A DNA stretch of 64,000 bases, from positions 32,001-96,000 of the IMG/VR virus record IMGVR_UViG_3300045988_039227, one strand, 5' to 3'. The first letter of the stretch is position 1. The number at the start of each line of letters is the position of its first letter. This document shows, piece after piece, positions 1 through 64,000 of this stretch. Position numbers and translations under genes: made by a program. This DNA is from a virus. The notes beneath the pieces are model-generated. The model saw nothing but the letters and a program-made list of their open reading frames with translations. It was not told where the DNA came from and ran no database searches.

Positions 1-3000
1 AATATTGTAAGAGGTACTTGCTTTGATTTCATAGAGCCATCCTTACCTTCCCATGTCTTTGTATACATAAGAATATTCTCAGCTATCCATCTCTCTACAG
101 ACTATCTATTACCACCAAGTGTAGAGAAGTCTATTGCTATCTTACCATCAAGCGATATATATCTAGGCATCCTGCCATCAAGAGCTGCATCTGTATACTG
201 TTTAAGTATGTATTCAAACCACGACATAGGTTCTACGCCATTTGGATTGTTGCGTGGGTCAAATTTTGTTACTCCATCTTTAGCTAATTGCATTCCAGAA
301 GGATCTGTATAAGGAACTTCTCTAATATCAAAAGCGTCTCTAAATTCTTCTGGATCTATACCAGTAGCATTATTCTCTTCATTATTTTTAATATCAGCAG
401 ATCTTGAATAGAACCACATGTCTGGTATCTTTACTGTACCGTCAGGCTACTAAGAAAAGATTACATTACTAAAATCTTTAACAAAGCCATTCTTTGTCTT
501 AATAAGCTTCTTCATTGAACTCTAGAACATTCTCTACAAACTTTCTTTAGCAGACTTATTTTTACCAAAGATGTATTCGAGATATTCTGGGTTTATACCA
601 TATTCTGAATTAGCATCAATAAACTTATACAGATCCTGCGTAGTTTTTTCTCCAGCTTTAATCTAATCTACTATATTCTGGTACTCTTTATCAAACTCCT
701 CAAAATCTGTAGAATAGTCTGTTTGTTTAGCTAACCAATTATTCCAAGACTGTATCTCAAGAGCCGTCTGTAACTCATCGCCTTCTTTGAGATTACCTTC
801 TTGATCAAATGGGTTACCTAAGTCTTGTAAGGCATCCTTCCACATCTACAGTTTCTGATAATCGTGAGGATTAAGCTTTTCTGGGTAGGATAAACCAGTC
901 TACTTATCTGAACATTTCTATAATAAATAGTTAAGTTGGTCTTGTATATACTGCTGCCTAGAAAGTGTTCTTGGAGATAAACCGTGACCAGTTCTAGTCT
1001 TTGGATCGTAAGGTTTACTCAGACGCTCCATAAAGTATATCTTAGAATATCTTCTGTGCGCATGATCACACAGCCATTCCTCATATCTTCTTTGATATGT
1101 TACATAGTTTGGTTCTTGATCTCCGATCCACTACTCTTCTTCTACAGATGATTCTGTGTCGCTTCTTAAAGTCTCTCCAGTTATAGGGTCTTTATAATAG
1201 AAATAGCCATATTTATCTTGCCATTCTTTATTAAGCTTCTCTTTAAAGTTTTCCTAATCTTGTTTAAACTAACCTCTATTAACAGCTGATCTAAACAAGC
1301 CTGTGAACTCTCCCTTCTTAGGACCGTCTGTATACCTCTCCATCAACATTGTCTACCAGTTTCCTGGAGTAAGGTCATCTATGATAGAGTTGGCTTTATC
1401 AAACGCTTTAGCTATCTACTGCATAACAGGAAGAGATTCTTTTCTAGTCTGTTGATCTGCATCCTGTATCATCTAGAATGCTTGGCGAATAATAGGGCTG
1501 TTCTATCTAGAATAGTTAAAGAATAATGTAAGTTTAGACTCATCTCCATACATATCGTTCTTATGAAGCCAATCTTTAGCTACTGTCTTTATTTTATTCT
1601 TCTCTTCCTCTGACTCGTTAATATACTTATCCACATTTTCATCAACTATTTTATCTGCTACAATTTGTGCGGCATCTTTCCATAATTGATTAATCTATCT
1701 TACTGTAGCATTAAGTGTATCAACATCAGCCTAATCTCTAGCATCGAGATCCATCTAGTTATCAGACAATGTTTTGACAAGATCGTTGTAGAAGTCTATA
1801 ATATTAGACTTCATATCGTGTATCTATTCAGCTGTAAGGCTATCGAAATTATTCTTCTAACATTCCTGCAAGAAGCCTAAAATAGTGTCTCTACGAGCCT
1901 ATAAAATAGTATTGTCAATAGGGTCACGCGCAAACACACCAATGGTCTTTAAAGCAGACTGTATAGCTATTCTTGAGGACTCTTTCTTTTCTTGTGACTT
2001 GAGCTCCTATATTGTAGACCACACTTGATCTTCTCTACGCTGTCTATTAGCGCCCTTGTTAAGCTATTTTTTATAATCCTTGTACAATCCCTAGAAAAGC
2101 TCAGTTATTCTATGATGTATCTGATTAATCTTATCTTCAGAAGCTTGTATTGAAGCTAATCTATCTTTGGCTTCCTTATCAGTTATATTGTCTTCTTTCT
2201 ATTCGTTGTGAGACATAACTGTAAACAAATCGCTAACAGCGGCTTCGTATACATTATCTGAACCAATAAATCCTTTATAGCTTGTAAATATCTAAGAATA
2301 TATTTTCTTTATAGTCTGCTTAATCTTTTCGAACAGTGTTTGTTTACGATTATATTGTATAGACTTTAATTTTTCTACAAATTGCGCATTACTTAATTCT
2401 GCTACAAATTCATACACGTCGCTCAAACCGTAGTCCTACGCATCTTCTCCAAGAGCTTTCTTTGTTTTCTCATAGAGATCTGTAAATGACTTTCTTATTC
2501 TAGAATCATTACCAATCGCATGTTCTGTTACAGCATGTAGCATTTCATGGACGATTGTCTATACTTCAGGCGCTTGCGACTTACTTTCGTTTCTGAATCT
2601 AGCATTTTTGTTTATACGGATAACCTTATCGACTCTATCGTAATGTGCAGCCTCTCCTCCAGGAAGATTATCAACTATTTCATATGTAATTCCAGTCTAT
2701 TTATCATTAAAATACCTATTTACGGCAGCCATAACGAGCTTTAAAGCTGTACTAGATATGCCACTTCTATGAGATTTTAAATACTGCTACAATGTTGATA
2801 TGTCGCCCTTAGAAGGTATGTTAGACAACCTAGTTGCTGCTCCCATATTCGATTCTCCTTGAGAAGATGCATATATGTCATCTGGATTAGCAAACTGTCC
2901 ATTGTTGAATACAGATTTTACCTATGAATTATCTATACATTCATATACAGTATGAGGAGAATACGTTTCGGCGGAAGACCCATAATCAACAACGTTGTTT

Positions 3001-4463
3001 ATTATTACGCCATCATGATGAAAATCAGGATTGTAAAAGTGTATATTATTTTTCTAGTATTCCTACTTTATTTGATTTATATCTAAATCCAAATACCTTT
3101 TTATAGTAATAATATTATCTTTTATGTAAAAATTAGCATCTCTATTTTTATTTATGCTAACAGTGACTCCATATATATTAAATTTAGAGAAATCTTTATT
3201 CCTATATCTAGTATAAAGATCTGCTCTTGAATCGGATATTTCTGCATCAGAATAATTAGTGGTAAGGTATGTTTTTTCTAAATCCCTAGTTGATAGTGCT
3301 TTCTATCTTTCTTTTGCATAATATATAAGGTCATCTTCTGATATGCCTTTAAATAATGATGAAAGATATCTAGACTCCATAATATTTTCGTATATTGTTT
3401 TAGCCTATTCGGCACTAAAAACATGAACAATACTATAGATTATATCGTCGAAATTAAATTTTGAATCATATTTGTCGTCATCAAATGGAAGAATATCGTC
3501 AACAAGTCTATCTTTAAATTTATTTAATTTGTCATCAATTTCGTAATATCTTTTTTCATGAATATTGCTCCAACTATGACCATATGCATCAATTATTTTC
3601 GGGTTTTTGATATTTAAATAGTCAACTTTTATATTATCATAAAGATTATTTTCAAATCTGTTTTTATATTTTTCCGGATTAGCGTTATTATGTATATCAC
3701 TAAAATTGTAAAACGACCCTATTATATCTTCATATACAGAAGTAATTAATTTAAAAGGAACATTTGGATCCTAATACTCAACAAATAGTCCATCTAATTT
3801 TAACAAACAATCTTCTGCGTCTTTTATGTTACCATAATTTATCGCTTCTATAATTTTTTTCTTAAGAATATTATTAAACCAATCAAAATTACGTTTATCT
3901 TTAAAATCAGATTCTTCAACATTGTTCAAAATGCTAATAACAGTCCTTTTGGAATCTGTGTACCACTATGAATATTTTTTTAATGTGGCGTCATTAAACG
4001 ACGATAATATATAACTAGTCACATCGTTATAAGTCGATGACATAGTAATGCTATCTGTATGATATATAGCAGTTTTAAAACCTTCTATATTTGTGTCAAA
4101 CTTCTTAAAATTAGGACTATATTTACTGTTTACTGTATGATATGTAACCTACGGCTCTCCATTCTTATCTACAACTTTAGATACATTTTCTTTATCTTCA
4201 GAAGTCCAATCCCCAAACCATTTAAAGAATTCGTCAGAATATACTTTTGCCTTAAGTATAAGGGCTTGTGTTCTGTCGCCGTTTGCAATATGCAATAGCT
4301 CTCCAAATAATATAGAGTCGGCGCCATTTGGCGCCTTATCTATACTATATCCATTATTTTTGCTCCAGAGTAAATACGCAGTATCCTCATCGAACAAATC
4401 TTTTAATTCACCAAATTCTTTGGCTACTTGTTTATTATGTAAATTAGGACATATTTCTTTCAT
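1..4463 (-). CDS. Large ejected/virion polyvalent-type protein with an HExxH (zincin-like) motif. The 3' end lies beyond the window start (at least 1,487 codons).
   Basis: ATG at 4463-4461 overlaps the TAA of the upstream giant gene (TAATG). I read every codon of this frame down to nt 1 and found no TAA/TGA and ~39 in-frame TAG. ORF-track pieces 4149..4463, 663..845 and 102..419 are collinear fragments that each end in TAG. Motifs: FKWFGDW...VVDKNGEP-TAG-VTYH near the N-terminus, and VHEMLHAVTEH at 2535..2549. Confidence 0.8.
2535..2549 (-). other. HEMLH (HExxH) zinc-metallopeptidase-like motif inside the 1..4463 gene
   Basis: Minus-strand codons CAT GAA ATG CTA CAT lie in the gene frame. 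Context is IVHEMLHAVTEHAIGN, with a downstream Glu. Confidence 0.5.
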
Positions 4464-7400
4464 TATTTACCTCCTTTGCAATGTTTTCTAATTCTTTCAG
4501 CTTCTTCTATATCTTCCTTAGTAAGATTAATCTATGCCAAAGCCTACTTCTGCTGTTCTTCTTTAATTAGTGTATTAGCGTAATTATCACCTACAACTCC
4601 TTCTATTGATAATCCGTAGCCAGTATAACCTGCTCTAGTATTTTCCTAAACTGTTGATTTTATGTTAAATCTAGAAAGTAATTGTAAACTAAGCCATTCA
4701 GCAGCCTCTCTAGGTAACGCTGCTTTGCCAAGAGCTATAGCGGATGGGAATACAATTGGTTTACTATTGTCTATTCTTGCAAGCATATGGTTAACCCATG
4801 ATTTAAATGCCATTATATCACCTTGATTATCCTAGAAACATCCATCTTTAGCAAGCCATCTACCAGAAGCATCTTGCTGATTAACTTTTACTACAAGACC
4901 AAACGCATTAGGTGTAATTTTGCCATCACTACCAGTTCTGATGCAAGCTTGATTTGTACCAGTAGCACCAGAGCTTACATTTAATACCGGATTCTAATTA
5001 GCAAAACCTTGCATAGACAAACCTTGCGCCTTAGCATAAGCCTAAGCATTATCTGTGAATACGTACTGTACATTTGGGTGTTGTTGAGGCTAGTCTTTAT
5101 AGAATAACTGTTTGCTTATATACACAGTCTATCCAGAAGGACCTTTACCATCAAGATTAATATTAACAGCACTTTGTGTACTTTGTTGTTCTACAGCTTG
5201 TGATATTGTAGGATATTCTGAATTAGCATTATAGTACATCTAATTGAACCACGACATCCAGTTATTGCGCTGCTCGTCAGTAATATTTGGCTTCATCTGA
5301 CTAAGATAAGTCATAAGTTTACTAAGTTGGTTTTCAATAACTTCTTGACTCATAGGAATTCCATTTATATTTAGGTTAATATCACCAGCTTCGTAGATAT
5401 TAAGACCATCTCTATCTGACCAGCCCCTCTTAGGTAATAACGCATATACGGCACGCTTGGATCCATTAATCATAGCCTCTCCAACCTTTTTATACAATGT
5501 GTATGACGTTGGATCGCTATATACTGCTCCATCATTTCGTACTGATATATACAAAGCATCATGTTCGTGAGAGTCCTTGCTAATTATTACAGCAGGAGAA
5601 TACTAAGCATTGAAAGCGTAATAGTAATCTTTGAATGTAGCTCTGCTTACTAAATCGCTATCCATATAGTTGTTCTAAGCTATAAGATCGTGATTAATTT
5701 CTGGGGCTTCAAGTTGTTCCCTAATATAATCAGAGAATGGCACCGTACTTTCGTCGTGTCTAGCTTCAAGCCAACTCATAGGAATGTATTTAGCTATTTT
5801 ATTAAAGCCCTTTGTATCGCCAGATGTAAGCATTGCATACAATATAAGATCATTCGCAAATCTTCTAACATTAGCCTAATGGTCATTAAGAAGCTCCTCC
5901 CAAGACTCTATAAACATATCAGAAGACATCTTACTCTCATCCATACTATTAATAACGCTTATAAACTTAGGTTTGTTAGTAGGTTTTCCGTTTACAAAAA
6001 CATCCTAATCCTAAATATATGGAGCAAGATGTGATAATAGATAGTTATCTTTTAATCTACCTAAACCGTATGCATCACGCTGAATACAAGCCTGTATAGA
6101 GTTCAATCTATCAAATATTGTAGCATTACCGTCAAATAAACCTTTAACATCAATACCTAAAGACTTAGCTAATCTAAGAGCGTATCTAGCTTTAATCTAA
6201 CTACTAGCAGCCTATGATATCTTCTTCATAGTCTTAGCGTTTCTAAGCAAATCGGACTCTCTGTCATTCGTCTTATATTTAAAGTCATCGGATAAATTGA
6301 TAAGCTATTCCATAAACTAAGGTGTACCCTAGAATGATTGTCCAGCCATAACTCTCATAGGCTCTTGAATAGCGTCTCTTGTTTTCTACTCAATCCAAGT
6401 ACCATGTATAAGATTATTGATAGAGTTCGTATCAAACAGCTAATCAGTTTCTGGGTTTGTAAGATTCTCGTAACCTCTAAGATAAGCTTGCATCTCAAGG
6501 AAATTCTTACCTTGCTTACGAGTATCAATCTTAGTATACTGTACCAAACTATTTAATGCGTTAGAATACTTTTCAAGACACTTCCATGCTATGTAGCAAT
6601 TAACCTAGAAGGCTCTAGCTCTTTCTCCCTCTTCGGTCTAAGCATAGACTAAATCTGGGTTCTTAGCAATCTTCTAAAGCATATCCATATTATTGAGTAC
6701 AGAGTTTACTATCTCTGCTCGTCTAGCTGGTTCGCCTTTAGATTTATTTGGTTCAGTAGCGTCTTTAATATACTAATCGTCTATTGTTTTGCCAGTAACG
6801 CTAGGGAATATCTCTGCGAGTCTCTTATCTCTCATTTCGAAAGCTGACCTAAATACCTTAGGATCTCTAGTAAACTGAGACTTTGCATCAATATCTGCTT
6901 TAGCCATCTCTCTAATAATAGGCTAACATAAGAAATAAAGACCTTGTTTACCCTTACCGTTTCTAGCAAGTAAGTTGATCATATTATATGTAAACCCATT
7001 TACATTAAGCTTAGAGATATATGGATCTTTCACAATATCTACGTGGGCATTAATGAATGCTGATAACCAAGATGAAATCTGATTATTATCTTCATCAAGA
7101 ATCTAATCGAAACCGGTAATACCTGTCATCCGTGTAAAGCTAGACTCTTTAAATTTAACACCATACAATGTTGTAAGAATATGGTTTGTTACATTCAACG
7201 CAAATGGACCAATACCAGTCTTACCTGTAATGTAGTCATTTTTACGGGTAACCTGTTCATGCAGTGTACCAAAGTTGTACGCTACGCTCTTTGTGTTACC
7301 CTGTTCTGGAATCTCATCTGCAATGCTTGTTACAAGCTCTGTATCATTATCGATAGATTTATATAAGATATTAAGTGACTTTTTATCCTTAAGTACTGTA

Positions 7401-10400
7401 AGAATACTTTCTATAATGCTATTCTACAATCCTTCTGCGCTTTCTGGATCAAATTCATAACCTCCATTCTCATTAACATTATAACGTGCTAAATAAAGGT
7501 GGTCTATATCAAAATCCGAACCAGTAATCTTGGTAAACTCAGTTGGAAGTATTACTGTAGATTTAACAGCAGGTACAACATCAACAAAACGTAAAGCATG
7601 TATAGATGACTGAGCCTGTGTAGGAATACGATAACCAATCGTATTAGATGTGGCATTTTCTCCGATTATATTATGATCTAAAAGCCATTGTCTAGCTTCG
7701 TTGTAAGATAAGTTCTTTGGAAGTATATCCTAGAAGTAATCAATAGATATTACAGCATCCATAGAGCCTTCTTCGTTTATCATCTACAATCTCTTACCAT
7801 TATAGATCTCCTATCCTTGTATACCGCCTTCGCCATTTTTGCCTTCTATAGCAAATACTGATCTCTGAATAAACGAGCTACCAGGAGTCATAATGTCAAT
7901 AATATCCTTATTAGCCGCAGATATAAGCATAGACTCCATCCAGCTAGCATCAGCAGTAGATGCAATAGGCGCATTCATTGAGCCCGTCTATGGATTATAT
8001 GTAAGAGCGTCTATAAGATTCTTATTAGCATTTCTTGTGCCAAGTTGCTCTATAAGGTACTCGCTAAGCTTCTTTTGGTCTATAATTCCGTTAGAGTAGA
8101 ATCTATCTTTAAATTTGTCTACACCAAGTTTAGAAAGCTTATTAATAGAGCCCATTAACTTGTCTCTAAGCTGTTCTCCAGTCATGTCGCCATACGTTCT
8201 ATCAAGTCGCAAACTAGATAAACAAACCTTAATCATCTGTGTACCGGCTGCTACAACATCACCTTCCTCTGGATCAGTATTAAGCTGTCTACGAAGCGCA
8301 GATAATCTCTGTGTATAAACGTTCAGCGGCTTACTAATAGTCTCTCCATCGAACTCAGAATGGCCTTGTAGACCAACCTTTACAGCAGATGTCATAAGAA
8401 GATTATCAACCTTATTTTCCTTCATCTTATCATACACATTCTTAAGTTTACCTGTGGCTATACAATCAAATATAGGGAACAACGCAAACTTATTATAATA
8501 TGGAACAGATAAGTTAGAAACCTTCTTTCCATTCGTTGTATGATCCCTAAATCCGTATGCTGTATATTTTGTTGTTACAAGATTCACTTTATTATACACA
8601 AGGTCGTATGCATCTTTTTGATCCATCCACGAATATTTATCAGAACTTTCAAGGATATTAATAGCCTTTGCTACGTCGCCGAATAGCGCACCTCTAGAAC
8701 GAAGCATTCTTTTGCACATATCTGCTGTAATGTAAGATGCACCATCGGCTACATTGATTCCACCAGTATAGGCTTTATAGAAGTTGTTAGCTCTAGTTTC
8801 TATCTTCTTAACAGCATCCTCGCCAAAGTCGTCTACAAGCCTAGCTCTTACTGCGCCTATATCTAAATCATCAACACCTTTAAATCCGTAACGGTTTCCA
8901 TAGATTTCCCTAAGTTCACCATCACGCATCTTCTCTTGGAGTTCGCTCATTACATCGGCATTTGAAGCTACTTCATAGTCTGCTATCTCTGCACATCTAT
9001 AAAGTTCTCCATCTGAACCATCATAGTTTGGCAACGATGGGACGTTGTCATCACCTGTAGACACAAGGCCACCGATACGTTTCTGAATATCCTCTACGTT
9101 CTTAAAGAATCCAGGGTTGCCAATATATAATCTCAAGCATTCTTCTGATGAAATCATACCCCTATTTGTAACATCTTGTAATATAGCTGCTATAGCCATA
9201 CTATACGCTGTACGCTGTAAATTTTGTGTATTAGGCGTTATTCCTTTATCGGTGAGATCTTTATACATCTAAGCGTATAAAGTGCGTTCTACAGCATCTA
9301 TTTGGCTCTAATTAAGGTTTATGTTATTAAGGCCAAGGTAACCAAGCTTTTCATCTTTTGACACTATACCAAGACTAACGGCTTTATCTACCTCAAGTTC
9401 GTACTGCTCCTAAAGTGTTAAAGCCATTATCTACTCTTGCTCTTCTCTAGACTTATCAAAGAACTGTTCATTAAGAGTCTTAAGCTATTCGTCAGGAGAC
9501 ATATTGCTTATTTCGTAGCGTTTAATCTAGCCGTCTTCATACACTCTAAGTGTCGTAAGTGATTTAAACTGAATACCACCAGGCTACTTTCCTTTCTTGC
9601 CGATGTGATAATTCATTATCTTGTCTTCATCATTAAGTACGGGTAAGCCCTTAGGGTTATCTACATGTAAACCAAGTTGTTCTCTACAATCAAGTATAGC
9701 TTCACGCTCTGTATAAGCATATTCGATAAACTGATTTAATACAGATTGATTAGGCTGCAAATAGTAGTGAGAGCTATCTAAGAATATCATCTTTGGTGCA
9801 CCGGATACAGTATAAGCACCATTGTCTAACTACCCGAACTACATTCCAGGGATATTTATACCACCAAGAACCATATATGTACCCTTATCGGCAAGGGTTG
9901 GGAATACACAATATCCATTCTGAAGCATTGCGAACTTATTAATATAATCTTCAGCTTCAGCAAGATTGCTATATTTAGAACCATTGTCACCACGATTATC
10001 AGACTTGAAGCCAATAGGAGTATAAATACTAATATTGAAATCTTCTCCGTTCTGCAATTGCTTTGCAACAATAGAACCCATGTTCACGCCATTATTATTC
10101 ATAATGTTGTAACTAGACTACAAAATAGTCCTTACTACCATATTGTTCTTATCATGACTATTAAGGTTCTCTGTAGTATTGCTAATACTATTGTTCTATG
10201 ACTCGTTATACAGCTTAGTACCATCCATACCATTAGACATCTTATCTGTAGTAATCTTCATATAGGCTCCAGCCCAGTTACCTAATTCGCTAACAAAACC
10301 AGTCTTAAATATCTCGTCTACAGCCTTCTGTGTTGTATAACCATTTGTTTGTACGACTTTGCCGACTGCATCAATAAAACTATTAATATTAGATACACCA

Positions 10401-13400
10401 GTAGATGCAATCCACTTTTTAAGGGCTTCTCTACCAACGCCATTATACTTTGTAGATAACATATGATCGAGCATTTCTTTTGTAAAGTTTATACCAAGCA
10501 TATTAAACTCTTTGCATATATCATCTTTAAGTACCTCGATATCACTATTAGATGCTGCGCTTCTAATCCTTCCGTTTATCTTAAATTCACTAGCAGAATC
10601 ATTAAGTATCTACGATTGTAAATCAGAGAAGAACTGAGATATAAATCTAAATGCGTTTCTTGCTACAGTCGTAGGCATATCTACCTAAGTATTCTTTGTG
10701 TTATACTTTGTAGAAAGAAGCAATTGTCCATTCTACCCAACATACCTCTACAATAAGCCAGATTGACCAGAAGATAAGAACGAGTTCCAAAGCTTAGGGT
10801 ACATTCTGGCATCTCTGTCGAAGTTTGCATCAGATATTTTGACTTCAACACCTCCGTTCTTATTACGTATAGACCTACCAATAATAAAGTTGTGTTCATG
10901 GCCCTTTATAGCTGTAAAGATTTGTATCATAAACGCTTCTTTATCGAAGTCTATCTTTTCAAGCTAATTATCGTCGTTGAATGTATAGATAGAATTGTAT
11001 AGATCGCTATACTTCTAATAGATTGCCATATACATAGGGTTCTGCGTAGATAACTCCTGCAGTCTATTTAATAAGTCTAAAGGAGTTTTAACATCATGTA
11101 ACTTGCTAACAACTACATTAAATACCTGCTTAATAGGCATAAATGTAGGAACGCCATATATGTTCTTAGATGTATCAAGAGCAAGTTTACCGTTATCATC
11201 AAACTTATAGTAAGGTATTGTAGCAAAGAACATCTTCACTGGCTTACTTACAGAATCAAGCTTATTGAACTCAAATGCGGACTTATCGTATCTTTCGATA
11301 GACTTTCCATAATCATTCTCTTCCTGGTCACTTGTCTCAGAATCGTCATCATGCTGATATTTGCCGTCATAGGCATCCATTATTTCGGTAAGATACTTCT
11401 ATACTTCTTTTGATATAGCTGAGAAGTTAGGGAATACAACATCACCTTTATCATTTAATTCTGCGTAAAACACTTCTCTAAATGCTTGCTGTGTAGGAGT
11501 AACTGAATCAACAGACATATACTATCCATTCAGAACGGGCTTAACAGAACCTGGCTCGCCAATAAGGTTGTTTATAACCTTCATTGGTATATATTTAATA
11601 GGAAGTTCTGAAGAGCTGTGTACTGCATCATATATATCAGTAGCATCTTTAGCAGACTTTACTATAATATATCCAAGAGCTCTAGCCATATGTTCCTTCT
11701 CAGCGGCAGAGCCTATATGATCGAATTTGCGTCCATTTATTTCATAATGCAAGTCTTCGCCAAACAGCTTTTTAAATCTATCTTGCTGTTCTTTGCTTAC
11801 CTATTTATCTGCATATTTTCCAGACTTAATATCGTTGAACAAAGTAAGAACCGTTTTAGCATTGTTTCTGTAATGCCACAAGATACTTAATCTGTTAGCT
11901 ACTTTCTTTATATTCCTCTTAATCCAGCCTTGTTTCTTTATAGCATTAGCGTCTTTTGTGCCGAGCATATAATCGACGAATAAATCAGCCAATCCCTCAG
12001 CTACATCTCTTTCTGTAGCAGCTTCTGGATGAGCTTTTCTGTATGCAGAATACATCTATTCTCTTACAGATGGCTCTACAAGTAATTCTAATGCCCTATG
12101 GAATCCTTCATGGAAGCCAATAGTATAAGGAACTGAATTAGACATCTAGATAACAGCATCTGTACACCTAGCAAGTACTGCGCTATTCTTTTTATAAGCT
12201 ACATCTGATAACCTTTCGCTTTCTACCCACTATGGAGTAATACCTGTTGTCTTTCTGACCCATTCATCAACGGCACTAGCAAATGATGGCTTTTGTTTCT
12301 AGCCTTCAAACTCTGATAAATCTTGTTCATAGAACAAAGACATAAATGTGTCTTCGGCCTACTTTTGCTGCTATTGAATATCTTGTTTAGCAACTGTTTT
12401 AGATGCTTGCTGAGCGCTTCCATTTGGATGATTTTGTACAAGCTCTACATTATCTACGTATACTGTAGGAGGATCAAGTTTAGCTGCATATGACATTAAA
12501 TAACCATTGCGCAGCATATAACCAAGACCGGTAGTACCTTTGCCATCATGAGTAAAGTCTTCTCTTGTAAACGTAAGACCATTTGGAAGTTCTACTTTAT
12601 CAAGGTTAGGATTTGATGCATATTGCGCATTAAGCTTAGCTAATACACTATTATGTGATGACTATATATATTGCTGCATATTCTACTGAACAAATGCAGC
12701 ATCTTTTGTCATATACATATTACACAGAGCATTGTAGATATTAGCGTAGTCTACACTAGGATTTTGCGTAGGGTAAATAACATTACCTATTATAACTCTC
12801 TTATTAGCCGGATCTAATGTAACAAGACCTTCTATTGAGTTATATTTCTCATTTAATACTTTATTGTCAGCCTTAATATAAAGAACCTGCTTAAGTAAAT
12901 CGTCTATAGAATATCCTTGATACTCATTTAAACCTTGATAACATTTATACCATATAAGGTCTGCAATCTTATTAGCCTAACCACCTTGACCAGCAGTAAA
13001 TTTAGGCTGTATTAACGGCGTACCAATACATCTATTATCTACAGCTTTCTCAGTCTGACCAGTATCATAGAAGTATACAATATTACCAGATTGTGTTATA
13101 GCTGTACGTTTTATATATTCTAGATCAAATCCACTAATTAAAGTTGATAATTCTGGGCCACCATATACCATCTTCGTTACGTCACCAGTGTTTACGTTTT
13201 GTGTAGCCTTAAGGAAACCTATTCTGTTACCAGCGTCGCATGTAATATTGTACAAATCATGCTAATTAAGCGTTCCTGCGAACAAGAATTTACTTACAGG
13301 CTATAATTCACTACCGTTCTTAATTGAACCCTTAGAACGGCTTAATTTCATGCTTATATGGTATCCTGGATGTGTTTTCATAAAGTCGAGCATATACTTA

Positions 13401-16400
13401 ACTTTCTATACAAACACAGCATCTGCAGCTTTCTTTCTAGCAAAATATACCGGATCAACACCCCTTGGACCAGCGTCATTACCCTGGTCGAATGTCATAA
13501 AGATTGTTCTGCCTTTAGAATCTGTAAGCTTAAGCTATACTTCATTATTTCTCCACACAAGCTCAGCATTACCAGATTTTCCAGAAGCATCTGGGTAAAT
13601 CAAATGCGGATCAAGCGCTATAGAGAAGTAATGCGGGTCAAGTTTAGCCCTAAATGCAGGGAAATGTTTAGTAGTATCACTATACAGCTCTCTCCATTGA
13701 TCGTCAATCATATTGATACTCTACGCGCTGTTTGTATCAAGTATATCGTCAACATTTGGATCTACAGGGAATCTCTGGTTATATTCTCTAATGAAGTCTT
13801 CTGCATCATAAATAGTATCAGTAAGCGCATTATCAAGAGCTGTATTTGTTTTCTATACATTCTTTGTATTATCAGTCAAGAACTTAAGCTAATTATTTAT
13901 AACCGTACTCCAGAATCTTTGCAAACTCTTGTTGCCAACAAGGCTATTCATAAACTCGCCATCAAATGTAGCAAGGAATGACTTAATCTTGTTAAAATAA
14001 GTAAAGCTAGGATTACCAATATTAGATGAAAATTGAGTCTGCCACATTTGTAAGGCCTTATTTGCAGCGTCTCCGTACATCATCCTATTGTCTACTAGCT
14101 TATTAATAGCTGCTGCTATAAGCTTCTGCTCTGGAAGGGTATCGCCAACTTCAAACTAATCGCTACCGTAGAATTGGTCAAGAGCTGTCTAGGCATCATA
14201 TATTGAGTAAATAAGCTCATTAACTTGAGCTCGTTCGTCTGCTGTTGTAATATTAAGGTTTGTAATAGAACTTAACAGCGTATCAAGTTTCTTGCAGATT
14301 TCATGAATAGTATCAAGACCCGCCTAATATTGTTCATCTACAATAACGTGATCAAACGCATCTTCTGGGTAGAATCCAGGTACAGTATTCTCGTGCTATT
14401 TAGGCTACATGAGCTAATTTAAGCGCATCTGAGCGTCTTCTTTTAAGCTCTGGATAGATTCTATAGCTGAGTAAAGATCTCTCATCTGAAGTAATAATTC
14501 GTCCTTATTTGAGCCTTCTTTAAATATATCGTAAGATGGTACAGTTTTATGTTCGCCACCAGCTTCAGCAATACTATCGTATATACTTTGCAAATCAGAC
14601 ATAAGATCGTTTACTTTATTCTGCAAAGGTCTGACAACTTCGTTAGAAATATCTTCATTAGATTTATTGTAATATGGTGTTACAGGCTTGTTGAAATCAA
14701 GCATTTCTACTTTAAATACAGGTTCTGCTACAATTCCACTCGCTGTTCTATCATAGTAGAATGGCATTACGTATGTGCCTTCAATATTAGAACCAAATGT
14801 ATCGTAAAGTACCTAATTTAATCTTTGAAGCTATCTCTATTCCTACTGGATCATTGTTTCTTTAGCTCGACTATTGGACTTCTAATTACCAAGCATTCTG
14901 GTTTTTATGTCTGGTTTAAATGAAGATCTAACATCTATAACAAGAAGCTATCCATCATTATCAACAAGTACAATATCAGCCTATGATTGTATAGCTCTGC
15001 CTTTGTCATCATAGCCATAAATAGGAATGTCTGTATCAAGTACTCTATACTGACCGCCGTTGAGCATTCTGTCTCTAACAGACTTAACATACTGCTTAGC
15101 ATCTTCTAGTCCATTCGGATTATCTAACAGCGTGTCGGCAAAACTATCGTCATTTCCTAACATTATAGCCTATGCTAGTTCCCTAATAGTTTCTCCATCC
15201 CTTATAGACTGAGAATTAAAATAAGCTGTATCTATTGATGCTAAATAATGAGCAAATCCCTATAATAATTCCCCTTTATTTGGCTGAGAAAATATTGTGT
15301 CAATTATATCAGAATAATCTTGATCTCCGAATCTATCTGTATTATCTGCAAGATATCCAAGTATCTACTATTTGTCAGAGATGTTTATATTTTCCTCAAT
15401 TTCTGGATAATGAGACTGATATTCAAGTCTGTCTATCTCGTCTATATTTTCAAATACATGTAGATTATTATTATCGTCGTACGCTATTGTTGTATGGAAA
15501 CAATGTACAATAGCTCTGTTCTATTGACGCTTTAAAGCCTTTCTGTATCCATCGAATGATGTATCTTGAGAGGCATGTGTGGCAACTTGTGCTCCATAAG
15601 ATTGTACATCCATAGGAGTATTCATATTCTCCTTTTCTTTACGTGTTGATGTAAGGTAATGGCGAATATACATTGCTTTTGCTAAAGCTAATACTGAAGG
15701 TCCGCCGTCCTAACCAGTCTCTTCTTGAAGAATAGTTTTTATATCATTGTAGAGCTATTCAAACTTATAGAAACCAACCTTAGCGTTCTCCATAAGACCA
15801 TCGAATGACTACATTGCAAGTTCATCAAATCCAAGTAAAAATGATACTCTTGCTTTATTGCGCCTAGCTTTGCGCTTCTTTCTATAATGCTCTCTAGCCT
15901 TATCTCTACGACGTTTATATTCTTCTGCGTGTTTCTAAAGCTCCTCTGTAGTAGCTATATGCTTTTGCTAAGTTTCTGTTGGGTCTACAGCTTGCTTAGC
16001 TTGAGTATTAATGTCTTTTATATCTTCCTATGCAGCTTTAAGTATATCATTCTAGTAATCCTCTGTAAGCTTTGTTACAGCGTCTCCAGAATATATATCG
16101 GATAACATCCAGTCTATATTTTCATTCTGTTTGTTTGCATCGATAATCTTTGTGATACGCTCGTTAAGCTTACTCTTTGACCCGTCTTTAGCCGCAGCTC
16201 TAGTATGTTCTTCTGGCTTATATTTATCACCGAGCTTCTGCTTTAACTCAGCCTGCTTTCTCTGATACCTAAGCTCATCTGGATTATACTCAAGATTACC
16301 ATTATCATCACGTGTAACGCCTTCTGTGTGAATTGATAATGTAGAGTTAAGTAAGGATTCGTTAGCTGTATACATAGCTCTAGCTTGTTCGAGCTCCTGG

Positions 16401-19400
16401 ATCTCGTTATCATTAAATCCAACAGACTCGCTAAAATTGTTCAAGAATTGTAATGTCTATTCGTCTGTAGACTTCTCGTCGAAATTCTTATAAGCTTTAG
16501 CTAAACTTTGCTTTGCGCGAGCAATTTGTTTATCTATATTAGCAGACAACAACTTAGCGTCAGGTCTAACGGTCTTTAATCCAAGCTTATCGTGAGCAAA
16601 CTTAAATATGTCATCAATAGAATTCATCTTTGCTTTAAGTGTAAGCAATGCTTTCATTCTATTGTGAGCTTCAGAATTTCTCTGGAAGTTATTTATATGT
16701 CTATCGTGCTCTTCTTTCTATGAGCGCTCAACAAACTTTTCGCCATATTCGTTTGCTTCATCTTTGATAGATTCTTTGTATTCTACTACAGATTTTTCTA
16801 CTTCCTCTTGAGGCAAAGCTGCTGTATCAAGAGACTTCTTGTACTCATCCACCTTTCTGTTAACATAAGACTCGATTGCCTTAGTCTTTGCTGTAGCTGC
16901 ATTTATAGCAGTTAGCATAGGATCTCTTGACTATTCCTATCTATTTACAGCCTGTTCTACCTGATTTTGATAACCTTGCTGTCCGTAAATCTACTGAAGT
17001 CTAGCCTCGGCTTCCTACTAAGCTTTTCTGTTAGCAGTTAACTATTGCTCGATGTTAGCCCTATCAGCTATAGCTACATTGTATTGTTCTGTACCTTTAC
17101 TGATACCTTTAAGACGATATTGCTGTTCAGTCTACTTATTGTTTACGAGAGCAGAAATACGCTCCACATTAGACTGTAAATCATTCCAATACTGTTCACC
17201 AAAACGTGGTCTCTCTCGCTTCAAATCAGCCTCTCTGAGCTACTATATTTCTGTAGTCAGCTAATTATACCTTCCCTTAGAGATCTGGTCTGAAATAACA
17301 GCATTACTAGCTCTATTCATCTTTCCTTGTTCTCTATCAAGAAGCGCACTGTGCATTATAGCGTCTTTTACTTGTACGGTGTTCTTAATGTCATTAACGG
17401 CATGATAGATGTTCATGGCTACCATAGGATGCATACCACCCATAGCAAAACCACCTCGCCAGTTTGACAACATCTCCATATCGTTATAAAGTTCAGATTC
17501 GCCAAGACCAAACATACCTTTATAGAAGTCTGATACCTCTTTGCTATGAGCCATATCCTGGAATGCAAGACTGAGCAAATCAGCTGATCCGTATCCATAT
17601 GTCTTAGCAAACTCTTCAGCAGCATTAGCATTCAACTGCTGTACAATTTCTTCATTTCCTTCAGACGCTCTATCTATAATACCTTTTCTAACCGTATTGA
17701 TACCGTATTTGTTAAGCATTTTGAGAGCAGTAACTGTATTAGGATTCTTTACGGCTGCTTTCAGTAGTTTTCTCTTCAGCGTTTTAGCTCCAACCATAGT
17801 TGCTAATGCTTCAGCCTTCTTCGCTATAGCCTCACTAGCCATAACTCCTGCGTCTTTTAGAGCTTGCGGCATGACTTCTTTTGCAAGCCCCTTTACTCCC
17901 CTAGCAACTTCTCCTGCGGCAGCACCAACTCCAGCGCCAACATAATGTCCAAGAACACCACCACCAAGTACATCCATTGTTGTTGAGCCAATCTTTGCAC
18001 CAGTTTTGCCAGCTGCACTTGTAAGAGAGTTAACATACTGTCCAGCCTGTGCAAATTTACTTTCAACAGCTCCGTTTAATCCCGCGAGAGCATAGTCTGT
18101 ACCAATAACCAATCTTCCAGCTTTACTAGTGGCAAGCTTTGCCCCAAGTTTTGTTGTAGGAAGTTTATAGATGGCTTGTCTATAAAGACTTGATAGACTA
18201 TTGCCTGGCTATACATATGATATAACGTTTTGAACAACTTCTGTACCCATCGTTCTAGCGTTATCTACCATAAATTGCTATTCAAGACCTTTTGTTGTAC
18301 CGAGTTTAGCTTTAGATAAACGTGGATCATTACTCTTTGTAACGCCCATTAGGTAATCACTAAGAACTTTTTCCTTACCTTGCTGTGTATTAAGATTATA
18401 TCTATCCTCGGCATCTTTCTTAGACATACCATTCTACATTGCAAATTTTACAGACTGCTTTTGCAAATCTTTATACGATGCAGAAATACCTTGTGCTTTA
18501 CCGGAAGCTTCCTACGCTTCGTATTTATTAAGATTCTATTGATAGTTCTAGGTCCAACGTTGAGCAATTTCAGCGTAGTTCTCATCTTCTGCACCTTGCA
18601 GATTAAATGGAAGTGCAGCTGCATTAGCAGCGTTGTACAAAGCAAAACCAGCTTCTGGATGTCCGGCTGCTCCCAAAGCAAAAGAACCGACAGTACCAGC
18701 AGTTGTTATAAGATTACCAATATTACCTGTGTCTGAAGACCAAGAAGAACCCATCTGTTGAGGCAAATTCCACAACCAATAATCAGGTGTTAATAGATCA
18801 TCATTAGCATGTATATTTGCAAGATTCTCAGCATGTTTACTAACGTTCCAGAACTTCTTCCACTTAGACGCTCTACGCATCTAATCGTCAAGAGTTTCTT
18901 TGTAATCCTTAAGATCTTGCTAACGCTTAGCTTTAAATTGATTTGCTTCTATTTCTTTTTGATCCAAACTCATTCCTTGATGAGCCTTTTCAAATCTATT
19001 GGATAGCTACTTATTATAGTTATCAAGCCAATCCCTAGCCATCTACTCTTTGGATCTACCTGTGCCGTCAAACATATCATTTGTGACAGCAAATGCCTTA
19101 GTCATAGCAGCCTGAAATCCTTCCCACATAGATGTATGATCTTTCATCCATGTAGCCTTGTATGCATCGGCGAGTTCATTTAAATCTTTGTCTTGCAGCT
19201 AATCGTATGTTGACAAGATTTCTTTACCAAGTAAATACGTATCTTTCCACGCATCTCCTTTAACCTAAGCTTTAGGATTAGCTTTAAGGTAATTCCATTG
19301 GTCTTCCTTTGATTTAAGATCTCTTTTAAGTCGCTCCCTTTTGGACCATGCATCAGCTTTTGCCTAGTCTGTCTAAGCTAAAGCGATTTTACCCTTTGTG

Positions 19401-19948
19401 CTTTCAATTCCAAGATCGCTAGACTGATTTGAAAACAAACCAATTCTCTAGCCAATCTTCCATAACGTGAATTGAAAACTATCTTTTCCAAGTTCGTTTA
19501 TACCGCCAATATCAGAGCCAACAGAATTTTTGTAGATATCAGTCTTTTTAAAGTCTTCAAACAGCTTATCTTCCTCAAGCTATGTTTGCTTCTCTTTCTC
19601 TGCGTCAGAAAGTATACCTTCCGAGTCATCTTGGGCATCAATCTTTTGTCTGTTTGATCTTTCTTGTTGCTTGTATAAGCTGTCAATATGTTTATTCCAG
19701 TCATATTCAGCTATAGCATTTTTCTATCTCTGAATAGATTTTTGACTAGGCTTATACCAATCCCCGTGCGGCATTATATCAGACTCTAATCTAGAACCAG
19801 ATTGTCTTGATATGTAACTTGGTACATTAGCCTAAGTCCTTTTATTAGGAACGGATTGGCGTTGATTTGGTAGCGTTATACCAAATCTTTTAGCCTATCC
19901 TCTAAAATAGTCCTCTGCTGGGGACTTAAGTAAATTGTAATTTGCCAT
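4463..19948 (-). CDS. Giant 5,161-codon virion protein. It contains a crAss-type virion RNA polymerase motif (DFDID), an HExxH motif and Gly/Ala-rich hydrophobic segments.
   Basis: ATG at 19948-19946, with an in-frame TAA two codons upstream; TAA stop at 4465-4463. Nineteen ORF-track fragments from 18548..18880 down to 5240..5554 share one frame and each ends in TAG. I read all gaps between them codon by codon and found no TAA/TGA. There are ~124 in-frame TAG. Confidence 0.8.
7502..7516 (-). other. DFDID (DxDxD) putative catalytic metal-binding loop of the virion RNA polymerase
   Basis: In-frame GAT TTT GAT ATA GAC, context TGSDFDIDHLYLARY. As I recall it, this matches the aspartate loop reported for crAss-like phage vRNAP (phi14:2 gp66). 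Not verified by search. Confidence 0.6.
12098..12112 (-). other. HEGFH (HExxH) motif inside the giant gene
   Basis: In-frame CAT GAA GGA TTC CAT, context YTIGFHEGFHRALELLVEP. Confidence 0.45.
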
Positions 19949-19955
19949 AATTTAA

Positions 19956-21410
19956 TTAATTTGCTTTGTTAGGTGCTTTTCCTATATATCCAGGTTTGAC
20001 TTCAACCCAGATTGTTTGTCCAACTGCTCCAGCTGATTGATTATTATTTACAGATACAACGTTAGCCTTGATATAATACCTACCAAGTTTCTTGTTATAT
20101 GTAGGACCAGATGTTACTGTTGCAGTAATCTTCCTTCCAGGTGTTCTATAGAGTCCAAAGTTAACTCTCTTTGATCTACCTTCATTTAACTATCTAAACG
20201 CTCCAGACTTGGCTATATATTGTCCGTCATTAACGGTAATAATCTATTGTTTAGTAGATTGTGTCTATTTATTATCGCTATCACCCTGCGATCGAGACTA
20301 TGTATATTCATTCCATTGAGCATCTGGGTCTGCAAGTGTTACACCGTTAGCTCTAAGGTCATCTATTGATGTTGATACTGGAGTATAAGGCTACTCTCTA
20401 GCTGTATCAAATATAGTCTTATAATTACTTCCGGAGGAACTGTGATCCGGAATACCATTTGCAGCTCTTTTTACATCATCTGCGTATTTGTAATCCAAAA
20501 TAGCCTTTTGATTAGCGAGGTCTCTAGCAGATTTCTTTGCATCAAGCTAATCAGCAAGTATATTCTAATAGTTGAGTAAAGAATATTTATTAGGATCCCA
20601 TGCTATATTCTTCTTTCCTTCCCAAAGTTGCGCAACAGTACTCTACAATTGCTGTTTAACCTAATCGTCTGTAGGATTAGTTACACCAGCCTACTGTAAC
20701 TGCTATTTGGCTTTATCGTAATAATATTCGCCTGCTGCTGTAGACATAACAGACGGGATTGCCTTGCCGGCTGTATCCATGATCATCTAATCTGTAATAC
20801 CAGTGTAATCATTCTTTGGATCATACTTATATCCCATAGCCTCAACTTGTTTCTATGTAAGATTACTAGGTTTGAGTATACTATAAGGAATCTTTGTAAG
20901 ATCTTCTAGTGTGTCCATCTTCGTTGGAGCTAATGTATTCCAACTTTGTGTATATGGGTCAAACTTATCATAATCTAACCCATACTTCTACATTTGCCAA
21001 CCAAGCTAATCCTATGTAAGTTTTCCTTCAGCAACCATAGAAGCAGCTGCTTTCTAAAATGTCTTCATATTGTCAGCGTCAGCTTTCCATTTAGAGATCT
21101 TATCATAAGGTGTCTCTCTAATGATCTTGGCTATATAAGCTCTACCTTCTGCAGATCTAAGTGGGTCTATACCGTTCTAATACAAGTAATTAAGACCAGC
21201 GTTAACCCTGCCCTTTGTCTAATCATAGTAAGCTTTATTTAAACTAGCGCTTGGGCTATATAGGTCTCCGAATTCCTTAGCAAACTCCTTCTATTCTTGT
21301 ACAGCCTAATTATATTGTTCTCTTGCAGCACTAATGTACTACGACATCATACTGCTATCCAGTAGGTCTATAATAGGGACCGCTACTGGTTCATCATACA
21401 TTCCTATCAT
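19956..21410 (-). CDS. Hypothetical virion/ejected protein, 484 aa
   Basis: ATG at 21410-21408 overlaps the TAA of the upstream gene (TAATG); TAA stop at 19958-19956. All codons read: ~22 in-frame TAG (about 4.5%) and no TAA/TGA. The standard-code track shows no ORF of 60 aa or more here. Confidence 0.7.
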
Positions 21411-23011
21411 TATCTCAATCTTAAGCTAGTTATATTGTATGGGTTGTAATCAAATATACCTCCAGCCCATGTTGGTAAGAATAATCCATTAGGACCAAAT
21501 CCGCCAGTATAATCGCTAGAGAAATTAATTCTCTCATACGGCGTACCAAATGCGCCTCTCTAGTATTGCTCTTTAGATTTAGCCCAATTTCTTGTATACT
21601 TTGCAGAATCGGCAACTTTATCTGGATCTATGTACCAATACTTTCCATATGGTGCCTTTAAATTATTTAAAGAATAATCATCATATTTTAAATCAAGCAC
21701 ACCTCTATTTATTCCTGTGTCCTAATTTGGTACATTAGGTGATCCAGAAAACAACTAATACTTACCAGGAGTCCAACCTGGAGCTATGTTTTTATAATTA
21801 ATAGAGGTTGATCCAGGTGTATTGTCTGCTTTGTTTGTAGATCCGCCCTTTATACCATCTGCACCTATACCGTATATTGCTTTTAAAGCAGCATTCTTAT
21901 TATCTATATCCTATTGATACATATCAAGAATATCGCCATACTGCTTGTTTTTAATACGCTGAGACAGCCATTTCTGACCAATAAGACCAAGGTTAGACAA
22001 GTGTGTTTCAATACCCTTAGTCTTAGCGCCGTGTGCTCTATTATAAGCCTCCCATCCATATTGGTTAGACTGCTGTAATCTCTATGCGTCACTATCACCA
22101 AGTCTAGCAGCCATTTCGGCATAAGCGTTTCTATATGCAGCGTTCTTCTCCTGCACATTCATTAGCGCATCTGCAACGTTTCTCTAATTACCCAAAGCTA
22201 AGGCTACTCTATTAGCCTATCTTTGACCACCTGTATAACCACCAGAATTAGCGAGCTAATAAGCAGCCTATCTATCTTGAGCGTACAGCTTTTCAAGAAT
22301 AGGATTAGCTGATACTCTATTACCAGCCATAGTCTGTAAAGCTATTGGCGCGTATTTATTAGCTGCATATATATTTGGCATTACAGGATTTTCTCTACGC
22401 CAATGATTAAGCATCTGTGTTTCAAGCAGCGCTGGGAATGCATATCCTGCATCAAGCATAAGATTTGACACCTTTCCTTTACCTGATTTAGACCAACTCG
22501 AAATAGCCTATTTTGTTTTATCCCATAAGCTTTTGCCATTATCAAATCTATCTTTGCCACAATTATGCTTAATCTGAGCTGCATAATCCTCGATCTAATG
22601 CTACTTCTCTTGTCTATCTGTAATATTCTTCATAGCCTACAAAATAGGGGCTTTAGCGCGATCCAGCTGATTCTTCTAAAGTTCCATCGTCTATTTTGAT
22701 AAAGAGCTAAGTTCGGATTTCTTTCCAGCTCTTTTCTCAATGTTGTTATACATCTAAAGCTTTGCTGTTAATGGGGCTATTTGATCAGAAAATTTCATAC
22801 CGTTGCTCCAGTCTACATCATTACCAGCTATAACATTATTATCGTTTACACTAACAGAGCTAGGCTAATTATCAACTCCAACCTTTCCTTTGGTTACAAG
22901 AGTTCCTGTGCCATTAGTATAATCTATAATGGACTCCCCTTTGCCAACTAAACTATTTACAGGACCACTCTAATATCCATTAGGTGTCCATACTTTATTT
23001 CCTTTTAACAT
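21410..23011 (-). CDS. Hypothetical virion/ejected protein, 533 aa
   Basis: ATG at 23011-23009, with an in-frame TAA four codons upstream; TAA stop at 21412-21410. Contains track fragment 22268..22471. ~18 in-frame TAG, no TAA/TGA. Confidence 0.7.
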
Positions 23012-23705
23012 ATCTTGGTTTTATTAAATCTTTTCCTCGGTTGGCGTATAATACATCATCATACGTGTTACCATTATCTAAATAATATTGCTATGTAAGA
23101 CCTTCTGTTGCAGCTGATGATTGATTAACCTAGTTAACAAGATTAACTTTCTATTGCGCATTAAATATTTTTCTACGCTGTCTTTCTCTAGCTTTCTTAC
23201 TTCCAAACAGACCTCCGAATAATCCTGTGATGGCTCCAACCGCTCCACCTATAACAGTTCCAAGTCCAGGGAAACAGGAACCTATAGCAGCTCCTGCAGC
23301 AGCTCCAGATCCAACCATGCCTAACGTTGCGTTTCTGTTTGACTTGGATATATCTTCCATTGCTTTCTGTCTGTTAATATCATTCTACGCTTGGTAGTTT
23401 ACACCAAATGCCTAGTCTGTTCTTTGTCCAGAGTAAGCCATAAGTTCATTTGATCCCTTTACTGCGTCCTACATGGAATTATATCCCTGTATCATTCCTA
23501 TTGTGCCATTAACAGCTCCTGTTACTGCACCAGCGCTTATTCCGCCTCCTCCGAAATTTGTACTGCTAGGAATTTTCATTCCATTTATTTCTTTAATTGT
23601 TGGTAAAGATGTCAGCTATTGCTTATACGTATTAATTCCAGATATATCACCACCAATACTCTTTACACTACTTGATAAGTCTATACCATTATTGTATTTT
23701 GGCAT
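22995..23705 (-). CDS. Small membrane-type virion protein with a glycine-zipper hydrophobic segment, 236 aa
   Basis: ATG at 23705-23703, TAA stop at 22997-22995, overlapping the next gene's start by 17 nt. 7 in-frame TAG. The segment LGMVGSGAAAGAAIGSCFPGLGTVIGGAVGAITGLFGGLFG lies at about 23198..23324. Confidence 0.65.
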
Positions 23706-23728
23706 ATTATTTATCTTCTTTCTCTATT

Positions 23729-26700
23729 TTAGCTCCATGACTATCTATATTTTGTTATTATATATTGTATTGCCATAGCTGGATTTGGTTTTATATCTTC
23801 TATACTGCAAATCATAACCTTGCCTCTAGCTCTATTGCCAAATAATCCATCAGCCCTAGGTATGGCAAATCTATGATTATTTTCTCTAAGTGTTATCTGC
23901 GCTTCTAGGTTGGATTCTATCTTCTAAGATTCTGTCTACCATACGTATTTATGATTCTTTGAAAAATAATCATCCTAATCAGATATCATTGCCTATAACT
24001 ATAGGTTTTCATATGTAACAATTTCTTGATTATCAAACACCTTTGTAACAAGCGGCTATTGAGCAACAACGTATTTAACGTAGCTTGAAAGCAGCTGCTG
24101 AGTTGTTGATTTAGGTGATCCATCAAGGTAGTCATACTAATATATGCATACGGTATCGTTTTTCTTTACAAGATATTCTCCGTTAAAGAACTGTATAGCT
24201 CCATCAAATGGTATTGTTAATGTTGATGTAAACTTGCCAAGCATTTCGTTGTACACAATCTACATATCATTACTTAAGACATTAAATACAACTTCATTAT
24301 ATCTATTATTGTAGAACACCTTAAAGTTGTAGTCCTTTTTATACTTGTTCAGTATATTCTATACTTTACCTTGCTTTGAAAGCTATGTTACACTCTATCC
24401 ATCAAACAAACAAATTACATTATTATGACTATCAAACCAATACAAACCACCGGTAGTGCATGCTGCACAGAATTGCTGTTTATGCATTCCATAGGTATTG
24501 CTGTAGTAGTCGTATCTATCAAGTACTCCTCCTGTTCCGAGCACTATGTTTTGCCCAGAGTTGTCTGTAGCAACACTACGGTCATTAACACTTAATATGC
24601 CAAACGATTGTTCTTGACAAAATGTAAGAACATTCTTAAATGTGCATATATCAGTTATAGGACCATACTCCTGATCAACATCTATAAAGTTAGAGCTTCT
24701 AAATTTACACCAACTATCTATGATTTCATCATTTTGTTTCAAATCAGAATAATATACTCTTGTATCTATAGTTTTATTATAATCTTGTGGATTAAGATCA
24801 TCGTATACAGCAAGTGGAATACTTGTATTCTATACACTATAGACAGAATTATAAACATACTCTGGCTCCTTTTGTACGTAAGCCTCGGTTATCTCGCATG
24901 GTTCAGCCTATATAAAAGATGCATAGTTATCTCTTGCATTAGAACTGAATGTCCATCCATATTGGAACTTGCACCATATATTTGATTCTGTTGGTATAGA
25001 GTATGTTATCATATGTGTGTTAGGGAACTATAACTCATCTTTTCCGCCCTTTGTATAAGCTCCGTACACTTTGTGCATGGATGTATATTCGAATGTCTCT
25101 ACATGACAATCTCCGTCGAATACGGTATTCCAATCGTTTTTAGACTCGAAGTAGTTACCGTCTCCGTAATATATATTTGTAAGTCTATTTGTAAACGAAT
25201 ACCCGCCATAAGGAGTTATTTGCTATCTAAGATTAGTTAAATAAGTTCCAAGTAGAGTCGGCCTAATTATCTTGAGTATTTCACCAATTTCACCAGGTTC
25301 TGTCTAATATGCTTCCTGTTTAAAACTATCGTAATAATTGCCATTCTCTGGATAATAATAAGAAGTTGCACCAGCTGTACCATTTTCTTTGTACTAGCAG
25401 CTCAACAGTAAACATTTTCCGCCAGTTCCAAAACATGCGTTTTTATTACCATGCTTACCAGTTCCATCGCCTTTAAATCCACCATTATAATTACCAAATG
25501 ATTCAAATATATTGCCATTAGTGTCATTACAAATGCCACCGGTAACCATATTTGCAAACAGCGCTCCTCCAGCAGAAACTGCATAGTTAGGATAAGATTT
25601 TGATGATGCCTATTCGTCATTATCTTTATTAAAGTTTCTTTTGAATGCCTAATCCCATTTTATCTGGTCAACTAACTAAAAGTCTTGTATATACTATGTT
25701 CTCTAAAACGCATTATTCCACCAATCACCTGGATCAAAAACACCAGTACTAAATTCGTATGGCTAAGTGCTCTATTCATACAATTTTATATACGCAAAAG
25801 CTTTCTGTATTATAAATTTACCAGCTTTTTCCTACCTTTTGTCTGCCGACTCATTATCCTTATTGTATAGTCTATCAAAATTTAAAATACAATCTTTAAC
25901 CAAAGAGTATGAATAAGGTCTCACATTTCCCAATCCGCCAATTGTTCCGGAATCTAAAATATTATCTATAATTTCGTTGCCAGTATTACCACCTCGTGCT
26001 TTATGTGATTGTGGATTCACTTTATAGAAGTAGCTAGGATTATATGGTGTATCTAAATAGCATATTGTACTGTCTTTGCTAAAATGGCTATCTACAGTTA
26101 AATCATTAACATAAAATATTCCTCTTGAATCATCACTATCTTTTGGACCAGGAAATAGCTCTACGGCACAGTTTGATATACATGGTATTATAAATTTGAA
26201 GCTTGTCCTACCATTAAAGCCTCTTAAGCTTCCATAATCTGTATTTGTTTCACCATCCCTATGTGAATCATATTGGTTGTCTTTAAACTTATAATCTCCT
26301 CTAGCTCCAAACAAAAAAGACTGTTTTTGCAAATAATATTTTTTGTCTTTTGTAAATTGTTTAAATGATTCTGGCTGATAACAAATTTCTTTTGAGACAA
26401 ATTGCAATAATTTATCATTATCTATATTTGTCATACACTGTGATGAAAGATCGTCTCCGTCTCCAATAAGCTATTTGAGTGAATTATATCCTTCTATAAA
26501 CTTGTTGGTTGTTAAAAATCCGGTTGGGCAAAACATATGATATTTCGTTACCTGATACTCGCCATTTGCTTCATATTGCTTACTATACGTGTTAGACACA
26601 GGAGAGCTAAGTACACCTTGTGATATTGTAGCAATATCAGATTCGTGTCTAGCGCATCTAACTATCTGATAGCCAGTACATCCTTCTGGCAAACTTTTTA

Positions 26701-28441
26701 TCATGAACTATATTCCTAGATTTCTGATAACTAGTTCATAACGTTTACCATTAACAATAGTATTTGATGACATCAACTAAAAGCCTTCTTCTGTAACATT
26801 TGGAGTTCTTATATCAGCGATCCATTTAACTGGGGATGCTTGGCAATATTTATCATACAAAACAATTCCATAACGATAAATCTCGTTTCGTCTAAGTGAC
26901 TTTATTAACCATGTGTTGTTATTTATTCCTGGATCAAATTCTGCTTTCTCTATTTCAGATGGTTTAAAATCTTTATCTATGTAAAAGACGTTGTTCTACT
27001 TTACGTTTTCTTTTTGAGAATAATTGTACAATGTTCCTATTTTTCTTGTATTATTCTCTTTTACGCAGGAGTCTTCAACCTAAGGGCTTATAACAAATCT
27101 CCATTCTATGTTTTTACCAGATCCACCTACCCATCTATATTTTGAATCGAATACAAAATTAGCAGAATATAATGAAGCTTCTTTATTTATGTTATTATAA
27201 GTATCATCATAACAATCGTGATCAAATGGAGGAACGGCAACGGAGTCACTTTCTATGTCGTATTTGTGCGCATCTATTGTAAATGTGTCATTACCATTAA
27301 CATCTGTTACGATACTTTTGTTTTCGTAATTGAACCTAAATGCTCTCGCGTCCCATTTATCGAAATCCTTAATAGTAGTCTGTATTGTCTTTGTGTTTGC
27401 AGCAAACAGGAAACCATCTTTAGACGCTAATGAGTTAGGTATTATTCTAACACCTTGTAATGAATTTAACTCTTCGACACTGATCTATTCTATTGGATCA
27501 TTGCCAACGTCGTTTATTATTAATTCCGAAGAATTATATTCATCAAAATTTATTTTAGCATCGTATATCACAGATACTATTGGCATCTATCCGTTTTGTG
27601 TATACTGTACCCTAAATACTTTGATGTAATCAAGGTGCCAATAATCGCTAGGAATTTGTATAGATATCTTTACTCCACAATTTGATTGCGCGCCCTATTT
27701 GCCACCGCACTTTACATATTTGCTATCGAAGTCATAATTACCAATTGGTATTTGCTGACATTGTATAGATGCTCCCGTATGTATTCCGTACCTATTGTAT
27801 AACTGGTAACAATAGCTTACAACACCAAACTCTATCTTTCCTGGCACATACTCTTCAAATACTGGCGGTTTACAAACCGCTTCTGGATAAGATAAACATT
27901 TGTTAAGATCACTGTATATTAAAGGATCATCTCTATTTATATTAAAAACCATTATCGGATGCTTAGAGTCAGCCAAGTATAGCTTGATATTATTTTCGCT
28001 CTCATAATTAAGCTAAATATCAAACACATCTGGATACTTCTCTCCTTTATCTAAAGGTAATAATTCTGCATCTACAACAAGTTTACTCTTCTATATATCG
28101 TTGAAGTCCTGGTCGTGCACTGTTCCACCTATCGCATTTTTAAAACTATAGACCTTAAGTCTGTTTTCATTTTCATCAACGCAAACAACTACTCCATAAT
28201 CTCTTATTGAACCAGTAGCAACAACTTTGTTACCCTCACCAGCAAGTAATCCAGCTAGCTTTACACCCTAGACTGGCATTAATGATCCATGTCTATTATC
28301 TCTACCTTCTCCACCTCTGTATGATGATATTTTTATATTTCTAGCATCAATATACTAGTTTGTAGCAACAACAGAGAGATCATCATCACTATTTAATCCT
28401 CCTGCGAAACTATTAATTTGTGGTTCAGTATTAGTATCCAT
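23729..28441 (-). CDS. Very large tail-complex structural protein, 1,570 aa. Its size and position resemble the ring/muzzle-class proteins of crAss-like phages; this is unverified.
   Basis: ATG at 28441-28439, TAA stop at 23731-23729. Track fragments 27695..27976, 26471..26704, 25832..26434 and 24395..24742 are in one frame and all end in TAG. All gaps read: ~38 TAG, no TAA/TGA. Confidence 0.75.
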
Positions 28442-29249
28442 AGCAATAATCGTTAAAGTTTAACTATTTCTTTCCGGTGTTATTGAAGAAGTTCTCATCA
28501 TCATCCCATTCTGGTATAAGCTTAGTCCACTCATTCTTAATAGTGAGCATCTCACTTTCGTTTGGCATCATTGCCTCAGCGTAAGCCTGGTTTCTATAGA
28601 AATTCCACTGCTGCTATATATAGAAGTATGTGTTCTAATTGTATCTAGCTTTTCCTCCAAGTGATCCTCTAAGGAATTTTGGGAAGCTTAACTTCATCAT
28701 TACGTACCAGTATATAGCTTCCTAATATGAAGCTAAGTCTGGAATAAGTGGGTAACCCCTTTCATCTGTAGCTATTGCCTTGTATGACAATTTAACAAAG
28801 CCTTTGTCTTTATTAAAGACTATCCAACCTGGTTTAATCCAGTATGTAGGAACATCTATTTTCTTGTCTCTAATAGCATCCATCAGCGCAGTGCTACCAT
28901 TGATGCCAAGAAGCTATGATCTATGCGTAATCAACGGTACGCCAGCAGGCTACTCTGGATGATGGTGATGCATAGGTTTTGTATCAGCCTTAGACTTAAA
29001 TGAGCTCTCATCTTTTAGTGCCTATACCCAATTTGTTCCATTGTTTGAATAGGCTACAGTTGTCAATGATTCTAAGTCTTCTGGTATTGGAACTTGATGT
29101 TCGTGTATTTCAAATATTGGAACGCAATCTTCACCAGACTCCTTCTATACATACTATACAGGGGCACCAATTTTTTCAACAGCTTCAAAGATCCATTCTC
29201 GTATATCTGTAATACGCATGTTCTTTTCTTGCATGTTTGAGTCAGCCAT
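28431..29249 (-). CDS. Hypothetical structural protein, 272 aa
   Basis: ATG at 29249-29247, TAA stop at 28433-28431. 9 in-frame TAG and no TAA/TGA (all codons read). The last TAG (28464-28466) lies 11 codons before the TAA, and the tail overlaps the next gene by 11 nt. Confidence 0.65.
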
Positions 29250-29268
29250 AATTTTAGCTATAACTGAC

Positions 29269-29739
29269 TCACATTTTGTATACTTGTATATCATCTATAT
29301 TTATATAATCTTGTTTATTAAATATAAGTTGAGCAAGGTGCCTTTTGTTTTCCCTAACCATACATAGCTAGTATTTATATCTATCAGAAAACATCCTGGG
29401 TATTTTTGACCAATATAATCTATATTTATATCCATTAGAGTGCTCGTTTAAATGATAAACCCTTTTGCCTACTTCTTTAGTTGATTTGTAATCTGTAGAC
29501 AATGACTAACTAGAGTAGCTCTTTGGTTTATATTTTACTATGCATACAGTGCCTAGCCCATAAGGCATTTTAAAGGGCTGTGAGCGCTCTAAAATTTCTT
29601 CCTTGACAACTTTATTAAATTCGTCTATAATGCGCTTATATCGCGCGTAATTAAGCTCTACATCGTTCTTTTTAATGTAGTCTCTATATATATCAGCTAT
29701 TGTGTAGCTTTTCTTATTCTTCCTTATCTTGAGGACCAT
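29269..29739 (-). CDS. Small basic protein, 156 aa; possibly HU/IHF-like DNA-binding (weak)
   Basis: ATG at 29739-29737, TGA stop at 29271-29269, 2 in-frame TAG (29506, 29368). The pattern ILERSQPFKMPYGLGTVCIVKYKPK loosely resembles HU-fold proteins annotated in crAss structural modules (recollection). Confidence 0.5.
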
Positions 29740-30406
29740 TTGGTTTAACGCTTGCTAATGTTGAATTATTGCTATCGTCACTAGGTCTTTTTAACATAAA
29801 TGCCAATTCGTTGGTCATGATAGCTCTTTTTATGTCAGGTATCATCCACCCAGGTATTATTACATCATCTTCACTATCAGCCGTTTGCGTTGGATCAAAT
29901 ATTCCTGTAACGTATATATATTTAAAATTTTCCACACCATCACCATCAACATATATATACTAGTCGTCAAACCAACATATTGGCTCGTTGTATGTATATC
30001 TCCTAAAGTTATGATAATGTTTTCTAGACTTATTCATGATCTAGATAACACAACCGCTAATATCTGCAACATTAACTATGTCGTCGCTACTATCTTCCAT
30101 TGTGTACAATTTCTTTTTTGTTCTCTTCCTTGTACTACAATGACAGCAACAAGAGTCCTCTGATCCAGGAGTTGGATCGTCTATAAGCTCAAGTGGTCCA
30201 ATGGTTGATAGCTAACTATCATCTGGATCTTCATCATCTCCAGTTTCAGAATCTTTATCATTCTACTTCTTGGACAAATAGGCCTTATACTACATTATCC
30301 AAGATAAGATCTAATCCCTAGACATATCCTCGCTCTCGCTTATGTTATTATTTCGTACAATAAGAAGTATGTCATCTATCAATGTACGAGCTGAGAATGT
30401 TTTCAT
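29714..30406 (-). CDS. Hypothetical structural protein, 230 aa, with an acidic linker and a CCCHC cluster
   Basis: ATG at 30406-30404 overlaps the TGA of the upstream gene (ATGA); TAA stop at 29716-29714. 6 in-frame TAG, no TAA/TGA. Confidence 0.65.
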
Positions 30407-31068
30407 ATTGCTTCTATTATTCTTATACTATCTTCTTTAAGTATATCATTTGTATTATGTATCTTATATTTATACACATCTTTCTTTTTCCAGTCAAATG
30501 TTATTAATCTCTTAAAGAAGTTCTTTTTGTTCTTATATTCTCTATGCTTATAAATGTAGAGGTACTAAGTATTCTATACATCTAGCTTAATATTAACACT
30601 ATCTTTACCGATTGTATAGTATACTTTAGTTAGGTTGTTATACTGTAAACTATCTCTGTAAACAGAGTCTTTAAGTATAGTTATAATATTACCCCCTACC
30701 CCCTTACTTTTATTAACGTTTATAATCTACTTCTAAGTTGCTGCTACCTAAATTTCTTTACTCTTTAGCTTCTCTACTTTGCGTACAGAGTCCAACTACT
30801 ATACAAGCTTATCATTATAATCTTTAAGCTTTTTCATGTCTAGCCTTAAAACACCAGAAGCCTACTAGGCACCATTTAAGGCATCCTAATAGGCTTCGAT
30901 GTTATTATTAGCCATTTTAAGCTCCTCTGAGAGCCTATTAGCTTTGTTGTGGTAGAATATACCAGACGCTAAACAAAAGGCTATTAGAAGCCCAGCAATG
31001 GCGTTAAGCAGCGTTTTGTAGTTGTTCTTTATCTTGTTTAATATCTACTACATCAGCATTGCTTTCAT
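30403..31068 (-). CDS. Spanin-like protein, 221 aa (N-terminal TM helix followed by coiled coil)
   Basis: First in-frame ATG at 31068-31066; alternatives at 31059 and 31053. TGA stop at 30405-30403. Has the TM-like segment LLNAIAGLLIAFCLASGIFY followed by heptad-like charged sequence. 12 in-frame TAG, including three TAG-TAG pairs. It sits last in the lysis cassette. Confidence 0.5.
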
Positions 31069-31309
31069 TATTGTTCAAATATTCTTTTAAATATGTTTTT
31101 ATCTCACCAAACTTACCTTGTATATAAATAGATACTCCATAGATACTAGCTGAATAAACTAATGTTTGGGCTACAAACCCTAGTACACCTGTGGAGATTT
31201 CACCCTACTATAAATACTGTACCCAGGTGAGAACCTAACCGCTCAAGAACGCGAGACATGCGGTTGAATACTAAATTTTCTCGCGCCATGTTCCTGTTAC
31301 TTTGCTCAT
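31004..31309 (-). CDS. Holin-like small membrane protein, 101 aa (two hydrophobic helices)
   Basis: ATG at 31309-31307 overlaps the TGA of the endolysin-like gene (ATGA); TAA stop at 31006-31004. 4 in-frame TAG, including the TAG-TAG pair at 31205..31210. Hydrophobic segments: YSTACLAFLSG-TAG-VLTWVQYL and ISTGVLGFVAQTLVYSASIYGVSIYI. Confidence 0.5.
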
Positions 31310-31731
31310 TTTATCTCAATAGTTACCTTTCCTTTAGCACAAGCATCCTTTATAATTGGATAGAACTTGTTTATGGTAGCTCTTGAGTTAAGGACCATTC
31401 CAACTTTCTTATTTTCCCCAAGCAGCAAACAACCGGCCGTATCTTCATGTGTTGAGCCAGCGTGTATACGAATACCTTCAAATGATGGTACATTCATCAG
31501 TTGAGGAGTATACTTCTTAAATCTAGGCGAATAGGTCCACTTAATCTCATAAGTTCCGTAAGGTATTGCTGTTTTGGCATATACCTTTTTCTCTCCGTTA
31601 TCAAATTTACCGTTCTTATTAAGATCTCTAACTGTATCTTCAAGTGTGTCGCAAAAATAATTACCATCAATATATAATCGTCCGATGGTATACGTAGAGC
31701 GTAAGGCTATTCTTTTAAGTGTTAATTTCAT
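31306..31731 (-). CDS. Putative endolysin / cell-wall hydrolase, 141 aa (His...Cys motif)
   Basis: Intact track ORF with no TAG; TGA stop. The motif GIRIHAGSTHEDTAGCLLLG is reminiscent of YkuD/L,D-peptidase-like catalytic His-Cys pairs (recollection). It sits immediately upstream of the holin-like and spanin-like genes. Confidence 0.45.
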   Translation of the reverse strand: MKLTLKRIALRSTYTIGRLYIDGNYFCDTLEDTVRDLNKNGKFDNGEKKVYAKTAIPYGTYEIKWTYSPRFKKYTPQLMNVPSFEGIRIHAGSTHEDTAGCLLLGENKKVGMVLNSRATINKFYPIIKDACAKGKVTIEIK

Positions 31732-33719
31732 TAATAATTAAGCGTATAGGGGCATACGAGTACACCGTTGTCAATATGTATTAAACGCACATGTATATTA
31801 TATTGCAGGTTAAAGCTATCTATAGACGTAAGCTTAGGGCCACCCTAAGTTGTTTTCATCACTTTAAATAAATTTTTGTAGTCTCCTGAAGATAATTTTC
31901 CTCCCATCAAACCACATGGATACATGTCTAAGACATTTCCTATAGAACTATAATCGTACCAATCGGAAATACTATAATTACCTGATGTATCTAATAAAAC
32001 AATCTACTGAGCACTTGTAAAGTTAATACTAAACCCATTAGCGCTACCTGGATATACAGAGCCCTTTTTAGACGAAAGACAGTCGGATGTAAGGGCAAAT
32101 GTACCAGATTTAGAAGGAAAATCAATATGATGACTAGCACTATCAGGCATACCAATATCTATTCCGTTATATCCGTATTTAGCACTGTGGTCGTCATTAT
32201 CTACCACAAGAAGGCTATCTATAGAATTATCATAACTCTAAGATAATCCATTTATATGTGCATAAGCAATACCGTTGTTATCAACACAAATTGGCCACTA
32301 AGTTCCAGTTGCCTTAGTAGTAACCTTAATGCCTCCTAAAGTAGTAGTTGAAGCTACAGGTAAAGTATATTTGTTAGCACCTTCTTCTATTCCATCAAGT
32401 TTACCCTTGTCCTTTTTGCTCATAAAGCCATCTGTACCGTTAGAGACATTCTCTATTGTTATCCATTCATCTTCACCGTTAGCCTTAATTACCCTTAGTG
32501 CCTGTGTAACTTTCGCTGAAGTTTGTGTCTAACCTACCTTCTGAATATAAATATTACTTACCGTCTCATCTTTCTATGAATAAGAAGATAAATCGCTAGA
32601 ATTAGCTTTGCTATCAATTAGTCCTTTTAATACTTTTCCTTGAGCTGCGCTTAAACTATCAGATGTAGAGTTACTTGTTAGATTATTCTGAATACCACGC
32701 CAGGTATTTGTATCCGTGTATTTATCTTGTGTCCATGCGCTCCAAGTTCCATTTAAACAAGTGCGTCTGTATGTATCTTTTGAATCAGTAGTTAAAATCT
32801 AGGTATAATAACTTCCTGATGCATTGTGCGTTACAATAAGTCCGATAGCATTTACTCCACTTGGTTTATTTAAAACATTATTAGAACCTCCGCAGTTATA
32901 AAATCCGGGAGCAATAATCTTATTTAAATCCGCATTTGCATCTAAGGTGATATTCACTGCTTTTGCTGCTAATTTAGAATTAATCTCAGACTCTGTATAA
33001 TACCGATCATCGTGTGTATGTGAAGATGGTGTAAACGAACTAGGCTTTCCAGTAACTTCTCCCCATGAAGGCCATCTCGTAGCTGTAGATGGCGCACCTG
33101 TAACCTAAGACCAAGTATGAGTATGACTAGAGTTAGCCTTACCATCAACTAATCCTTTCAGTACCTTGCCCTAGTTTGCGCTAAGTGAATCTGATGTACT
33201 AGTTGATGTTAAGTTATCTTGTATACCTCTCCATGTATTGGTGTCTGTAAATTTAGCTCCTGATGGTACATCAGTATTAACTGTGTGCCCATTAACTTTG
33301 GATGCATTAGATGCTGTAGAAGCGTTGCCCTCAAGTGCTCCTTTAAACTTAGCAGCTGCAACAATTCCAGGAAAAGATGTATTTCCATTAGCGTCTAGCA
33401 AAGTAGCAGTACGCTTAATAGTTGCGAACACGCCTATATACTATCTTACATATATTGGTTCGGTTGCATTTTCAGCAGTAGCTATCTCCATAAAGCCAGC
33501 GCTTTCCGCAGTCGCTCCTCCTCCTATTCTCCAAAAATCGTTCCCGCCACAAGTGCCCTTTATCTGTCGAAATGTTGTTCCGCTATCGCTGAACAACAAA
33601 TCGCCTGTTAAGGTTCCACCAGATAAAGGTAGGTAATTATGTGAATGATTTTTTAATGCAAATTTAGTTTTGCATATGGACCATAATAAGCCTACGCCTG
33701 TTTTATCGAGAAAATTCAT
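31731..33719 (-). CDS. Tail fibre protein, 662 aa, with an internal 41-aa repeat
   Basis: ATG at 33719-33717 overlaps the TAA of the upstream fibre gene (TAATG). The TAA stop at 31733-31731 overlaps the endolysin ATG (TAATG). Fragments 33441..33719, 33171..33431 and 32004..32207 are in one frame. 10 TAG, no TAA/TGA. The N-terminus MNFLDKTGVGLLW and the motif NKYTLPVASTTTLGGIKV are typical of fibres. Confidence 0.75.
32595..32717 (-). repeat. Intragenic repeat copy 2 (TDTNTWRGIQNNLTSNSTSDSLSAA-CAA-GKVLKGLIDSKANSS)
   Basis: Second copy of the 41-codon unit. CAA (Gln) at 32640..32642 occupies the column held by TAG (33171..33173) in copy 1. Confidence 0.7.
33126..33248 (-). repeat. Intragenic repeat copy 1 (TDTNTWRGIQDNLTSTSTSDSLSAN-TAG-GKVLKGLVDGKANSS)
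   Basis: A 41-codon unit that aligns residue for residue with 32595..32717. It is diverged at the DNA level. Confidence 0.7.
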
Positions 33720-34417
33720 TAAACTAGCAATGCTTTAAGGTCTGCATCAGATATAGCAGCAATACCATCAAGTTTAGCCTTGTCGCCAGCAGACATAAGA
33801 CCATTAGATGATGATGTAGCTAAACCATATGTAGTGTTATGGTCGGTCCATGGAACATTAACATACATCTGGTTATCGCTTAACTGTACAGCATAATTTC
33901 TATTAGCAGAGTTTGTTGCAAATCCAATCTTTACACCACCAAGTGCAGATGTAGTAGCTGCCGGAAGTGTATATTTGTTTGCTCCGGTCGCAATTCCTGC
34001 AAGTTTATTTTTCTCAGCTGTAGTATAATCATTAGTAGATAAACCCATTCCAGATACCTTATCTACTTTTGTGCCAAGCTTATTGTTTACATATTCTGTT
34101 TTTGCATAAGGCGCCAAGTCTACAGAACTTCTAAAGTCACCAAGTTTTTCCCATTTACCACCTACATACATATACTCTGAATAAGAGTTGTTTTCTATCG
34201 CAGAGTCTTTAACTAAATAAATCTTAGTTGTATCAATATTTTCTGTAGGAAGTGTTGTAACTACCTTGTAAAGAGACAGGTCAATCTAAATATTGCCTGC
34301 ACCCTTTACACTTGTGCCGTTAATTGTTTTAAACTACTAAGCGTCTATAGAAGATTTTACATGTTTTTTAACGGAGCCCCAAAGGGTTGCGACTCCGGTA
34401 GTATCAAGAAATTCCAT
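33719..34417 (-). CDS. Tail fibre protein, 232 aa
   Basis: ATG at 34417-34415, TAA stop at 33721-33719. 3 TAG, including a TAG-TAG pair at 34334..34339. The N-terminus MEFLDTTGVATLW and the motif NKYTLPAATTSALGGVKIG are shared with the neighbouring fibre genes. Confidence 0.7.
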
Positions 34418-34419
34418 AA

Positions 34420-34668
34420 TTATTTCGATTTGTATAAAGCCTTAGCCGTAATAGTATATGGTGTTGTATCATCCATATCTTTTCTAATGTATTTAGAATC
34501 ATTAATAGAGGCTGTAGGCAAACTGTTAATTGTTGTTTGTAATTGTGTTATAGTAGTCTAAAGATTATTAACCAACTACTGTAATGTGTTTATTTCGCTC
34601 TATGTTGCGAATTTCCCTTTAATCTTAGACCACAATACCTCAACACCAGTTTTATCAAGTATTTCCAT
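34420..34668 (-). CDS. Short fibre-family protein, 82 aa (N-terminal anchor module only)
   Basis: ATG at 34668-34666, TAA stop at 34422-34420, 3 in-frame TAG. The N-terminus MEILDKTGVEVLWSKIK is paralogous to the three neighbouring fibre genes. Confidence 0.55.
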
Positions 34669-34669
34669 A

Positions 34670-36535
34670 TTAAGTTAAGATTAAATTAAGTGTGTCAGAA
34701 CTGATAGGGGTAGCTACTGTGCCATCAGCTAGCAATATCTATTCACTAGTACCACCTGTCTTTATATACTTAGGTGATGTTAAATCGCCCGTAAGTGTAC
34801 CACCGGTCAAACGGAGATACTTATTAGCATCAGCTTTAAGATTAAGTGCATTCTGTGTGGCAGTAGAGATAGGTTTATTGATATCTGATGTATTATCAAC
34901 ATTATCAAGACCTACCTAAGCCTTAGTAACCTTATGAGGATTTTCGTAATTAGAAGTATGCTTGCTAAGGTTTGATGTAATTGTAGCTTCAGCCTACTTA
35001 GCACGCTGTATTTCGGCATTTAAAGCCGCTGTAGAGCCCTATTCAGACTGAGTTATACTATTCTTGATCTCTGTATCAGCAGCCTCTCTAGCAGCCTTCT
35101 CTGCGTTTACAGCTGTATTAATAGCATTCTATACACCTGTAATCTTTACGCCAGTAGAAGATACTGATAAGAAGTTTTCTGACAGAGGATCTATTTTAAC
35201 GTAAACCTTATGATTTTTTACTTCTAAACCATCAGAGAATTCAGTTTCCTCAAGGAATTTAGAATAATCAAGTTTAGCCAATTTGTAAGTACCATCAGCA
35301 AGGATGTATGATATACATAAGGCTGTAGATCCTACAGGATTACCAGCTTGAATTGTTCCATCATCTTTAAGCGTAGCATTCATATCAAGGACTTCAATAT
35401 CCTTGATAGACTAGTCTTTGGCGATATCGATTGTAACGCCTTTAGCTTCTCCGTTAACCTACAGCTGATATGATACTGCTGTAGATGAATCATTAGGAGT
35501 TACTTTTACTATTGTAGCACTACCAACCTTAGCTTCGAGGGCCTATTCTGCAGCTTTAGCTCTATCTGATTCAGCTTTAATAGCTTCTTTTCTATCTGAT
35601 ATTTCAGAATTTAAGTTATCTGTAAGAGTACCCTCTGCAGCTATGGCTCTATTCTATTCTGCTGTAATTCTATCTGAAAGACCATTCTCAGCAGTAGTAG
35701 CCCTACTTACTTCTGTAGCAATACTAGCTGAAAGCTTAGATTCTTCAGACTTAGCTCTACTAACCTCTGTATTCAACAATGTCTTAATAGCATCGTCTGC
35801 ATCTGATCTATTTTTAGCCTCCTACTATTCAGCTGCCTTTGCTCTGTCAATCTCGTTACTAAGGTTATTAGAAATAACCCTCTCAGCGCTTTCGGCTCTA
35901 GTCTATTCCTATTCAACCTTAGCTCTAATAAGATTATCTTCACTCTATCTTTCAGCTTTCTCATTAGCGTCGGCAGACTCTCTAGCTAACTTCTCTTTGT
36001 TATCAGCATCTTGTCTAGCTACTGTTTCAGCATTAATACTAGCAGTAAGAGATTCATCACCAGCTACTCTATTGTTAATTTCGTTAACAATATCATTGGT
36101 ATTCTTCTCTATCAGAATTCTGTTATCTTTTTCAGAGGCTTCTGCTCTATTCTTTTCTGCTGCTATAGTAGCTCTAATATCAGCCTCTTCAAACTTGGCC
36201 CTATCTATTTCAGCATAAAGACTATCAGCAAGCTATTTTCCCTTATCTCCAGGATAAGCTGTATTTGGCGTTTCGCCCAAAGCGATAGACTAACCTATCT
36301 CTACATATGTAGAACCACTCCATCTATATGTCAGATTAGTGTCTGTCGCTACATATATTTTACCTTCTTCGCCCTACTTAGGAAACGAAGATAAACTTCC
36401 GTATTCTTCAACATCATCAACATAAGAAGGTAACTATGAAGCAGGAACTTTACCATTATTGCTAAGATTAGCAAAGTTGCGTTTAATTCTACCCCAAAGG
36501 TATTCAACGCCATATTGATCTAAATATTGTTTCAT
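34670..36535 (-). CDS. Coiled-coil tail fibre protein, 621 aa
   Basis: ATG at 36535-36533, TAA stop at 34672-34670. All codons read: ~18 TAG, no TAA/TGA. N-terminus MKQYLDQYGVEYLWGRIK. A long Ala/Glu/Arg-rich heptad region (DRAKAAE-type) explains the antisense ORF 35643..36218. Confidence 0.75.
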
Positions 36536-36536
36536 A

Positions 36537-36806
36537 TTACTCTATTACTAAGATTTGTGAAAGAATACTCAAAGGAATGCCTTCGTTATCATTGATGTTA
36601 TCAATTCTAGTATTTATATTGTATACGTTATCTGTAAGTACATCGACTTTATTCTTAAAATACTAGTTAATATCATTCTGGCGACCAGTGTTTACATACT
36701 TAAGCATTCCATCATCGTATAACTAAAGGGCATCTGCTATGATGCCCTCAGTTGATACGCTTACTATTTTACCATTAATCTATAAATCTTCGTTATTTGG
36801 TTCCAT
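36537..36806 (-). CDS. Short fibre-associated protein, 89 aa (second N-terminal anchor family)
   Basis: ATG at 36806-36804, TAA stop at 36539-36537, 3 TAG. MEPNNEDL-TAG-INGKIVSVSTEGIIADAL is paralogous to the N-terminus of the 41317..42120 gene. Confidence 0.55.
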
Positions 36807-36853
36807 GGTGTATTATTTTATAATCACGATAATACTTTCTCTTATGTTTAAAA

Positions 36854-39800
36854 TTAAGTGCTCTATTTCTGTATTGTTACAGTATTATCTACGAAATACT
36901 TATTACTAAAAGTTGTTGCAATCATTTTATCTTCTGATATTGAATGATAAAAACGATCATACCATAAATTAGGATATATTTCCGCAGAATTATTATCTCC
37001 AAATTTTATAAGCCCGATAAAATCATTTATTGGGGCACTAAAGTTAATTCTATAAGGTAATTTTCCAACTTCTATTTTAATAGGTTTTATATATACATCT
37101 TTACTTGGACTGGTTTGAGTAAAATACACTTTACAGTTAATCGTATCGTCATCATTGGCATATGTTGAGTCAATGGAATCAATATTGATTCCAAAATAAA
37201 CATTCATGCCATCATTTATAAATTCCAAACTACTATAAGACATAGAGGTATTCTCAGTTTCCCAAGTAACTCCTTTTTGCCATTTGCCAACATTGTCTTT
37301 ATTTGTATCAAATGCAAAAACTCCACTATTAAAATAGTATGTAAACTTAGCACTTAATGTATAAAAATTACTTGGACCATCTAGGTCATAACTTGTACTA
37401 TAAGCTCCATATGAATAGCATAAAGCCTATTTTTCACTTTCAGATTTCTTTGTATACCCTGTTAATATAAACTATTTATCTTTTGATTCAACACTAGCAT
37501 CTTCGGAATCCTTATTATAAACACTATATGATAACCTTATGCTTTCCTTTTCTTTTACCCCATACCAATTAGTATAAAGATTACACTGTATAGAAATTAT
37601 GCCATTTTCATTAGTTAATGATTGCAATACGGTTTTACCATCAACTGTTGATTCATCACCTCCGTGTTCATTTAAATATTTAGATATAGATTTAAAGTCT
37701 ATAAATGAATATTCATTTCCTAGTCCAGTGTTATCTCCTGCAAAATACAAGAATTTTTGATAATCTGATATAATGGTGCCTTTATATCCTGCATAATTCC
37801 AGTTGTTTTTAGAGCTATCTAATACAGAATTAAGATTTACATAAGTAGCCTAATCTAAGTCTTTTCCAGAATTCCAGTTGTAAGTAAACATTACAGCGTC
37901 TCCAGAAATGATCTATATACCCTTTTTCTCTTGAATAAGCTATATTGTGCAGAATTTATTCTTCTATCCCGTTATACTTACACGGAATACAACTCCTTTA
38001 GATTCTGAATAGTCTGTATTCTCTTCTAATGGATAGAAGTCTACTAATGTACCACGTTTGTTAACGGAAAATTTGCTCTAAGGCGCATAACTTGTCACAC
38101 TATACTCTACAGCTTCTGTTGATACAACTTCATTTGATTCGTTTATAAATTCTTTATAAGCGTTTACATATACTGTCTTTTTAGAAGATTCACCATACTG
38201 GTCGCTCTACCAAACTAATGACACTGTATTATCATTGATTTTATCTGCACTTAATCCAACATATAGATGATACTTAGCAGTAAGCACTACGCGTTTACCA
38301 TCCTATGTACAATCAATAGTAACAGACTTATCGTTCTTGGTTATAGTTTCGGTCCATTCTTTCTACTGTGTAGATGTATTAGCTTCTGCTGTTATTTCTT
38401 CCTCTGTTGTAGTTTCTTCAAACTTCTGATTATCATTGTCGTTAGTTTGCCAAGTGTACCAAGTAGTTACAGAGACACTTTGTGTTCCACCAGCTGCCTC
38501 AAAATGCAAAGATGTAGGATCTGCAGAAATACCCCAAACTTTAACATTAGCTTCTTGAGTATATGACCACTAAAGTTCTTTATTTGAACCATCTTGAATA
38601 AGTTTGCCACTCTCAGTTACCTCTTGATCACTGTAATTATATCCAGATGGTCTTCCTATTTGTCCAGAATACTAAACGTCCTCTTTCTTAACTGTACCAA
38701 ATGTACCTGTTTTAGTTCTATAAGAAGTTATGCCATCTAACGTAAAGCCATCAGCATGCTTAATCTCTTGACCATTTGCATAGTATTGTCTACTCCATGA
38801 TGTACCAGTGCTAGATCCGCCATTGGTATCGCTTATATTATACTCAAATACATATGTCCAATCTTCAGGGAACTCTTCAGCTTTGTTTGGTTGCGTCCAA
38901 AAAACTTCAGCAGTAGGAGTCTGAGATGAATCGTTATTATAGTAATACGTTTTACTACCACTTCTAGATGATTGTGTAGTATTTGCATCTACTGTTATCG
39001 TATCAGATATACTACCAATCTCCTTTCTTGTGCCAAGCGTTCCAGTTAAACCATACGTTCCAGTTATATCTACTGATCCACCATCTGCAGGGAACGCAAA
39101 CTGTGTTGGAGAAACATCTATCCATCTATGTTCTGTGTCATCTGGGAACTCTTCAGCATATGTTACTATAGATGTTGCCTTTAATCCATTATATTGTACA
39201 GATATTGTTCCGGTACAATTAACACTAGATGCAGCAGAAGTAAACTGCATTCCGTCTTTAGAATGTGAGAAAGACTGACCAGACACATGAGTATCACTAA
39301 TAGTATAATCAATAGTAGGATGCTCTATTGTATCAGAAGCATTTAGCACAACATTTACTGATCCATCTCTAGAAATAGTACCAGAAGTATTATCCCAAGT
39401 TTTTGTTGTCTTTACTCTACTGTAGTTAACAGTAAACTATTTTGACAAACCTTCATTCAAACTCCATGACGATGGTAATAAAGAAATAGTGCCATCATTA
39501 TATGATTCGCCTACTCCACCTCCATTTACAGTAAAACCAACAGACTATGGTGCCTCACTTTCGGTTCTTACTCTAACGGTGTATTGGAATGTATAATTAT
39601 TACCAGATGTTGTATATCTTGTAATAGATGTCCCATTTATAGTTACAGTAGGTACAGAATCACATGTGGCTACAAGTGTATAAGTACAATCTACATCAGC
39701 CTCTTTAGCTTCCTGTATAATAGTAATAGTATCAGACTTTCCTGTAGCATTAGAACCAGTTATATGACCAGTTCTCTAATCACCAATATTTGGACTTACA

Positions 39801-40162
39801 GTAAATCTTATTTCGGTACCGTTTATCACGATATTTGTAATCCAATCTACGTCAGATGTAGCATTGTATGGTATTGTGTTACCATCTATATCTCTTGATG
39901 ATACAGACGTTGTATATGTATTACCTGAAGCCTGTGGATTATATCCCTTATTAGTAAAAGAGAAGTTGCTAAGATCCGGTTTATCTTCAACAGAGAATAT
40001 ATCTATATACTCATTGTTAAGATACTGCGACAAATTAGATGTAATATCCTTTCTGTGAGCCTGTGCTATTTCTACAGCAGCAGACTTAGTTATGCATTCA
40101 TTTGTACCAGATGCGTCGTCTCCTACAAGCTAATAAACTTTTTTATATGTTAATATTTCCAT
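36854..40162 (-). CDS. Large tail fibre/spike protein, 1,102 aa, with repeated Ig/BACON-like beta modules (inference)
   Basis: ATG at 40162-40160, TAA stop at 36856-36854. Fragments 39776..40033, 38672..39349, 37472..37750 and 36863..37243 are in one frame. All gaps read: ~17 TAG, no TAA/TGA. Both the N-terminus and the C-terminal domain are paralogous to the 40165..41310 gene. Confidence 0.75.
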
Positions 40163-40164
40163 TT

Positions 40165-41310
40165 TTATGATTTATTAGTCTCAATACTAAACATTCCGCT
40201 ATTAAAGTAATATGTAAACGTAGCTGATAATGTCATATTCAACTAAGGGTTATTGTAATTATTTTTGCCTTGTGTATCACAATATGACTGAATGGCATTA
40301 CGACCAGATTCTCTAACGCCATTTATATTAAATGTGTAGTCTCCAGCGTCATTCCAACTAAAGTTGTCTCCAGACTTATTGTATGCGATATAATTAATAT
40401 TTATATCATGACCATTAGTATTATACCATACAGTATATAGATATACTTTACAAGTAAGAAGACCGTTCTGGTCCGTAATAGCCTATATCATCGTCTGACC
40501 AGTTGTTGATATTTTGTCTCTATTTTCGCTTATATACTTAGCTATAGAATCGAAATCAACCAAAGCGTGCTCTTGACCCATTCCAGTGTTGTCTCCAGCA
40601 AATCCTAGAACGTTAATTCCATTAGGGAGTGATACTCTGCTATTTGTTCCAAAACCAACATATATATCTTGCACACCATTTACAAAGCATGCAACAGTTG
40701 TTGCCTGGTTAAGATCTGTACCAGTACTCCAACTATAAGTAAAGTCGACAACATCGCCACAAACTAATTCAATACCAGTTCTAACCTATATCAAATTAAT
40801 TTTACACTCCTTTGATTCGTCTTCGCTGTTTATTACTTTAATATTTTCTACTACAAACTAACTATTTGTATTTTCGTCTTTAGGCCAAAAAGAATAACCA
40901 TCTGTATTATTTACGTATTCAAACTTTTCTGGTTCTATCAGAATTCTACATTCGACAGGATTGTCACTAAGCTTCTATCCAGTGATAAGATACGTATGTT
41001 TGAGAGCCTTTACATATATTCTTTTTGCATCGGAATTATTCTTAGCCTATGCTGAAAATATTGCTTGAGCAGTATCGCTCCAGCTCTCATTGTCATACGA
41101 TACCTGTATAGAATATTCGACCCTAGTCTAGCTTTCACATTCGAACTCATCTATAAGTTCTGAATCAGAATAGCTAGAAAGGTCGTTAGTTATTCTCTTT
41201 AGCTTCTAACTAGCAATATCTTGAGCTTCACTTTTAGTAATAATCTCATTTGTACTTAATGAAGTAGCTCCGACTTCATTATATACTTGTTTTTGTGTTA
41301 GAAGCTCCAT
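40165..41310 (-). CDS. Tail fibre/spike paralog, 381 aa
   Basis: ATG at 41310-41308, TAA stop at 40167-40165, 8 TAG, no TAA/TGA. The N-terminus MELLTQKQVYNEVGATSLSTNEIITKSEAQDIA and the C-terminal FAGDNTGMG...FTYYFNSGMF match the 36854..40162 gene. Confidence 0.7.
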
Positions 41311-41316
41311 AATAGA

Positions 41317-42120
41317 TTAATCTGTAATTTTAAAGAAATGCTGAGCATTTACATTGCTAATACCGGCTGCAGGAGTAAGTGTACCTCCGTTCTTAACCCA
41401 GTATCTATTGAGAACCTGCTCAATCTTGCTCTCAATATCATTACCACCAATAGCTTGCTGAATCAACTGGTTTATTTTGTTTTCGATGTAGTTTGTAACA
41501 TCGTTGTTCTACTTAATAGTAGAGCTAAGATCACCAGCTACCCACCGGCCATTTGTGTAGACAAGTACATTGCCCTCTCTACCTTCTGGCAAGAAAGCTT
41601 GTGCTCCTGTACCGTTAATCTTTCCGTTGATAGTAATATTGTTAAGAGTTGTATTTCCGTCAACTCTAAGGTCGCCTTCGCTCTTTATAAGATTATGAAC
41701 TGTAAGAGTATTACAGTCTAACTGAAGAGCTTTAAATACGCCCATTACATCGAGGTCGTTGCAAGTGATCTTATGGTCAGCCTGGATACTAACAGGATTA
41801 CCATGAGCTGTAAGCTTGTCATAAGCATCAAGTGTGCCACGAATTTCCTGATTGCCATTTATATCCTAGTTACCACGAACAGTCTGATCACCTTCTACGG
41901 TAGTATTACCCTCGAACACAGCATCGCCATGGAATGTAGCTCTATTAAACTCCGGATTACTTTTAAAGTCTTCCATTTTGTTATCGATGCTCTTTACAAC
42001 ATCTTCAATAGAAGACTTGTTTTTCTCAGACCAGATCTAACTAGCATCTGCAACAATGCCTTCTGTTGAGACATTTACAAGCTTACCATATATCTGAATA
42101 TCTTCGTTTGTTGCGTTCAT
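41317..42120 (-). CDS. Tail fibre-family protein, 267 aa
   Basis: ATG at 42120-42118, TAA stop at 41319-41317, 3 TAG. The N-terminus MNATNEDIQIYGKLVNVSTEGIVADAS is paralogous to 36537..36806. Confidence 0.7.
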
Positions 42121-42122
42121 GA

Positions 42123-43505
42123 TTATTTATTCTTAAATTTAACATAAACAGTAGAACCGCCTGTAGAAACGTTTCTCTTCATTGGATTAGGGCAGCAATA
42201 ATAATATCTAGAATCATTAAGCTTATGCTGAGGCTTAGTGAGAGGGATGTATGTTGCTGCGCCAACATTACCAACGCCCTGTGTATTAATGTTAGCAGCG
42301 TACAAGATAGGTTGACGTGTAACAATCCACAAGTACTGTCCATCTGTATCGTTCTCTACAGTAGTAGCGTCTGTAAGACTATTTACCTTTGTAAGAAGTG
42401 CAAGGTTTACATTCTCTACACCAACTGCATTGAAAGATTCTTGATCCTTTGTCTCGAAAGACTGATCCTTACGGTTAAATCCATATTTGTAATCGTCTTC
42501 CATATTCTCTGGGAATGGACGTACTGGCAAGAAGCCAATGTAATCATAATCGCCACCAATTACAGTAACGTTAAAACCGGTGCTAACTTCGTTATTTTTA
42601 GCTGACACTGTTACGTATGTTGATACTGTATCATTCTAATCAAGAGCCTTAATAAGACCCGTGTGCTGATCAATTACTACAACACCAGTCTTAGCTGCAT
42701 GGAAGTCGAGCTGTTCGTAAGGCCAGTTGTCTGGAGTATACTCAAGTACCGAACCATTCTCTAGCTCTACTTCAATATAATACTGATGATCTCTTGTGTC
42801 GAGTTCTCCTAGTCTAAGAGATGTATTGCCATACATGTTAAGGTCGCCCTTAACTCTAATGGACAAAATATTCTTATTCATAAGATCGTCCTTATCTACA
42901 TCAAGTGTAATGTCGCCACTTGCACCAGACTTATCGTCTACAAGTTGAAGAACGTCACCGTAGTCCATTGTGTATGTATGGAGATCTGTGCGACCCCAAC
43001 CTGGTTCATAAATCATAGCCTGTACAACGAGTTTGTATACACCACAGAACATCTGATCCTTTGCAGGGAAGTAGCACTGAATAGAGTTAGCCTTAGGCAG
43101 AACTCTAGAGTATGCCAAATATGTAAAGTCCTCACAAGCGCAGCAATTTACAGCATCATATGCCTTTCTGTACTTTGGTGGCAATATGCCAGGTCCTGCT
43201 GCAGGATTGCAACCATGAGGGTCAAGCATGCATCGGAAGTTATGACTACAATAATAGTCATTGTGACAGCAGTCATGATGATCACAGTGTGGCAATACAT
43301 GATATTTTGGATGACCACACATATTCGTCATATATCCACAACCATGAACATGCTTATTGCAGAAGCAATCGACTGGAAAATAGTCGAGCATTGATGTGTT
43401 AATTAAATAACACTTAAGCTGTTTGATATTAGCTTGATCGTACGTACGTGGACCACGAAGTGTAAGATTTAATCTTATATCGTTTCCAATTCTAATTCTT
43501 TGCAT
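42123..43505 (-). CDS. Structural protein with a Cys/His-rich insert, 460 aa
   Basis: ATG at 43505-43503, TAA stop at 42125-42123. Track ORFs 42636..43565 and 42123..42608 are in the same frame and are joined by a single TAG at 42636..42638. The TTG-start extension in the track covers the upstream terminator, so I rejected it. Confidence 0.7.
43134..43367 (-). other. Cys/His-rich segment: 10 Cys and 10 His in 53 residues, plus a downstream CCxC
   Basis: DCFCNKHVHGCGYMTNMCGHPKYHVLPHCDHHDCCHNDYYCSHNFRCMLDPHGC at residues 46-99, then NCCACE at residues 120-125. Confidence 0.8.
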
Positions 43506-43521
43506 ATTATAATATGTGTTT

Positions 43522-43563
43522 AAAAACAAAAAGCCGAGATAGGGTAAGAACCCCCACCCCGGC
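43522..43563 (-). terminator. Intrinsic terminator specific to the minus-strand transcript
   Basis: The minus-strand RNA is GCCGGGGUGGGG-GUUCUUA-CCCUAUCUCGGC followed by UUUUUGUUUUU. This gives a 12-bp stem in which three pairs are G-U. Those three pairs would be A-C mismatches in a plus-strand transcript. It starts 7 nt after the TAA of 43570..44694. Confidence 0.7.
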
Positions 43564-43569
43564 AATTAA

Positions 43570-44694
43570 TTAAAAGTTTGCTTTATCGTAAGCAGCAGAG
43601 TTGTCAACTGGGTTAACAATGTTCTGACGAGAAGCGATCATAGTCTAGAGCTTTGTAATAAAGCCATCTGCAATCTGATCAGCACCCATAGCCTCACCAT
43701 TGTTAGAAGCGTAGATCTCAACTGTCTGCTTTGTTCTACGCCAAAGATCATCAGCTGTACGGTACTGGTTCTCAAATTCGATAGTAATACCGTCGTACTT
43801 GTTATCGAGATTTGTTACCATAGCTGGCTGAGGATCGTACCAGCAGCAACGGTGCAAAACGCCCTGATAGTCAAATGTAGCACGCTCGCGATCACGTACC
43901 AATTTAGCTGTTGCTGGGTATGTAACGCCTTCCTTCTTAGAGAAGACAACACCGAGGTCGTACTTGTTATTTGAAGCCCAACCTGGAGCAGCAGGGTTCA
44001 TCCAATACATGTTTGCATCGAAACGACCCTTCATGTAAACGTTCTCTGTTCTATTAGACTCATCGTCATCATACTTCATCTGTGTAAGAACGAGCTTCTG
44101 ACCATCGATCTTAGCATATACACGCTGACGCTTTGGAGCGCGGATAATATCCTTGATCAAGCCAGCAATAATGCTTTCTACAGTGTCACCAACCTTTGTT
44201 ACGTAGCTGTATGACTCTGTCCATTTACGATAGCGCATTGGCATATCCTTGAAAGTAAGACGGAGAACAACTGGGCAACCACCCTATGCGAGGAGATCCA
44301 TAGTCTCAGGAGCAATACCGCTGAAATCGATTGTAATCTCATCCTCAGAATCCTCCTTATAGTCAAGCTTAGCAACAGACTTGATATCTGCCACATTGAT
44401 AATGTTAGACCACTTTACAACTGGTACAAATGTAACATTACCAAGCTTATCAACCTTCTGGAAGCTATCAGATGTAACAACACCAATCTTAAAGCGATCA
44501 GCTGCTGCATCCATCTTATAAACATCCTCAATAGCAGTACCATCCTGCTTAGCTGGATCACAGTTCATAAATACGAACTTACCAACCAATGGCTTAAGAT
44601 CTTCCTTCTTAGCCTTACCCTTCAACTCTTCTGCAGTAGCGAGGGTTTCACCGTTCTTGTTAGAAACGAGAACTGAATTTACGTATGTAATCAT
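43570..44694 (-). CDS. Virion structural protein, 374 aa, possibly abundant
   Basis: ATG at 44694-44692, TAA stop at 43572-43570. Track ORFs 44284..44694 and 43645..44244 are in the same frame and joined across TAG (2 TAG in total). It is followed by the strongest terminator in the window, and its codon usage looks more GC-rich than its neighbours. Confidence 0.7.
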
Positions 44695-44773
44695 ATTAAA
44701 ATTAATTTTTTCTACTCACCCTATAATATTAACACTAGACCTAACTAGCTGGGCTTTCCACGTTAAAATTATG

Positions 44774-45469
44774 TTATTCTTGTGTATCTACCTCTTGAGT
44801 TATAGTTTTATAGCGCTCATCTTTTTTGTTTTCCAAATACATCTGAGCTGCAATTTTTATAATCTCGGGCATAATAATATCCTCGAAATCCTCATATTCA
44901 TCATAAGGATTATCAAGTGTTATTTCTGTAGGCTTTCTGAGATAACCTAAAGAATATTTACTAATCTTGTATTGCTTGTCTGTAAGCAACATGCATCCAT
45001 TAGAGTTTCTTACACGTAGAGGTCTAGCTCTATGAAATCTGTAATGGAAGTCTGTAAGACTGTTGTTGACTCTGTACATAAAACTATCCTGTGTACATTC
45101 AAACATACATGTATTGATTTTATTCTCTCCATCAAGGTCGCTTATCACGACGTCCTCATTGAGTGAGAACATGAAGTCTTCTGGATAGATTATTGTATAA
45201 GATGTATATGACGGTTGATTTTCATCTACAATCATACTTCTTAATGTATAAGTTTTCTATTTGTATAGCTTAATAAGATCAGTTCTACGCTTTTCATTTT
45301 GTTCATACGAAGTTCCGTGAACAAGATCGCTATTAAACCTAAGCTTAATAAACTTACCAACAGCCTAATTAAGCCAGAATAAAGATTCGTCAGTAGATGG
45401 TTTGTCTAACTGGCTATCAAATTTATTTATCTCTCTTTCTAGCCCCACCAAAATATCTATATTCTTCAT
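44774..45469 (-). CDS. Hypothetical head/neck-class protein, 231 aa
   Basis: ATG at 45469-45467 overlaps the upstream TAA (TAATG); TAA stop at 44776-44774. 2 TAG. Extends track ORF 44774..45235 upstream. Confidence 0.65.
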
Positions 45470-46212
45470 TACTCAGCCTCCTACTATTTTGGTTGTGATT
45501 GTTTAGAATTACCCTAAGCAAGCTTTAGTTTATACCGATTCAAATACATGTCCACAGCTCCTGATACAAGTTCCTCAAAACATGAGTACGGGAGTGAACA
45601 GTAGCTATGTACAGCTCCAGCCGATTGATCATTATCATCAAACTTTAATACATTGAATGCATTAGGCTGGCAGTAGTATGTAAGATCTACACTTTCTATC
45701 TATGTATATGTGTCAGATATAACTTTAAACTAATTACTTGTATAACTAGTATTTTCGAATACAACTAATGGGTTCTTTATGATTCCCTTGTAGTTGTAAT
45801 ATGCATTGATTACATTGTCTACATCTTCTTGCTTAACAAGTATGTTAGGCGTAATTACGCCATTTTCTAAAACCTTATCACTTTTGTAATTTTTTGTAAC
45901 GATGCTTTCAGATCTTACGTACATTGCATAATTGTCTGGAAGGTTATATATGCCATCATCATTTGATGTCTTTATATTAACTCGCCTAATTAAAGATCTA
46001 CTAACATCGCTTATTCTTTTAGCTCGTCTAGTACCACGCTGAAAATCGTCTTCGGTAGAATACAGTATTTTAACATACTGTGTCTAGAACTCGCTTAAGA
46101 ATGAATATATCGCATCGGTATTAAGTTTTTGTTCTGATGCAAACTAAGGATATACTTCAATCAGTCTGCGCTCAAACTCAATACCAAGTTTTCTTGTTTC
46201 TTCTCTTGTCAT
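45469..46212 (-). CDS. Hypothetical head/neck-class protein, 247 aa
   Basis: ATG at 46212-46210 overlaps the upstream TGA (ATGA); TAA stop at 45471-45469. 7 TAG, including a TAG-TAG pair at 45481..45486. No TAA/TGA. Confidence 0.65.
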
Positions 46213-46937
46213 GATTCAAGTGGTCTAGTATTAGCTTTAGTAGCAAGTCTACTAGATTCTACAATCTCAGTAGACATAATAATTGCCAAATTAATTAATT
46301 CTTCAGCCATGCTATCAGATAGTTCAAATTCAGTCTATCCGAAATCATAGTCGGTTACTGACAGTCCTTGTCCGACAGCGAATTTTGCAGGACGTTTAAT
46401 AAACGTAAATTCAGCTTTTGACTGAGCTCCATTATATTGTACATCCATTGGATCTACGTATATTACAACGTTATTATTTTCTATACACCCTACAGGCTAT
46501 TCAACCCAAGGTAAATTTATTTTTGTAGCTCTAAACTTTTTGGCAATATCATGCGATACGAATACTATGTTTTCATACTGATGATCAATATCGTCATGAG
46601 AGGTAATGCTTCCCTTAATTTCTATTTCTCCATCAATTATGTACAAAATAAGATTATTCATAGTGTGTGTACTAAATGTATAGCTATTATCGCCAGATAA
46701 ACTACCAATGGCTGTGAATTTATTAATCAATGGCTACAAATCTTCAGTTGCTTTCATATCTGACTCAAACGCTGACTTTCTTGGATTATTCCCTGTATAT
46801 TTTTGAGCTATAAGAGCTAAGTAGGCTTTGTCGAGTATTGTTGCAACTTCATATTTAGTTAGCGACGGATATGACGAAGTTATATTTGCCTTGTCATATT
46901 CAATCATAAACTTAGTATAAATATCACTATGCGTCAT
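46209..46937 (-). CDS. Hypothetical head/neck-class protein, 242 aa
   Basis: ATG at 46937-46935, TGA stop at 46211-46209. Track ORFs 46734..46937 and 46497..46730 are in the same frame. 3 TAG. Confidence 0.65.
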
Positions 46938-46949
46938 ACGTCGTTAGTT

Positions 46950-47705
46950 TAATTATTTATTTTCGACCTGATTAATAATCGAGATCTTTAAGTCTTGATT
47001 CTTCTTTGCGTCCAAGTATGCAATACAATCCTGTAATGAGTCTGCAAGCATCTCAGAACCATAGTAATACTGTGTTCTATCCTTACGGATAATACCTTTG
47101 GCAATAGCACTCTCGATCAAGAACTCTGTTTCCTTTGTCTTATTATTAACCCACTTTGTAAAGAAGTTCTGTGGCTACTTATCAACCAATGAGAACAGTG
47201 TAGACTCTACAAGCTCATTAGACATTGTATCAGCACTAACACCGAACAGTCTAAGACACTTACGCATCTCTTCAAGAGAAAGCTTACCAAAGGCGATAAT
47301 AGCGTCTCTACGAAGCTTGTTAATCTTATTCTTCTCAATAGCTTCAGCCTGTCTATTAATAAGCAGGTAATCTTTGCCAGCATTGAGTTTATCGAGTGAT
47401 GTAGCTACTCTCTTATGTCCCTCAAGGAACTTAATGATCATAGCCTGACGTGGGAATGAGTCATCGAGGATTGTGCTCTTAGATCCAACCTTAACACAGA
47501 ATGTATTCCAGAATGGGGAATTCTTAGCGAGATGGCCTTCTGGATAGCCAAGCTCCTTTTCAAATTTCTTTTCGTCCTCAGGTGTTAAACCTGTGTATAT
47601 CGACCCAGATCTGGTAAAGTAAGGTGCAATATAATCAAAGCAATGCTTGTACTTTAACAATCCAGCCCAGGGATTTTTCTTTCTGATTTTTAATTCAACT
47701 ACCAT
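46950..47705 (-). CDS. Hypothetical protein, 251 aa, immediately downstream of the capsid gene
   Basis: ATG at 47705-47703, TAA stop at 46952-46950. Track ORF 47175..47705 ends in TAG, and the frame stays open for a further 74 codons. Confidence 0.6.
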
Positions 47706-47847
47706 AATTTTTCAATTAGTTGTTGCAATGCCAAGCTCCCGTGTACTATCCGTCTTTTATCGTGTAGCACGCCCGTTGCCGAATAGTCAAATCCCACGGA
47801 AGATTATTGGAATCCACGGGGTTGAACATTGTATATTATTTAATTAA
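47706..47847 (-). other. Longest non-coding spacer in the window (142 nt), with nested inverted repeats
   Basis: Nested stems in plus-strand coordinates: 47738-43 with 47815-20 (6 bp), 47745-52 with 47780-87 (8 bp, one G-U on the minus-strand RNA), and 47761-64 with 47768-71 (4 bp). There is also a direct repeat (T/A)CCCACGG / ATCCACGG at 47792-99 and 47812-19. Confidence 0.4.
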
Positions 47848-49380
47848 TTAGAGCTCTGCTGCTCTGTTTTCAACTGCAATAGACTCCTGGTCTTCAGCAT
47901 CACAGTACAAGATACCACATGACAATGGGTTTCTCAACATGATACCCTCTTCACCGAGGAAGTGTACCTGGTAACCATCACGGCTGTTAGAACGCATAGT
48001 GTTAATGTTGTTTGCATAACCGTTTGGCAATACAGAACCACCAGTGCACCACTGTACGAACTCGCGACCCTTACGACATACCTTAACTATGTTAGCCTGA
48101 CCGTCACGACGACCGAGGTCAACAAACAAGAATGTGTAAGACATCAATGGTTTACCTGTCAATGGGTGAAGCTGACGGAACATCTCCATGTTATCAAACA
48201 TAGCGCAACGCTTAACTGTCAACTCAATACCATTAGTCATAGTGTAAGTTGTGAACTGACCACCCAACTTCAGATCCTGGCCAGAACCTGTAATGAAGTG
48301 TGTATCAATCATATTGAAGCTAGCTGCCTTCTCCTTCAAGATGCGGTCGAACTCACGAATACCCATCTCACCGGTCAAAGCAACGAACTTGCGCTCGTTA
48401 GTACCAATGATATTGTAGCAGAGGTCGAACAAGTAATCCTCGAACAACTCTGTAGTCAGCTTGGTGTAGTAACGTACGTTAGCTGGAGCAATCTGCTCGA
48501 ACAAACCTGCAGAGATTGGAACGAAACGACCATTGGTACCCTTCAGGTTATAAGTACCATCTGCATTACGGTTAGAGTGAGCGAACAGCAACTGCTTCTC
48601 CTCTCTCTTCTTCCACTCACGAAGAGCCTTCCAATACTGATAGTCAGACCACAAATAAGACTTCTTACCTGTCTCAGGATCAGTCAAAGCGATAGCCAAT
48701 ACTGTAGAGTAAGCATCACCTGTGATATCGTAAGTAAGACGCATAGTCATCAAGCTATTACGCATCTTAAATGGAGTCTGATAGTTGATGATATCTGCCT
48801 CATCGCTGTACTCCTCGTATGCAGAACCGATACGGTCTACCTGACGACCTGGGAGCAAGTACTCGCAAGGGATATAAGAACCCTGGAAGCCTTCTGCTAC
48901 ATAGCACTCATATACCCATGTGCTACCATCCTGGTATGGAGTACCGTTTACACGTACCTGGAAGTTTACATTGTCAAATGCAAGAATTGCACCTGGGCCA
49001 AACCACTTCTCTTCAAGACCAAGATAAATAGGAGTATTGTTAATACCTGGAGTCAAACCATCTGTAATTGACTTAGGAGTAATCTCCTTACCATTCCACT
49101 TGGCATAGCGGATATTAACAGCGTGATCAGCATCGATCATTACAGACCACTCATATTCTCTGTTTTCGATAGTCATGGTTGAACCAAGACCACCAGTTAA
49201 CAAGTCGATGGTAGTTGAAATACCATCATCCTTTGTACCAAAAACCAATGACAACAAGCCTGCTACTTCATGAGGCTTTGTAAGCATTGCATTAGCAATC
49301 ATGTTTTCGTCTACCAAGTCAGCAAAACGCTTACCACGGTAGAGCTGAAGATTATTTAATAAAGAACTTGAATTATTCAT
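47848..49380 (-). CDS. Major capsid protein (candidate), 510 aa
   Basis: Intact track ORF with zero TAG in 510 codons; TAA stop. It is directly preceded by a scaffold-like gene. It shows visibly GC-richer, biased codon usage, and a 369-aa stop-free antisense frame results from that bias. The position in the TerL-portal-scaffold-MCP order supports the call. No homology search was possible. Confidence 0.7.
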   Translation of the reverse strand: MNNSSSLLNNLQLYRGKRFADLVDENMIANAMLTKPHEVAGLLSLVFGTKDDGISTTIDLLTGGLGSTMTIENREYEWSVMIDADHAVNIRYAKWNGKEITPKSITDGLTPGINNTPIYLGLEEKWFGPGAILAFDNVNFQVRVNGTPYQDGSTWVYECYVAEGFQGSYIPCEYLLPGRQVDRIGSAYEEYSDEADIINYQTPFKMRNSLMTMRLTYDITGDAYSTVLAIALTDPETGKKSYLWSDYQYWKALREWKKREEKQLLFAHSNRNADGTYNLKGTNGRFVPISAGLFEQIAPANVRYYTKLTTELFEDYLFDLCYNIIGTNERKFVALTGEMGIREFDRILKEKAASFNMIDTHFITGSGQDLKLGGQFTTYTMTNGIELTVKRCAMFDNMEMFRQLHPLTGKPLMSYTFLFVDLGRRDGQANIVKVCRKGREFVQWCTGGSVLPNGYANNINTMRSNSRDGYQVHFLGEEGIMLRNPLSCGILYCDAEDQESIAVENRAAEL

Positions 49381-49398
49381 AATATGTTAATTGTCTCA

Positions 49399-50595
49399 TC
49401 ATAGGTATTTTGACGCGAGATCCCATGCCTGAGGTTGTTTTTCATGCCCAACATTGTATGATGTATGATTTTTTGTTTGGTGTTTGAGCATTTGTCTAAG
49501 TTTACTCGCAGCAGATGTCTGACCATTGCGCTGTGCTTCGCCCAGTAGAGCATCACCCTTCATTGTGAAGTAGGCTGATTCTATCAAATTGTTAACAAGG
49601 TTATTATTAAAAGCCTTCTGATACTCTGTTAAACCGTCTGCATCAGTTCTTGTAATATAATCGAACAATGCCTTTCTATCCTCTTTTGGGATATTTATAC
49701 CTCTAATATTAGTAAGACCATTTATACTATAAGTAAGGTCATCCATGAACTGTGCAGCTTGCTGCTCCTACTATTGTCTTTGAGCTTCCTGTTGCTGAGC
49801 CATATACTCTTGCTGTTGCTGTTCGTACGCCTTAAGATAATTTACAGCATCAGCTGCTTCATCTTCCAGCATGTCAGCATCTTCATAGCGCTCAATCTTG
49901 CGACTAATCTGTTCGTCATTCATGCCCTATAATTTGTAGAACTCACGAACAGCTGCTTTCTGATTAGATTCGTCCTCCAAATCTATGCTATCGTAAGACA
50001 TAGATTTCTGTTGTGTCTGATAGAAGTCTTCAAATTTACCACCATTCTTTACGTACTGATCAAGTTTAGCAATACGATCATCGGCGTACTGTGGGGTTGA
50101 ATTCTCATCTACGACATCTTTGATATACTCCACGAGGTCCTCGACTGACTTAGGCTTCTCGTCTGCATCAACACTCCAACCATTAGCTTCAGCGAATGCG
50201 TCAAAGAAAGCACCAATCTATTCTGCTTCTCCAGGATCTACGACGTCAGTGTCAGTCTGCTGATTATTATCATCATTGTCGTTATCCTATTCGTTGTCAA
50301 CTGTAGTTGTGTCGGACGTATTATTATTTAAAATATTATCTGGTATCTCTGTCTCATCATCATGAGCATTAGGGTCACCAGTTACATTCTTATTATCTTT
50401 ATTATCCTCAGAAGACTTATCGTCATCTGGATTGTCTAAATTTTCAACATCATCATTAGGGTCGTCTAACACCTGATTAACCACATCCTGGTTATCGATG
50501 TTTGTAACGCTGTCGCCACCTTCCTGGCCACTGAACCCGAGAGAGTTCAAAGCGTCTTCAAAATCACCTAATGGATTTTTCTTCTTTCTTGCCAT
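49399..50595 (-). CDS. Scaffolding-like protein, 398 aa (acidic low-complexity N-terminus, Gln/Glu coiled coil)
   Basis: ATG at 50595-50593, TGA stop at 49401-49399. Track ORFs 50287..50595, 49927..50133 and 49399..49746 are in one frame. 5 TAG, including a TAG-TAG pair at 49768..49773. It ends 18 nt upstream of the capsid gene. Confidence 0.55.
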
Positions 50596-50638
50596 AATTT
50601 AAATTATAACTAAGTTAATATTTTTAATTGTTGTACGC

Positions 50639-50661
50639 TACACTGGAGTCGAACCCGTGTA
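50639..50661 (-). other. Hairpin downstream of gene 50668..52560 (possible terminator or RNA-stability element)
   Basis: Minus-strand RNA UACACGGG-UUCGACU-CCAGUGUA gives an 8-bp stem with one G-A mismatch. No U-run follows it. Confidence 0.35.
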
Positions 50662-50667
50662 ATGTTA

Positions 50668-52560
50668 TCATTTATTCCACTTTGCTGCATTACGCGCAAA
50701 GTTGGCTTTCTTTCTCATAGCTGCACTATACTTACTTGGATTCCTTAAAACTTTATTAGCAAAACTTTGGACACTCATACCATGCTATTTAGCTGCTTTA
50801 GTAAATGTACCACGCTTAGATGGCTTAATATAGATATCCTTCCCAGAATTATGAAATTGTAAAAGCTGTGGATATATCTTATTTTCTAATGGTGTTGGAG
50901 TTCTACCAAGGCCAATGTTTATTTTATGATCCTAAATATGGAACGGAAGATCGTATTGTATATCAAATGGTTCTGCGCCAATATATTTACCAACCTCCAA
51001 ATTATTAAGATAATTATAAAGATTTGTATTTTTATAATTGAAATTCTGCAAATAATTTCCAAGTTTTATTCCAGATCTACCAAGCGTTCCTCTTAGCCCG
51101 CTATTATTTGTAGCTGTTCTAGTAGCGCCGCCTTTATCTACGATATCTGATAGCTTTATTTTCTAACTTATTGTCATCCAGTCTTGGTAATCCATTCTGT
51201 CAAATAAGCCCTAATTTCTATATCCGATAAAGTCTTTTGATTTTGATTTTAATCTCGTACCAAATTTATTTATAGACTTAGTTCTGTGCTCATTAAAGAA
51301 ATTAGATATCTTTTTATTTATTCTCTATCCAGGCATTAAATCCCAAGTATCGTTTACTTTTATAATGCCTTCTATTGGATTTTTATTTAACAATTTAGTT
51401 GAAACAGACACATTTCCACCAGCACTAGTAACAAAGTCTTTATCAACGAATGGCGTTCCGGCATTAACTACTTCTATATCCCTAGCACCACCACCGTAGC
51501 CTTTTCCTTTTAATTGTTTTAAAGCATCTATATTGGTTAATTTCGTTCCATCAGCTGCAGACTGCGTAAATTGATAGTCTCCAGATTGTGGTAATTTCAA
51601 ATACTTTCTATACGCATTAGCTCTTGCCTATAAAGCAACATCTCCATCTATATTATATGCTTTTTCAAATACATTTTTAAGAGCTCTACCAGCAAAATTA
51701 TCCTAAGCCCAAAATGCTTTATTAATATCTGGAGCACTACCTTTTAAAACATAATACGGCCACGCAAGAGTTGGAGTAACAAGTTTTCTTGCTGAATAAG
51801 AGGCAGGAGGAAGATAGCTATATAATACAGATCTTGTGAAAGCGTTATTAAATGGATTATGATTTTCTTTTGATAATTCCAACAACTCCTTAGTGCTCTA
51901 AATTTTATCAGAAAACTTTTCGCCAATTTTAGATCCTATCATTATGTCAAATAACTAATCAGCAGCTCTTCCTGTTTCTCCGTAACCACCATAAAGACCC
52001 TAATTGCTCTCTTCCCATGGCATTCCTGTTCCACGCAAAGTCCCAATCCATTTAGTAGGCGATAGAGCTGTCATAGCTTTACCAATCTTACCAATCTTAT
52101 CGTAATATCCGGATGTATCGTATCCGTTTTGCTCCGCAATCATTGCTGGATATTTTATTGCAGCTTCTACTGATTTATCAAAACCATGAACAACGCCGTT
52201 AGGATCCCAATATGAAGACGTGTTATGTCTACCAGCTGCAGCCCATGGATTAACTTTTGATTTGTCTCCAACAACCTCAACTTCAGGCAACTATAATCCG
52301 GCACTATAAAATGGCTCTCCCGTCTCTTTGTAGTAAAGCATTCCATCTTTAACTACCAACGGAGCTCCTGTTTCAGACTTTATTCCTTTACCATCTCCAA
52401 ATTTAGGCAACTTCAACTTCTTTCTAAGCTACTTCTCAGCTATCTACTACTCTGCTTCAGCCTATGCTTTTCTTCTGCGCTTAATCTTACGAAAGAGCTT
52501 ATGACGCTGATAGTCATTCTTCTTCTGCATCTTTCGCTTTGGACTTTCCATCTGTGTCAT
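50668..52560 (-). CDS. Hypothetical virion protein, 630 aa
   Basis: ATG at 52560-52558, TGA stop at 50670-50668. Track ORFs 52000..52290, 51703..51885 and 51325..51600 are in one frame. All gaps read: ~15 TAG, no other stops. Confidence 0.7.
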
Positions 52561-52561
52561 A

Positions 52562-53584
52562 TTATCTCAGTTTAAGATTATTGCCTCTTCTCCACCAGAA
52601 CTTCTACCCATAAGAGTCTTTGCCAAAGTTATTAGATGGAAGCAAACTTAATATATTTGGCAGATTTGTAGATGTAAGTTGTTCGTACATTTTCTACTTC
52701 TGATCGTTCAGCATCTTCTGCTGCTAAGCTTTTATCTCTTCCTAAGTAGGACCAAGTAGTGTTACAGGAACATTAGCCCTAATGGTGCTAGGCTACCTTG
52801 TAGATGGAGTGTTTATAATTATAGGACTAGCATTCTTAGCGTCCTAGTAATCCTATTCAAGATCGTTAAGCTGCACATTGTAGTTATAAGCGTCCTTATG
52901 TTTATTCCTATGATAATAAGCAGCCTTAACAAGACTATCCATACCCCTAAGATTTCTAGAGTAGTTCTCAAGAGAGTCTTCATAATAACCCTTCTGTTTA
53001 AGAGCTCTAGCATAATCCTGTGTAGATTTAGCTCTAAGAGCTGCTCCATATCTTGTATGCATAAGTCTTACATAATCCTTAACAAAGTCTGCATCAGTCT
53101 TGTAAGTATTGTAAGTCTTACCATTCCAGCCTACGCCTCCATAGTTATGCTATCTTCTAGCAACCCTAGATCTACCGTAGTTAGACTCGTATGCAAGCTG
53201 ACGCATTACATTGTAATATGCAGCATCACCGTAACCATACCTGTTTAGCTATTGTCCTACAAGAGGACCCATTCTGTTAACAAAAGTATTAATAGAATCA
53301 TTCTTTCCTCCTTTATATTTATGCAGTATAGGATGTTCTTCGCTTAATGGAGTATCAAAAGGTAATGGCTTAACAATGTCTTCAGCTATATTAACATCTT
53401 TACCTTCATTGTAAGCATTTAGTATAGACTGAACACTCTAGTCAATCTACTACTACTCTTCTGGACTAGGTTCATCAGCCTGGGTGTCTCCACCCAAGTT
53501 GATTCCTCTAATATCCTTCCAGTAATCAGCGCCATTCTTCCACGCCTCATACTTCTACTAAAATGTCTTATTGTCAAACTTCAT
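52562..53584 (-). CDS. Virion-associated peptidoglycan hydrolase-like protein (glucosaminidase/FlgJ-type signature), 340 aa
   Basis: ATG at 53584-53582 overlaps the portal TAA (TAATG); TAA stop at 52564-52562. ~15 TAG, including a TAG-TAG-TAG run at 53447..53455. QLAYESNYGRSRVARR-TAG-HNYGGVGW...DYVRLMHTRYGAALRAKSTQDYARALKQKGYYEDSLENY resembles the glucosaminidase family pattern (recollection). Confidence 0.5.
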
Positions 53585-56055
53585 TACTTCTCGCCAACCG
53601 TTTTGTTCTTAAGGGCCGTGCGAGCCTTAAGTTTCTCGCGTTCGTAAGCAGCATCATCCTTAGCCTTCTACAGCTCTGTTTCATGCTTCATCTTATCCTT
53701 CTCAAGCTAAATCTTCTGATCCTCTATCTCACGCTTCTACTTAGCTTCATAACGCTTATTATAAGCCTCTTGATTAATCTTCTGCTGTTCAAGAGCCTGC
53801 TTGCCGATCTCTATTGGGTCTGGGATTCCGTTTTGATCCTGATCTAACTATTCTGTTCCACGATAAGCATTAATTTGTGCTACAGCTATCTTAGTCTGAT
53901 TATCTTGATCAATCTGATATCTCTGAAGATCCATCTGAGCTTCCTGTAACATGAGCTCCTGCTGCTTAGCTTCATTCTGCATCTGCTGTAACTGCTGTTG
54001 CTGCTGAGCCTCTGCTTCCTGCTGCTGTTGCTGCATCTACTCCTATCTGGTCTGCATATCCTTAAGCTTCTGCTTAATGATATTAAAGTTATCGTTTGTA
54101 AGGATTTCTGCTGCTTCAAGTAAGCTAGCACCATTTTGCATAGCTGGCTGTATAAGCTGCTGAAGTTTCTGTATGTTCTCGAGATCCTTAGATGTATCAC
54201 TTACAAATACATCCATATCTTCGTAGTAGAACTTAGGAGTAATATCTAAGAATGCTCTTTCTCCATTATCAAAGATGTACTGGAGTTTTTGTTTACCAGT
54301 CTCTTCCCAGGCGCCCTTAGCTGTATTAAGAAGCATATTGAGAACTCTTCTCTTACACTGATTGTGAACCCAGAACAACGGCTCAGTAATATGCGAGCTC
54401 TGTACAACAGATCTCTCTACGTTACCCACCATCTCTGATGAGCTTACTGCTCCTTCACGCTGCTGTGTAATACCAGAGATTGTACCAGCAAGCTCCTCTA
54501 TTTTATCCATTAGCTGTATGTATTCAGCTATGACGTTAGACATTGTAAGATCCAATGCTGTAATCTAATTGAATTGTGCAGGCTTACCGCCTTCTCTTCC
54601 AGGAATATTCCAGCCCTCTTCATATGGGTTAATAAAGTTAACACCAACACTAGACAAGTAATGCATCCACTTAGCTGGACTAATATTCATAGATTTAGGA
54701 ATCTATGTAATATCCATATTAACAACCTTGCCTTTATCTCTAGCAATAGCTAACTCAAGTCTGTACCACAATACAATATACATATACTGTAATGGCTTAA
54801 GTATACTAACCAATGATCTAGGCTTGCTATTAGTGTTGCTGTAAATAGCTCCACAATAAGGGAGCTTCTGGCTATTAGGGTTATCGATACTTACGTGCTG
54901 ATACTCAATAGGCTATATACCAAAGTACAAGTCGCTACCAGCTCTATATCCTTCCCATACCTCTACAATCCAATCTGGTTCTACACTAATCTCATTACCA
55001 ACAGGCTGATATGTTTCATCAACTATGTTAATCTGAGGCTGTCCTGCATCGTCTGTAGTAGTTACGTAGAAGATCTTCTTAAAAGACTTCCAACAACAAT
55101 GCCATACGTTTACAAGAGATTTACCTGCTCCTTCAAATATAGGATTATCGTATATACGTAATTGTATACCCATATCAACAGGACTTCTGTCTCCGAGGTT
55201 TCTACCAGGAGTAGAGCCAATCATCTCCTCAAGCTTATCAAGATCTTTCTCTTCAAGCTTGTCGTAGTATCTATCGTATACTTCAGTAATAGGCATACGC
55301 ATCTTTCTGCAGCACCATGAGCCATCCTCAACAAACTCTAAATCTGGACTCTTGTCATAAGAGAAGTATATAGGATTAACTCTTTCGACATATGGCTCTG
55401 CGTTAAGCACGCCAACATAATAAATTTCTCTACCTGAGATCAATCCATCCTTCCAGCCTTTGATAAACTCGTTGTCAAGATCAAGTTTTTCTCTCAGATA
55501 GGTAAGCGTATGATACGCTGTGTTTTCTACAATATCTTTATAATCCTTATCCATGTACTTAGCTATCTACTCTGGTGGCATAACCTCTCCAGATTGTAGC
55601 TATTCCTGGAACTACTGAGCCTCTTCTGGGCTCATTCTAGCTGTGATAGCTGCTTCTATATATTGTAGAATCATCTATTTCTCTTTCTCCTGCATTTCAG
55701 ATGTAGCCTCCTATGAAGTTCTGATAACTCTGAAGTTAAGAGGCCTCTTTGTCTCCTCACCTATAAGCAAGTCTACTTTAGGTCTTATAATATTAAAGTC
55801 ATGAGGAGTAGCAGGAAAACCATCCTCGACCTTGAATGGGTTTGTAATTGATTTAAAATCCTTCTCGTCGAAGATGCTGTTATATAAGTTATAATAGGTC
55901 TACAGCTCTCCGTAATATGATGTACTATTTCCTCCAGATGTTACGTTACCTTCACCTATAATATAGTTAACGCAGTCTTCTTGCCACTTCTTTCCTTTCT
56001 TTGAAAGAGGGAGCTTTTGTCTGGGGAAAGCTGAATTGTATAAGTTATCTTCCAT
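53584..56055 (-). CDS. Portal protein (candidate), 823 aa, with a Gln/Glu-rich C-terminal coiled coil
   Basis: ATG at 56055-56053, 3 nt after the TerL stop; TAA stop at 53586-53584. Track ORFs 54913..55554, 54043..54555 and 53848..54036 are in one frame. All gaps read: ~16 TAG, no TAA/TGA. The size and the position next to TerL fit a portal. Confidence 0.7.
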
Positions 56056-56058
56056 GTA

Positions 56059-58122
56059 TTAAAATGTGAATATCGGCATACCGTCTTCACTTGTGCTGCT
56101 ATCTTCTTCAAACCATTGTTTGCTAAATAACGGCATCTCGAAGAGTTCAACCTATTTGTTTTGTTCTTTTGCAGACGAAACCTTCAGCTAATAAAGCTCT
56201 TCTCTATATATCATAACCATGCATAGAGCAATCAAGCGGTCAACGTTCTTTACTCCATCATTGGCCATAAGCTCTTCTATCAAGGCTTCGCTGTATACTC
56301 TTTCTACATTAGGGTGACCTGGTTCATACTCATCTAGCAGCCACTCTAATATTAATCCTTCGCCATATGCCCTAATCTGTTTGGTCATGTGGCATCCTTT
56401 TCTTCTTTGCACTTTGCTGTCTTTAAAGACTTCAGATATGATTTTATCTGGCTAATCAGCCAAGAGGTAATCGCAGTGTTTATTCGTAAAGTAAGGGTAG
56501 ATTCCTTTTCTTTCATTCTCAAATAATAATCTAGCGTTATAAAATGTAAGTAGCTTACGCACGTTCTCGTAGTACTCTTCTGCTGTATCTGGTCTTCCAG
56601 AATATTCTGCTACTATTACATCTGTCCATGCCTCACCAGCTCTTACACGTTTAAATATAAATGTAGAACCGAGAGAGTTTGTAAAGCTATCATCATGATC
56701 ATAAGGGTCACAGCCTCCTATGTATAAACCTAAAGGAGGATCCTTTACTGGGTACTCCCATATAACTACAGATCCATGAGGCTTATCTCCTTTCTTAAGA
56801 GGGTAGTTAGTTATATCCCCGCTAGGCTTTTCTGTAGCCTTTACTTGACCATTTCCATCCCATTCTAGATCAACTATATGCTTCATGCTCTAAAGTTTCT
56901 TGTTGGTCCTTATTCTGGTCAACTGGTCCATCAATAACTTTCTAGGGAATATATTCTTACCAAGCTCAAGTACAGCCTCTGCTGGTCTAATAGGACGCTC
57001 TGATATAAAACGGTCCATAGACTACTGGCTGGCACCTCCATCTTTAACTTTATTGCGTTGTTCAAGAAGATTCTCAATAGCTTTCTCTTTATAGCTATTA
57101 CCATCTTTGTCCATGTAAATCTAGTTGCCATCGTCATCGAATGACTCTAGATTAGAATAAGCTGGTACAAAGAATCCGCATTCTGTATTTTCTCTACCTT
57201 CATCCCACTTGTTTGGGAAGCTAAGTACATTATATGCCTTAGGTTTGTAAAATAATTCTTTCAAACCATCGAATGATGCACCTTCTGTACCACCTGTACC
57301 AAACGCAATCATTGTACCGAATGCTTTGCCATCGTCAGTTTCTACTGAAGGTTGTTCAATACGCCATGCGTCAAGAAGGCTAGGGAATTTACCTCCCTCC
57401 TCCCATAGTACAAGTTTACCACGGGTACCACGAATACGTTCAGGGTCATTCTTCAACGTAATGCCTACTATGCTAGAAAGGTATCCTCGTTCAGTCTATT
57501 TACCAAACTCATCGGTAACTTTGTAACCTGATACTCTTTCCATACGGGTTGACACAAGCCTCTGTTTAGCCCATGCTGTGTGCTGGTCAAGGAAGTCCAT
57601 TATCTACCATGCTTTAGTAAGCAAGCCATCACCGATAAGGAATTTCTGTTCTGAAGCTACAGCAAAGTTCTTAGAACCAGGAATAAGCATATAATTTCGT
57701 ACGAGCATCGAAGCTCCTTTAAATGAATATCCACGCTGTCTGCATTTAAGTACAGCCATATGCTTACCTTCTAGTTCTGCTTGCTCTATGGCGCAGAAAT
57801 AATAGTAATCATAGTCCCAGAAGCTAGGGAACTTAAGAATACGTTCTCTTCGCTTTCTAAGATTACCTTCCCTATCAGTGTACTCTGTTTCCTTAAGGGC
57901 CATGATAGGACTATAGTTGAGATAGAAATAATTAAAACCTGTTATACCTTCTCCATCTGGAGCTGTATAACCGTTAAGGCATCTATCTGTTTCTTGATCC
58001 CAATATTTGTTATAATCAGTAGTACCCATAGGAGCTAAAGTATAACATCCGTGTTCCTAAAAGAAGATAGCTGCCTATCTAAACTTATCGGTGTTATGGA
58101 GTTTTTGTTCGAAGTCTACCAT
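56059..58122 (-). CDS. terL: Terminase large subunit, 687 aa
   Basis: ATG at 58122-58120, TAA stop at 56061-56059. Track ORFs 57604..58029, 57121..57456, 56452..56886 and 56188..56412 are in one frame and each ends in TAG (10 TAG in total). Motifs: Walker A-like VLKCRQRGYSFKGA, Walker B-like GKLVLWEEGG, and a nuclease acidic cluster GGCDPYDHDDS. Confidence 0.85.
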
Positions 58123-58127
58123 AATAA

Positions 58128-58637
58128 TTATTCATACATGCCAATAGTGCCACCACCTTTGACTCTACCAGCTTCTGCTTGTTCTGCTTTTGCCTACTTC
58201 ATAGCCATGTCTAACGACTTAATAATACCACTAACATCTTTCAATATAGCTGAAAGCTTTTTAGCAGTATCTATATCAAGTTCTTCTTCAGCATAGCTAT
58301 CCATCGTGTTCATAATGCCCTCTGCTGCGCTCTTAGAAGATTTAAGCAAGCGAGTAGCAGGAGTCTCTTGCAACTCCTGAAACTTTTTTGCCAATTCTTT
58401 TACAGCATCATCAGGTTTGTAATTCTTATCATTAAGTACAGCTTCAGCTACTCTCCATGTGCGCTCTTTCTCTGGATACGCCTCATATGGGCTATTCCAT
58501 TTATAACGCCATATAACAAACTCTATCTTTCTTAATGCGTCTTGTTTATCTTTAGCATTGTTATAGAAGTCTTTAAATGGTGGTATAGCTAAATCCTCTG
58601 TGCTTAATTGTATTTTGTTCTATATGATGTCAAACAT
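58128..58637 (-). CDS. Hypothetical protein, 169 aa; small terminase subunit only by position
   Basis: ATG at 58637-58635 overlaps the upstream TAA (TAATG); TAA stop at 58130-58128, 5 nt before the terL ATG. 2 TAG, one of them at codon 6. Confidence 0.35.
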
Positions 58638-61600
58638 TACTAAATTCTCCTACCCCTAATATGAACTACGTGATCTTCATATACATTATCCATATTATCT
58701 GTTACATTATCAGAAACTAAGAACATTTCGCTCTCATGTAGATTACTATCAGAGTATGCGCTAGTTAAATTCGGATAGGATGGAAGCCCTACTATACGTA
58801 TGCCGCATTTGCCATTAGAAACGAATTCGACCGCTAAATCGCCCTCTTGTACATATGTCGAAAAATATGCCAGAGATTTAGATCCAATACCTATTCCGGT
58901 ACCAATGCCAGTTCCAATATACAACTAAGCATCATTGTCTCTAACATTAGAGAAAAACTTAGTTTTGCTATCTGTTGATATTCTCAATCCAGACTAAGAT
59001 TGTGAACCAGACTAGCTTTCTGATAAATAGTAAAGCTGCGCTATATTATTACCAGTTGTGTCATTTATAAACATTCCAGAAGATACCGCTTTTGCGTTTG
59101 TATCAGGACCAGTATAAACGGTTTGTTCTTTTGTTGTTATACAGGTCTATCCATTAGGGTTAATAAACGTTGCATCTGTTAAATTCGCCTTTTTTAAAAC
59201 AACATTTTCAAGCGTTGCGTCATTAGCTTTCAAAACACCGGTACTTGTAACAGTGAATGGGGCCGTTGTTAAATTAGCGTCAGATATTTCTCCGGCCCAT
59301 ATACGAACATCGCCTTTTCCTTCAGTTGTAACCTTACCACTCAATGGTGACGATTCGTCTACGGCTTTACTAGATGTCATACCAGCAACTATCTTATCAC
59401 CATCAAAAATAACAAGTTCGTTAGATGAAATTTCTTTTATAAACGCCTTATTAGCAATAACAAGATCAGCCACAACATTAGGAGATATAGTAAACGCTGA
59501 GAAATATGGAGCAGTATCAGGAGTTTTTTTCCATTGATCCTATTCTCCAAGATCAGTGTTCACACAAGCGTAATACATGTTATTATAAAGTACAACATCT
59601 TGATAGAATATACCATTTTCGGCATCTCTCTTTCCATCATAATATTTAAAGCCTTTATTCCAATCGGTTGTTATCTATCCATCAACTTCTCTAGACATTC
59701 TTAAAGGTGAGCCTTTAAATGTTTGCCCAGTAGATGAATCTCCTGGATCTCCCTTTTTACCAGATGCTGACACTGGGATAGCCATAGATGTAAGATATGC
59801 ACCATTTTTGTTATAGGCATATATAGTGACAACACTAGACTTAGATTGTACTGTTGTATTTACTGTGGCAACCCAATGATCAGAGCTATATTGTAAGTCT
59901 GTTTTATCATTTGAATTTAACTACAACCTTATATCAGCATCATTACCACCTACGCTACTTCCGTTTTTGTACAAATTAACATCGCAGCTCATCTGTAAGT
60001 TGTAATTCTAATCTGCTGGAGCATATGATAATGATATATTTGAAAGCTACAACTAATATGTTACACCGTTCAATCCATCTATACCAGACTTAACGATTGG
60101 AACATATTCGCTTAATGTTATTGTTCCATTTGTAGCTTTAAATAACATTCCACTCTCACCCTCTGTTTGGATCTAATCTGTTGATATAGTATTCCATGAA
60201 TCACCGTCATTTATACTATATGAGAACTACCAATCAGAGCTATTTGATGGAGTTATATTTGTAATCTTTGAGCCATCACTCTTTGCAACATATACACTAA
60301 TGAGATTTGGATACATTGCTCCATCTTGGAGATTAATAGCAGCAGCAGATGTTTTAATATCGTACGAAATAGCATTATCTCCTGGTATACCATCAGCACC
60401 TCTAACAAGACCAAATAACTAAATTTCAGCCTATCTAACCTATGATGACACAGATGTAGATGTTGGAGTGCCGACAAGGATTATTTTATAATATATATCG
60501 TTGTCAAAAGATAAAGTATTCTCTGGTATGTTTATATTAACCTAATTTCCCTCTATTGTGAAATACTGATCTTTGTTTGAGCTATAATCATTTCCTGCAG
60601 AATCAGTAAAAGAACCTATTGATAACGTAAAGTCAATTGGATCACCATCATTATACATATACGCCGTAGATGATGATTCAAATCTCTTATTCTTATTATC
60701 CTGTGTCAAATAAAGATATTTGTTCTCTCCGACAACATCCATGATAAGAGCACTTGCTATACCATCTTTAGAATAATAACTCCACAATGCAGGACTAGAA
60801 TAAGCGTGCCAATAAACATTTTCGCTACCAGCATCGGCATATTTCTTTCTTACGCAAACCCACTGCTTATAACCAGGACCTTTCTTTTCTAAATCCTATG
60901 GATCATCAGTCCATTCAGAACCTTCCCTGATGTATTCGTTATTCTAAAAACCTTCGTCGTTAGTCCATGTTTCTGGGAGATTATGTGTTGGAGCAATCAA
61001 TGCAGCGTAGTATATGTATTCTACTCCATCTCCATCCATACCATTCTATCCAAAGTGCGACCATACAAATGGCTGGCTCCACTGAGGACTCCACTGTCCT
61101 TTAGTATTTATGGCTACCGAGCAATACTCATAAGGACGATCTTTAGTGACTCCATTTGGGTGATCGGTCCATCCTTCTGGTACAACTGGAACGCCATCTT
61201 GTATAGATACATTTCCAGGACTATATATATTTTCTCCTTCAATAGCTGTTTTGTATATGAAGTTAACGCCACTACCATCTTCTCCTGCGGTACCGCTTCC
61301 TGTAAGACATATTGGATTTATATATTCTCCATACTAGCCATTACCGTTTATGAATACCTATGTCATCCATACGAGGTGACCTTCTCTGTAATTAGGGGCA
61401 TTCTCCAGCCAACCAGAACCTTCCTCTGGTTGTCTATTATCAGCAGGTTTAGTTACAGATGTGACTTTATTAGAAGTCTCTTTAAAATAAGACTTGTAGT
61501 ATCCATACTTTGTAGGATCTACATCTGACCCACCTCCGCCAACAGGGATTTTTATATCACCGCCGTCTTCAATTGAATAATATATGTCATTTATAATTAA

Positions 61601-62263
61601 TCTTGATAATGTGCCTTTTCTTATATAATTCTTAAGCTGGTCCTAAACATAGCTAACATCAACATAATTGCCAACTCCGCTACCTGATAAAGCAACCTCA
61701 AATTTACCGCCATTCTTCTGTATGAGAATAAGCTTATTATCTTTTATTGTAAATTCAGATATAGAGTAATCTTTTGCTATATCAGAATTTTTAAGCATAT
61801 TATTTATCTCTGCTTTGGTATAATAGCTATCAGCATCAAACTTTGTATAATCTACTATTTTTAGATATGTAGAATCAGCGTAATCCTTTGTAACATATCC
61901 ATCAAGCTTGATACTTTTGATGGCATCGTCTACATATTTCTTTTTAGCATAATCACCTAAGTTTAAATCAGCTATAGCACTAGCTATCAGCTTTGTTACC
62001 TCAAGTAATATCTCCTGCTTAATGGAACCACTTCCATCACCAGTTATTTCATTTAGCTGATCCTAGATATCTTTTAAAGCTTCTTTGCTAGCTTTATTAT
62101 TCCATCCATCTCTCTCTTCCTGTGTTATATGAACAACTGTATCATTGATATGTTTACATAACCTAGAATAGATTGATGAATAGTACTGATCTACCTTTAG
62201 ATCCAGTTCTCCAATTGGATCTCTATGGCAGTGTTTTTCTGGTTCAACACAAAAATCAATCAT
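58637..62263 (-). CDS. Large fibre/spike-like virion protein, 1,208 aa
   Basis: ATG at 62263-62261. The gene ends TAG-TAA at 58642-58637. Track ORFs 62063..62263, 60542..60787, 59147..59473 and 58640..58924 are in one frame. All gaps read: ~25 TAG, no TAA/TGA. The sequence is beta-rich and Gly/Ser/Thr/Asn-rich. Confidence 0.7.
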
Positions 62264-62276
62264 ATTAATTCGTTTA

Positions 62277-62290
62277 AATTGTTAACAATT
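62277..62290. promoter_or_regulatory. Perfect 14-nt palindrome AATTGTTAACAATT, 14 nt upstream of the 62263 start codon
   Basis: Read directly from the sequence. It lies in the 78-nt spacer that also holds the inverted repeat ACTGTGG...CCACAGT (62296..62336). Confidence 0.3.
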
Positions 62291-62341
62291 ATAGTACTGT
62301 GGTGTCATTGAAGACCACGTCTAAAACGCCACAGTTATAGG

Positions 62342-62824
62342 TTAAATGAAGTTGTTCCAATCTATTGCATCGTTTTTACCCATTACATCGGCAATGTATC
62401 TACAGAACTGTATACCTTCATATCCGTCTTCATCATTAGCTACAGCCATAGCATAATCTAAGCACTATCTCTCATTAATCAATGATGGATAGAAATCAGC
62501 GTAAGCCATATTAGCTGTATATGTAATATCGTATATTGTAGACGTACTAGGTATGCTAATCTTATTAACGTTTATAAGACTCTGTATCTAATCTGCTGTC
62601 CATGTGTGTGAAGTGCCGTTATAGTTTACCATCTACTTACAAGCATGCTCACATAACTTCTTGTTGAAATGCTTTCCATACTTGTCTATGTACTTATGAT
62701 AATCTGTATCTTTGTAAGAACCAAAGGTAGCTGTATAGCTACCATCTTCATTCTGTTTTACATTAGCAGCGTACTTTGTATCGTGCTAATCATCACTGTG
62801 CCGTATTACTATTACTTTGTGCAT
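62342..62824 (-). CDS. Hypothetical protein, 160 aa
   Basis: ATG at 62824-62822, TAA stop at 62344-62342, 4 in-frame TAG, no TAA/TGA. Confidence 0.6.
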
Positions 62825-63296
62825 GGCTAAAAGAATTAATAAAGTTATTAACAGTTGATTCCATTCTACTTATAGACTCCTCTATCTTTGAGAATCTCTA
62901 TTCGGTCTCTTTCTTCTCTTTATAGATAGGATTAAGCTCAGACAGTAATGCTGTCGTCTTATCTACTACCTCCTTCTGTTTAGGAACTGACTCAAGTATC
63001 TTTTCAGCAGTATTCTTCATCTGCTCTACTTCAGCCATAAGACCTTGCTTATCTGTAGACAATACTACATCTCCTGCGTATGTAACAGACAAGTTCTCTG
63101 GTATTGAGTATGTTGCTGTCTTTGAGTTAGCCTCTATGGTTACATCTACAACCATCTGAGACTAACCCATTGTAGGCTTTGTATTTAAGTCTAAATGCGG
63201 AAATCCAACTGATATAACCTTGCCATCTGTAATAGTTATATCCTGTTTATTCAGTATATATACTGAATAGTTTTGTTTTACATCTTTAAATGCCAT
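62793..63296 (-). CDS. Hypothetical protein, 167 aa
   Basis: ATG at 63296-63294, TGA stop at 62795-62793, overlapping the next gene by 32 nt. 2 TAG. Extends track ORF 62898..63155 in both directions. Confidence 0.55.
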
Positions 63297-63316
63297 AAGC
63301 TTTATCTTTATATGTA

Positions 63317-63336
63317 AAGGCTCCCGAAGGAGCCCT
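63317..63336 (-). terminator. UUCG-tetraloop hairpin after gene 63354..64000 (terminator or stability element)
   Basis: Minus-strand RNA AGGGCUCC-UUCG-GGAGCCUU followed by U. The stem is 6 Watson-Crick pairs extended by G-U and A-U pairs. The U-tract is weak. Confidence 0.45.
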
Positions 63337-63353
63337 CACATAAATTAAACTTA

Positions 63354-64000
63354 TTAAGCTGTAGCAGTTGTCTTAAGTGCAGCAATCAAAGTAGCATTCT
63401 ACTTCTGCTGTGACAATTCAAGGCGAGCATCATTGTATCTCTGCTACAAATCTGACTGCCAATGATTGTTTAAAACGTCTACTATTCGCTGAGTATTGGT
63501 ATTTGCGTTCGTCTTAAGATCGCAAGCCATCTAACTCATCTGGAAACCAAGGTTACTTGCAGCTCTCTCCAAACCTGAGTTTGTGTAGCTGAAACCTGTC
63601 TGCATCTGGTTAACGATGTCCTTCTGCCCAAGTTGATTCTCGTAGCCCATCTTGATAATGTTCTATTGCGTCTGGCAGCAGCAGTTCTGCAATGCAGATG
63701 TAAGGTTAGCATCTCCGAGATTAATAGCGTTAATAACGCGTTCTGCAGAGAAGTTTACATTACCTGCTACTTCCTGGATACCGGACTTAACGCAGCAAAT
63801 AGCATTATTCAATGCGTTGAAGTCACAGTTCAGGTTAGAGGCTAACTATGTAATTGCATTAGCATTGCCTCTTATGGCATCCATTACCAATGAGCTATTC
63901 TGATTATCAGCGATCTGTGAACGCATTGCGTCGATCTGACTCTGGATTGCGTTGCCCTGGTTACCATCCTGGTTGTTCCACATACGCATAGCGAAGATCA
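63354..64000 (-). CDS. Hypothetical Asn/Gln-rich protein with Cys clusters. The 5' end lies beyond the window end.
   Basis: The frame is open from 64000 to a tandem TAA-TAA stop at 63356-63351. 5 in-frame TAG, no TAA/TGA. C-terminus ...NATLIAALKTTATA. Confidence 0.6.

What the first reader, a model, noticed from the sequence alone, without database searches (positions are those of the whole stretch)
1..64000. TAG is a sense codon across the whole late-gene block (code reassignment, most likely TAG->Gln)
Under the standard code the minus strand breaks into dozens of short collinear ORFs. Every break I inspected is TAG, and the reading frame continues across it. Joining across TAG gives 37 contiguous genes covering about 99% of the window.

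By hand count there are roughly 460 in-frame TAG in about 21,200 codons (about 2.2%) and no in-frame TAA or TGA. All 36 stops in the window are TAA (29) or TGA (7). One frame (4463..19948) stays free of TAA/TGA for 5,161 codons in AT-rich DNA.

TAG also sits inside Gln runs: AQRQ-TAG-TAG-EQQAAQ at 49768..49773, and TR-TAG-E-TAG-MQQQQQ at 54037..54045.

Amber recoding of late genes is already reported for crAss-like and Lak phages, so the phenomenon is not new. Any standard-code annotation of this contig will nonetheless be wrong.
Basis: partly seen in the sequence, partly recalled or inferred. Interest (0 to 1): 0.9.

Follow-up and report, generated by a model that had tools for sequence, protein, structure and literature searches.

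The report
Amber codon read as glutamine

Summary
With TAG read as sense, the minus strand resolves into 37 contiguous genes covering 98.7% of the window. They hold 460 in-frame TAG in 21,164 codons and no internal TAA or TGA. The 36 terminators are 29 TAA and 7 TGA.

TAG = Gln is supported by three independent lines:
- Where the window's TAG differs in two ~89%-identical relatives, about 73% of the replacements are CAG/CAA.
- In alignments to verified standard-code crAss phages with TAG masked, Gln is the best-fitting residue by 31-106 nats.
- The relatives encode a tRNA(CUA) whose 5' 18-mer occurs elsewhere only in tRNA-Gln genes.

The window is a Suoliviridae (Delta-group) crAss-like phage near Burzaovirus. 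Its RefSeq relatives and the public protein collection already read TAG as Q. The phenomenon is published (Yutin 2021, Borges 2021, Peters 2022), so it is already known.

Nuances: the capsid gene has no TAG, and a lysis-cassette membrane protein uses TAG for 12 of its 13 Gln. In the relative cr124_1, early genes avoid TAG or apparently end on it.

Side result, outside the window: in the closest relative the suppressor tRNA gene is split by a 189-nt group I intron, so tRNA finders miss it.

The parts
63354..63998 (-). G01, 5'-truncated CDS (start lies beyond the window end); homolog of cr124_1 gp36 'outer capsid protein/viral fiber'; 5 TAG, TAA stop
62793..63296 (-). G02, 167 aa hypothetical; 2 TAG, TGA stop
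62342..62824 (-). G03, 160 aa, DUF7841 (from the homolog's Pfam listing); 4 TAG
58637..62263 (-). G04, 1208 aa variable fibre-like protein; 24 TAG
58128..58637 (-). G05, 169 aa, gene next to terL; 2 TAG
56059..58122 (-). G06, large terminase, 687 aa; 10 TAG. An identical full-length Q-translated protein is already in the public collection (P0001)
53584..56055 (-). G07, portal, 823 aa; 15 TAG (TAG share of Gln significantly low, 15/73)
52562..53584 (-). G08, 340 aa, glucosaminidase-like (weak Pfam hit in homologs); 15 TAG
50668..52560 (-). G09, 630 aa hypothetical; 15 TAG, TGA stop
49399..50595 (-). G10, 398 aa acidic/Q-rich protein upstream of the capsid gene; 5 TAG, including the TAG-TAG pair at 49768-49773
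47848..49380 (-). G11, major capsid protein (Crass_capsid), 510 aa; 0 TAG, all 16 Gln are CAG
46953..47705 (-). G12, 250 aa; 1 TAG
46209..46937 (-). G13, 242 aa, ring protein 3/4-like (below the Pfam cut-off); 3 TAG
45469..46212 (-). G14, 247 aa; 7 TAG
44774..45469 (-). G15, 231 aa, tail ring protein 3/4 (PF25710); 2 TAG
43570..44694 (-). G16, 374 aa; 2 TAG
42123..43505 (-). G17, 460 aa Cys/His-rich protein; 1 TAG (significantly depleted)
31731..42120 (-). G18-G25, eight fibre/receptor-binding-type genes not shared at the DNA level with cr124_1 or cr7_1: 41317-42120, 40165-41310, 36854-40162, 36537-36806, 34670-36535, 34420-34668, 33719-34417, 31731-33719. 65 TAG in all; G22 is TAG-enriched (18/26 Gln)
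31306..31731 (-). G26, 141 aa, DUF5675 (annotated L,D-carboxypeptidase/transpeptidase in relatives; probable endolysin); 0 TAG
31004..31309 (-). G27, 101 aa small hydrophobic protein of the lysis cassette; 4 TAG
30403..31068 (-). G28, 221 aa protein with an N-terminal hydrophobic (predicted transmembrane) segment in the lysis cassette; TAG encodes 12 of its 13 Gln, the strongest enrichment (q=0.004)
   Evidence: compare the spanin in Borges 2021
29714..30406 (-). G29, tail ring protein 2 (PF25702); 6 TAG
29269..29739 (-). G30, 156 aa; 2 TAG
28431..29294 (-). G31, tail ring protein 1 (PF24228); 9 TAG
23729..28441 (-). G32, 1570 aa virion structural protein; 38 TAG
19956..23738 (-). G33-G35 (22995-23738, 21410-23011, 19956-21410), virion-associated proteins; 48 TAG
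4463..19948 (-). G36, 5161 aa giant protein with a crAss-type virion-packaged RNA polymerase domain (DFDID motif); 124 TAG, no TAA or TGA
3..4463 (-). G37, at least 1487 aa, 3'-truncated by the window start; 39 TAG; contains an HExxH motif

Best explanation
The window is the rightward late module (virion, lysis and virion-cargo genes) of a Suoliviridae (Delta-group) crAss-like phage related to Burzaovirus. Its genes are written in a code where TAG means glutamine and only TAA and TGA terminate.

Inferred mechanism, from relatives and the literature. The phage encodes its own amber-suppressor tRNA(CUA), derived from a tRNA-Gln. The gene lies about 2-4 kb beyond window position 64000, just upstream of the dUTPase gene and on the same strand as the late genes. 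Early and replication genes on the other arm avoid TAG or still end on it, so host ribosomes can translate them under the standard code. Once the suppressor accumulates, TAG-containing late genes become translatable. Late and lysis proteins are therefore tied to the code switch.

Within the block, TAG behaves as a weaker Gln codon. It is avoided in the most highly expressed genes (capsid 0/16, portal 15/73). It is concentrated in a lysis-cassette membrane protein (12/13).

Shown here: TAG is sense, TAG = Gln, and the block is late. Also shown: the suppressor exists in relatives, and the early/late contrast holds in a complete relative.

Inferred only: charging by GlnRS, the timing, and the regulatory purpose.
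For: - Coverage rises from 35% to 98.6% only when TAG is made sense.
- 460 TAG against 0 TAA/TGA in 21,164 codons.
- TAG exchanges with CAG/CAA at synonymous-like rates against cr124_1 and cr7_1: 45 of 62 changed sites.
- Gln is top-ranked in all homolog subsets. The margin is 31 nats over 122 columns from standard-code phages and 106 nats over 261 columns in all.
- Alignments run through the TAG columns.
- TAG position and downstream context are sense-like.
- tRNA(CUA) is present in cr124_1 and cr7_1. Its 18-nt 5' end occurs in genome collections only in tRNA-Gln (43) or tRNA(CTA) (10).
- In cr124_1, early genes have 0.18% TAG and late genes 2.0%, Fisher p=3e-27.
- Late identity of the genes.
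- Published descriptions and proteomics for crAss-like phages: PMC7886860, 10.1101/2021.08.26.457843, PMC9523058.
Against: - No tRNA lies inside the window, and the window's own contig could not be recovered. The suppressor is therefore shown only in relatives that are 89-97% identical.
- No peptide data exist for this phage.
- The tRNA's aminoacylation identity is inferred from sequence ancestry. Simple similarity to crAss001's tRNAs was uninformative.
- The early-gene evidence comes from relatives, because the window holds no early genes.
Confidence: 0.95

Rival explanations
1. TAG is sense but encodes another amino acid (Tyr, Trp, Leu, Ser, Lys, Glu or pyrrolysine) rather than Gln.
For: ARAGORN labels any CUA tRNA 'Pyl' by convention. 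At great distance the TAG columns are variable hydrophilic positions, with E, K, D and N also common.
Against: TAG almost never exchanges with its one-step neighbours in the close relatives: TAT/TAC 2, AAG 2, TGG 0, TCG 0 and TTG 0, against 45 for CAG/CAA. Gln beats every other residue in all likelihood subsets. The tRNA's 5' half is found only in tRNA-Gln genes. Proteomics in other crAss-like phages found Q (PMC9523058).
Confidence: 0.02
2. TAG is read as Gln, but by a host-encoded suppressor or a host with a non-standard code, rather than by a phage tRNA.
For: The window has no tRNA. The literature reports recoded crAss-like genomes with no detectable suppressor.
Against: Every sufficiently complete relative examined carries a tRNA(CUA) gene at the same locus, either intact or interrupted. 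The split form explains why tRNA finders miss it. Early genes of cr124_1 appear to terminate on TAG, which would not work in a host that always reads TAG as Gln.
Confidence: 0.03
3. The TAGs are damage: a degraded or pseudogenised genome, assembly or sequencing error, or low-efficiency programmed readthrough.
For: None beyond the presence of in-frame stops under the standard code.
Against: Only one of the three stop codons occurs in frame, 460 times, with none of about 730 expected TAA/TGA. Two thirds of TAG positions are conserved as TAG in independent assemblies. Dozens of ~100-kb contigs encode the same proteins. A gene with 124 TAG cannot be made by inefficient readthrough.
Confidence: 0.005

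Closest known systems
RefSeq crAss-like phages cr124_1 (NC_055899, Burzaovirus faecalis) and cr7_1 (NC_055895, Burzaovirus coli), Suoliviridae/Oafivirinae
   Same: Same gene order. Nucleotide identity is 87-96% over the shared structural genes, and TerL is 93% identical at the protein level. They show the same TAG usage, including a TAG-free capsid gene and a 12-TAG lysis protein. Their CDSs are already annotated straight through TAG, and a tRNA(CUA) is annotated as tRNA-Gln.
   Different: The window's fibre cluster (about 31.7-42.1 kb) and the giant genes (1-21 kb) have no DNA-level match in those two records. The window's terminase lacks the intein seen in cr7_1-type genomes.
Code-15 (TAG to Gln) late-gene recoding in crAss-like and other gut phages (Ivanova 2014; Yutin 2021 PMC7886860; Borges 2021 bioRxiv 10.1101/2021.08.26.457843; Peters 2022 PMC9523058)
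   Same: The late structural and lysis block is recoded and the replication genes use the standard code. A suppressor tRNA is present, lysis genes are TAG-enriched, and the genome class is ~105 kb.
   Different: Nothing essential differs; this is another instance. The proteomic validation was done on other crAss-like genomes (94 kb and 191 kb), not on this lineage.
Lak megaphages and other TAG-recoded gut phage clades (Borges 2021)
   Same: TAG is reassigned in late genes, and suppressor tRNAs are encoded.
   Different: They are unrelated lineages, and some also encode RF2, which is not seen in the relatives' annotation here.
Group I introns in bacterial and plastid tRNA anticodon loops: tRNA-Leu(UAA) of cyanobacteria and plastids, Azoarcus tRNA-Ile (from my own knowledge). 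Relevant only to the side observation.
   Same: A small ORF-less group I intron sits in the anticodon loop. There is a U.G pair at the 5' splice site, a terminal G, and a conserved core matching Rfam RF00028 over the full model.
   Different: Here the host gene is a phage amber-suppressor tRNA(CUA). At 189 nt the intron is very short, and its Rfam score (25.5 bits) is below the gathering threshold. Splicing has not been shown.

Membership tests
TAG to Gln (code 15) recoded phage late-gene module | Abundant in-frame TAG in conserved genes while TAA and TGA are absent in frame | tested here: met
   460 TAG, 0 TAA and 0 TGA in 21,164 codons; about 536 TAA and 194 TGA expected
TAG to Gln (code 15) recoded phage late-gene module | Coding density is restored only when TAG, and no other stop, is read as sense | tested here: met
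   Coverage is 35% standard, 98.6% with TAG sense, 37% with TGA sense and 45% with TAA sense
TAG to Gln (code 15) recoded phage late-gene module | TAG columns correspond to Gln in homologs | tested here: met
   TAG exchanges with CAG/CAA in close relatives; Gln is top-ranked by likelihood in all subsets
TAG to Gln (code 15) recoded phage late-gene module | Phage-encoded suppressor tRNA with anticodon CUA | tested here: inconclusive
   None in the window, and the expected locus lies beyond position 64000. It is present in relatives, either intact or intron-split
TAG to Gln (code 15) recoded phage late-gene module | Early/replication genes are compatible with the standard code | tested here: inconclusive
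   The window contains no early genes. In cr124_1 the early block has 0.18% TAG against 2.0% in the late block, and 8 of the 14 early TAGs sit at CDS ends
TAG to Gln (code 15) recoded phage late-gene module | Peptides spanning TAG positions carry Gln | not testable with these tools
   Shown for two other crAss-like phages (PMC9523058)
Crassvirales, Suoliviridae, genus Burzaovirus | crAss signature virion genes (Crass_capsid, ring proteins 1/2/3-4, portal, TerL, virion RNA polymerase) | tested here: met
Crassvirales, Suoliviridae, genus Burzaovirus | Genus-level whole-genome nucleotide similarity to the type genomes | tested here: inconclusive
   Identity is 87-96% over shared blocks. However, only 56-67% of window 40-64 kb and none of window 1-21 kb align at the DNA level, and the whole genome is not available
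Group I intron (insert in the suppressor tRNA of relatives; outside the window) | Rfam RF00028 score at or above the gathering threshold | tested here: not met
   25.5 bits against a threshold of 50; E=1.6e-4 with the full model span 1-253
Group I intron (insert in the suppressor tRNA of relatives; outside the window) | P1 with U.G at the 5' splice site, terminal G, and precise excision that restores the host gene | tested here: met
   GGCUCU/GGAGCU P1 and a terminal G. In-silico splicing gives a tRNA(CUA) identical to the natural intron-less allele in L023
Group I intron (insert in the suppressor tRNA of relatives; outside the window) | Structure conserved through compensatory change | tested here: met
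   Five distinct copies. Three pairs carry double compensatory changes, no pair is broken, and the remaining variable columns lie in loops. The sample is small
Group I intron (insert in the suppressor tRNA of relatives; outside the window) | Guanosine-dependent self-splicing | not testable with these tools
   Needs an in-vitro transcription and splicing assay

The most novel reading that the evidence does not exclude
In part of this phage lineage the amber-suppressor tRNA(CUA), on which all late translation depends, is made from a gene interrupted in its anticodon by a 189-nt self-splicing group I intron. The lineage includes the closest relative found (97% identical) and therefore possibly the window's own genome. 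This would explain why tRNA finders report no suppressor in many TAG-recoded crAss-like genomes. More speculatively, it would make the switch from the standard to the recoded code depend on ribozyme splicing, adding a further timing or conditional gate on late and lysis gene expression.
Probability: 0.15. Interest if true: 0.6.

Novelty: already known. Interest (0 to 1): 0.2.

Why it matters
For annotation, the practical point stands. A table-11 gene call on this contig shatters 37 genes into fragments, including the terminase, the portal and a 5,161-aa virion RNA polymerase protein. The biology, however, is established for exactly this phage group: it is published, validated by proteomics in relatives, and already applied in RefSeq and in large protein collections.

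The only element that may add something is the side observation that the suppressor tRNA gene can be intron-split. That offers a concrete answer to the recurring report of "recoded, but no suppressor tRNA found".

Tried and rejected
- Exact-match searches for the window's own contig found nothing in IMG/VR or in JGI metagenomes.
- Contigs reached through G02 homologs (L106, L107, L111, L112) turned out to be cr7-type. They are less similar to the window than L007 and L008, so the intron status of the window's own tRNA gene stays open.
- Pairwise similarity of the suppressor to crAss001's tRNAs did not identify its isotype; the best match was tRNA-Arg at 73%. I replaced this test with the 18-mer genome scan.
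- The 25 segments with an 18-mer match but no tRNA call were 23 chance matches and 2 tRNAs cut by a locus end, not further split tRNAs.
- The single-sequence MFE of the split gene is not better than shuffles (z=-1.24).
- Rfam at gathering thresholds finds nothing in the window. It finds nothing for the additional ~200-nt insert upstream of cr7-type tRNAs.
- I looked for TAG to TAA/TGA exchange at the C-terminal TAGs of early genes between cr124_1 and cr7_1. All alignable sites are TAG in both, so stop usage there rests on position alone.
- TGA-sense and TAA-sense codes were rejected by coverage.
Full report
OBSERVATION

The window has 36% G+C and a uniformly negative GC skew. Under the standard code, ORFs of at least 100 codons cover 35% of the minus strand. 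Reading TAG as sense raises this to 98.6%, with a longest ORF of 5,162 codons. Reading TGA or TAA as sense gives only 37% and 45%. The plus strand is never well covered.

I tiled the TAG-sense ORFs, removed three trimming artefacts and restored one dropped ORF (31004-31309). This gives 37 co-directional genes with short gaps or small overlaps of up to 66 nt. They contain 21,164 sense codons, of which 460 are TAG (2.17%). No internal TAA or TGA occurs, although position-specific base composition predicts about 536 and 194. The two off-frames of the same genes carry 772 and 2,408 such codons. The 36 terminators are 29 TAA and 7 TGA. G37 runs off the window start and G01 begins beyond its end.

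The two quoted peptide contexts are at the stated coordinates. TAG codons are uniformly placed along genes (KS p=0.38). The base following TAG resembles that after other sense codons (T 20%), whereas TAA/TGA terminators are followed by T in 69% of cases. Chance is excluded.

WHAT THE ELEMENT IS

Megablast places the window next to two RefSeq crAss-like phages from human faeces: cr124_1 (NC_055899, Burzaovirus faecalis) and cr7_1 (NC_055895, Burzaovirus coli). Both are Crassvirales, Suoliviridae, Oafivirinae. Identity is 87-96% over the shared blocks, and TerL is 93% identical at the protein level.

Gene content is as follows:
- G06 is the large terminase and G07 the portal, by homology to the annotated RefSeq genes.
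- G11 is the Crass_capsid major capsid protein.
- G29 and G31 are tail ring proteins 2 and 1; G13 and G15 are ring 3/4-like.
- G26 is a DUF5675 protein, annotated as L,D-carboxypeptidase in relatives.
- G27 and G28 are small membrane proteins next to G26, forming a lysis cassette.
- G18-G25 are a fibre cluster with no DNA match in the two RefSeq relatives.
- The 5,161-aa G36 contains the crAss virion-packaged RNA polymerase domain (PDB 6VR4, E=7e-22).

The window is therefore a virion, lysis and virion-cargo module, that is, late genes. It contains no tRNA and no Rfam family at gathering threshold.

WHICH AMINO ACID

(i) Close relatives. I projected window codons onto blastn alignments with cr124_1 and cr7_1. 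Of 185 aligned window TAG codons, 123 are TAG in cr124_1, 30 are CAG, 15 are CAA and 17 are anything else. The reciprocal direction and the cr7_1 comparison give the same picture. CAG to TAG exchange (33 of 194) is as common as CAG to CAA (18 of 194). Exchanges with other one-step neighbours of TAG are 0-5 each: TAT/TAC, AAG, GAG, TGG, TCG and TTG. This is the signature of a synonymous Gln codon.

(ii) Distant homologs. I masked TAG as X and ran tblastn against regions fetched from seven crAss-like phages. Three of them show no in-frame stop in the alignments and so use the standard code: crAss001, FpV4 and cr116_1. cr50_1 shows one. cr113_1, cr52_1 and cr130_1 show 23-71 and are themselves recoded. 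Alignments run through the TAG columns, so homologs do not end there. I then asked which window residue's substitution profile best explains the residues found under TAG. Gln is first in every subset. Its margin over the runner-up is 31 nats for 122 columns from the four phages with at most one in-frame stop, and 106 nats for all 261 columns.

(iii) The decoder. cr124_1 and cr7_1 carry a 72-nt tRNA with anticodon CUA, annotated tRNA-Gln in RefSeq. It lies just upstream of the dUTPase gene, on the strand of the late genes. I scanned 185,579 species genomes for its first 18 nt (acceptor plus D arm). Every matching tRNA is tRNA-Gln (23 CTG and 20 TTG) or another tRNA(CTA) (10), and no other isotype appears. 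The remaining matching segments with no tRNA call are chance matches in coding sequence or tRNAs cut by a locus end. The suppressor is therefore a tRNA-Gln derivative.

EARLY VERSUS LATE

The window has no early genes, so I used the complete genome of cr124_1. The 41 leftward early/replication CDSs have 14 TAG in 7,628 codons (0.18%; TAG is 6% of Gln codons). The 30 CDSs downstream of the suppressor, including the two giant genes, have 387 TAG in 19,319 codons (2.0%; 41% of Gln codons). Fisher's test gives p=3e-27.

Of the 14 early TAGs, six lie in one gene (44749-45219). The other eight lie within the last 24 codons or fewer of seven CDSs, with tails such as "...TTKED*L*" and "...IVILN**". 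This is what is expected if those early genes really terminate on TAG and the code-15 annotation ran on to the next TAA or TGA. A search for stop-to-stop exchange at these sites in cr7_1 was uninformative, because all alignable sites are TAG in both genomes.

UNEVEN USE INSIDE THE LATE BLOCK

TAG supplies 40% of Gln codons overall. After multiple-test correction it is depleted in the capsid gene (0/16, all CAG), the portal (15/73), G10 (5/36) and G17 (1/17). It is enriched in the lysis-cassette membrane protein G28 (12/13) and the fibre protein G22 (18/26).

The capsid gene also has higher GC3 (0.45, against 0.27-0.39 in six of the nine other genes checked and 0.41-0.42 in G12 and G16) and low synonymous divergence from the relatives (0.10 against 0.2-0.27 for terminase and portal). 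That fits general codon optimisation of the most highly expressed gene. [quoted passage not shown]

COMPARISON WITH WHAT IS KNOWN

Yutin et al. [quoted passage not shown] Delta is now Suoliviridae. Borges et al. (bioRxiv 10.1101/2021.08.26.457843) propose that recoding times late and lytic expression. Peters et al. 2022 (PMC9523058) confirmed Gln at TAG by metaproteomics in two other crAss-like phages.

The RefSeq CDSs of cr124_1 and cr7_1 already run through TAG. The 5.8-billion-protein collection holds this terminase full-length and 100% identical to my Q translation. That cluster has 112 member sequences, and the protein was read on 24 contigs, mostly 50-200 kb. That is a pipeline decision and not independent evidence, but it shows the recoding is already handled. 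The finding is correct and already known, and this window is simply another genome of a well-sampled lineage.

SIDE RESULT, OUTSIDE THE WINDOW

L007 is the most similar contig that also reaches beyond the window end. It is an ENA scaffold of 103.6 kb, 96.9% identical to window 46060-64000. ARAGORN finds no tRNA in it. Alignment shows both halves of the suppressor gene separated by 189 nt.

The evidence that this insert is a group I intron is:
- It matches Rfam group I intron RF00028 over the whole model. The score is 25.5 bits, below the gathering score of 50, with E=1.6e-4.
- P1 pairs GGCUCU with GGAGCU, with U.G at the splice site, and the insert ends in G.
- Removing it yields the anticodon loop CUCUAAC with anticodon CUA.
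- The product is identical to a natural intron-less allele in contig L023, and ARAGORN calls it tRNA(cta).

The same intron splits tRNA(CUA) genes in four other contigs (L028, L029/L030, L113, L114). These have different flanks and different exon alleles. Among the five distinct copies, 6 of 11 variable intron columns form three fully compensatory pairs. The other 5 lie in predicted loops, and no pair is broken.

Two further contigs (L018, L020) have an HNH-endonuclease ORF between a divergent tRNA(CUA)-like copy and a 3' tRNA fragment. I found no paper reporting an intron-split suppressor tRNA in phages. Several papers note recoded genomes with no detectable suppressor.

Whether the window's own genome carries the intron could not be determined. 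Splicing itself is untested.

VERDICT

The mechanism is a phage tRNA-Gln-derived amber suppressor switching late genes to code 15. The phenomenon is already known, so interest is low for the finding as stated. The intron-split suppressor in relatives is a modest lead.

Noticed in passing
L007:134-395 (+), about 3.7-4.0 kb beyond window position 64000 by homology; also L028:12367-12628 (-), L029:4021-4282, L113:1596-1856, L114:82-342: The amber-suppressor tRNA(CUA) gene is interrupted between anticodon nucleotides 2 and 3 by a 189-nt ORF-less group I intron. The Rfam RF00028 hit has E=1.6e-4 and is below the gathering score. An intron-less allele identical to the predicted spliced product exists in L023. 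Three compensatory pairs are seen among five copies. ARAGORN misses the split gene, which may explain some 'recoded but no suppressor tRNA' reports.
   Followed up: yes
L018:2900-3470 (+) and L020 (- strand, same locus): An HNH-endonuclease ORF of about 140 aa lies between a divergent, uncalled tRNA(CUA)-like sequence (anticodon arm ACTGT-CCCTAAA-ACAGT, odd T-loop) and a leftover 3' fragment of the usual suppressor tRNA. This is a third state of the same locus.
   Followed up: partly
cr124_1 (L001) early CDSs 30779-32335, 33318-33806, 36435-36932, 39969-40259, 41758-42009, 42415-43047, 43471-43644: The only TAGs in these early genes lie in the last 0-24 codons of the RefSeq CDS. They are probably the true stops, and the code-15 annotation over-extends the genes. 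One genome would then use TAG as stop early and as Gln late.
   Followed up: partly
window 47848-49380 (capsid), with 49399-50595 and 46953-47705: The capsid gene has no TAG and no CAA (16/16 Gln are CAG) and higher GC3. The block at 47.8-50.7 kb is 96% identical to cr124_1 and cr7_1, against about 88% for its neighbours, with low synonymous divergence. The cause is either codon optimisation or a recent exchange.
   Followed up: partly
window 31.7-42.1 kb and 1-21 kb: The fibre gene cluster (G18-G25) and the giant cargo genes (G36, G37) have no DNA-level match in the two RefSeq Burzaovirus genomes. These are the variable, probably host-range and cargo, modules of the lineage.
   Followed up: no
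cr7_1 100180-102714; proteins P0025, P0035 and others (1062 aa): Many close relatives carry an intein (PF14890/PF14528) in the large terminase. The window's terminase (687 aa) is intein-free.
   Followed up: no
L001:34357-34713 (-), L004:20629-20985 (+): The relatives encode a tmRNA-like gene (tag peptide GNVNNIVDYTNVA*) in the early arm. A phage tmRNA in a genome that reassigns a stop codon may be relevant to ribosome rescue at unsuppressed TAG.
   Followed up: no
L020:7971-8045 (-), L023:2695-2767 (+), L107:4802-4875 (+): tRNA-like genes with abnormal anticodon loops lie next to the suppressor locus. ARAGORN reports 'tRNA-??? (tgaa)' and '(ca)', and a tRNA reaches 38.6 bits in Rfam but is not called by ARAGORN. 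In cr7-type contigs an unexplained ~200-nt insert flanked by CCAATACTGGTT repeats lies upstream of the intact suppressor.
   Followed up: partly
L065, L083 (genome contigs: Segatella copri MAG contigs of 101.5 and 101.0 kb): Phage-sized contigs carrying this tRNA(CUA) are binned into Segatella copri MAGs. This hints at Segatella/Prevotella as the host of the lineage.
   Followed up: no

What the first reader, a model, noticed from the sequence alone, without database searches (positions are those of the whole stretch)
4463..19948. A single 5,161-codon gene with about 124 amber codons fuses the virion RNA polymerase to other ejected-protein modules
One uninterrupted frame of 15,486 nt carries several modules:
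- an N-terminal coiled region
- Gly/Ala-rich hydrophobic segments at about 17880..17990
- an HEGFH motif at 12098..12112
- the DFDID polymerase loop at 7502..7516
- a distinct C-terminal domain at 4463..5240

In the characterised crAss-like phages I recall, these functions are split over several genes.

The arithmetic matters. If each TAG were decoded with 99% efficiency, only about 29% of ribosomes (0.99^124) would finish. At 95% efficiency the figure is about 0.2%. So either suppression is close to complete, meaning RF1 is effectively neutralised, or truncated products are tolerated or even used.
Basis: partly seen in the sequence, partly recalled or inferred. Interest (0 to 1): 0.8.

Follow-up and report, generated by a model that had tools for sequence, protein, structure and literature searches.

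The report
Giant amber-recoded crAss-like virion polymerase gene
This is a real 5,161-codon gene of a gut crAss-like phage in which TAG encodes glutamine; it joins the virion RNA polymerase to other modules, but giant genes like it are already annotated in related phages, so it is a new example of a known thing.

Summary
On the minus strand, 19948 to 4463 is one ATG-to-TAA frame of 5,161 sense codons with 124 TAG, no TGA and no internal TAA.

TAG behaves as a glutamine codon:
- In relatives 85-91% identical in DNA, 71 of 99 compared window TAGs stay TAG, 24 are CAG or CAA, and none is TAA or TGA.
- dN/dS is 0.013-0.12 in every 500-codon bin that could be measured, including the last 161 codons.
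- TAG supplies 38% of Gln codons in this gene and 40% across the window.

The modules are:
- a subfamily-specific N-terminal region of about 2,400 aa;
- a conserved zincin-like HExxH...E domain;
- a two-barrel RNA polymerase core homologous to residues 691-1981 of the phi14:2 virion polymerase;
- a 170-aa C-terminal domain with no detectable fold match.

The novelty claim fails. Related phages already carry single annotated genes of 4,328-6,386 aa, several with 37-78 TAGs, and one (cr118_1) has none. The literature describes fused "huge polyproteins" and polymerase genes of up to about 6,000 aa. The canonical zincin protein is the separate downstream gene.

Eleven of 17 close relatives encode a tRNA(CUA) outside the region matching this window.

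Verdict: new member of a known kind, of modest interest.

The parts
4463..19948 (-). Whole gene: 5,161 sense codons plus TAA, with 124 in-frame TAG read as Gln. It encodes a giant virion cargo polyprotein of about 580 kDa (mass estimated from length).
   Evidence: End-to-end homology to cr130_1 gp79 (aa 337-4888, 33.5% identity, single HSP) and to the database protein P0014 (5,215 aa, covering aa 163-5161). dN/dS is 0.013-0.12 in all measurable bins.
12629..19948 (-). N-terminal region, aa 1 to about 2440. It evolves fast and is specific to the subfamily. It is rich in charged residues and contains the Gly/Ala-rich segments. Its function is unknown; a role in ejection or channel formation is inferred only from position and composition.
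   Evidence: tblastn of aa 1-1100 and aa 1401-2700 finds only Oafivirinae relatives for this part. No Pfam or PHROG hit. No profile match to phi14:2 neighbour proteins.
17894..18016 (-). Gly/Ala-rich, weakly hydrophobic segment, aa 645-685. A second one lies at aa 410-428 (window 18665-18721).
   Evidence: 50% G+A in 40 aa; Kyte-Doolittle maxima of 1.28 and 1.2.
11813..12217 (-). Zincin-like metallopeptidase-type domain, aa 2578-2712. HEGFH is at aa 2613-2617 (12098-12112). The conserved Glu of the following helix is at aa 2651 (AEGLAD).
   Evidence: H, E, H and the downstream E are invariant in 13 giant proteins from three subfamilies. hhalign against the zincin region of the downstream protein family gives 91% probability, E 9.5e-7. 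Solved zincins (Zmp1/PPEP-1, FtsH) match only weakly, E 0.2-4.
5723..9757 (-). Two-barrel RNA polymerase core, aa about 3398-4742. It is collinear with residues 691-1981 of the phi14:2 virion RNAP gp66. Going by the residue numbers published for gp66, that span holds the connector, the DFDID site, the bridge helix and the trigger loop.
   Evidence: Profile tiles reach E 5e-79 at a database size equal to the PDB. blastp gives E 1.5e-13 and 8e-12. tblastn hits annotated 'putative RNAP catalytic subunit' genes of crAss002, p-crAssphage and crAss001-like phages.
7502..7516 (-). DFDID catalytic motif, aa 4145-4149. The junction between 7514 and 7513 (D4145|F4146) is where close relatives carry a group I intron. 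The window allele has no intron.
   Evidence: Intron in L016 3408-3668: RF00028, 87.1 bits, E 6e-23. cr131_1 has an intron plus an endonuclease-like ORF at the same site.
4574..5086 (-). C-terminal alpha/beta domain, aa about 4955-5125, of unknown function. It is a module that occurs at varying positions in giant phage proteins.
   Evidence: 159 representative clusters, mostly proteins of 2,000-6,000 aa, with the domain near the N-terminus, in the middle or at the C-terminus. AF2 model of a 52%-identical homologue: pLDDT 90.4, pTM 0.86. No Foldseek match in PDB or BFVD at E <= 0.001. Only a faint link to DUF7831.
4466..4525 (-). Extreme C-terminal peptide ...KEDIEEAERIRKHCKGGK, with a conserved near-terminal cysteine.
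   Evidence: The same ending occurs in cr130_1, cr131_1, P0012-P0014 and, in shortened form (...KKHCKN), in cr272_1. A Cys lies in the last 8 residues of 43 of 54 DFDxD-bearing giant proteins, against 2% expected. phi14:2 gp66 ends ...QECK.
1..4463 (-). Downstream gene, more than 1,487 aa and cut by the window edge. Its start overlaps the giant gene's stop (TAATG). It carries its own HEMLH motif (aa 639-643, window 2535-2549). It is the orthologue of the phi14:2 zincin cargo protein.
   Evidence: blastp to phi14:2 GenBank gp076 (HExxH at residue 245): E 2.6e-10 over the motif region. The same gene follows the giant gene in all relatives.
19956..21449 (-). Upstream gene of about 498 codons with 23 TAG. 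It ends 5 nt before the giant gene's ATG. A gene of similar size precedes the giant gene in the relatives.
   Evidence: Synteny with the 467-628 aa genes upstream of the giant genes in relatives.

Best explanation
The region is one late gene of a crAss-like phage. Its nearest annotated relatives are Oafivirinae, now placed in Darmviridae and formerly in Suoliviridae. The phage uses genetic code 15, in which TAG encodes glutamine.

The gene encodes a giant virion cargo protein of the 'polyvalent protein' type. From N to C it contains:
- a fast-evolving N-terminal region of about 2,400 aa, with Gly/Ala-rich segments;
- a zincin-like HExxH...E domain;
- a phi14:2-type two-barrel RNA polymerase core;
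- a 170-aa domain of unknown function;
- a conserved Cys-containing tail.

Shown here:
- The frame is intact.
- TAG substitutes freely with CAG and CAA.
- The whole length, including the last codons, is under strong purifying selection.
- The polymerase core is homologous to an experimentally characterised virion RNAP.
- The same fused layout occurs in relatives, including a standard-code one.

Inferred:
- The protein is translated late, once a phage tRNA-Gln-derived amber suppressor (anticodon CUA) has been made. That suppressor was found in most close relatives, outside the window.
- A few copies are packaged in the capsid. They are ejected with the DNA and transcribe the early genes.
- The zincin-like domain may cut the polyprotein, in the capsid or after ejection.

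Because only a few copies per virion are likely to be needed (the crAss001 capsid study illustrates its capacity with 6 copies of each polymerase-associated protein), imperfect read-through is affordable. This fits the finding that the major capsid gene avoids TAG entirely.
For: ORF and stop-codon counts.

TAG = Gln:
- Of 99 window TAGs compared with relatives 85-91% identical in DNA, 71 stay TAG, 24 are CAG/CAA and 4 are something else. None is TAA or TGA.
- Distant relatives have Q at 12-22% of window TAG sites, against 3-4% background and 21-32% at CAA/CAG sites.
- All 32 complete genes in the window end in TAA or TGA.

Full-length translation: dN/dS is 0.013-0.12 in every 500-codon bin for aa 1-2346 and 2817-5161. 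For the last 161 codons it is 0.02-0.12.

Polymerase: profile E 5e-79 to phi14:2 gp66 residues 980-1551, with overall collinearity over 691-1981. The DFDID motif is invariant.

Zincin-like domain: invariant H, E, H and E; hhalign 91% probability.

Family trait: single giant CDSs in cr130_1, cr272_1, cr109_1, cr118_1 (0 TAG) and cr125_1. P0014, 5,215 aa, has HExxH at 2654 and DFDxD at 4206.

Context: major capsid protein, portal and TerL lie upstream on the same strand.

Suppressor: 11 of 17 genus-level relatives have a tRNA(CUA). One scores 43 bits on the Rfam tRNA model. It resembles the phage tRNA-Gln(UUG) of cr130_1.

Literature:
- Virion packaging and early transcription by gp66, and 'huge polyprotein ... 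likely cleaved' (10.1101/2020.03.07.982082).
- Capsid capacity illustrated with 6 copies of each polymerase-associated protein (PMC10172136).
- TAG->Q confirmed by mass spectrometry in a Suoliviridae phage (PMC9523058).
- Zincin-like domains as processing peptidases of polyvalent proteins (PMC5512222).
Against: - No tRNA of any kind lies in the window. The window's own genome outside these 64 kb was not available, so the suppressor is inferred from relatives.
- Three of the closest relatives have only a non-canonical CUA tRNA-like sequence, which fails the Rfam tRNA threshold.
- The zincin assignment rests on motif conservation and one profile-profile match. Pfam and PHROGs give nothing. Solved zincins match only at E about 0.2. 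The AF2 model of the region is poor, pLDDT 47.
- Nothing here shows packaging, ejection, cleavage or polymerase activity for this protein.
- The first roughly 690 residues of gp66 have no detectable counterpart, so the N-terminal boundary of the polymerase module is unknown.
Confidence: 0.85

Rival explanations
1. Graded termination is used. RF1 competes at each of the 124 TAGs, so ribosomes drop off progressively. This would produce a nested set of N-terminal fragments, serving as abundant ejection or channel parts, plus a small amount of full-length polymerase. TAG density would then set the stoichiometry.
For: - The arithmetic in the finding is right.
- TAG is absent from the major capsid gene and rare in the neighbouring head genes. 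That suggests TAG decoding is costlier than CAG.
- The N-terminal region has the Gly/Ala-rich segments.
Against: - TAG density in this gene equals the genome-wide share: 38% of Gln codons against 40%.
- TAGs are spread along the whole length.
- At conserved Gln sites, the choice of TAG versus CAA/CAG is independent between the window and distant relatives. For cr130_1 the counts are 6/13/11/30, an odds ratio of about 1.3. Only one site is TAG in two distant relatives.
- Close relatives swap TAG and CAG freely in both directions.
- cr118_1 makes the homologous 4,946-aa protein with no TAG at all.
Confidence: 0.08
2. The long frame is an annotation artefact. It would really be several genes, separated at some TAGs that still act as stops with nearby restarts, as in phi14:2 and crAss001, where the cargo proteins are separate.
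For: In phi14:2, crAss001 and p-crAssphage the polymerase-associated proteins are separate genes. Standard-code gene callers split this region into fragments.
Against: - No TAG in the window aligns with TAA or TGA in any relative.
- A standard-code relative has the zincin-like motif and the polymerase in one uninterrupted 4,946-aa ORF.
- A single BLAST HSP to cr130_1 spans aa 337-4888.
- Purifying selection is uniform across the gene.
- The only recurrent split point in relatives is a group I intron inside DFDID. That is RNA splicing, not a gene boundary.
Confidence: 0.03
3. TAG is decoded without a phage suppressor tRNA. The decoder would be a host tRNA or near-cognate tRNA-Gln reading UAG, after the phage inactivates RF1.
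For: - No tRNA in the window.
- cr130_1 has 74 TAGs in its giant gene, yet the only tRNAs found in the 31-kb stretch I fetched were tRNA-Gln(UUG) and tRNA-Leu(UAA). The rest of that genome was not scanned.
- A preprint on a Darmviridae phage reports no CUA tRNA (10.64898/2026.08.21.746148).
- Only about 40% of TAG-recoded phages have a detectable suppressor.
Against: - 11 of 17 genus-level relatives of this window do encode a canonical tRNA(CUA).
- Three more carry a cloverleaf-forming CUA tRNA-like sequence at the same place, which ARAGORN and Rfam miss.
- No release-factor-related gene was looked for, so RF1 inactivation is untested.
Confidence: 0.15

Closest known systems
Giant polymerase-containing CDSs of Oafivirinae/Suoliviridae crassviruses, for example cr130_1 gp79 (YP_010113266.1, 5,801 aa) and cr272_1 gp23 (YP_010113476.1, 6,386 aa)
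   Same: - Same position in the genome: after a gene of about 500 aa and before a large zincin-bearing gene.
- Same module order: N-terminal region, HExxH...E domain, DFDID polymerase core.
- Same C-terminal ...HCKGGK ending (cr130_1; cr272_1 ends in the shortened form ...KKHCKN).
- Same TAG recoding, with 74 and 37 in-frame TAGs.
- Collinear alignment over aa 337-4888.
   Different: - Only 33% identity overall and 47-49% in the polymerase region.
- The window has the highest TAG density of those examined: 2.4 per 100 codons, against 0.6-1.7.
- The C-terminal tails differ. Relatives carry NADAR, DUF7831, DUF1848 and DprA/SLOG-like domains. The window has a single 170-aa domain of a different family.
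- RefSeq product names for these CDSs ('DprA-like', 'DNA helicase', 'nuclear pore complex protein-like') do not mention the polymerase.
Cellulophaga phage phi14:2 virion RNA polymerase gp66 (GenBank Phi14:2_gp077, 2,180 aa). Crystal structure and function are reported in bioRxiv 10.1101/2020.03.07.982082.
   Same: DFDID motif with Ile at position 4. Homology across gp66 residues 691-1981, which include the connector, the catalytic barrel, the bridge helix and the trigger loop. Near-C-terminal cysteine. Location in the cargo gene block.
   Different: gp66 is a stand-alone 2,180-aa protein in a standard-code genome. The window protein has about 2,700 extra N-terminal residues, its own zincin-like domain and an extra C-terminal domain. 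The gp66 N-terminal 690 residues, including the cleft-blocking domain at 196-233, have no detectable counterpart here.
Polyvalent proteins of phages and conjugative elements (Iyer et al. 2017, PMC5512222), including the N4-type virion RNAP fused to zincin-like metallopeptidase domains
   Same: One very large polypeptide combines unrelated domains and is delivered with the DNA. A zincin-like HExxH helix followed by a Glu-bearing helix is the commonest hub domain and is proposed to process the polyprotein. The polymerase jump-starts transcription.
   Different: The N4 vRNAP is a T7-like single-subunit enzyme. This one is a two-barrel enzyme. The paper's text does not mention crAss-like phages (0 occurrences of 'crass'). 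Membership of the window's HExxH domain in one of its 12 MPTase clades was not tested.
PhiCrAss001 cargo proteins gp47, gp49 and gp50 (PMC10172136)
   Same: Polymerase-associated virion proteins detected by mass spectrometry and stored in a capsid cargo zone. The study illustrates the zone's capacity with 6 copies of each. They must partly unfold to leave through the tail. The polymerase region of the window hits 'putative RNA polymerase' genes of crAss001-like phages.
   Different: Three separate proteins of 154-277 kDa in a phage of another family (Steigviridae). No homology was detected outside about 200 residues around the catalytic barrel.
Thermus phage P23-45 tape-measure-fused virion RNAP (5,002 aa; bioRxiv 10.1101/2022.12.01.518664)
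   Same: A two-barrel virion RNAP that forms part of a protein of about 5,000 residues which leaves the virion at infection (abstract).
   Different: A siphovirus tape measure protein with the polymerase at the N-terminus. Standard genetic code. No sequence comparison was made here.

Membership tests
crAss-like virion RNA polymerase (phi14:2 gp66 type, two double-psi beta-barrels in one chain) | DFDxD metal-binding motif with Ile or Val at the fourth position | tested here: met
   DFDID at aa 4145-4149. It is identical in cr130_1, cr272_1 and cr109_1. gp66 has 1361-DFDID-1365.
crAss-like virion RNA polymerase (phi14:2 gp66 type, two double-psi beta-barrels in one chain) | Sequence homology to gp66 across the catalytic core (connector, second barrel, bridge helix, trigger loop) | tested here: met
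crAss-like virion RNA polymerase (phi14:2 gp66 type, two double-psi beta-barrels in one chain) | Gene lies in the cargo/transcription block at the end of the late structural module | tested here: met
   Major capsid protein, portal, TerL and a virion structural protein lie upstream on the same strand. Synteny matches the relatives and phi14:2.
crAss-like virion RNA polymerase (phi14:2 gp66 type, two double-psi beta-barrels in one chain) | Protein is packaged in virions, ejected, and transcribes early genes | not testable with these tools
   Known for phi14:2 gp66 only.
Zincin-like metallopeptidase domain of polyvalent proteins | HExxH in one helix and a conserved Glu in the next helix | tested here: met
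   H2613, E2614, H2617 and E2651 are invariant in 13 sequences from three subfamilies.
Zincin-like metallopeptidase domain of polyvalent proteins | Significant profile or structural similarity to recognised zincins | tested here: inconclusive
   hhalign gives 91% probability, E 9.5e-7, to the HExxH domain of the downstream protein family, whose phi14:2 member the literature calls zincin-like. Against solved structures there are only weak hits: Zmp1/PPEP-1 at E 0.18 and FtsH at E 0.3-4. No Pfam hit. AF2 pLDDT is 47, so no fold search was run.
Zincin-like metallopeptidase domain of polyvalent proteins | Proteolytic activity, or self-processing of the polyprotein | not testable with these tools
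   Only proposed in the literature.
Genetic code 15 phage (TAG = Gln) | Reading TAG as sense restores full-length conserved genes, and no gene ends in TAG | tested here: met
   ORFs of at least 150 codons cover 16.7 kb under the standard code and 71 kb with TAG as sense. Portal and TerL contain 15 and 10 TAGs. Stops are TAA in 26 genes and TGA in 6.
Genetic code 15 phage (TAG = Gln) | TAG aligns with Gln in homologues | tested here: met
   24 of the 28 changed TAG sites are CAG/CAA in close relatives. Q is enriched 4-6 fold at TAG sites in distant relatives.
Genetic code 15 phage (TAG = Gln) | Phage-encoded suppressor tRNA with anticodon CUA | tested here: inconclusive
   None in the window. 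Present in 11 of 17 genus-level relatives outside the region that matches the window. A non-canonical version is present in 3 more.
Genetic code 15 phage (TAG = Gln) | Peptides with Gln at TAG positions | not testable with these tools
   Shown for other crAss-like phages by Peters et al. (PMC9523058).
Darmviridae / Oafivirinae (formerly in Suoliviridae), order Crassvirales | Closest relatives by conserved proteins and gene order belong to this group | tested here: met
   The best tblastn hits for the polymerase region are cr130_1, cr131_1, cr272_1 and cr124_1, all Oafivirinae. The N-terminal region matches only cr130_1, cr131_1 and cr272_1. Oafivirinae now sits under Darmviridae. No formal TerL/MCP/portal phylogeny was made.

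The most novel reading that the evidence does not exclude
The giant protein is a delivery vehicle, and its conserved ends matter as much as its polymerase. Three features define this reading:
- A near-terminal cysteine is present in 80% of such proteins across the order, against 2% expected.
- The C-terminal domains are interchangeable: a 170-aa domain with no fold match here, and NADAR, DUF7831, DUF1848 or SLOG domains in relatives.
- An internal zincin-like peptidase is available to cut the protein.

On this reading the polymerase polyprotein is anchored or oriented in the capsid through its C-terminal Cys. After ejection it is cut, releasing variable counter-defence enzymes alongside the polymerase. 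The TAG load would keep all of this strictly late.
Probability: 0.15. Interest if true: 0.65.

Novelty: new member of a known kind. Interest (0 to 1): 0.3.

Why it matters
As it stands this is a well-supported example of two known features of crAss-like phages, not a discovery. The two features are giant virion-polymerase polyproteins and TAG-to-glutamine recoding of late genes.

Its value is as a clean test case. One essential protein needs 124 consecutive amber read-throughs, so it gives a sensitive readout of how complete the code switch is in an infected Bacteroidota cell. That mechanism is still open in the field. Many recoded phages have no recognisable suppressor tRNA, and no way of neutralising RF1 is known.

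The side observations could guide experiments on how these 500-700 kDa proteins are packaged, processed and used:
- a group I intron that targets the catalytic DFDID codons in sister genomes;
- a near-universal C-terminal cysteine;
- a mobile C-terminal domain with no known fold;
- non-canonical CUA tRNA-like genes that standard tRNA finders miss.

Tried and rejected
- **PHROGs and Pfam** scans of six overlapping pieces of the protein gave no PHROG hit and only one sub-threshold Pfam hit (DUF7831, E 0.03).
- **phmmer of aa 2601-5161 against PDB sequences** found nothing at E <= 1. Homology to gp66 appeared only with BLAST against the phi14:2 genome and with profiles.
- **The search for homologous proteins** returned only 7 and 4 clusters. 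These are fragments made by standard-code gene calling, too shallow for good models.
I used near-identical database proteins as proxies.
- **AF2 of the zincin-like region** reached pLDDT 47, so no fold search was attempted on it.
- **Foldseek of the confident C-terminal domain model** found no match in PDB or BFVD.
- **The window's first 42 bases** have no exact match in IMG/VR. The window is therefore not identical to any of the related contigs used for the genome walk. The start of the giant gene does match five contigs exactly.
- **Low-stringency ARAGORN with intron search** on the tRNA-like region downstream of the primase gave inconsistent calls. I do not rely on them.
- **The 427-codon TAG-free stretch** (aa 3561-3986) was considered as a possible recombination or constraint signal. 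It contains 13 CAA/CAG and gives a permutation p of about 0.009. This is marginal and was not pursued.
- **Positional conservation of TAG** between distant relatives was tested and not found.
- I first thought that some loci had not reached the scripting machine. In fact several loci share one file, and this was corrected.

Full report
**1. The observation**

On the minus strand an ATG at 19948 opens a frame that runs to a TAA at 4465-4463.
- It has 5,161 sense codons, 124 TAG, no TGA and no internal TAA.
- Off-frame TAA+TGA frequency on the same strand is 7.3%, so such a run has a chance probability of about 10^-171.
- HEGFH is aa 2613-2617 (12098-12112) and DFDID is aa 4145-4149 (7502-7516).
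- The Gly/Ala-rich segments are at aa 410-428 and 645-685. They are only weakly hydrophobic, with Kyte-Doolittle maxima of 1.2-1.3.
- No Rfam family reaches its gathering score anywhere in the window, so no intron is hidden in the frame.

**2. Context**

Every substantial ORF in the window is on the minus strand.
- ORFs of at least 150 codons total 16.7 kb under the standard code and 71 kb when TAG is sense.
- PHROG profiles identify the major capsid protein (47848-49386), the portal (53584-56058), TerL (56059-58131) and a virion structural protein (23729-28459).
- The window is therefore the late module of a crAss-like phage.
- The nearest annotated genomes are cr130_1, cr131_1, cr272_1 and cr124_1 (Oafivirinae). 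They are 34-49% identical in the polymerase region.
- NCBI taxonomy now places Oafivirinae in Darmviridae.
- IMG/VR holds contigs of about 102 kb from the same genus. They are 85-91% identical in DNA over this gene.

**3. TAG is a glutamine codon here**

I compared 4,159 codons of the gene with two such contigs. Of 99 window TAGs:
- 71 are TAG in the relative;
- 17 are CAG;
- 7 are CAA;
- 4 are something else;
- none is TAA or TGA.

The reverse comparison gives the same picture.

In distant relatives, Q occupies 12-22% of the positions aligned to window TAGs. The figure is 21-32% for CAA/CAG positions and 3-4% for all other positions.

TAG supplies 124 of 324 Gln codons in this gene (38%) and 460 of 1,158 in the window (40%). 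All 32 complete genes end in TAA or TGA. So the count of 124 reflects gene length, not a special property of the gene.

The major capsid gene uses CAG 16 times and neither TAG nor CAA. The neighbouring head genes have TAG shares of 0.06-0.2. This suggests that TAG is avoided where output must be highest.

**4. Is the whole frame translated?**

Nei-Gojobori estimates with TAG counted as Gln, against eight related contigs, give dN/dS of 0.013-0.12 in every 500-codon bin that could be aligned. Those bins cover aa 1-2346 and 2817-5161. For the last 161 codons, which lie behind about 120 TAGs, the values are 0.02-0.12. Selection therefore acts on the C-terminus as protein.

At Gln positions conserved between the window and distant relatives, the choice of TAG versus CAA/CAG is independent. 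For cr130_1 the counts are TAG/TAG 6, TAG/CAR 13, CAR/TAG 11 and CAR/CAR 30. Only one site is TAG in two distant relatives. Nothing suggests that particular TAGs are kept as programmed ends.

**5. The fusion is a family trait**

The orthologous gene is annotated as one CDS in each of these genomes:

| Genome | Length (aa) | In-frame TAG |
|---|---|---|
| cr130_1 | 5,801 | 74 |
| cr272_1 | 6,386 | 37 |
| cr109_1 | 4,328 | 70 |
| cr125_1 | 4,502 | 78 |
| cr118_1 | 4,946 | 0 |

It has the HExxH motif at residue 1733, and its polymerase region aligns with the window over query aa 3,603-4,700 at 31.5% identity. Both lie in one uninterrupted ORF.
- The window protein aligns to cr130_1 gp79 in a single HSP over aa 337-4888.
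- An exhaustive profile search recovered many more giants, among them P0014. This is 5,215 aa, up to 43.6% identical, and covers aa 163-5161, with HExxH at 2654, DFDxD at 4206 and a ...CKGGK ending.

The literature already states the point:
[quoted passage not shown] - Yutin et al. draw the transcription block with its in-frame stops (PMC7886860).

**6. Modules**

(a) *Polymerase.* Profile tiles built from relatives map window aa 3398-4742 collinearly onto residues 691-1981 of the phi14:2 virion RNAP, with a best E of 5e-79 at a PDB-sized database. Going by the published residue numbers, that span holds the connector (1095-1238), DFDID (1361-1365), the bridge helix (1529-1559) and the trigger loop (1598-1636). 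The first 690 residues of gp66 have no detectable counterpart.

(b) *Zincin-like domain.* H2613, E2614, H2617 and E2651 are invariant in 13 giants from three subfamilies.
- A profile of this region matches the HExxH region of the downstream-protein family at 91% probability, E 9.5e-7.
- That family includes the phi14:2 protein, which the literature calls zincin-like.
- Solved zincins (Zmp1/PPEP-1, FtsH) appear only at E 0.2-4, and the AF2 model is poor.
- I therefore call it zincin-like, not proven.
- The orthologue of the known zincin cargo protein is the separate downstream gene (window 4463-1, HEMLH at aa 639-643), not part of this ORF.

(c) *N-terminal 2,400 aa.* These match only Oafivirinae relatives and no phi14:2 neighbour protein. 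Calling them 'ejected-protein modules' is an inference from position and composition.

(d) *C-terminal domain (aa about 4955-5125).*
- It occurs in 159 representative clusters. Most are proteins of 2,000-6,000 aa, with the domain near the N-terminus, in the middle or at the end.
- A homologue folds with pLDDT 90.
- It finds no structural neighbour in PDB or BFVD.
- The C-terminal tails of the relatives carry NADAR, DUF7831, DUF1848 and DprA/SLOG-like domains instead.

**7. How the TAGs are probably decoded**

The window holds no tRNA. I walked through related IMG/VR contigs to cover most of the rest of the genome.
- Eleven of 17 genus-level relatives encode a tRNA with anticodon CUA a few kb upstream of the late module. 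One scores 43 bits on the Rfam tRNA model.
- Its D and T arms resemble the phage tRNA-Gln(UUG) of cr130_1.
- Three of the closest relatives lack a canonical call. At the same place they have a cloverleaf-forming sequence with a CCCUAAA anticodon loop and an odd T-loop.
- This may be relevant to a recent preprint on a Darmviridae phage that reports no CUA tRNA.
- For the walked contig (007353), about 3.8 kb between the fetched stretches was not scanned.
- Whether RF1 is neutralised cannot be addressed with these data.
- The crAss001 capsid study illustrates its capacity with 6 copies of each polymerase-associated protein, so the demand for full-length product is probably low.

**8. Verdict**

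But the architecture and the recoding are both established features of this phage group. It is a new member of a known kind, with interest of about 0.3. The most useful by-products are listed under 'noticed in passing'.

Noticed in passing
Window 7513/7514 (between D4145 and F4146 of DFDID); L016:3408-3668; L003:15853-16765: Sister genomes of the same genus carry a 261-nt ORF-less group I intron (RF00028, 87 bits, E 6e-23) exactly inside the catalytic DFDID codons. cr131_1 has a longer intron with an endonuclease-like ORF at the same site. Several database proteins start at FDID... or end at ...GSDFD. The window allele has no intron.
   Followed up: yes
Window 4466-4525 (last 20 codons, ...RIRKHCKGGK): A cysteine lies within the last 8 residues of 43 of 54 DFDxD-bearing giant proteins. 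Overall Cys frequency is 0.25%, so 2% would be expected. The phi14:2 virion RNAP (...QECK) and the protein before it (...NTIC) also have one. The gp66 preprint I read does not mention it.
   Followed up: partly
Window 4574-5086 (aa about 4955-5125): This C-terminal domain folds confidently in a homologue (pLDDT 90) but has no Foldseek neighbour in PDB or BFVD. It sits at very different positions in about 150 giant phage proteins. There is only a faint link to Pfam DUF7831.
   Followed up: yes
L001, L003 and L008 (C-terminal tails of the cr130_1, cr131_1 and cr272_1 giant proteins); L005 (cr109_1 tail): The tails beyond the polymerase are interchangeable. Pfam finds NADAR and DUF7831 in cr130_1, cr131_1 and cr272_1, and also DUF1848 and a weak DprA/SLOG match in cr272_1. 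The cr109_1 tail has no Pfam hit to these families; it carries only an SGGAxGxD motif of the SLOG type seen by eye. These domains look like enzymes delivered together with the polymerase.
   Followed up: partly
Window 47848-49386 (major capsid gene) and 42123-50598 (head gene cluster): The capsid gene has 16 CAG, 0 CAA and 0 TAG. The neighbouring head genes have TAG shares of 0.06-0.2, against 0.4 window-wide. TAG seems to be avoided in the most highly expressed late genes.
   Followed up: partly
L148:5129-5202, L150:5714-5787, L187:4910-4983 (related contigs, outside the window): A tRNA-like sequence with a CUA anticodon, C at position 33 and a non-canonical T-loop lies where other relatives have a canonical amber suppressor. 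It folds as a cloverleaf, but ARAGORN misses it and it falls below the Rfam tRNA threshold. It could explain reports of 'no suppressor tRNA' in this phage group.
   Followed up: partly
L105:5914-6365 and the same place in L117, L134, L137 and L138 (related contigs, early region): ARAGORN calls a permuted tmRNA with a conserved tag peptide, (G/D)NVNNIVDYT(C/N)VA. Rfam's permuted tmRNA model scores 40.3 bits, below its threshold of 47. It is either a phage tmRNA-like gene or an artefact of tRNA-like pieces.
   Followed up: partly
L016:17855-18043 (related contig, between the primase and RecA-like genes): Two tRNA-like acceptor/T-arm units lie here without a clear anticodon arm. Other relatives have tRNA-Val(GAC) at this spot. 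These are possibly decayed or unusual tRNA genes.
   Followed up: partly
Window 2535-2549 (HEMLH in the downstream gene, which spans 1-4463 on the minus strand): The cargo block has two zincin-like domains: one inside the giant gene and one in the next gene. The second is the orthologue of the phi14:2 zincin protein. The downstream gene starts by overlapping the giant gene's stop (TAATG).
   Followed up: yes
Window 7991-9268 (aa 3561-3986): This is the longest TAG-free run in the gene, 427 codons containing 13 CAA/CAG. The permutation p is about 0.009. It covers the N-terminal (upstream) part of the polymerase core.
   Followed up: partly
Window 13346-13981, plus strand: A 212-codon antisense ORF without TAG lies inside the giant gene. 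Similar plus-strand ORFs overlap other genes. They are probably chance products of the skewed base composition.
   Followed up: no

What the first reader, a model, noticed from the sequence alone, without database searches (positions are those of the whole stretch)
30403..31731. Lysis cassette: the endolysin has no TAG, while the holin and spanin are amber-loaded
The putative endolysin (31306..31731) has 0 TAG in 141 codons. The overlapping holin-like gene (31004..31309) has 4 TAG in 101 codons. One is at codon 13, and a TAG-TAG pair sits between the hydrophobic helices. The spanin-like gene (30403..31068) has 12 TAG in 221 codons, including three TAG-TAG pairs. If amber decoding depends on a phage-supplied suppressor, the membrane-permeabilising steps could not be made until the code switch. 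The harmless cytoplasmic enzyme would be unaffected. This fits the published idea that recoding guards against premature lysis, and it would place the block on the holin and spanin specifically.
Basis: inference. Interest (0 to 1): 0.7.

Follow-up and report, generated by a model that had tools for sequence, protein, structure and literature searches.

The report
Amber-recoded lysis genes in a crAss-like phage
The three genes are a plausible lysis module of a gut crAss-like phage that reads TAG as glutamine, but the "TAG-free enzyme versus TAG-loaded membrane genes" contrast mostly reflects how much glutamine each protein has. Only the spanin-like gene truly prefers TAG, and that bias is already published.

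Summary
The counts are exact: 0, 4 and 12 in-frame TAGs, all on the minus strand. The window is a Burzaovirus-like crAss phage (about 90% nt identity to cr7_1) whose late block reads TAG as Gln; 35 of 37 genes carry TAG.

- **Enzyme (DUF5675, YkuD/Tlde1-like):** it has a single Gln codon, so 0 TAG is expected (P=0.60). Low Gln is a family trait in standard-code phages too. Its orthologue carries 1-5 TAGs in 13 of 20 recoded genomes, so 27/50 Gln sites are TAG.
- **Holin-like gene:** it uses TAG at the background rate (4/10 against 0.40; pooled 0.35).
- **Spanin-like gene:** it alone prefers TAG (12/13, P=1e-4, BH q=0.0065). Its TAG share exceeds the rest of the locus in 19/19 genomes, including lightly recoded ones.

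Borges et al. already reported preferential TAG use in crAss-like spanins, and in their phages the lysin was also recoded. So the block is on the whole late operon, not on holin plus spanin specifically, and the enzyme is not spared by design. Gene identities are plausible but unproven: no known holin family matches, and no o-spanin partner was found. Verdict: an ordinary member of a known phenomenon, with a real but known spanin bias.

The parts
31306..31731 (-). 141-aa DUF5675 protein, the candidate endolysin (YkuD/Tlde1-like, 'C82-like' Cys peptidase fold). It has 0 TAG and only one Gln codon (CAA, codon 77).
   Evidence: Pfam PF18925 matches at E=1.2e-33. H90, G92, G100 and C101 are invariant across 20 diverse homologues. 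Pfam hits to Tlde1_dom (8/20 members) and YkuD (3/20) are weak. No hydrophobic segment was found. cr7_1 annotates the orthologue as 'putative transpeptidase'.
31004..31309 (-). 101-aa holin-like small membrane protein. It has two moderately hydrophobic segments (15-33, 45-63) and a hydrophilic tail. TAG occurs at codons 13, 25, 34 and 35. Its start overlaps the enzyme's stop (ATGA).
   Evidence: Counts are and hydropathy. AF2 gives a helical hairpin (H5-34, H42-80) at low confidence, pLDDT 60. Residues 8-70 are strongly conserved. Synonymous changes far outnumber nonsynonymous ones against relatives, e.g. 13:1 and 12:0. There is no Pfam, NCBIfam or lysis-PHROG match. The ORF is not annotated in cr7_1 RefSeq.
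30403..31068 (-). 221-aa spanin-like protein with an N-terminal TM helix (20-38), a coiled-coil region and a conserved C-terminal domain. It has 12 TAG out of 13 Gln sites, including TAG-TAG at codons 7-8, 68-69 and 90-91.
   Evidence: PHROG 'Rz-like spanin' phrog_739 matches at E=7e-6 over residues 23-109. TIGR03495 LysB matches at E=0.0065, below its cut-off. Of 60 family members, 6 hit Rz-like PHROGs and 8 hit DUF6549. Statistics are and TAG conservation.
31004..31068 (-). 65-nt out-of-frame overlap between the 3' end of the holin-like gene and the 5' end of the spanin-like gene. Gene callers in public data mostly start the spanin-like gene at Met4 or Met6.
   Evidence: The junction sequence is. 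Homologues of 216-218 aa are listed.
31731..33719 (-). Upstream tail-fibre gene, 662 aa with 10 TAG. Its TAA stop overlaps the enzyme's ATG (TAATG).
   Evidence: Pfam Phage_fiber_rpt matches at 5e-19. The junction is shown.
29714..30406 (-). Downstream crAss tail Ring protein 2, 230 aa with 6 TAG. Its start overlaps the spanin-like stop (ATGA).
   Evidence: Pfam PF25702 matches at 6e-60. The junction is shown.

Best explanation
This is the lysis module of a TAG-to-glutamine recoded crAss-like phage (Suoliviridae, Burzaovirus-like). It sits inside one long, translationally coupled late operon, between a tail-fibre gene and the tail ring proteins.

**Components**
- A cytoplasmic DUF5675 enzyme with a YkuD/Tlde1-like fold, presumed to cut peptidoglycan stem peptides.
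- A small two-helix membrane protein, presumed to be the holin.
- A type-II membrane coiled-coil protein, presumed to disrupt the envelope in the way a spanin does.

**How amber decoding bears on it**
- Amber decoding is supplied by a phage tRNA with a CUA anticodon. It lies outside this window; in cr7_1 it sits at the head of the same-strand block.
- Amber decoding gates essentially the whole late block, not the lysis membrane proteins in particular.
- Within that block, the TAG count per gene follows two things. The first is Gln content, which explains 0 TAG in the one-Gln enzyme and 4 in the Gln-rich holin-like gene. The second is codon-bias selection: strongly codon-biased capsid genes avoid TAG.
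- The spanin-like gene is a genuine, lineage-wide outlier that prefers TAG to CAA/CAG.

**Shown:** the code, the counts, the statistics, the pattern in relatives, the family assignments and the operon junctions.

**Inferred:** the enzymatic, holin and spanin activities, the timing of suppressor expression, and any selective reason for the spanin bias.
For: **Code**
- Reading TAG as sense triples the total length of long ORFs.
- TAG and CAA/CAG interchange at the same alignment columns among orthologues.
- cr7_1 has a tRNA with anticodon CTA at 9123-9194 on the minus strand (RefSeq names it tRNA-Gln).
- The cr7_1 replication block has 11 TAG in 7,196 codons, against 21.8 per 1000 in the window's late block.
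- TAG=Gln has been proteomically validated in other crAss-like phages (PMC9523058).

**Composition**
- The enzyme has 1 Gln codon.
- 61 standard-code DUF5675 homologues have a median Gln content of 2%.
- Enzyme orthologues carry 0-5 TAG; 27/50 Gln sites are TAG.
- The holin-like gene is 4/10 here and 54/155 pooled.
- The spanin-like gene is 12/13 (q=0.0065) and 186/257 pooled. Its share is higher than the rest of the locus in 19/19 genomes, including L014 (0.55 against 0.13) and L063 (0.42 against 0.09).

**Codon bias**
- TAG share correlates negatively with GC3 (Spearman rho -0.58, P=6e-4).
- The major capsid protein has 0 TAG, 0 CAA and 16 CAG.

**Operon**
- Junctions are TAATG and ATGA overlaps.
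- Promoter-like sites are not above shuffled expectation, and there is no convincing internal minus-strand terminator.

**Lysis context**
- In many standard-code phages the DUF5675 gene sits next to N-terminal-TM proteins of about 125 and about 210 aa. In others it has the same enzyme, TM protein, Ring2 order as here.
Against: - No activity has been tested for any of the three proteins.
- The holin-like protein matches no known holin family, and its helices are only moderately hydrophobic.
- No outer-membrane lipoprotein partner (o-spanin) was found, and the Rz-like hits are weak.
- The AF2 model of the enzyme failed (pLDDT 39), and there is no PDB sequence match.
- The suppressor tRNA was seen only in a relative, not in this window.
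- The relatives compared are phylogenetically non-independent, so 19/19 overstates the evidence.
Confidence: 0.75

Rival explanations
1. The phage deliberately keeps the endolysin free of TAG so that it can accumulate harmlessly. It loads the holin and spanin with TAG so that only the membrane-permeabilising steps wait for the code switch.
For: In this genome the enzyme has 0 TAG while the two membrane genes have 4 and 12, with TAGs early in both. Six other recoded genomes (L003, L004, L005, L015, L030 and L063) also have a TAG-free enzyme. The spanin-like gene prefers TAG.
Against: - The enzyme has one Gln codon, so P(0 TAG)=0.60.
- Low Gln is shared by standard-code homologues.
- 13 of 20 recoded genomes have 1-5 TAGs in the enzyme, and 54% of its Gln sites are TAG.
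- The holin-like gene uses TAG at or below the background rate.
- 35 of 37 late genes carry TAG.
- The enzyme is translationally coupled to a gene with 10 TAGs.
- In the crAss-like phages studied by Borges et al., the lysin is itself preferentially recoded.
Confidence: 0.05
2. This is a purely compositional or neutral reading. The TAG distribution among late genes reflects only Gln content, mutation pressure and selection for translational efficiency in abundant virion proteins. The spanin-like excess is then drift in a low-expression gene and has no role in lysis timing.
For: The enzyme and the holin-like gene fit the null. TAG share falls with codon-bias strength (rho -0.58). TAG-TAG doublets occur at the expected frequency window-wide. 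A 5,161-codon gene with 124 TAGs implies that suppression is nearly complete once it is on, so extra TAGs cost little.
Against: - The spanin-like gene is an outlier above the GC3 trend (GC3 0.32, share 0.92).
- It has 0 CAA, although CAA is common elsewhere.
- Its excess persists in lightly recoded lineages, and one TAG-TAG pair is invariant in all 16 aligned sequences.
- An independent study found the same bias in crAss-like spanins, p=9e-6.
Confidence: 0.2

Closest known systems
Preferential stop-codon recoding of lysis genes in TAG-recoded crAss-like phages (Borges et al., bioRxiv 10.1101/2021.08.26.457843; published 2022)
   Same: The late structural and lysis block uses TAG as Gln, and the replication block uses the standard code. 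A phage suppressor tRNA is present in the relative. The spanin gene family significantly prefers TAG over CAA/CAG (their p=9e-6; here 12/13, q=0.0065).
   Different: Their lysin was a lysozyme-type amidase that was itself preferentially recoded. Here the enzyme is a Gln-poor DUF5675 protein with too few Gln sites to show any bias. The preference they report for a 'tail tube' family two genes downstream of the spanin is not evident here (p170, 3/10; pooled 0.23). I could not verify that their spanin family is the same as this one.
Canonical holin-endolysin-spanin cassette of phages of Gram-negative hosts (lambda S, R, Rz/Rz1)
   Same: A soluble wall-degrading enzyme with no signal sequence sits next to a small membrane protein with two hydrophobic helices. 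A type-II membrane protein with a coiled coil follows. The genes are tightly overlapping.
   Different: The gene order is enzyme, holin-like, spanin-like. No Rz1-like lipoprotein is embedded or adjacent. The spanin-like protein has an extra conserved C-terminal domain. There is no homology to S-type holins. The cassette is embedded among tail genes rather than forming a separate late unit.
YkuD / Tlde1 L,D-transpeptidase-fold peptidoglycan enzymes (MEROPS C82) and the 'C82-like' DUF5675 lysin candidate LysPd160 (bioRxiv 10.64898/2026.04.11.717860)
   Same: The His...Gly-Cys motif is invariant. There are weak profile hits to Tlde1_dom and YkuD. The preprint groups DUF5675 structurally with C82 peptidases.
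   Different: Similarity is below the Pfam thresholds. There is no solved structure or PDB sequence match. I found no activity data for DUF5675 in the passages I read.
[quoted passage not shown]
   Same: It embodies the same idea, that switching the code licenses the lysis genes.
   Different: No such module lies next to this cassette. The only suppressor found is tens of kilobases upstream along the operon in the relative cr7_1. No aaRS or release-factor gene was noted there.

Membership tests
TAG-to-Gln (code 15) recoded crAss-like phage late block | Coding density is restored when TAG is read as sense. | tested here: met
   Long ORFs total 24,854 aa with TAG read as sense, against 7,744 aa under the standard code. 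A contiguous chain of 37 minus-strand genes results.
TAG-to-Gln (code 15) recoded crAss-like phage late block | TAG aligns with Gln codons in homologues. | tested here: met
   TAG and CAA/CAG swap at the same columns in the holin-like, spanin-like and DUF5675 alignments.
TAG-to-Gln (code 15) recoded crAss-like phage late block | The phage encodes a suppressor tRNA with a CUA anticodon. | tested here: inconclusive
   The 64-kb window has no tRNA. The closest relative, cr7_1, has one at 9123-9194 on the minus strand, about 5 kb beyond the region homologous to the window's end.
TAG-to-Gln (code 15) recoded crAss-like phage late block | Early and replication genes are kept in (near) standard code. 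| tested here: met
   In cr7_1 the plus-strand block has 11 TAG in 7,196 codons, and 32 of 38 genes are TAG-free. That region is not part of the window.
Endolysin (peptidoglycan hydrolase, YkuD/C82-like) | Catalytic His/Cys motif of the L,D-transpeptidase fold. | tested here: met
   H90, G92, G100 and C101 are invariant in 20 homologues of 48-65% identity.
Endolysin (peptidoglycan hydrolase, YkuD/C82-like) | Significant sequence or structure similarity to characterised C82 / Tlde1 enzymes. | tested here: inconclusive
   The best Tlde1_dom hit has E=0.001 (8/20 members) and the best YkuD hit E=0.011 (3/20). The AF2 model is unusable, pLDDT 39. There is no PDB hit.
Endolysin (peptidoglycan hydrolase, YkuD/C82-like) | Muralytic activity. 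| not testable with these tools
   This needs a zymogram or a peptidoglycan digestion assay.
Holin | A small protein with at least one TM helix and a hydrophilic C-terminal tail, encoded next to the endolysin. | tested here: met
   The protein is 101 aa. Two segments each have a Wimley-White octanol free energy of about -5.3 kcal/mol, similar to my from-memory lambda S105 control. AF2 gives a helical hairpin at low confidence. The start overlaps the enzyme's stop.
Holin | Homology to a described holin family. | tested here: not met
   There are no Pfam or NCBIfam hits. The only PHROG hit is an unknown-function family at E=0.0056.
Holin | Lethal membrane hole formation that releases the endolysin. 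| not testable with these tools
   This needs expression in a host.
Two-component spanin (Rz/Rz1 type) | i-spanin: an N-terminal TM anchor followed by a periplasmic coiled coil. | tested here: met
   The TM helix is at 20-38 (KD 2.25). The Rz-like PHROG hit covers residues 23-109 at E=7e-6. Only 6 of 60 family members reach such hits.
Two-component spanin (Rz/Rz1 type) | A partner outer-membrane lipoprotein (o-spanin), embedded, overlapping or adjacent. | tested here: not met
   A lipobox scan of all frames with TAG read as sense found no candidate between 28 and 34 kb. My pattern is simple and could miss atypical Bacteroidota signals.
Lysis gene preferentially recoded (sense of Borges et al.) | TAG is used for Gln significantly more often than in the rest of the genome. 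| tested here: met
   This is met for the spanin-like gene only: 12/13, q=0.0065, and 186/257 against 738/1856 pooled. It is not met for the holin-like gene (0.35-0.40). It cannot be assessed for the enzyme in this genome, which has one Gln.

The most novel reading that the evidence does not exclude
In Burzaovirus-like Suoliviridae the spanin-like gene (DUF6549-related) may be the focal point of amber recoding. It keeps a TAG share of 0.42-0.55 in lineages where the other late genes are at about 0.1. One TAG-TAG doublet is invariant in all 16 aligned sequences. It may therefore be where recoding is most strongly selected, acting as a translational safety catch on the last, irreversible step of lysis.
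Probability: 0.3. Interest if true: 0.45.

Novelty: new member of a known kind. Interest (0 to 1): 0.25.

Why it matters
- Raw TAG counts per gene in recoded phages must be normalised by glutamine content, and checked in relatives, before they are read as regulation.
- The analysis independently reproduces, in a different crAss family with a different lysin type, the published observation that the spanin is the most TAG-preferring gene.
- It also gives a provisional annotation of a lysis module in Burzaovirus: a DUF5675 enzyme, an unannotated 101-aa membrane protein and a spanin-like protein. In the RefSeq record all three are either 'hypothetical' or missing.

Tried and rejected
- **AF2 model of the DUF5675 enzyme.** Only homologues of at least 90% identity were admissible, and the model reached pLDDT 39. 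I therefore ran no fold search.
- **PDB searches.** Neither the single sequence nor a 20-sequence profile gave a hit.
- **Embedded or adjacent o-spanin lipoprotein.** None was found near the cassette.
- **Sigma-70 promoter and terminator scan of 28-36 kb.** The result was no better than shuffled sequence. Bacteroidota and phage-RNAP promoters are not covered by that scan.
- **TAG-TAG doublets as a separate signal.** Window-wide they match expectation (16 against 15.3). The cassette's four doublets follow from the spanin's high TAG share.
- **Homologue searches for names or domains.** The holin-like and spanin-like searches returned only unnamed close relatives. NCBIfam added nothing above its cut-offs.
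Full report
**1. What is at the coordinates**

- 31306..31731 encodes 141 aa with no TAG.
- 31004..31309 encodes 101 aa with TAG at codons 13, 25, 34 and 35.
- 30403..31068 encodes 221 aa with 12 TAG, including TAG-TAG at codons 7-8, 68-69 and 90-91.

The genes overlap one another. The upstream tail-fibre gene and the enzyme share TAATG, and the enzyme and the holin-like gene share ATGA. The holin-like and spanin-like genes overlap by 65 nt, and the spanin-like gene and Ring protein 2 share ATGA. No promoter or terminator signal above shuffled expectation lies inside the region.

**2. Context**

The window is a crAss-like phage.
- Positions 29200-31740 are about 90% identical to cr7_1 and cr124_1 (Suoliviridae, Oafivirinae, Burzaovirus).
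- Reading TAG as sense raises the total of long ORFs from 7,744 to 24,854 aa. It yields 37 contiguous minus-strand genes.
- These include the crAss major capsid protein, tail ring proteins 1 and 2, and a tail fibre.
- TAG interchanges with CAA/CAG at the same alignment columns in relatives.
- There is no tRNA in the window. cr7_1 carries a tRNA with anticodon CTA at 9123-9194 on the minus strand, just beyond the region matching the window's end.
- The cr7_1 replication block is almost TAG-free, with 11 TAG in 7,196 codons.
- TAG=Gln has been shown by metaproteomics in other crAss-like phages (PMC9523058).

**3. Is the contrast more than chance?**

The window has 462 TAG in 21,219 codons. TAG makes up 0.397 of all Gln sites (TAG+CAA+CAG). 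Thirty-five of 37 genes contain TAG.
- **Enzyme.** It contains one Gln codon in total. P(0 TAG) is 0.60 given its Gln sites. Per codon it is 0.044 before correcting for 37 genes.
- **Holin-like gene.** It is Gln-rich (9.9%) and uses TAG at 4 of 10 sites, exactly the background rate (P=0.61).
- **Spanin-like gene.** It uses TAG at 12 of 13 sites (P=1.1e-4, BH q=0.0065), the strongest TAG preference in the window.
- **TAG-avoiding genes.** These include the capsid protein (0/16), 42123-43565 (1/17), 49399-50595 (5/36) and the portal (15/73).
- **Codon bias.** TAG share falls with GC3 (rho -0.58, P=6e-4).
- **Doublets.** TAG-TAG doublets are at expectation window-wide, 16 against 15.3.

**4. Relatives**

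I fetched 80 loci encoding DUF5675 homologues. With the window, 20 genomes are TAG-recoded.
- **Enzyme.** It carries 0-5 TAGs and at least one in 13 of 20 genomes, including cr7_1. Pooled, 27 of 50 Gln sites are TAG (0.54).
- **Standard-code homologues.** Sixty-one of them have 0-5 Gln, median 2%. Low Gln is therefore a family property.
- **Holin-like gene.** Pooled, it is 54/155 (0.35), against 738/1856 (0.40) for the other genes in the same loci.
- **Spanin-like gene.** Pooled, it is 186/257 (0.72). Its share exceeds the rest of the locus in 19/19 genomes. That includes the lightly recoded L014 (0.55 against 0.13) and L063 (0.42 against 0.09). Several of its TAG positions, including one TAG-TAG pair, are invariant in the 16 aligned sequences.
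- **Caveat.** These genomes are related, so the counts are descriptive rather than independent trials.

**5. What the genes are**

*Enzyme.*
- It is DUF5675 (E=1.2e-33) with an invariant His...Gly-Cys motif.
- It has weak profile similarity to Tlde1 and YkuD L,D-transpeptidase-fold domains.
- A 2026 preprint groups DUF5675 with C82 peptidases as a lysin candidate.
- It has no hydrophobic segment.
- Structure prediction failed, and PDB searches found nothing.

*Holin-like protein.*
- It is under purifying selection: synonymous changes far outnumber nonsynonymous ones, and its core is highly conserved.
- It has two moderately hydrophobic segments, and AF2 predicts a low-confidence helical hairpin.
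- It belongs to no described holin family.
- It is not annotated in the cr7_1 RefSeq record.

*Spanin-like protein.*
- It belongs to a family of about 200-220 aa proteins, with 174 representatives at 50% clustering.
- The family has an N-terminal TM helix, a coiled coil and a conserved C-terminal domain.
- Only a minority of members reach Rz-like spanin PHROGs or DUF6549.
- No lipoprotein partner was found.

*Synteny.* In many other phages DUF5675 sits beside N-terminal-TM proteins of similar sizes, which supports a lysis role.

**6. Mechanism**

The best-supported reading is a late-operon lysis module whose translation requires amber decoding, like that of almost every late gene. One gene in the same block has 124 in-frame TAGs in 5,161 codons. 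Suppression must therefore be nearly complete once it is on, so extra TAGs cost little at that stage. I infer that before the switch any single TAG suffices to block a gene.

The enzyme is not spared by design. Because it is translationally coupled to a gene with 10 TAGs, it is unlikely to be made independently. The spanin-like gene's TAG preference is real and conserved.

**7. Comparison with the literature**

Borges et al. (bioRxiv 10.1101/2021.08.26.457843) already reported the following for TAG-recoded crAss-like phages.
- Only four gene families prefer TAG over CAA/CAG.
- Two of these are lysis genes: a spanin (p=9e-6) and a lysozyme-type amidase.
- They proposed that recoding guards against premature lysis.

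The present locus reproduces the spanin result. It contradicts the idea that the lysin is left unrecoded as a rule.

**8. Verdict**

Its interpretation is only partly supported: the enzyme contrast is a compositional effect, the holin-like gene is average, and the spanin bias is genuine but known. This is a new, unannotated member of a known kind and is of modest interest.

Noticed in passing
window 31731-33719 (boundary near 31740): Nucleotide similarity to cr7_1 and cr124_1 stops at about window 31740, at the enzyme's start codon. Upstream, this phage has a 662-aa tail-fibre-repeat protein. cr7_1 instead has a 2,497-aa 'spore coat protein-like' gene there. This looks like a modular swap of the receptor-binding gene at the lysis-cassette boundary.
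   Followed up: partly
window 47848-49380 (-): The major capsid protein (Crass_capsid, E=1.5e-209) uses 16 CAG, 0 CAA and 0 TAG for Gln, and AAG for 96% of Lys. Across genes, TAG share falls with GC3 (rho -0.58). The most codon-biased, presumably abundant, virion proteins avoid TAG.
   Followed up: partly
window 4463-19948 (-) and 3-4466 (-): A 5,161-aa ORF has 124 in-frame TAGs, and the adjacent ORF of more than 1,487 aa has 39. Their existence implies very efficient amber suppression late in infection.
   Followed up: no
L038 6450-7253 and L040 6451-7233: In two relatives a 260-267-aa ORF is inserted between the DUF5675 gene and the holin-like gene, and the enzyme's C-terminus is altered. 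The inserted protein has a Cys/His-rich C-terminal motif that resembles an HNH endonuclease, but it has no Pfam hit at 1e-3. It may be a homing endonuclease.
   Followed up: partly
L063 and L014 (whole loci): These two relatives are only lightly TAG-recoded: TAG share in other genes is 0.09 and 0.13. Even so, their spanin-like genes have 5/12 and 6/11 Gln sites as TAG. My first coding-density classifier called L063 non-TAG-recoded.
   Followed up: partly
L001 / NC_055895.1 75156-75392 and 73356-73826: The cr7_1 RefSeq record leaves the conserved holin-like ORF unannotated. It labels the 156-aa protein downstream of Ring protein 2 'topoisomerase', which Pfam does not support (no hit for the window orthologue).
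   Followed up: no
L083 (cr7_1) 4850-5809 and 20629-20992: cr7_1 carries a reverse transcriptase next to a tail protein, which may form a diversity-generating retroelement. Its replication block also holds a tmRNA-like gene overlapping a tRNA-Cys call. Neither lies in the window.
   Followed up: no
window 22995-23810 (-): A 271-aa ORF has a Gly/Ala-rich glycine-zipper-like N-terminal region. My lipobox scan picked it up. Its cr7_1 counterpart is annotated 'peptidoglycan-associated protein'.
   Followed up: no

What the first reader, a model, noticed from the sequence alone, without database searches (positions are those of the whole stretch)
32595..33248. Intragenic repeat in a fibre gene aligns TAG with CAA (Gln)
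The fibre gene 31731..33719 contains two diverged copies of a 41-aa unit. Copy 1 reads ...DSLSAN-TAG-GKVLKGLVDGKANSS, with TAG at 33171..33173. Copy 2 reads ...DSLSAA-CAA-GKVLKGLIDSKANSS, with CAA at 32640..32642. The flanking residues align without gaps, so TAG occupies a column that is Gln in the sister copy. This supports the amino-acid assignment using only this window.
Basis: seen in the sequence. Interest (0 to 1): 0.7.

Follow-up and report, generated by a model that had tools for sequence, protein, structure and literature searches.

The report
Amber codon read as glutamine
A gut crAss-like phage uses the stop codon TAG as an ordinary glutamine codon, and a duplicated motif inside one tail-fibre gene shows this neatly, but the recoding is already known and confirmed by mass spectrometry in related phages, so the finding is correct and ordinary.

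Summary
The minus-strand fibre gene 31731-33719 (662 codons, 10 in-frame TAG, ends in TAA) holds two diverged copies of a Pfam PF22337 tail-fibre repeat. They align without gaps, and TAG 33171-33173 lies opposite CAA 32640-32642.

The column is one of the most conserved in the family. It is Gln in 47/47 unique repeats from standard-code viral contigs and in 362/378 unique repeats from 145 diverse proteins; the queries were masked at that column.

Three independent tests agree:
- Against the ~90%-identical phage cr7_1, changed TAG codons are CAG or CAA in 93 of 130 cases and never TAA.
- A likelihood test over standard-code relatives puts Gln 40 nats ahead of Glu.
- cr7_1 and most close relatives carry a tRNA with anticodon CUA just beyond the window's right end.

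The window is a Suoliviridae (delta-group) crAss-like phage. TAG-to-Gln (code 15) was predicted for this group by Yutin 2021 and Borges 2021. Peters 2022 confirmed it by proteomics in two crAss-like phages.

One exception exists: a recoded relative has TAT (Tyr) at this column, one base from TAG.

The parts
31731..33719 (-). Tail-fibre gene: 662 codons, 10 in-frame TAG, terminated by TAA at 31731-33
   Evidence: Pfam PF22337 x2 and PF11133. PHROG tail-fibre families. An orthologue with 86% aa identity and the same length is in L172.
33108..33254 (-). Repeat copy 1 (aa 156-204), KFTDTNTWRGIQDNLTSTSTSDSLSAN-TAG-GKVLKGLVDGKANSS...
32577..32723 (-). Repeat copy 2 (aa 333-381), KYTDTNTWRGIQNNLTSNSTSDSLSAA-CAA-GKVLKGLIDSKANSS...
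   Evidence: best Pfam stretch is aa 343-376
33171..33173 (-). TAG codon 183, at the near-invariant Gln column of the repeat
   Evidence: The TAG is kept at the same site in orthologue L172. Relative P0108 ends exactly at ...SLSAN.
32640..32642 (-). CAA (Gln) codon 360, the same column in copy 2
   Evidence: CAA is kept in L172.
33441..33443 (-). TAG codon 93; close homologues read TEPIYVRQY
33105..33107 (-). TAG codon 205; Gln in 25 of 50 residue-aligned homologue segments (SHTHKKSQITDFP)
32799..32801 (-). TAG codon 307; homologues read SGNYYTQILTT (Gln 26/40)
32574..32576 (-). TAG codon 382
   Evidence: also TAG in L172
32529..32531 (-). TAG codon 397, in a divergent stretch
32298..32300 (-). 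TAG codon 474
   Evidence: also TAG in L172
32238..32240 (-). TAG codon 494
   Evidence: also TAG in L172
32004..32006 (-). TAG codon 572; CAG in orthologue L172
31845..31847 (-). TAG codon 625; CAG in orthologue L172
32724..32870 (-). Knob-like domain between the two repeat copies (aa 284-332); weak match to the R-type pyocin tail fibre 6CL5
   Evidence: E = 0.003 for the whole sequence; weak
32304..32648 (-). Stretch resembling the phi29-type head fibre (PF11133, aa 358-472)

Best explanation
The window is the late (structural and lysis) arm of a crAss-like phage of the family Suoliviridae that uses genetic code 15: TAG is a sense codon for glutamine, and TAA and TGA remain stops.

The fibre gene holds two old copies of a PF22337 tail-fibre repeat. 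Its ...LSA-x-Q-G-K-x-L... core has a near-invariant Gln. Copy 1 spells that Gln as TAG and copy 2 as CAA.

Decoding is most likely done by a phage-encoded amber-suppressor tRNA (anticodon CUA). In close relatives this gene lies a few kb beyond the window's right end.

Shown here: the repeat, the conservation of the column, the Gln-like behaviour of TAG across the window, and the CUA tRNA in relatives.

Inferred, not shown: that this phage itself carries the tRNA, that the tRNA is charged with Gln, and that recoding serves to time late-gene expression.
For: 1. Repeat and column
- Ungapped 49-aa alignment, about 21 SD above shuffles; 22 synonymous codon differences.
- Gln at the masked column in 47/47, 53/54 and 362/378 unique homologous repeats. 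It ranks with L24, A26 and G29 as the most conserved positions.
- PDB 4MTM, a phage tail fibre, carries ALSAAQGKVLN.

2. The gene is read through
- All 10 internal stops are TAG.
- With TAG read through, minus-strand ORFs tile the whole window. All end in TAA or TGA, and none has an in-frame TGA or TAA.
- There are 454 in-frame TAG, against 363 CAG and 329 CAA.

3. Codon exchange with cr7_1 (8922 aligned codons)
- Window TAG -> TAG 123, CAG 32, CAA 15, all others 18 (TGG 1, TAA 0).
- In the reverse direction: CAG 36, CAA 10, others 19.
- TAG is retained at 65%, similar to CAG (67%) and CAA (70%).
- In fibre orthologue L172, window TAG codons 572 and 625 are CAG.

4. Likelihood test over standard-code relatives (cr1_1, Azobacteroides phage, crAss001, Fpv1; 118 column-by-subject observations): Gln is best, Glu -39.6 nats, Tyr -146.

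5. Paralogues within the window: Gln is the commonest residue opposite TAG, 4 of 16.

6. tRNA(CUA)
- Present in cr7_1, where the record calls it tRNA-Gln.
- Present in 8 of the 13 closest relatives (loci 90-96% identical in the query protein), 2.5-5.6 kb upstream of the homologue of the last window gene.

7. Literature
- Delta-group crAss-like phages reassign TAG to Gln (PMC7886860).
- LC-MS/MS peptides show Gln at TAG in two crAss-like phages (PMC9523058).
Against: - No tRNA gene lies in the window itself.
- In 5 of the 13 closest relatives no CUA tRNA was found within the 10-kb flank.
- The suppressor's amino-acid identity could not be established. Its similarity to crAss001 tRNAs does not single out Gln, and the genome scan for host tRNA-Gln returned only phage-like contigs.
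- One recoded relative (L171) has Tyr (TAT) at the column.
- There are no protein-level data for this phage.
Confidence: 0.96

Rival explanations
1. TAG is a sense codon but stands for a residue other than Gln, such as Tyr, Met, Glu, Lys or Trp.
For: The recoded relative L171 has TAT (Tyr) at this very column, one base from TAG. Met occupies the column in 3% of family repeats. ARAGORN labels CUA tRNAs 'Pyl' by default.
Against: - The likelihood test puts Glu at -39.6 nats, Met at -89.5, Tyr at -146 and Trp at -214 relative to Gln.
- TAG exchanges with TAT or TAC in only 5 of 130 changed pairs and with TGG in 1, against 93 with CAG or CAA.
- The column is Gln in 96-100% of homologues.
- Mass spectrometry in related phages found Gln.
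Confidence: 0.02
2. TAG is still a stop, and the 'gene' is a string of short ORFs or a decaying pseudogene. The alignment would then pair a nonsense codon with Gln by accident.
For: Under code 11 the region breaks into fragments, and public gene calls for relatives are such fragments (P0008, P0108).
Against: - 454 in-frame TAG lie in every kind of essential late gene, including TerL (10) and portal (15), with no in-frame TAA or TGA.
- Protein-level conservation continues across the TAGs: 22 synonymous differences between the copies, and an 86%-identical orthologue keeps 7 of the 10 TAGs in place.
- TAG is never replaced by TAA in cr7_1.
- No gene ends in TAG.
Confidence: 0.01
3. TAG does mean Gln but is not equivalent to CAA or CAG. 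Suppression is late or incomplete, so the share of TAG in a gene tunes when and how much of it is made. This is an added layer on the best explanation, not an alternative to it, and the TAG in the fibre repeat would be one of many such dials.
For: - The major capsid gene has 16 CAG, 0 CAA and 0 TAG (P about 3e-4).
- Six of the eight genes at 41317-50595 (capsid module) have a TAG share of only 0-21%.
- The Rz-like spanin at 30403-31068 uses TAG for 12 of its 13 Gln codons.
- In cr7_1, + strand (early) genes use TAG for 11 of 205 Gln-type codons, against 517 of 1164 in the minus-strand (mostly late) genes.
- The same pattern and idea were published by Borges et al..
Against: The evidence is only correlative. 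Codon-usage differences could reflect expression-linked codon bias without any timing role. There are no expression data.
Confidence: 0.3

Closest known systems
Genetic code 15 (TAG -> Gln) in crAss-like phages: Yutin et al. 2021 (PMC7886860), Borges et al. 2021 (bioRxiv 10.1101/2021.08.26.457843), Peters et al. 2022 (PMC9523058)
   Same: In-frame TAG in TerL, portal and tail genes. Recoding is concentrated in the late arm. A CUA suppressor tRNA is present in relatives. TAG columns match Gln. The spanin is strongly recoded.
   Different: Nothing of substance. This genome is a different species: about 90% nucleotide identity to cr7_1 over shared modules, with a different fibre module.
uncultured phage cr7_1 (NC_055895, Burzaovirus coli, Suoliviridae) and cr124_1
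   Same: 79-96% nucleotide identity over the head, portal, terminase and part of the tail region. Same strand layout. Same TAG usage: 123 shared TAG codons.
   Different: Window 31740-43458 (the fibre genes) and 1-21000 (giant ORFs) have no blastn match in cr7_1, which carries a 7.5-kb CotH-like gene instead.
Pfam PF22337 Phage_fiber_rpt; tail fibre gp53 of Acinetobacter phage AP22 (PDB 4MTM)
   Same: The motif ...LtS.....aLSA.QGK.L... with Gln at the same place.
   Different: In the window one of the two Gln codons is TAG. The match to 4MTM is marginal (E = 0.067) and covers 24 residues.
E. coli supE-type amber suppressor (tRNA-Gln with anticodon CUA); from general knowledge, not tested here
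   Same: A CUA-anticodon tRNA that would insert Gln at UAG. The phage tRNAs begin with U1 paired to A72 or G72, as bacterial tRNA-Gln typically does (the comparison is from memory).
   Different: Here it is phage-encoded and serves hundreds of codons as a normal part of the code. Its charging identity is untested.

Membership tests
TAG->Gln (code 15) recoded phage | In-frame TAG in conserved essential genes, which become full-length when TAG is read through | tested here: met
   TerL has 10 TAG, portal 15 and the fibre 10. ORFs tile the window.
TAG->Gln (code 15) recoded phage | TAA and TGA keep their stop function, and TAG is not used as a terminator | tested here: met
   All 35 ORFs end in TAA or TGA, and none has an in-frame TAA or TGA.
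TAG->Gln (code 15) recoded phage | TAG columns correspond to Gln in homologues that use the standard code | tested here: met
   The likelihood test favours Gln by 39.6 nats. The repeat column is Gln in 96-100% of homologues. TAG exchanges with CAG or CAA in 93 of 130 changed codon pairs.
TAG->Gln (code 15) recoded phage | A suppressor tRNA with anticodon CUA in the phage genome | tested here: inconclusive
   None in the 64-kb window. Present in cr7_1 and in 8 of the 13 closest relatives, just beyond the window's right end. This phage's own sequence there is not available.
TAG->Gln (code 15) recoded phage | The suppressor is charged with glutamine | tested here: inconclusive
   The RefSeq record calls it tRNA-Gln. 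Sequence similarity to crAss001 tRNAs is not discriminating. The scan for host tRNA-Gln returned only phage-like contigs.
TAG->Gln (code 15) recoded phage | Peptides with Gln at TAG positions | not testable with these tools
   Shown for two other crAss-like phages by LC-MS/MS (PMC9523058), not for this one.
Pfam PF22337 Phage_fiber_rpt | Score above the Pfam gathering threshold | tested here: met
   61.7 bits against a cut-off of 27, in 2 stretches.
Crassvirales, Suoliviridae (delta group) | Close similarity of MCP, portal and TerL to classified members | tested here: met
   About 92% nucleotide identity to cr7_1 and cr124_1 over 82-83% of a 10-kb stretch. The portal is 96% identical in protein.

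The most novel reading that the evidence does not exclude
Recoding changes which mutations are one step away. Once Gln is written as TAG, Tyr (TAT or TAC) becomes a single-base neighbour. This may be how an otherwise near-invariant fibre Gln became Tyr in the recoded relative L171. Together with the absence of TAG from the major capsid gene and its 92% share in the spanin, this would mean TAG is a functionally distinct 'second-class' Gln codon. It would shape both expression and the evolutionary paths open to receptor-binding proteins.
Probability: 0.25. Interest if true: 0.3.

Novelty: already known. Interest (0 to 1): 0.15.

Why it matters
For annotation it matters a great deal. Under the standard code this 64-kb window breaks into hundreds of fragments, and its fibres, portal, terminase and a 5161-codon giant ORF are missed.

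As biology it adds no new principle. TAG-to-Gln recoding of the late genes of delta-group crAss-like phages is published and has been confirmed by mass spectrometry in two crAss-like phages.

The intragenic repeat is a clean within-sequence control, usable when no homologues are at hand. The near-invariance of the column makes it a good teaching example.

Tried and rejected
- DNA search of the fibre gene against GenBank phages found nothing. The fibre module is not shared with the nearest genomes, so protein and HMM routes were used instead.
- Establishing the suppressor's Gln identity failed twice. Global similarity to the 23 crAss001 tRNAs compared did not single out Gln.
- P0108, a 97%-identical fragment ending at ...SLSAN, could not be traced to its contig.
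- The sequence search of the PDB gave only weak hits: 6CL5 knob (E = 0.003) and 4MTM motif (E = 0.067). No structure prediction was run, because a monomer model of a trimeric fibre would not bear on the question.
- Rfam found nothing in the window.
- cr52_1 was dropped from the likelihood test because it is itself recoded: 20 in-frame stops in the aligned subject.
- An ungapped codon comparison with L172 was misleading because of compensating indels. It was redone on a protein alignment.

Full report
**1. The observation**

The fibre gene lies on the minus strand from 33719 (ATG) to 31731 (TAA). Its frame holds 662 sense codons. There are ten internal stops, all TAG: codons 93, 183, 205, 307, 382, 397, 474, 494, 572 and 625. 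There is no internal TAA or TGA.

A local self-alignment pairs aa 156-204 (33108-33254) with aa 333-381 (32577-32723) without gaps. 37 of the other 48 positions are identical. The BLOSUM62 score is 188, against 41.7 +/- 6.9 for 300 shuffles.

At the DNA level the copies are only 65% identical. There are 22 synonymous and 12 non-identical codon differences. The duplication is therefore old and the peptide is under purifying selection on both sides of the TAG.

**2. What the repeat is**

Both copies match Pfam PF22337, 'Phage tail fiber repeats' (61.7 bits, cut-off 27). The region after copy 2 matches the phi29-type head-fibre family PF11133. PHROGs gives tail-fibre families.

Between the copies lies a knob-like segment with a weak match to the R-type pyocin fibre 6CL5. 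A profile of the repeat picks up the AP22 tail fibre 4MTM, which reads ALSAAQGKVLN (marginal E-value).

The gene is the last of three tandem fibre genes: 34670-36535, 33719-34417 and 31731-33719. They share an N-terminal M.(F/Y)LD..GV..LW motif. The fibre gene lies next to a lysis cassette.

**3.

All queries and models had X at the column, so they cannot favour Gln.

- A database search with copy 1 returned about 100 repeat-bearing proteins. 53 of the 54 unique repeats have Gln.
- A scan of IMG/VR gave 77 loci. An HMM built from the two masked window copies found 103 repeat instances covering the column, making 47 unique sequences, and all have Gln. The codons are CAG 91 and CAA 12. The ORFs that hold them, up to 1236 codons long, have no in-frame TAG apart from a single TAG in L009, so they use the standard code.
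- A full HMMER pass over 1.84 billion cluster representatives gave 1811 hits. In the best 145 proteins, 362 of 378 unique repeats have Gln. The rest are Met 11 (9 of them in one protein), Lys 2, Ala 2 and Arg 1.

Together with L24, A26 and G29, this is one of the four most conserved positions of the repeat.

There is one exception. P0008 (contig L171) has TAT (Tyr). That contig is itself recoded: a TAG follows ...HSWS and the frame continues ISGAPATATRWPSWG. Its repeat is also altered at other conserved positions.

**4. Other TAGs in the same gene**

- Codon 93 aligns with Q in close homologues (TEPIYVRQY).
- Codon 307 aligns with Q (SGNYYTQILTT; 26 of 40).
- Codon 205 aligns with Q in 25 of 50 residue-aligned segments.

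The 86%-identical orthologue in L172 keeps TAG at codon 183 and CAA in copy 2. It has CAG where the window has TAG at codons 572 and 625. The public translation of that orthologue already writes Q at its TAG codons.

**5. Window-wide tests independent of the repeat**

With TAG read through, minus-strand ORFs tile the whole window. They include a 5161-codon ORF with 124 TAG. Every ORF ends in TAA or TGA. In frame there are 454 TAG, 363 CAG and 329 CAA, so TAG is the commonest of the three.

The window is about 92% identical to cr7_1 and cr124_1 over the head, portal and terminase region. These belong to Burzaovirus, Suoliviridae, Crassvirales.

Over 8922 aligned codons, window TAG corresponds in cr7_1 to TAG 123, CAG 32, CAA 15 and anything else 18. 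TGG occurs once and TAA never. The reverse comparison gives CAG 36, CAA 10 and others 19. TAG is retained as often (65%) as CAG (67%) and CAA (70%). It therefore behaves as a synonymous Gln codon.

Against four standard-code relatives (cr1_1, Azobacteroides phage ProJPt-Bp1, crAss001, Fpv1), the residues opposite 118 TAG positions were compared with the empirical substitution profile of each amino acid. They fit Gln best. Glu is next at -39.6 nats and Tyr is at -146.

Using the window alone, the paralogue pair 36854-40162 / 40165-41310 puts Gln opposite TAG in 4 of 16 columns. Adding the fibre repeat makes 5 of 17, against a 3.3% background for CAA plus CAG.

**6. Mechanism**

The window has no tRNA gene. 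cr7_1 has a tRNA with anticodon CUA at 9123-9194, which its record calls tRNA-Gln.

Of the 13 closest relatives of the last window gene (90-96% protein identity), 8 carry a CUA tRNA. It lies 2.5-5.6 kb upstream of that gene, just beyond window position 64000.

In cr7_1 the + strand (early and replication) genes use TAG for 11 of 205 Gln-type codons. The minus-strand (mostly late) genes use it for 517 of 1164. This matches the published picture of a code switch in late genes.

I could not establish the amino-acid identity of the tRNA. That step, and the presence of the tRNA in this particular genome, remain inferred.

**7. Comparison with what is known**

- Yutin et al. 2021 reported TAG reassigned to Gln in many beta-, delta- and zeta-group crAss-like phages, mostly in late genes, with suppressor tRNAs.
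- Borges et al. 2021 described the same pattern and found spanin and amidase genes preferentially recoded.
- Peters et al. 2022 detected peptides with Gln at TAG positions in two crAss-like phages.

Every sequence-level defining feature of code 15 that I could test is met. The suppressor tRNA and its charging are inconclusive for this genome. Protein evidence is not testable here.

**8. Verdict**

The phenomenon is already known. The intragenic repeat is a valid and rather elegant internal control, because the column happens to be near-invariant in the family.

On its own the column is worth a likelihood ratio of only about 30 over Met. The firm assignment comes from the window-wide tests and the literature.

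Interest is low (0.15). The small residue of novelty has two parts. One is the single Tyr (TAT) variant in a recoded relative, a one-step change that is not available from CAA or CAG. The other is the sharp contrast in TAG use between the capsid gene (0 of 16) and the spanin (12 of 13), which fits the published regulatory hypothesis but does not test it.

Noticed in passing
window 47848-49380 (major capsid gene); also 41317-50595: The capsid gene writes all 16 Gln as CAG, with no CAA and no TAG (P about 3e-4 given a 40% TAG share in the window). Six of the eight genes in this module have a TAG share of only 0-21%.
   Followed up: partly
window 30403-31068: An Rz-like spanin (phrog_739, E = 7e-6) uses TAG for 12 of its 13 Gln-type codons. 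This is the lysis-gene bias reported by Borges et al. The neighbouring gene 31306-31731 (phrog_1501; its cr7_1 counterpart is annotated 'putative transpeptidase') has no TAG, but only one Gln codon.
   Followed up: partly
L171 (contig of P0008), codon aligned to window 33171-33173: A TAG-recoded relative has TAT (Tyr) at the otherwise near-invariant Gln column. It also has His at the second conserved Gln of the repeat. TAT is one base from TAG but two from CAA or CAG.
   Followed up: partly
window 31740-43458 and 1-21000: These stretches (three fibre genes, two paralogous tail genes, the giant ORFs) have no nucleotide match in cr7_1, although the flanks are 87-96% identical. cr7_1 has a 7.5-kb CotH-like gene in place of the fibres, so the receptor-binding module has been swapped.
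   Followed up: partly
window 50668-52427: A 630-codon gene with 15 TAG has no counterpart in cr7_1; only its last 135 bases match. It looks like an insertion between the scaffold-like gene and the gene upstream of the portal.
   Followed up: no
window about 56705 (TerL, 56059-58122) versus cr7_1 99993-101302: cr7_1 has about 1.3 kb of extra sequence inside TerL that the window lacks. It is probably an intron or homing element in cr7_1.
   Followed up: no
L086 7168-7240, L087 5711-5783, L089 6370-6444 and 6784-6857, L090 7659-7731, L112 5945-6019: In close relatives, ARAGORN reports tRNA-like genes with 2-base or 4-base 'anticodons'. Most lie beside tRNA-Met, and where a CUA suppressor is present, between the two. 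Their nature is unexplained.
   Followed up: no
L167 and L168 (150-186 kb contigs binned into bacterial MAGs): These contigs carry both a CUA and a UUA suppressor tRNA within 8 kb. Several ~101-kb contigs labelled as Segatella copri MAGs (L166, L169) carry the same CUA tRNA and are probably phage genomes, which hints at the host.
   Followed up: no
window 36854-40162 and 40165-41310: Two adjacent genes are paralogues: 51% identical over the first ~60 residues and 32% over ~300 C-terminal residues. The second looks like a shortened copy of the first.
   Followed up: partly
L079 (cr7_1) 4850-5809: The relative cr7_1 has an annotated reverse transcriptase next to a tail protein and the CUA tRNA. 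It may be a diversity-generating retroelement. It lies outside the window.
   Followed up: no
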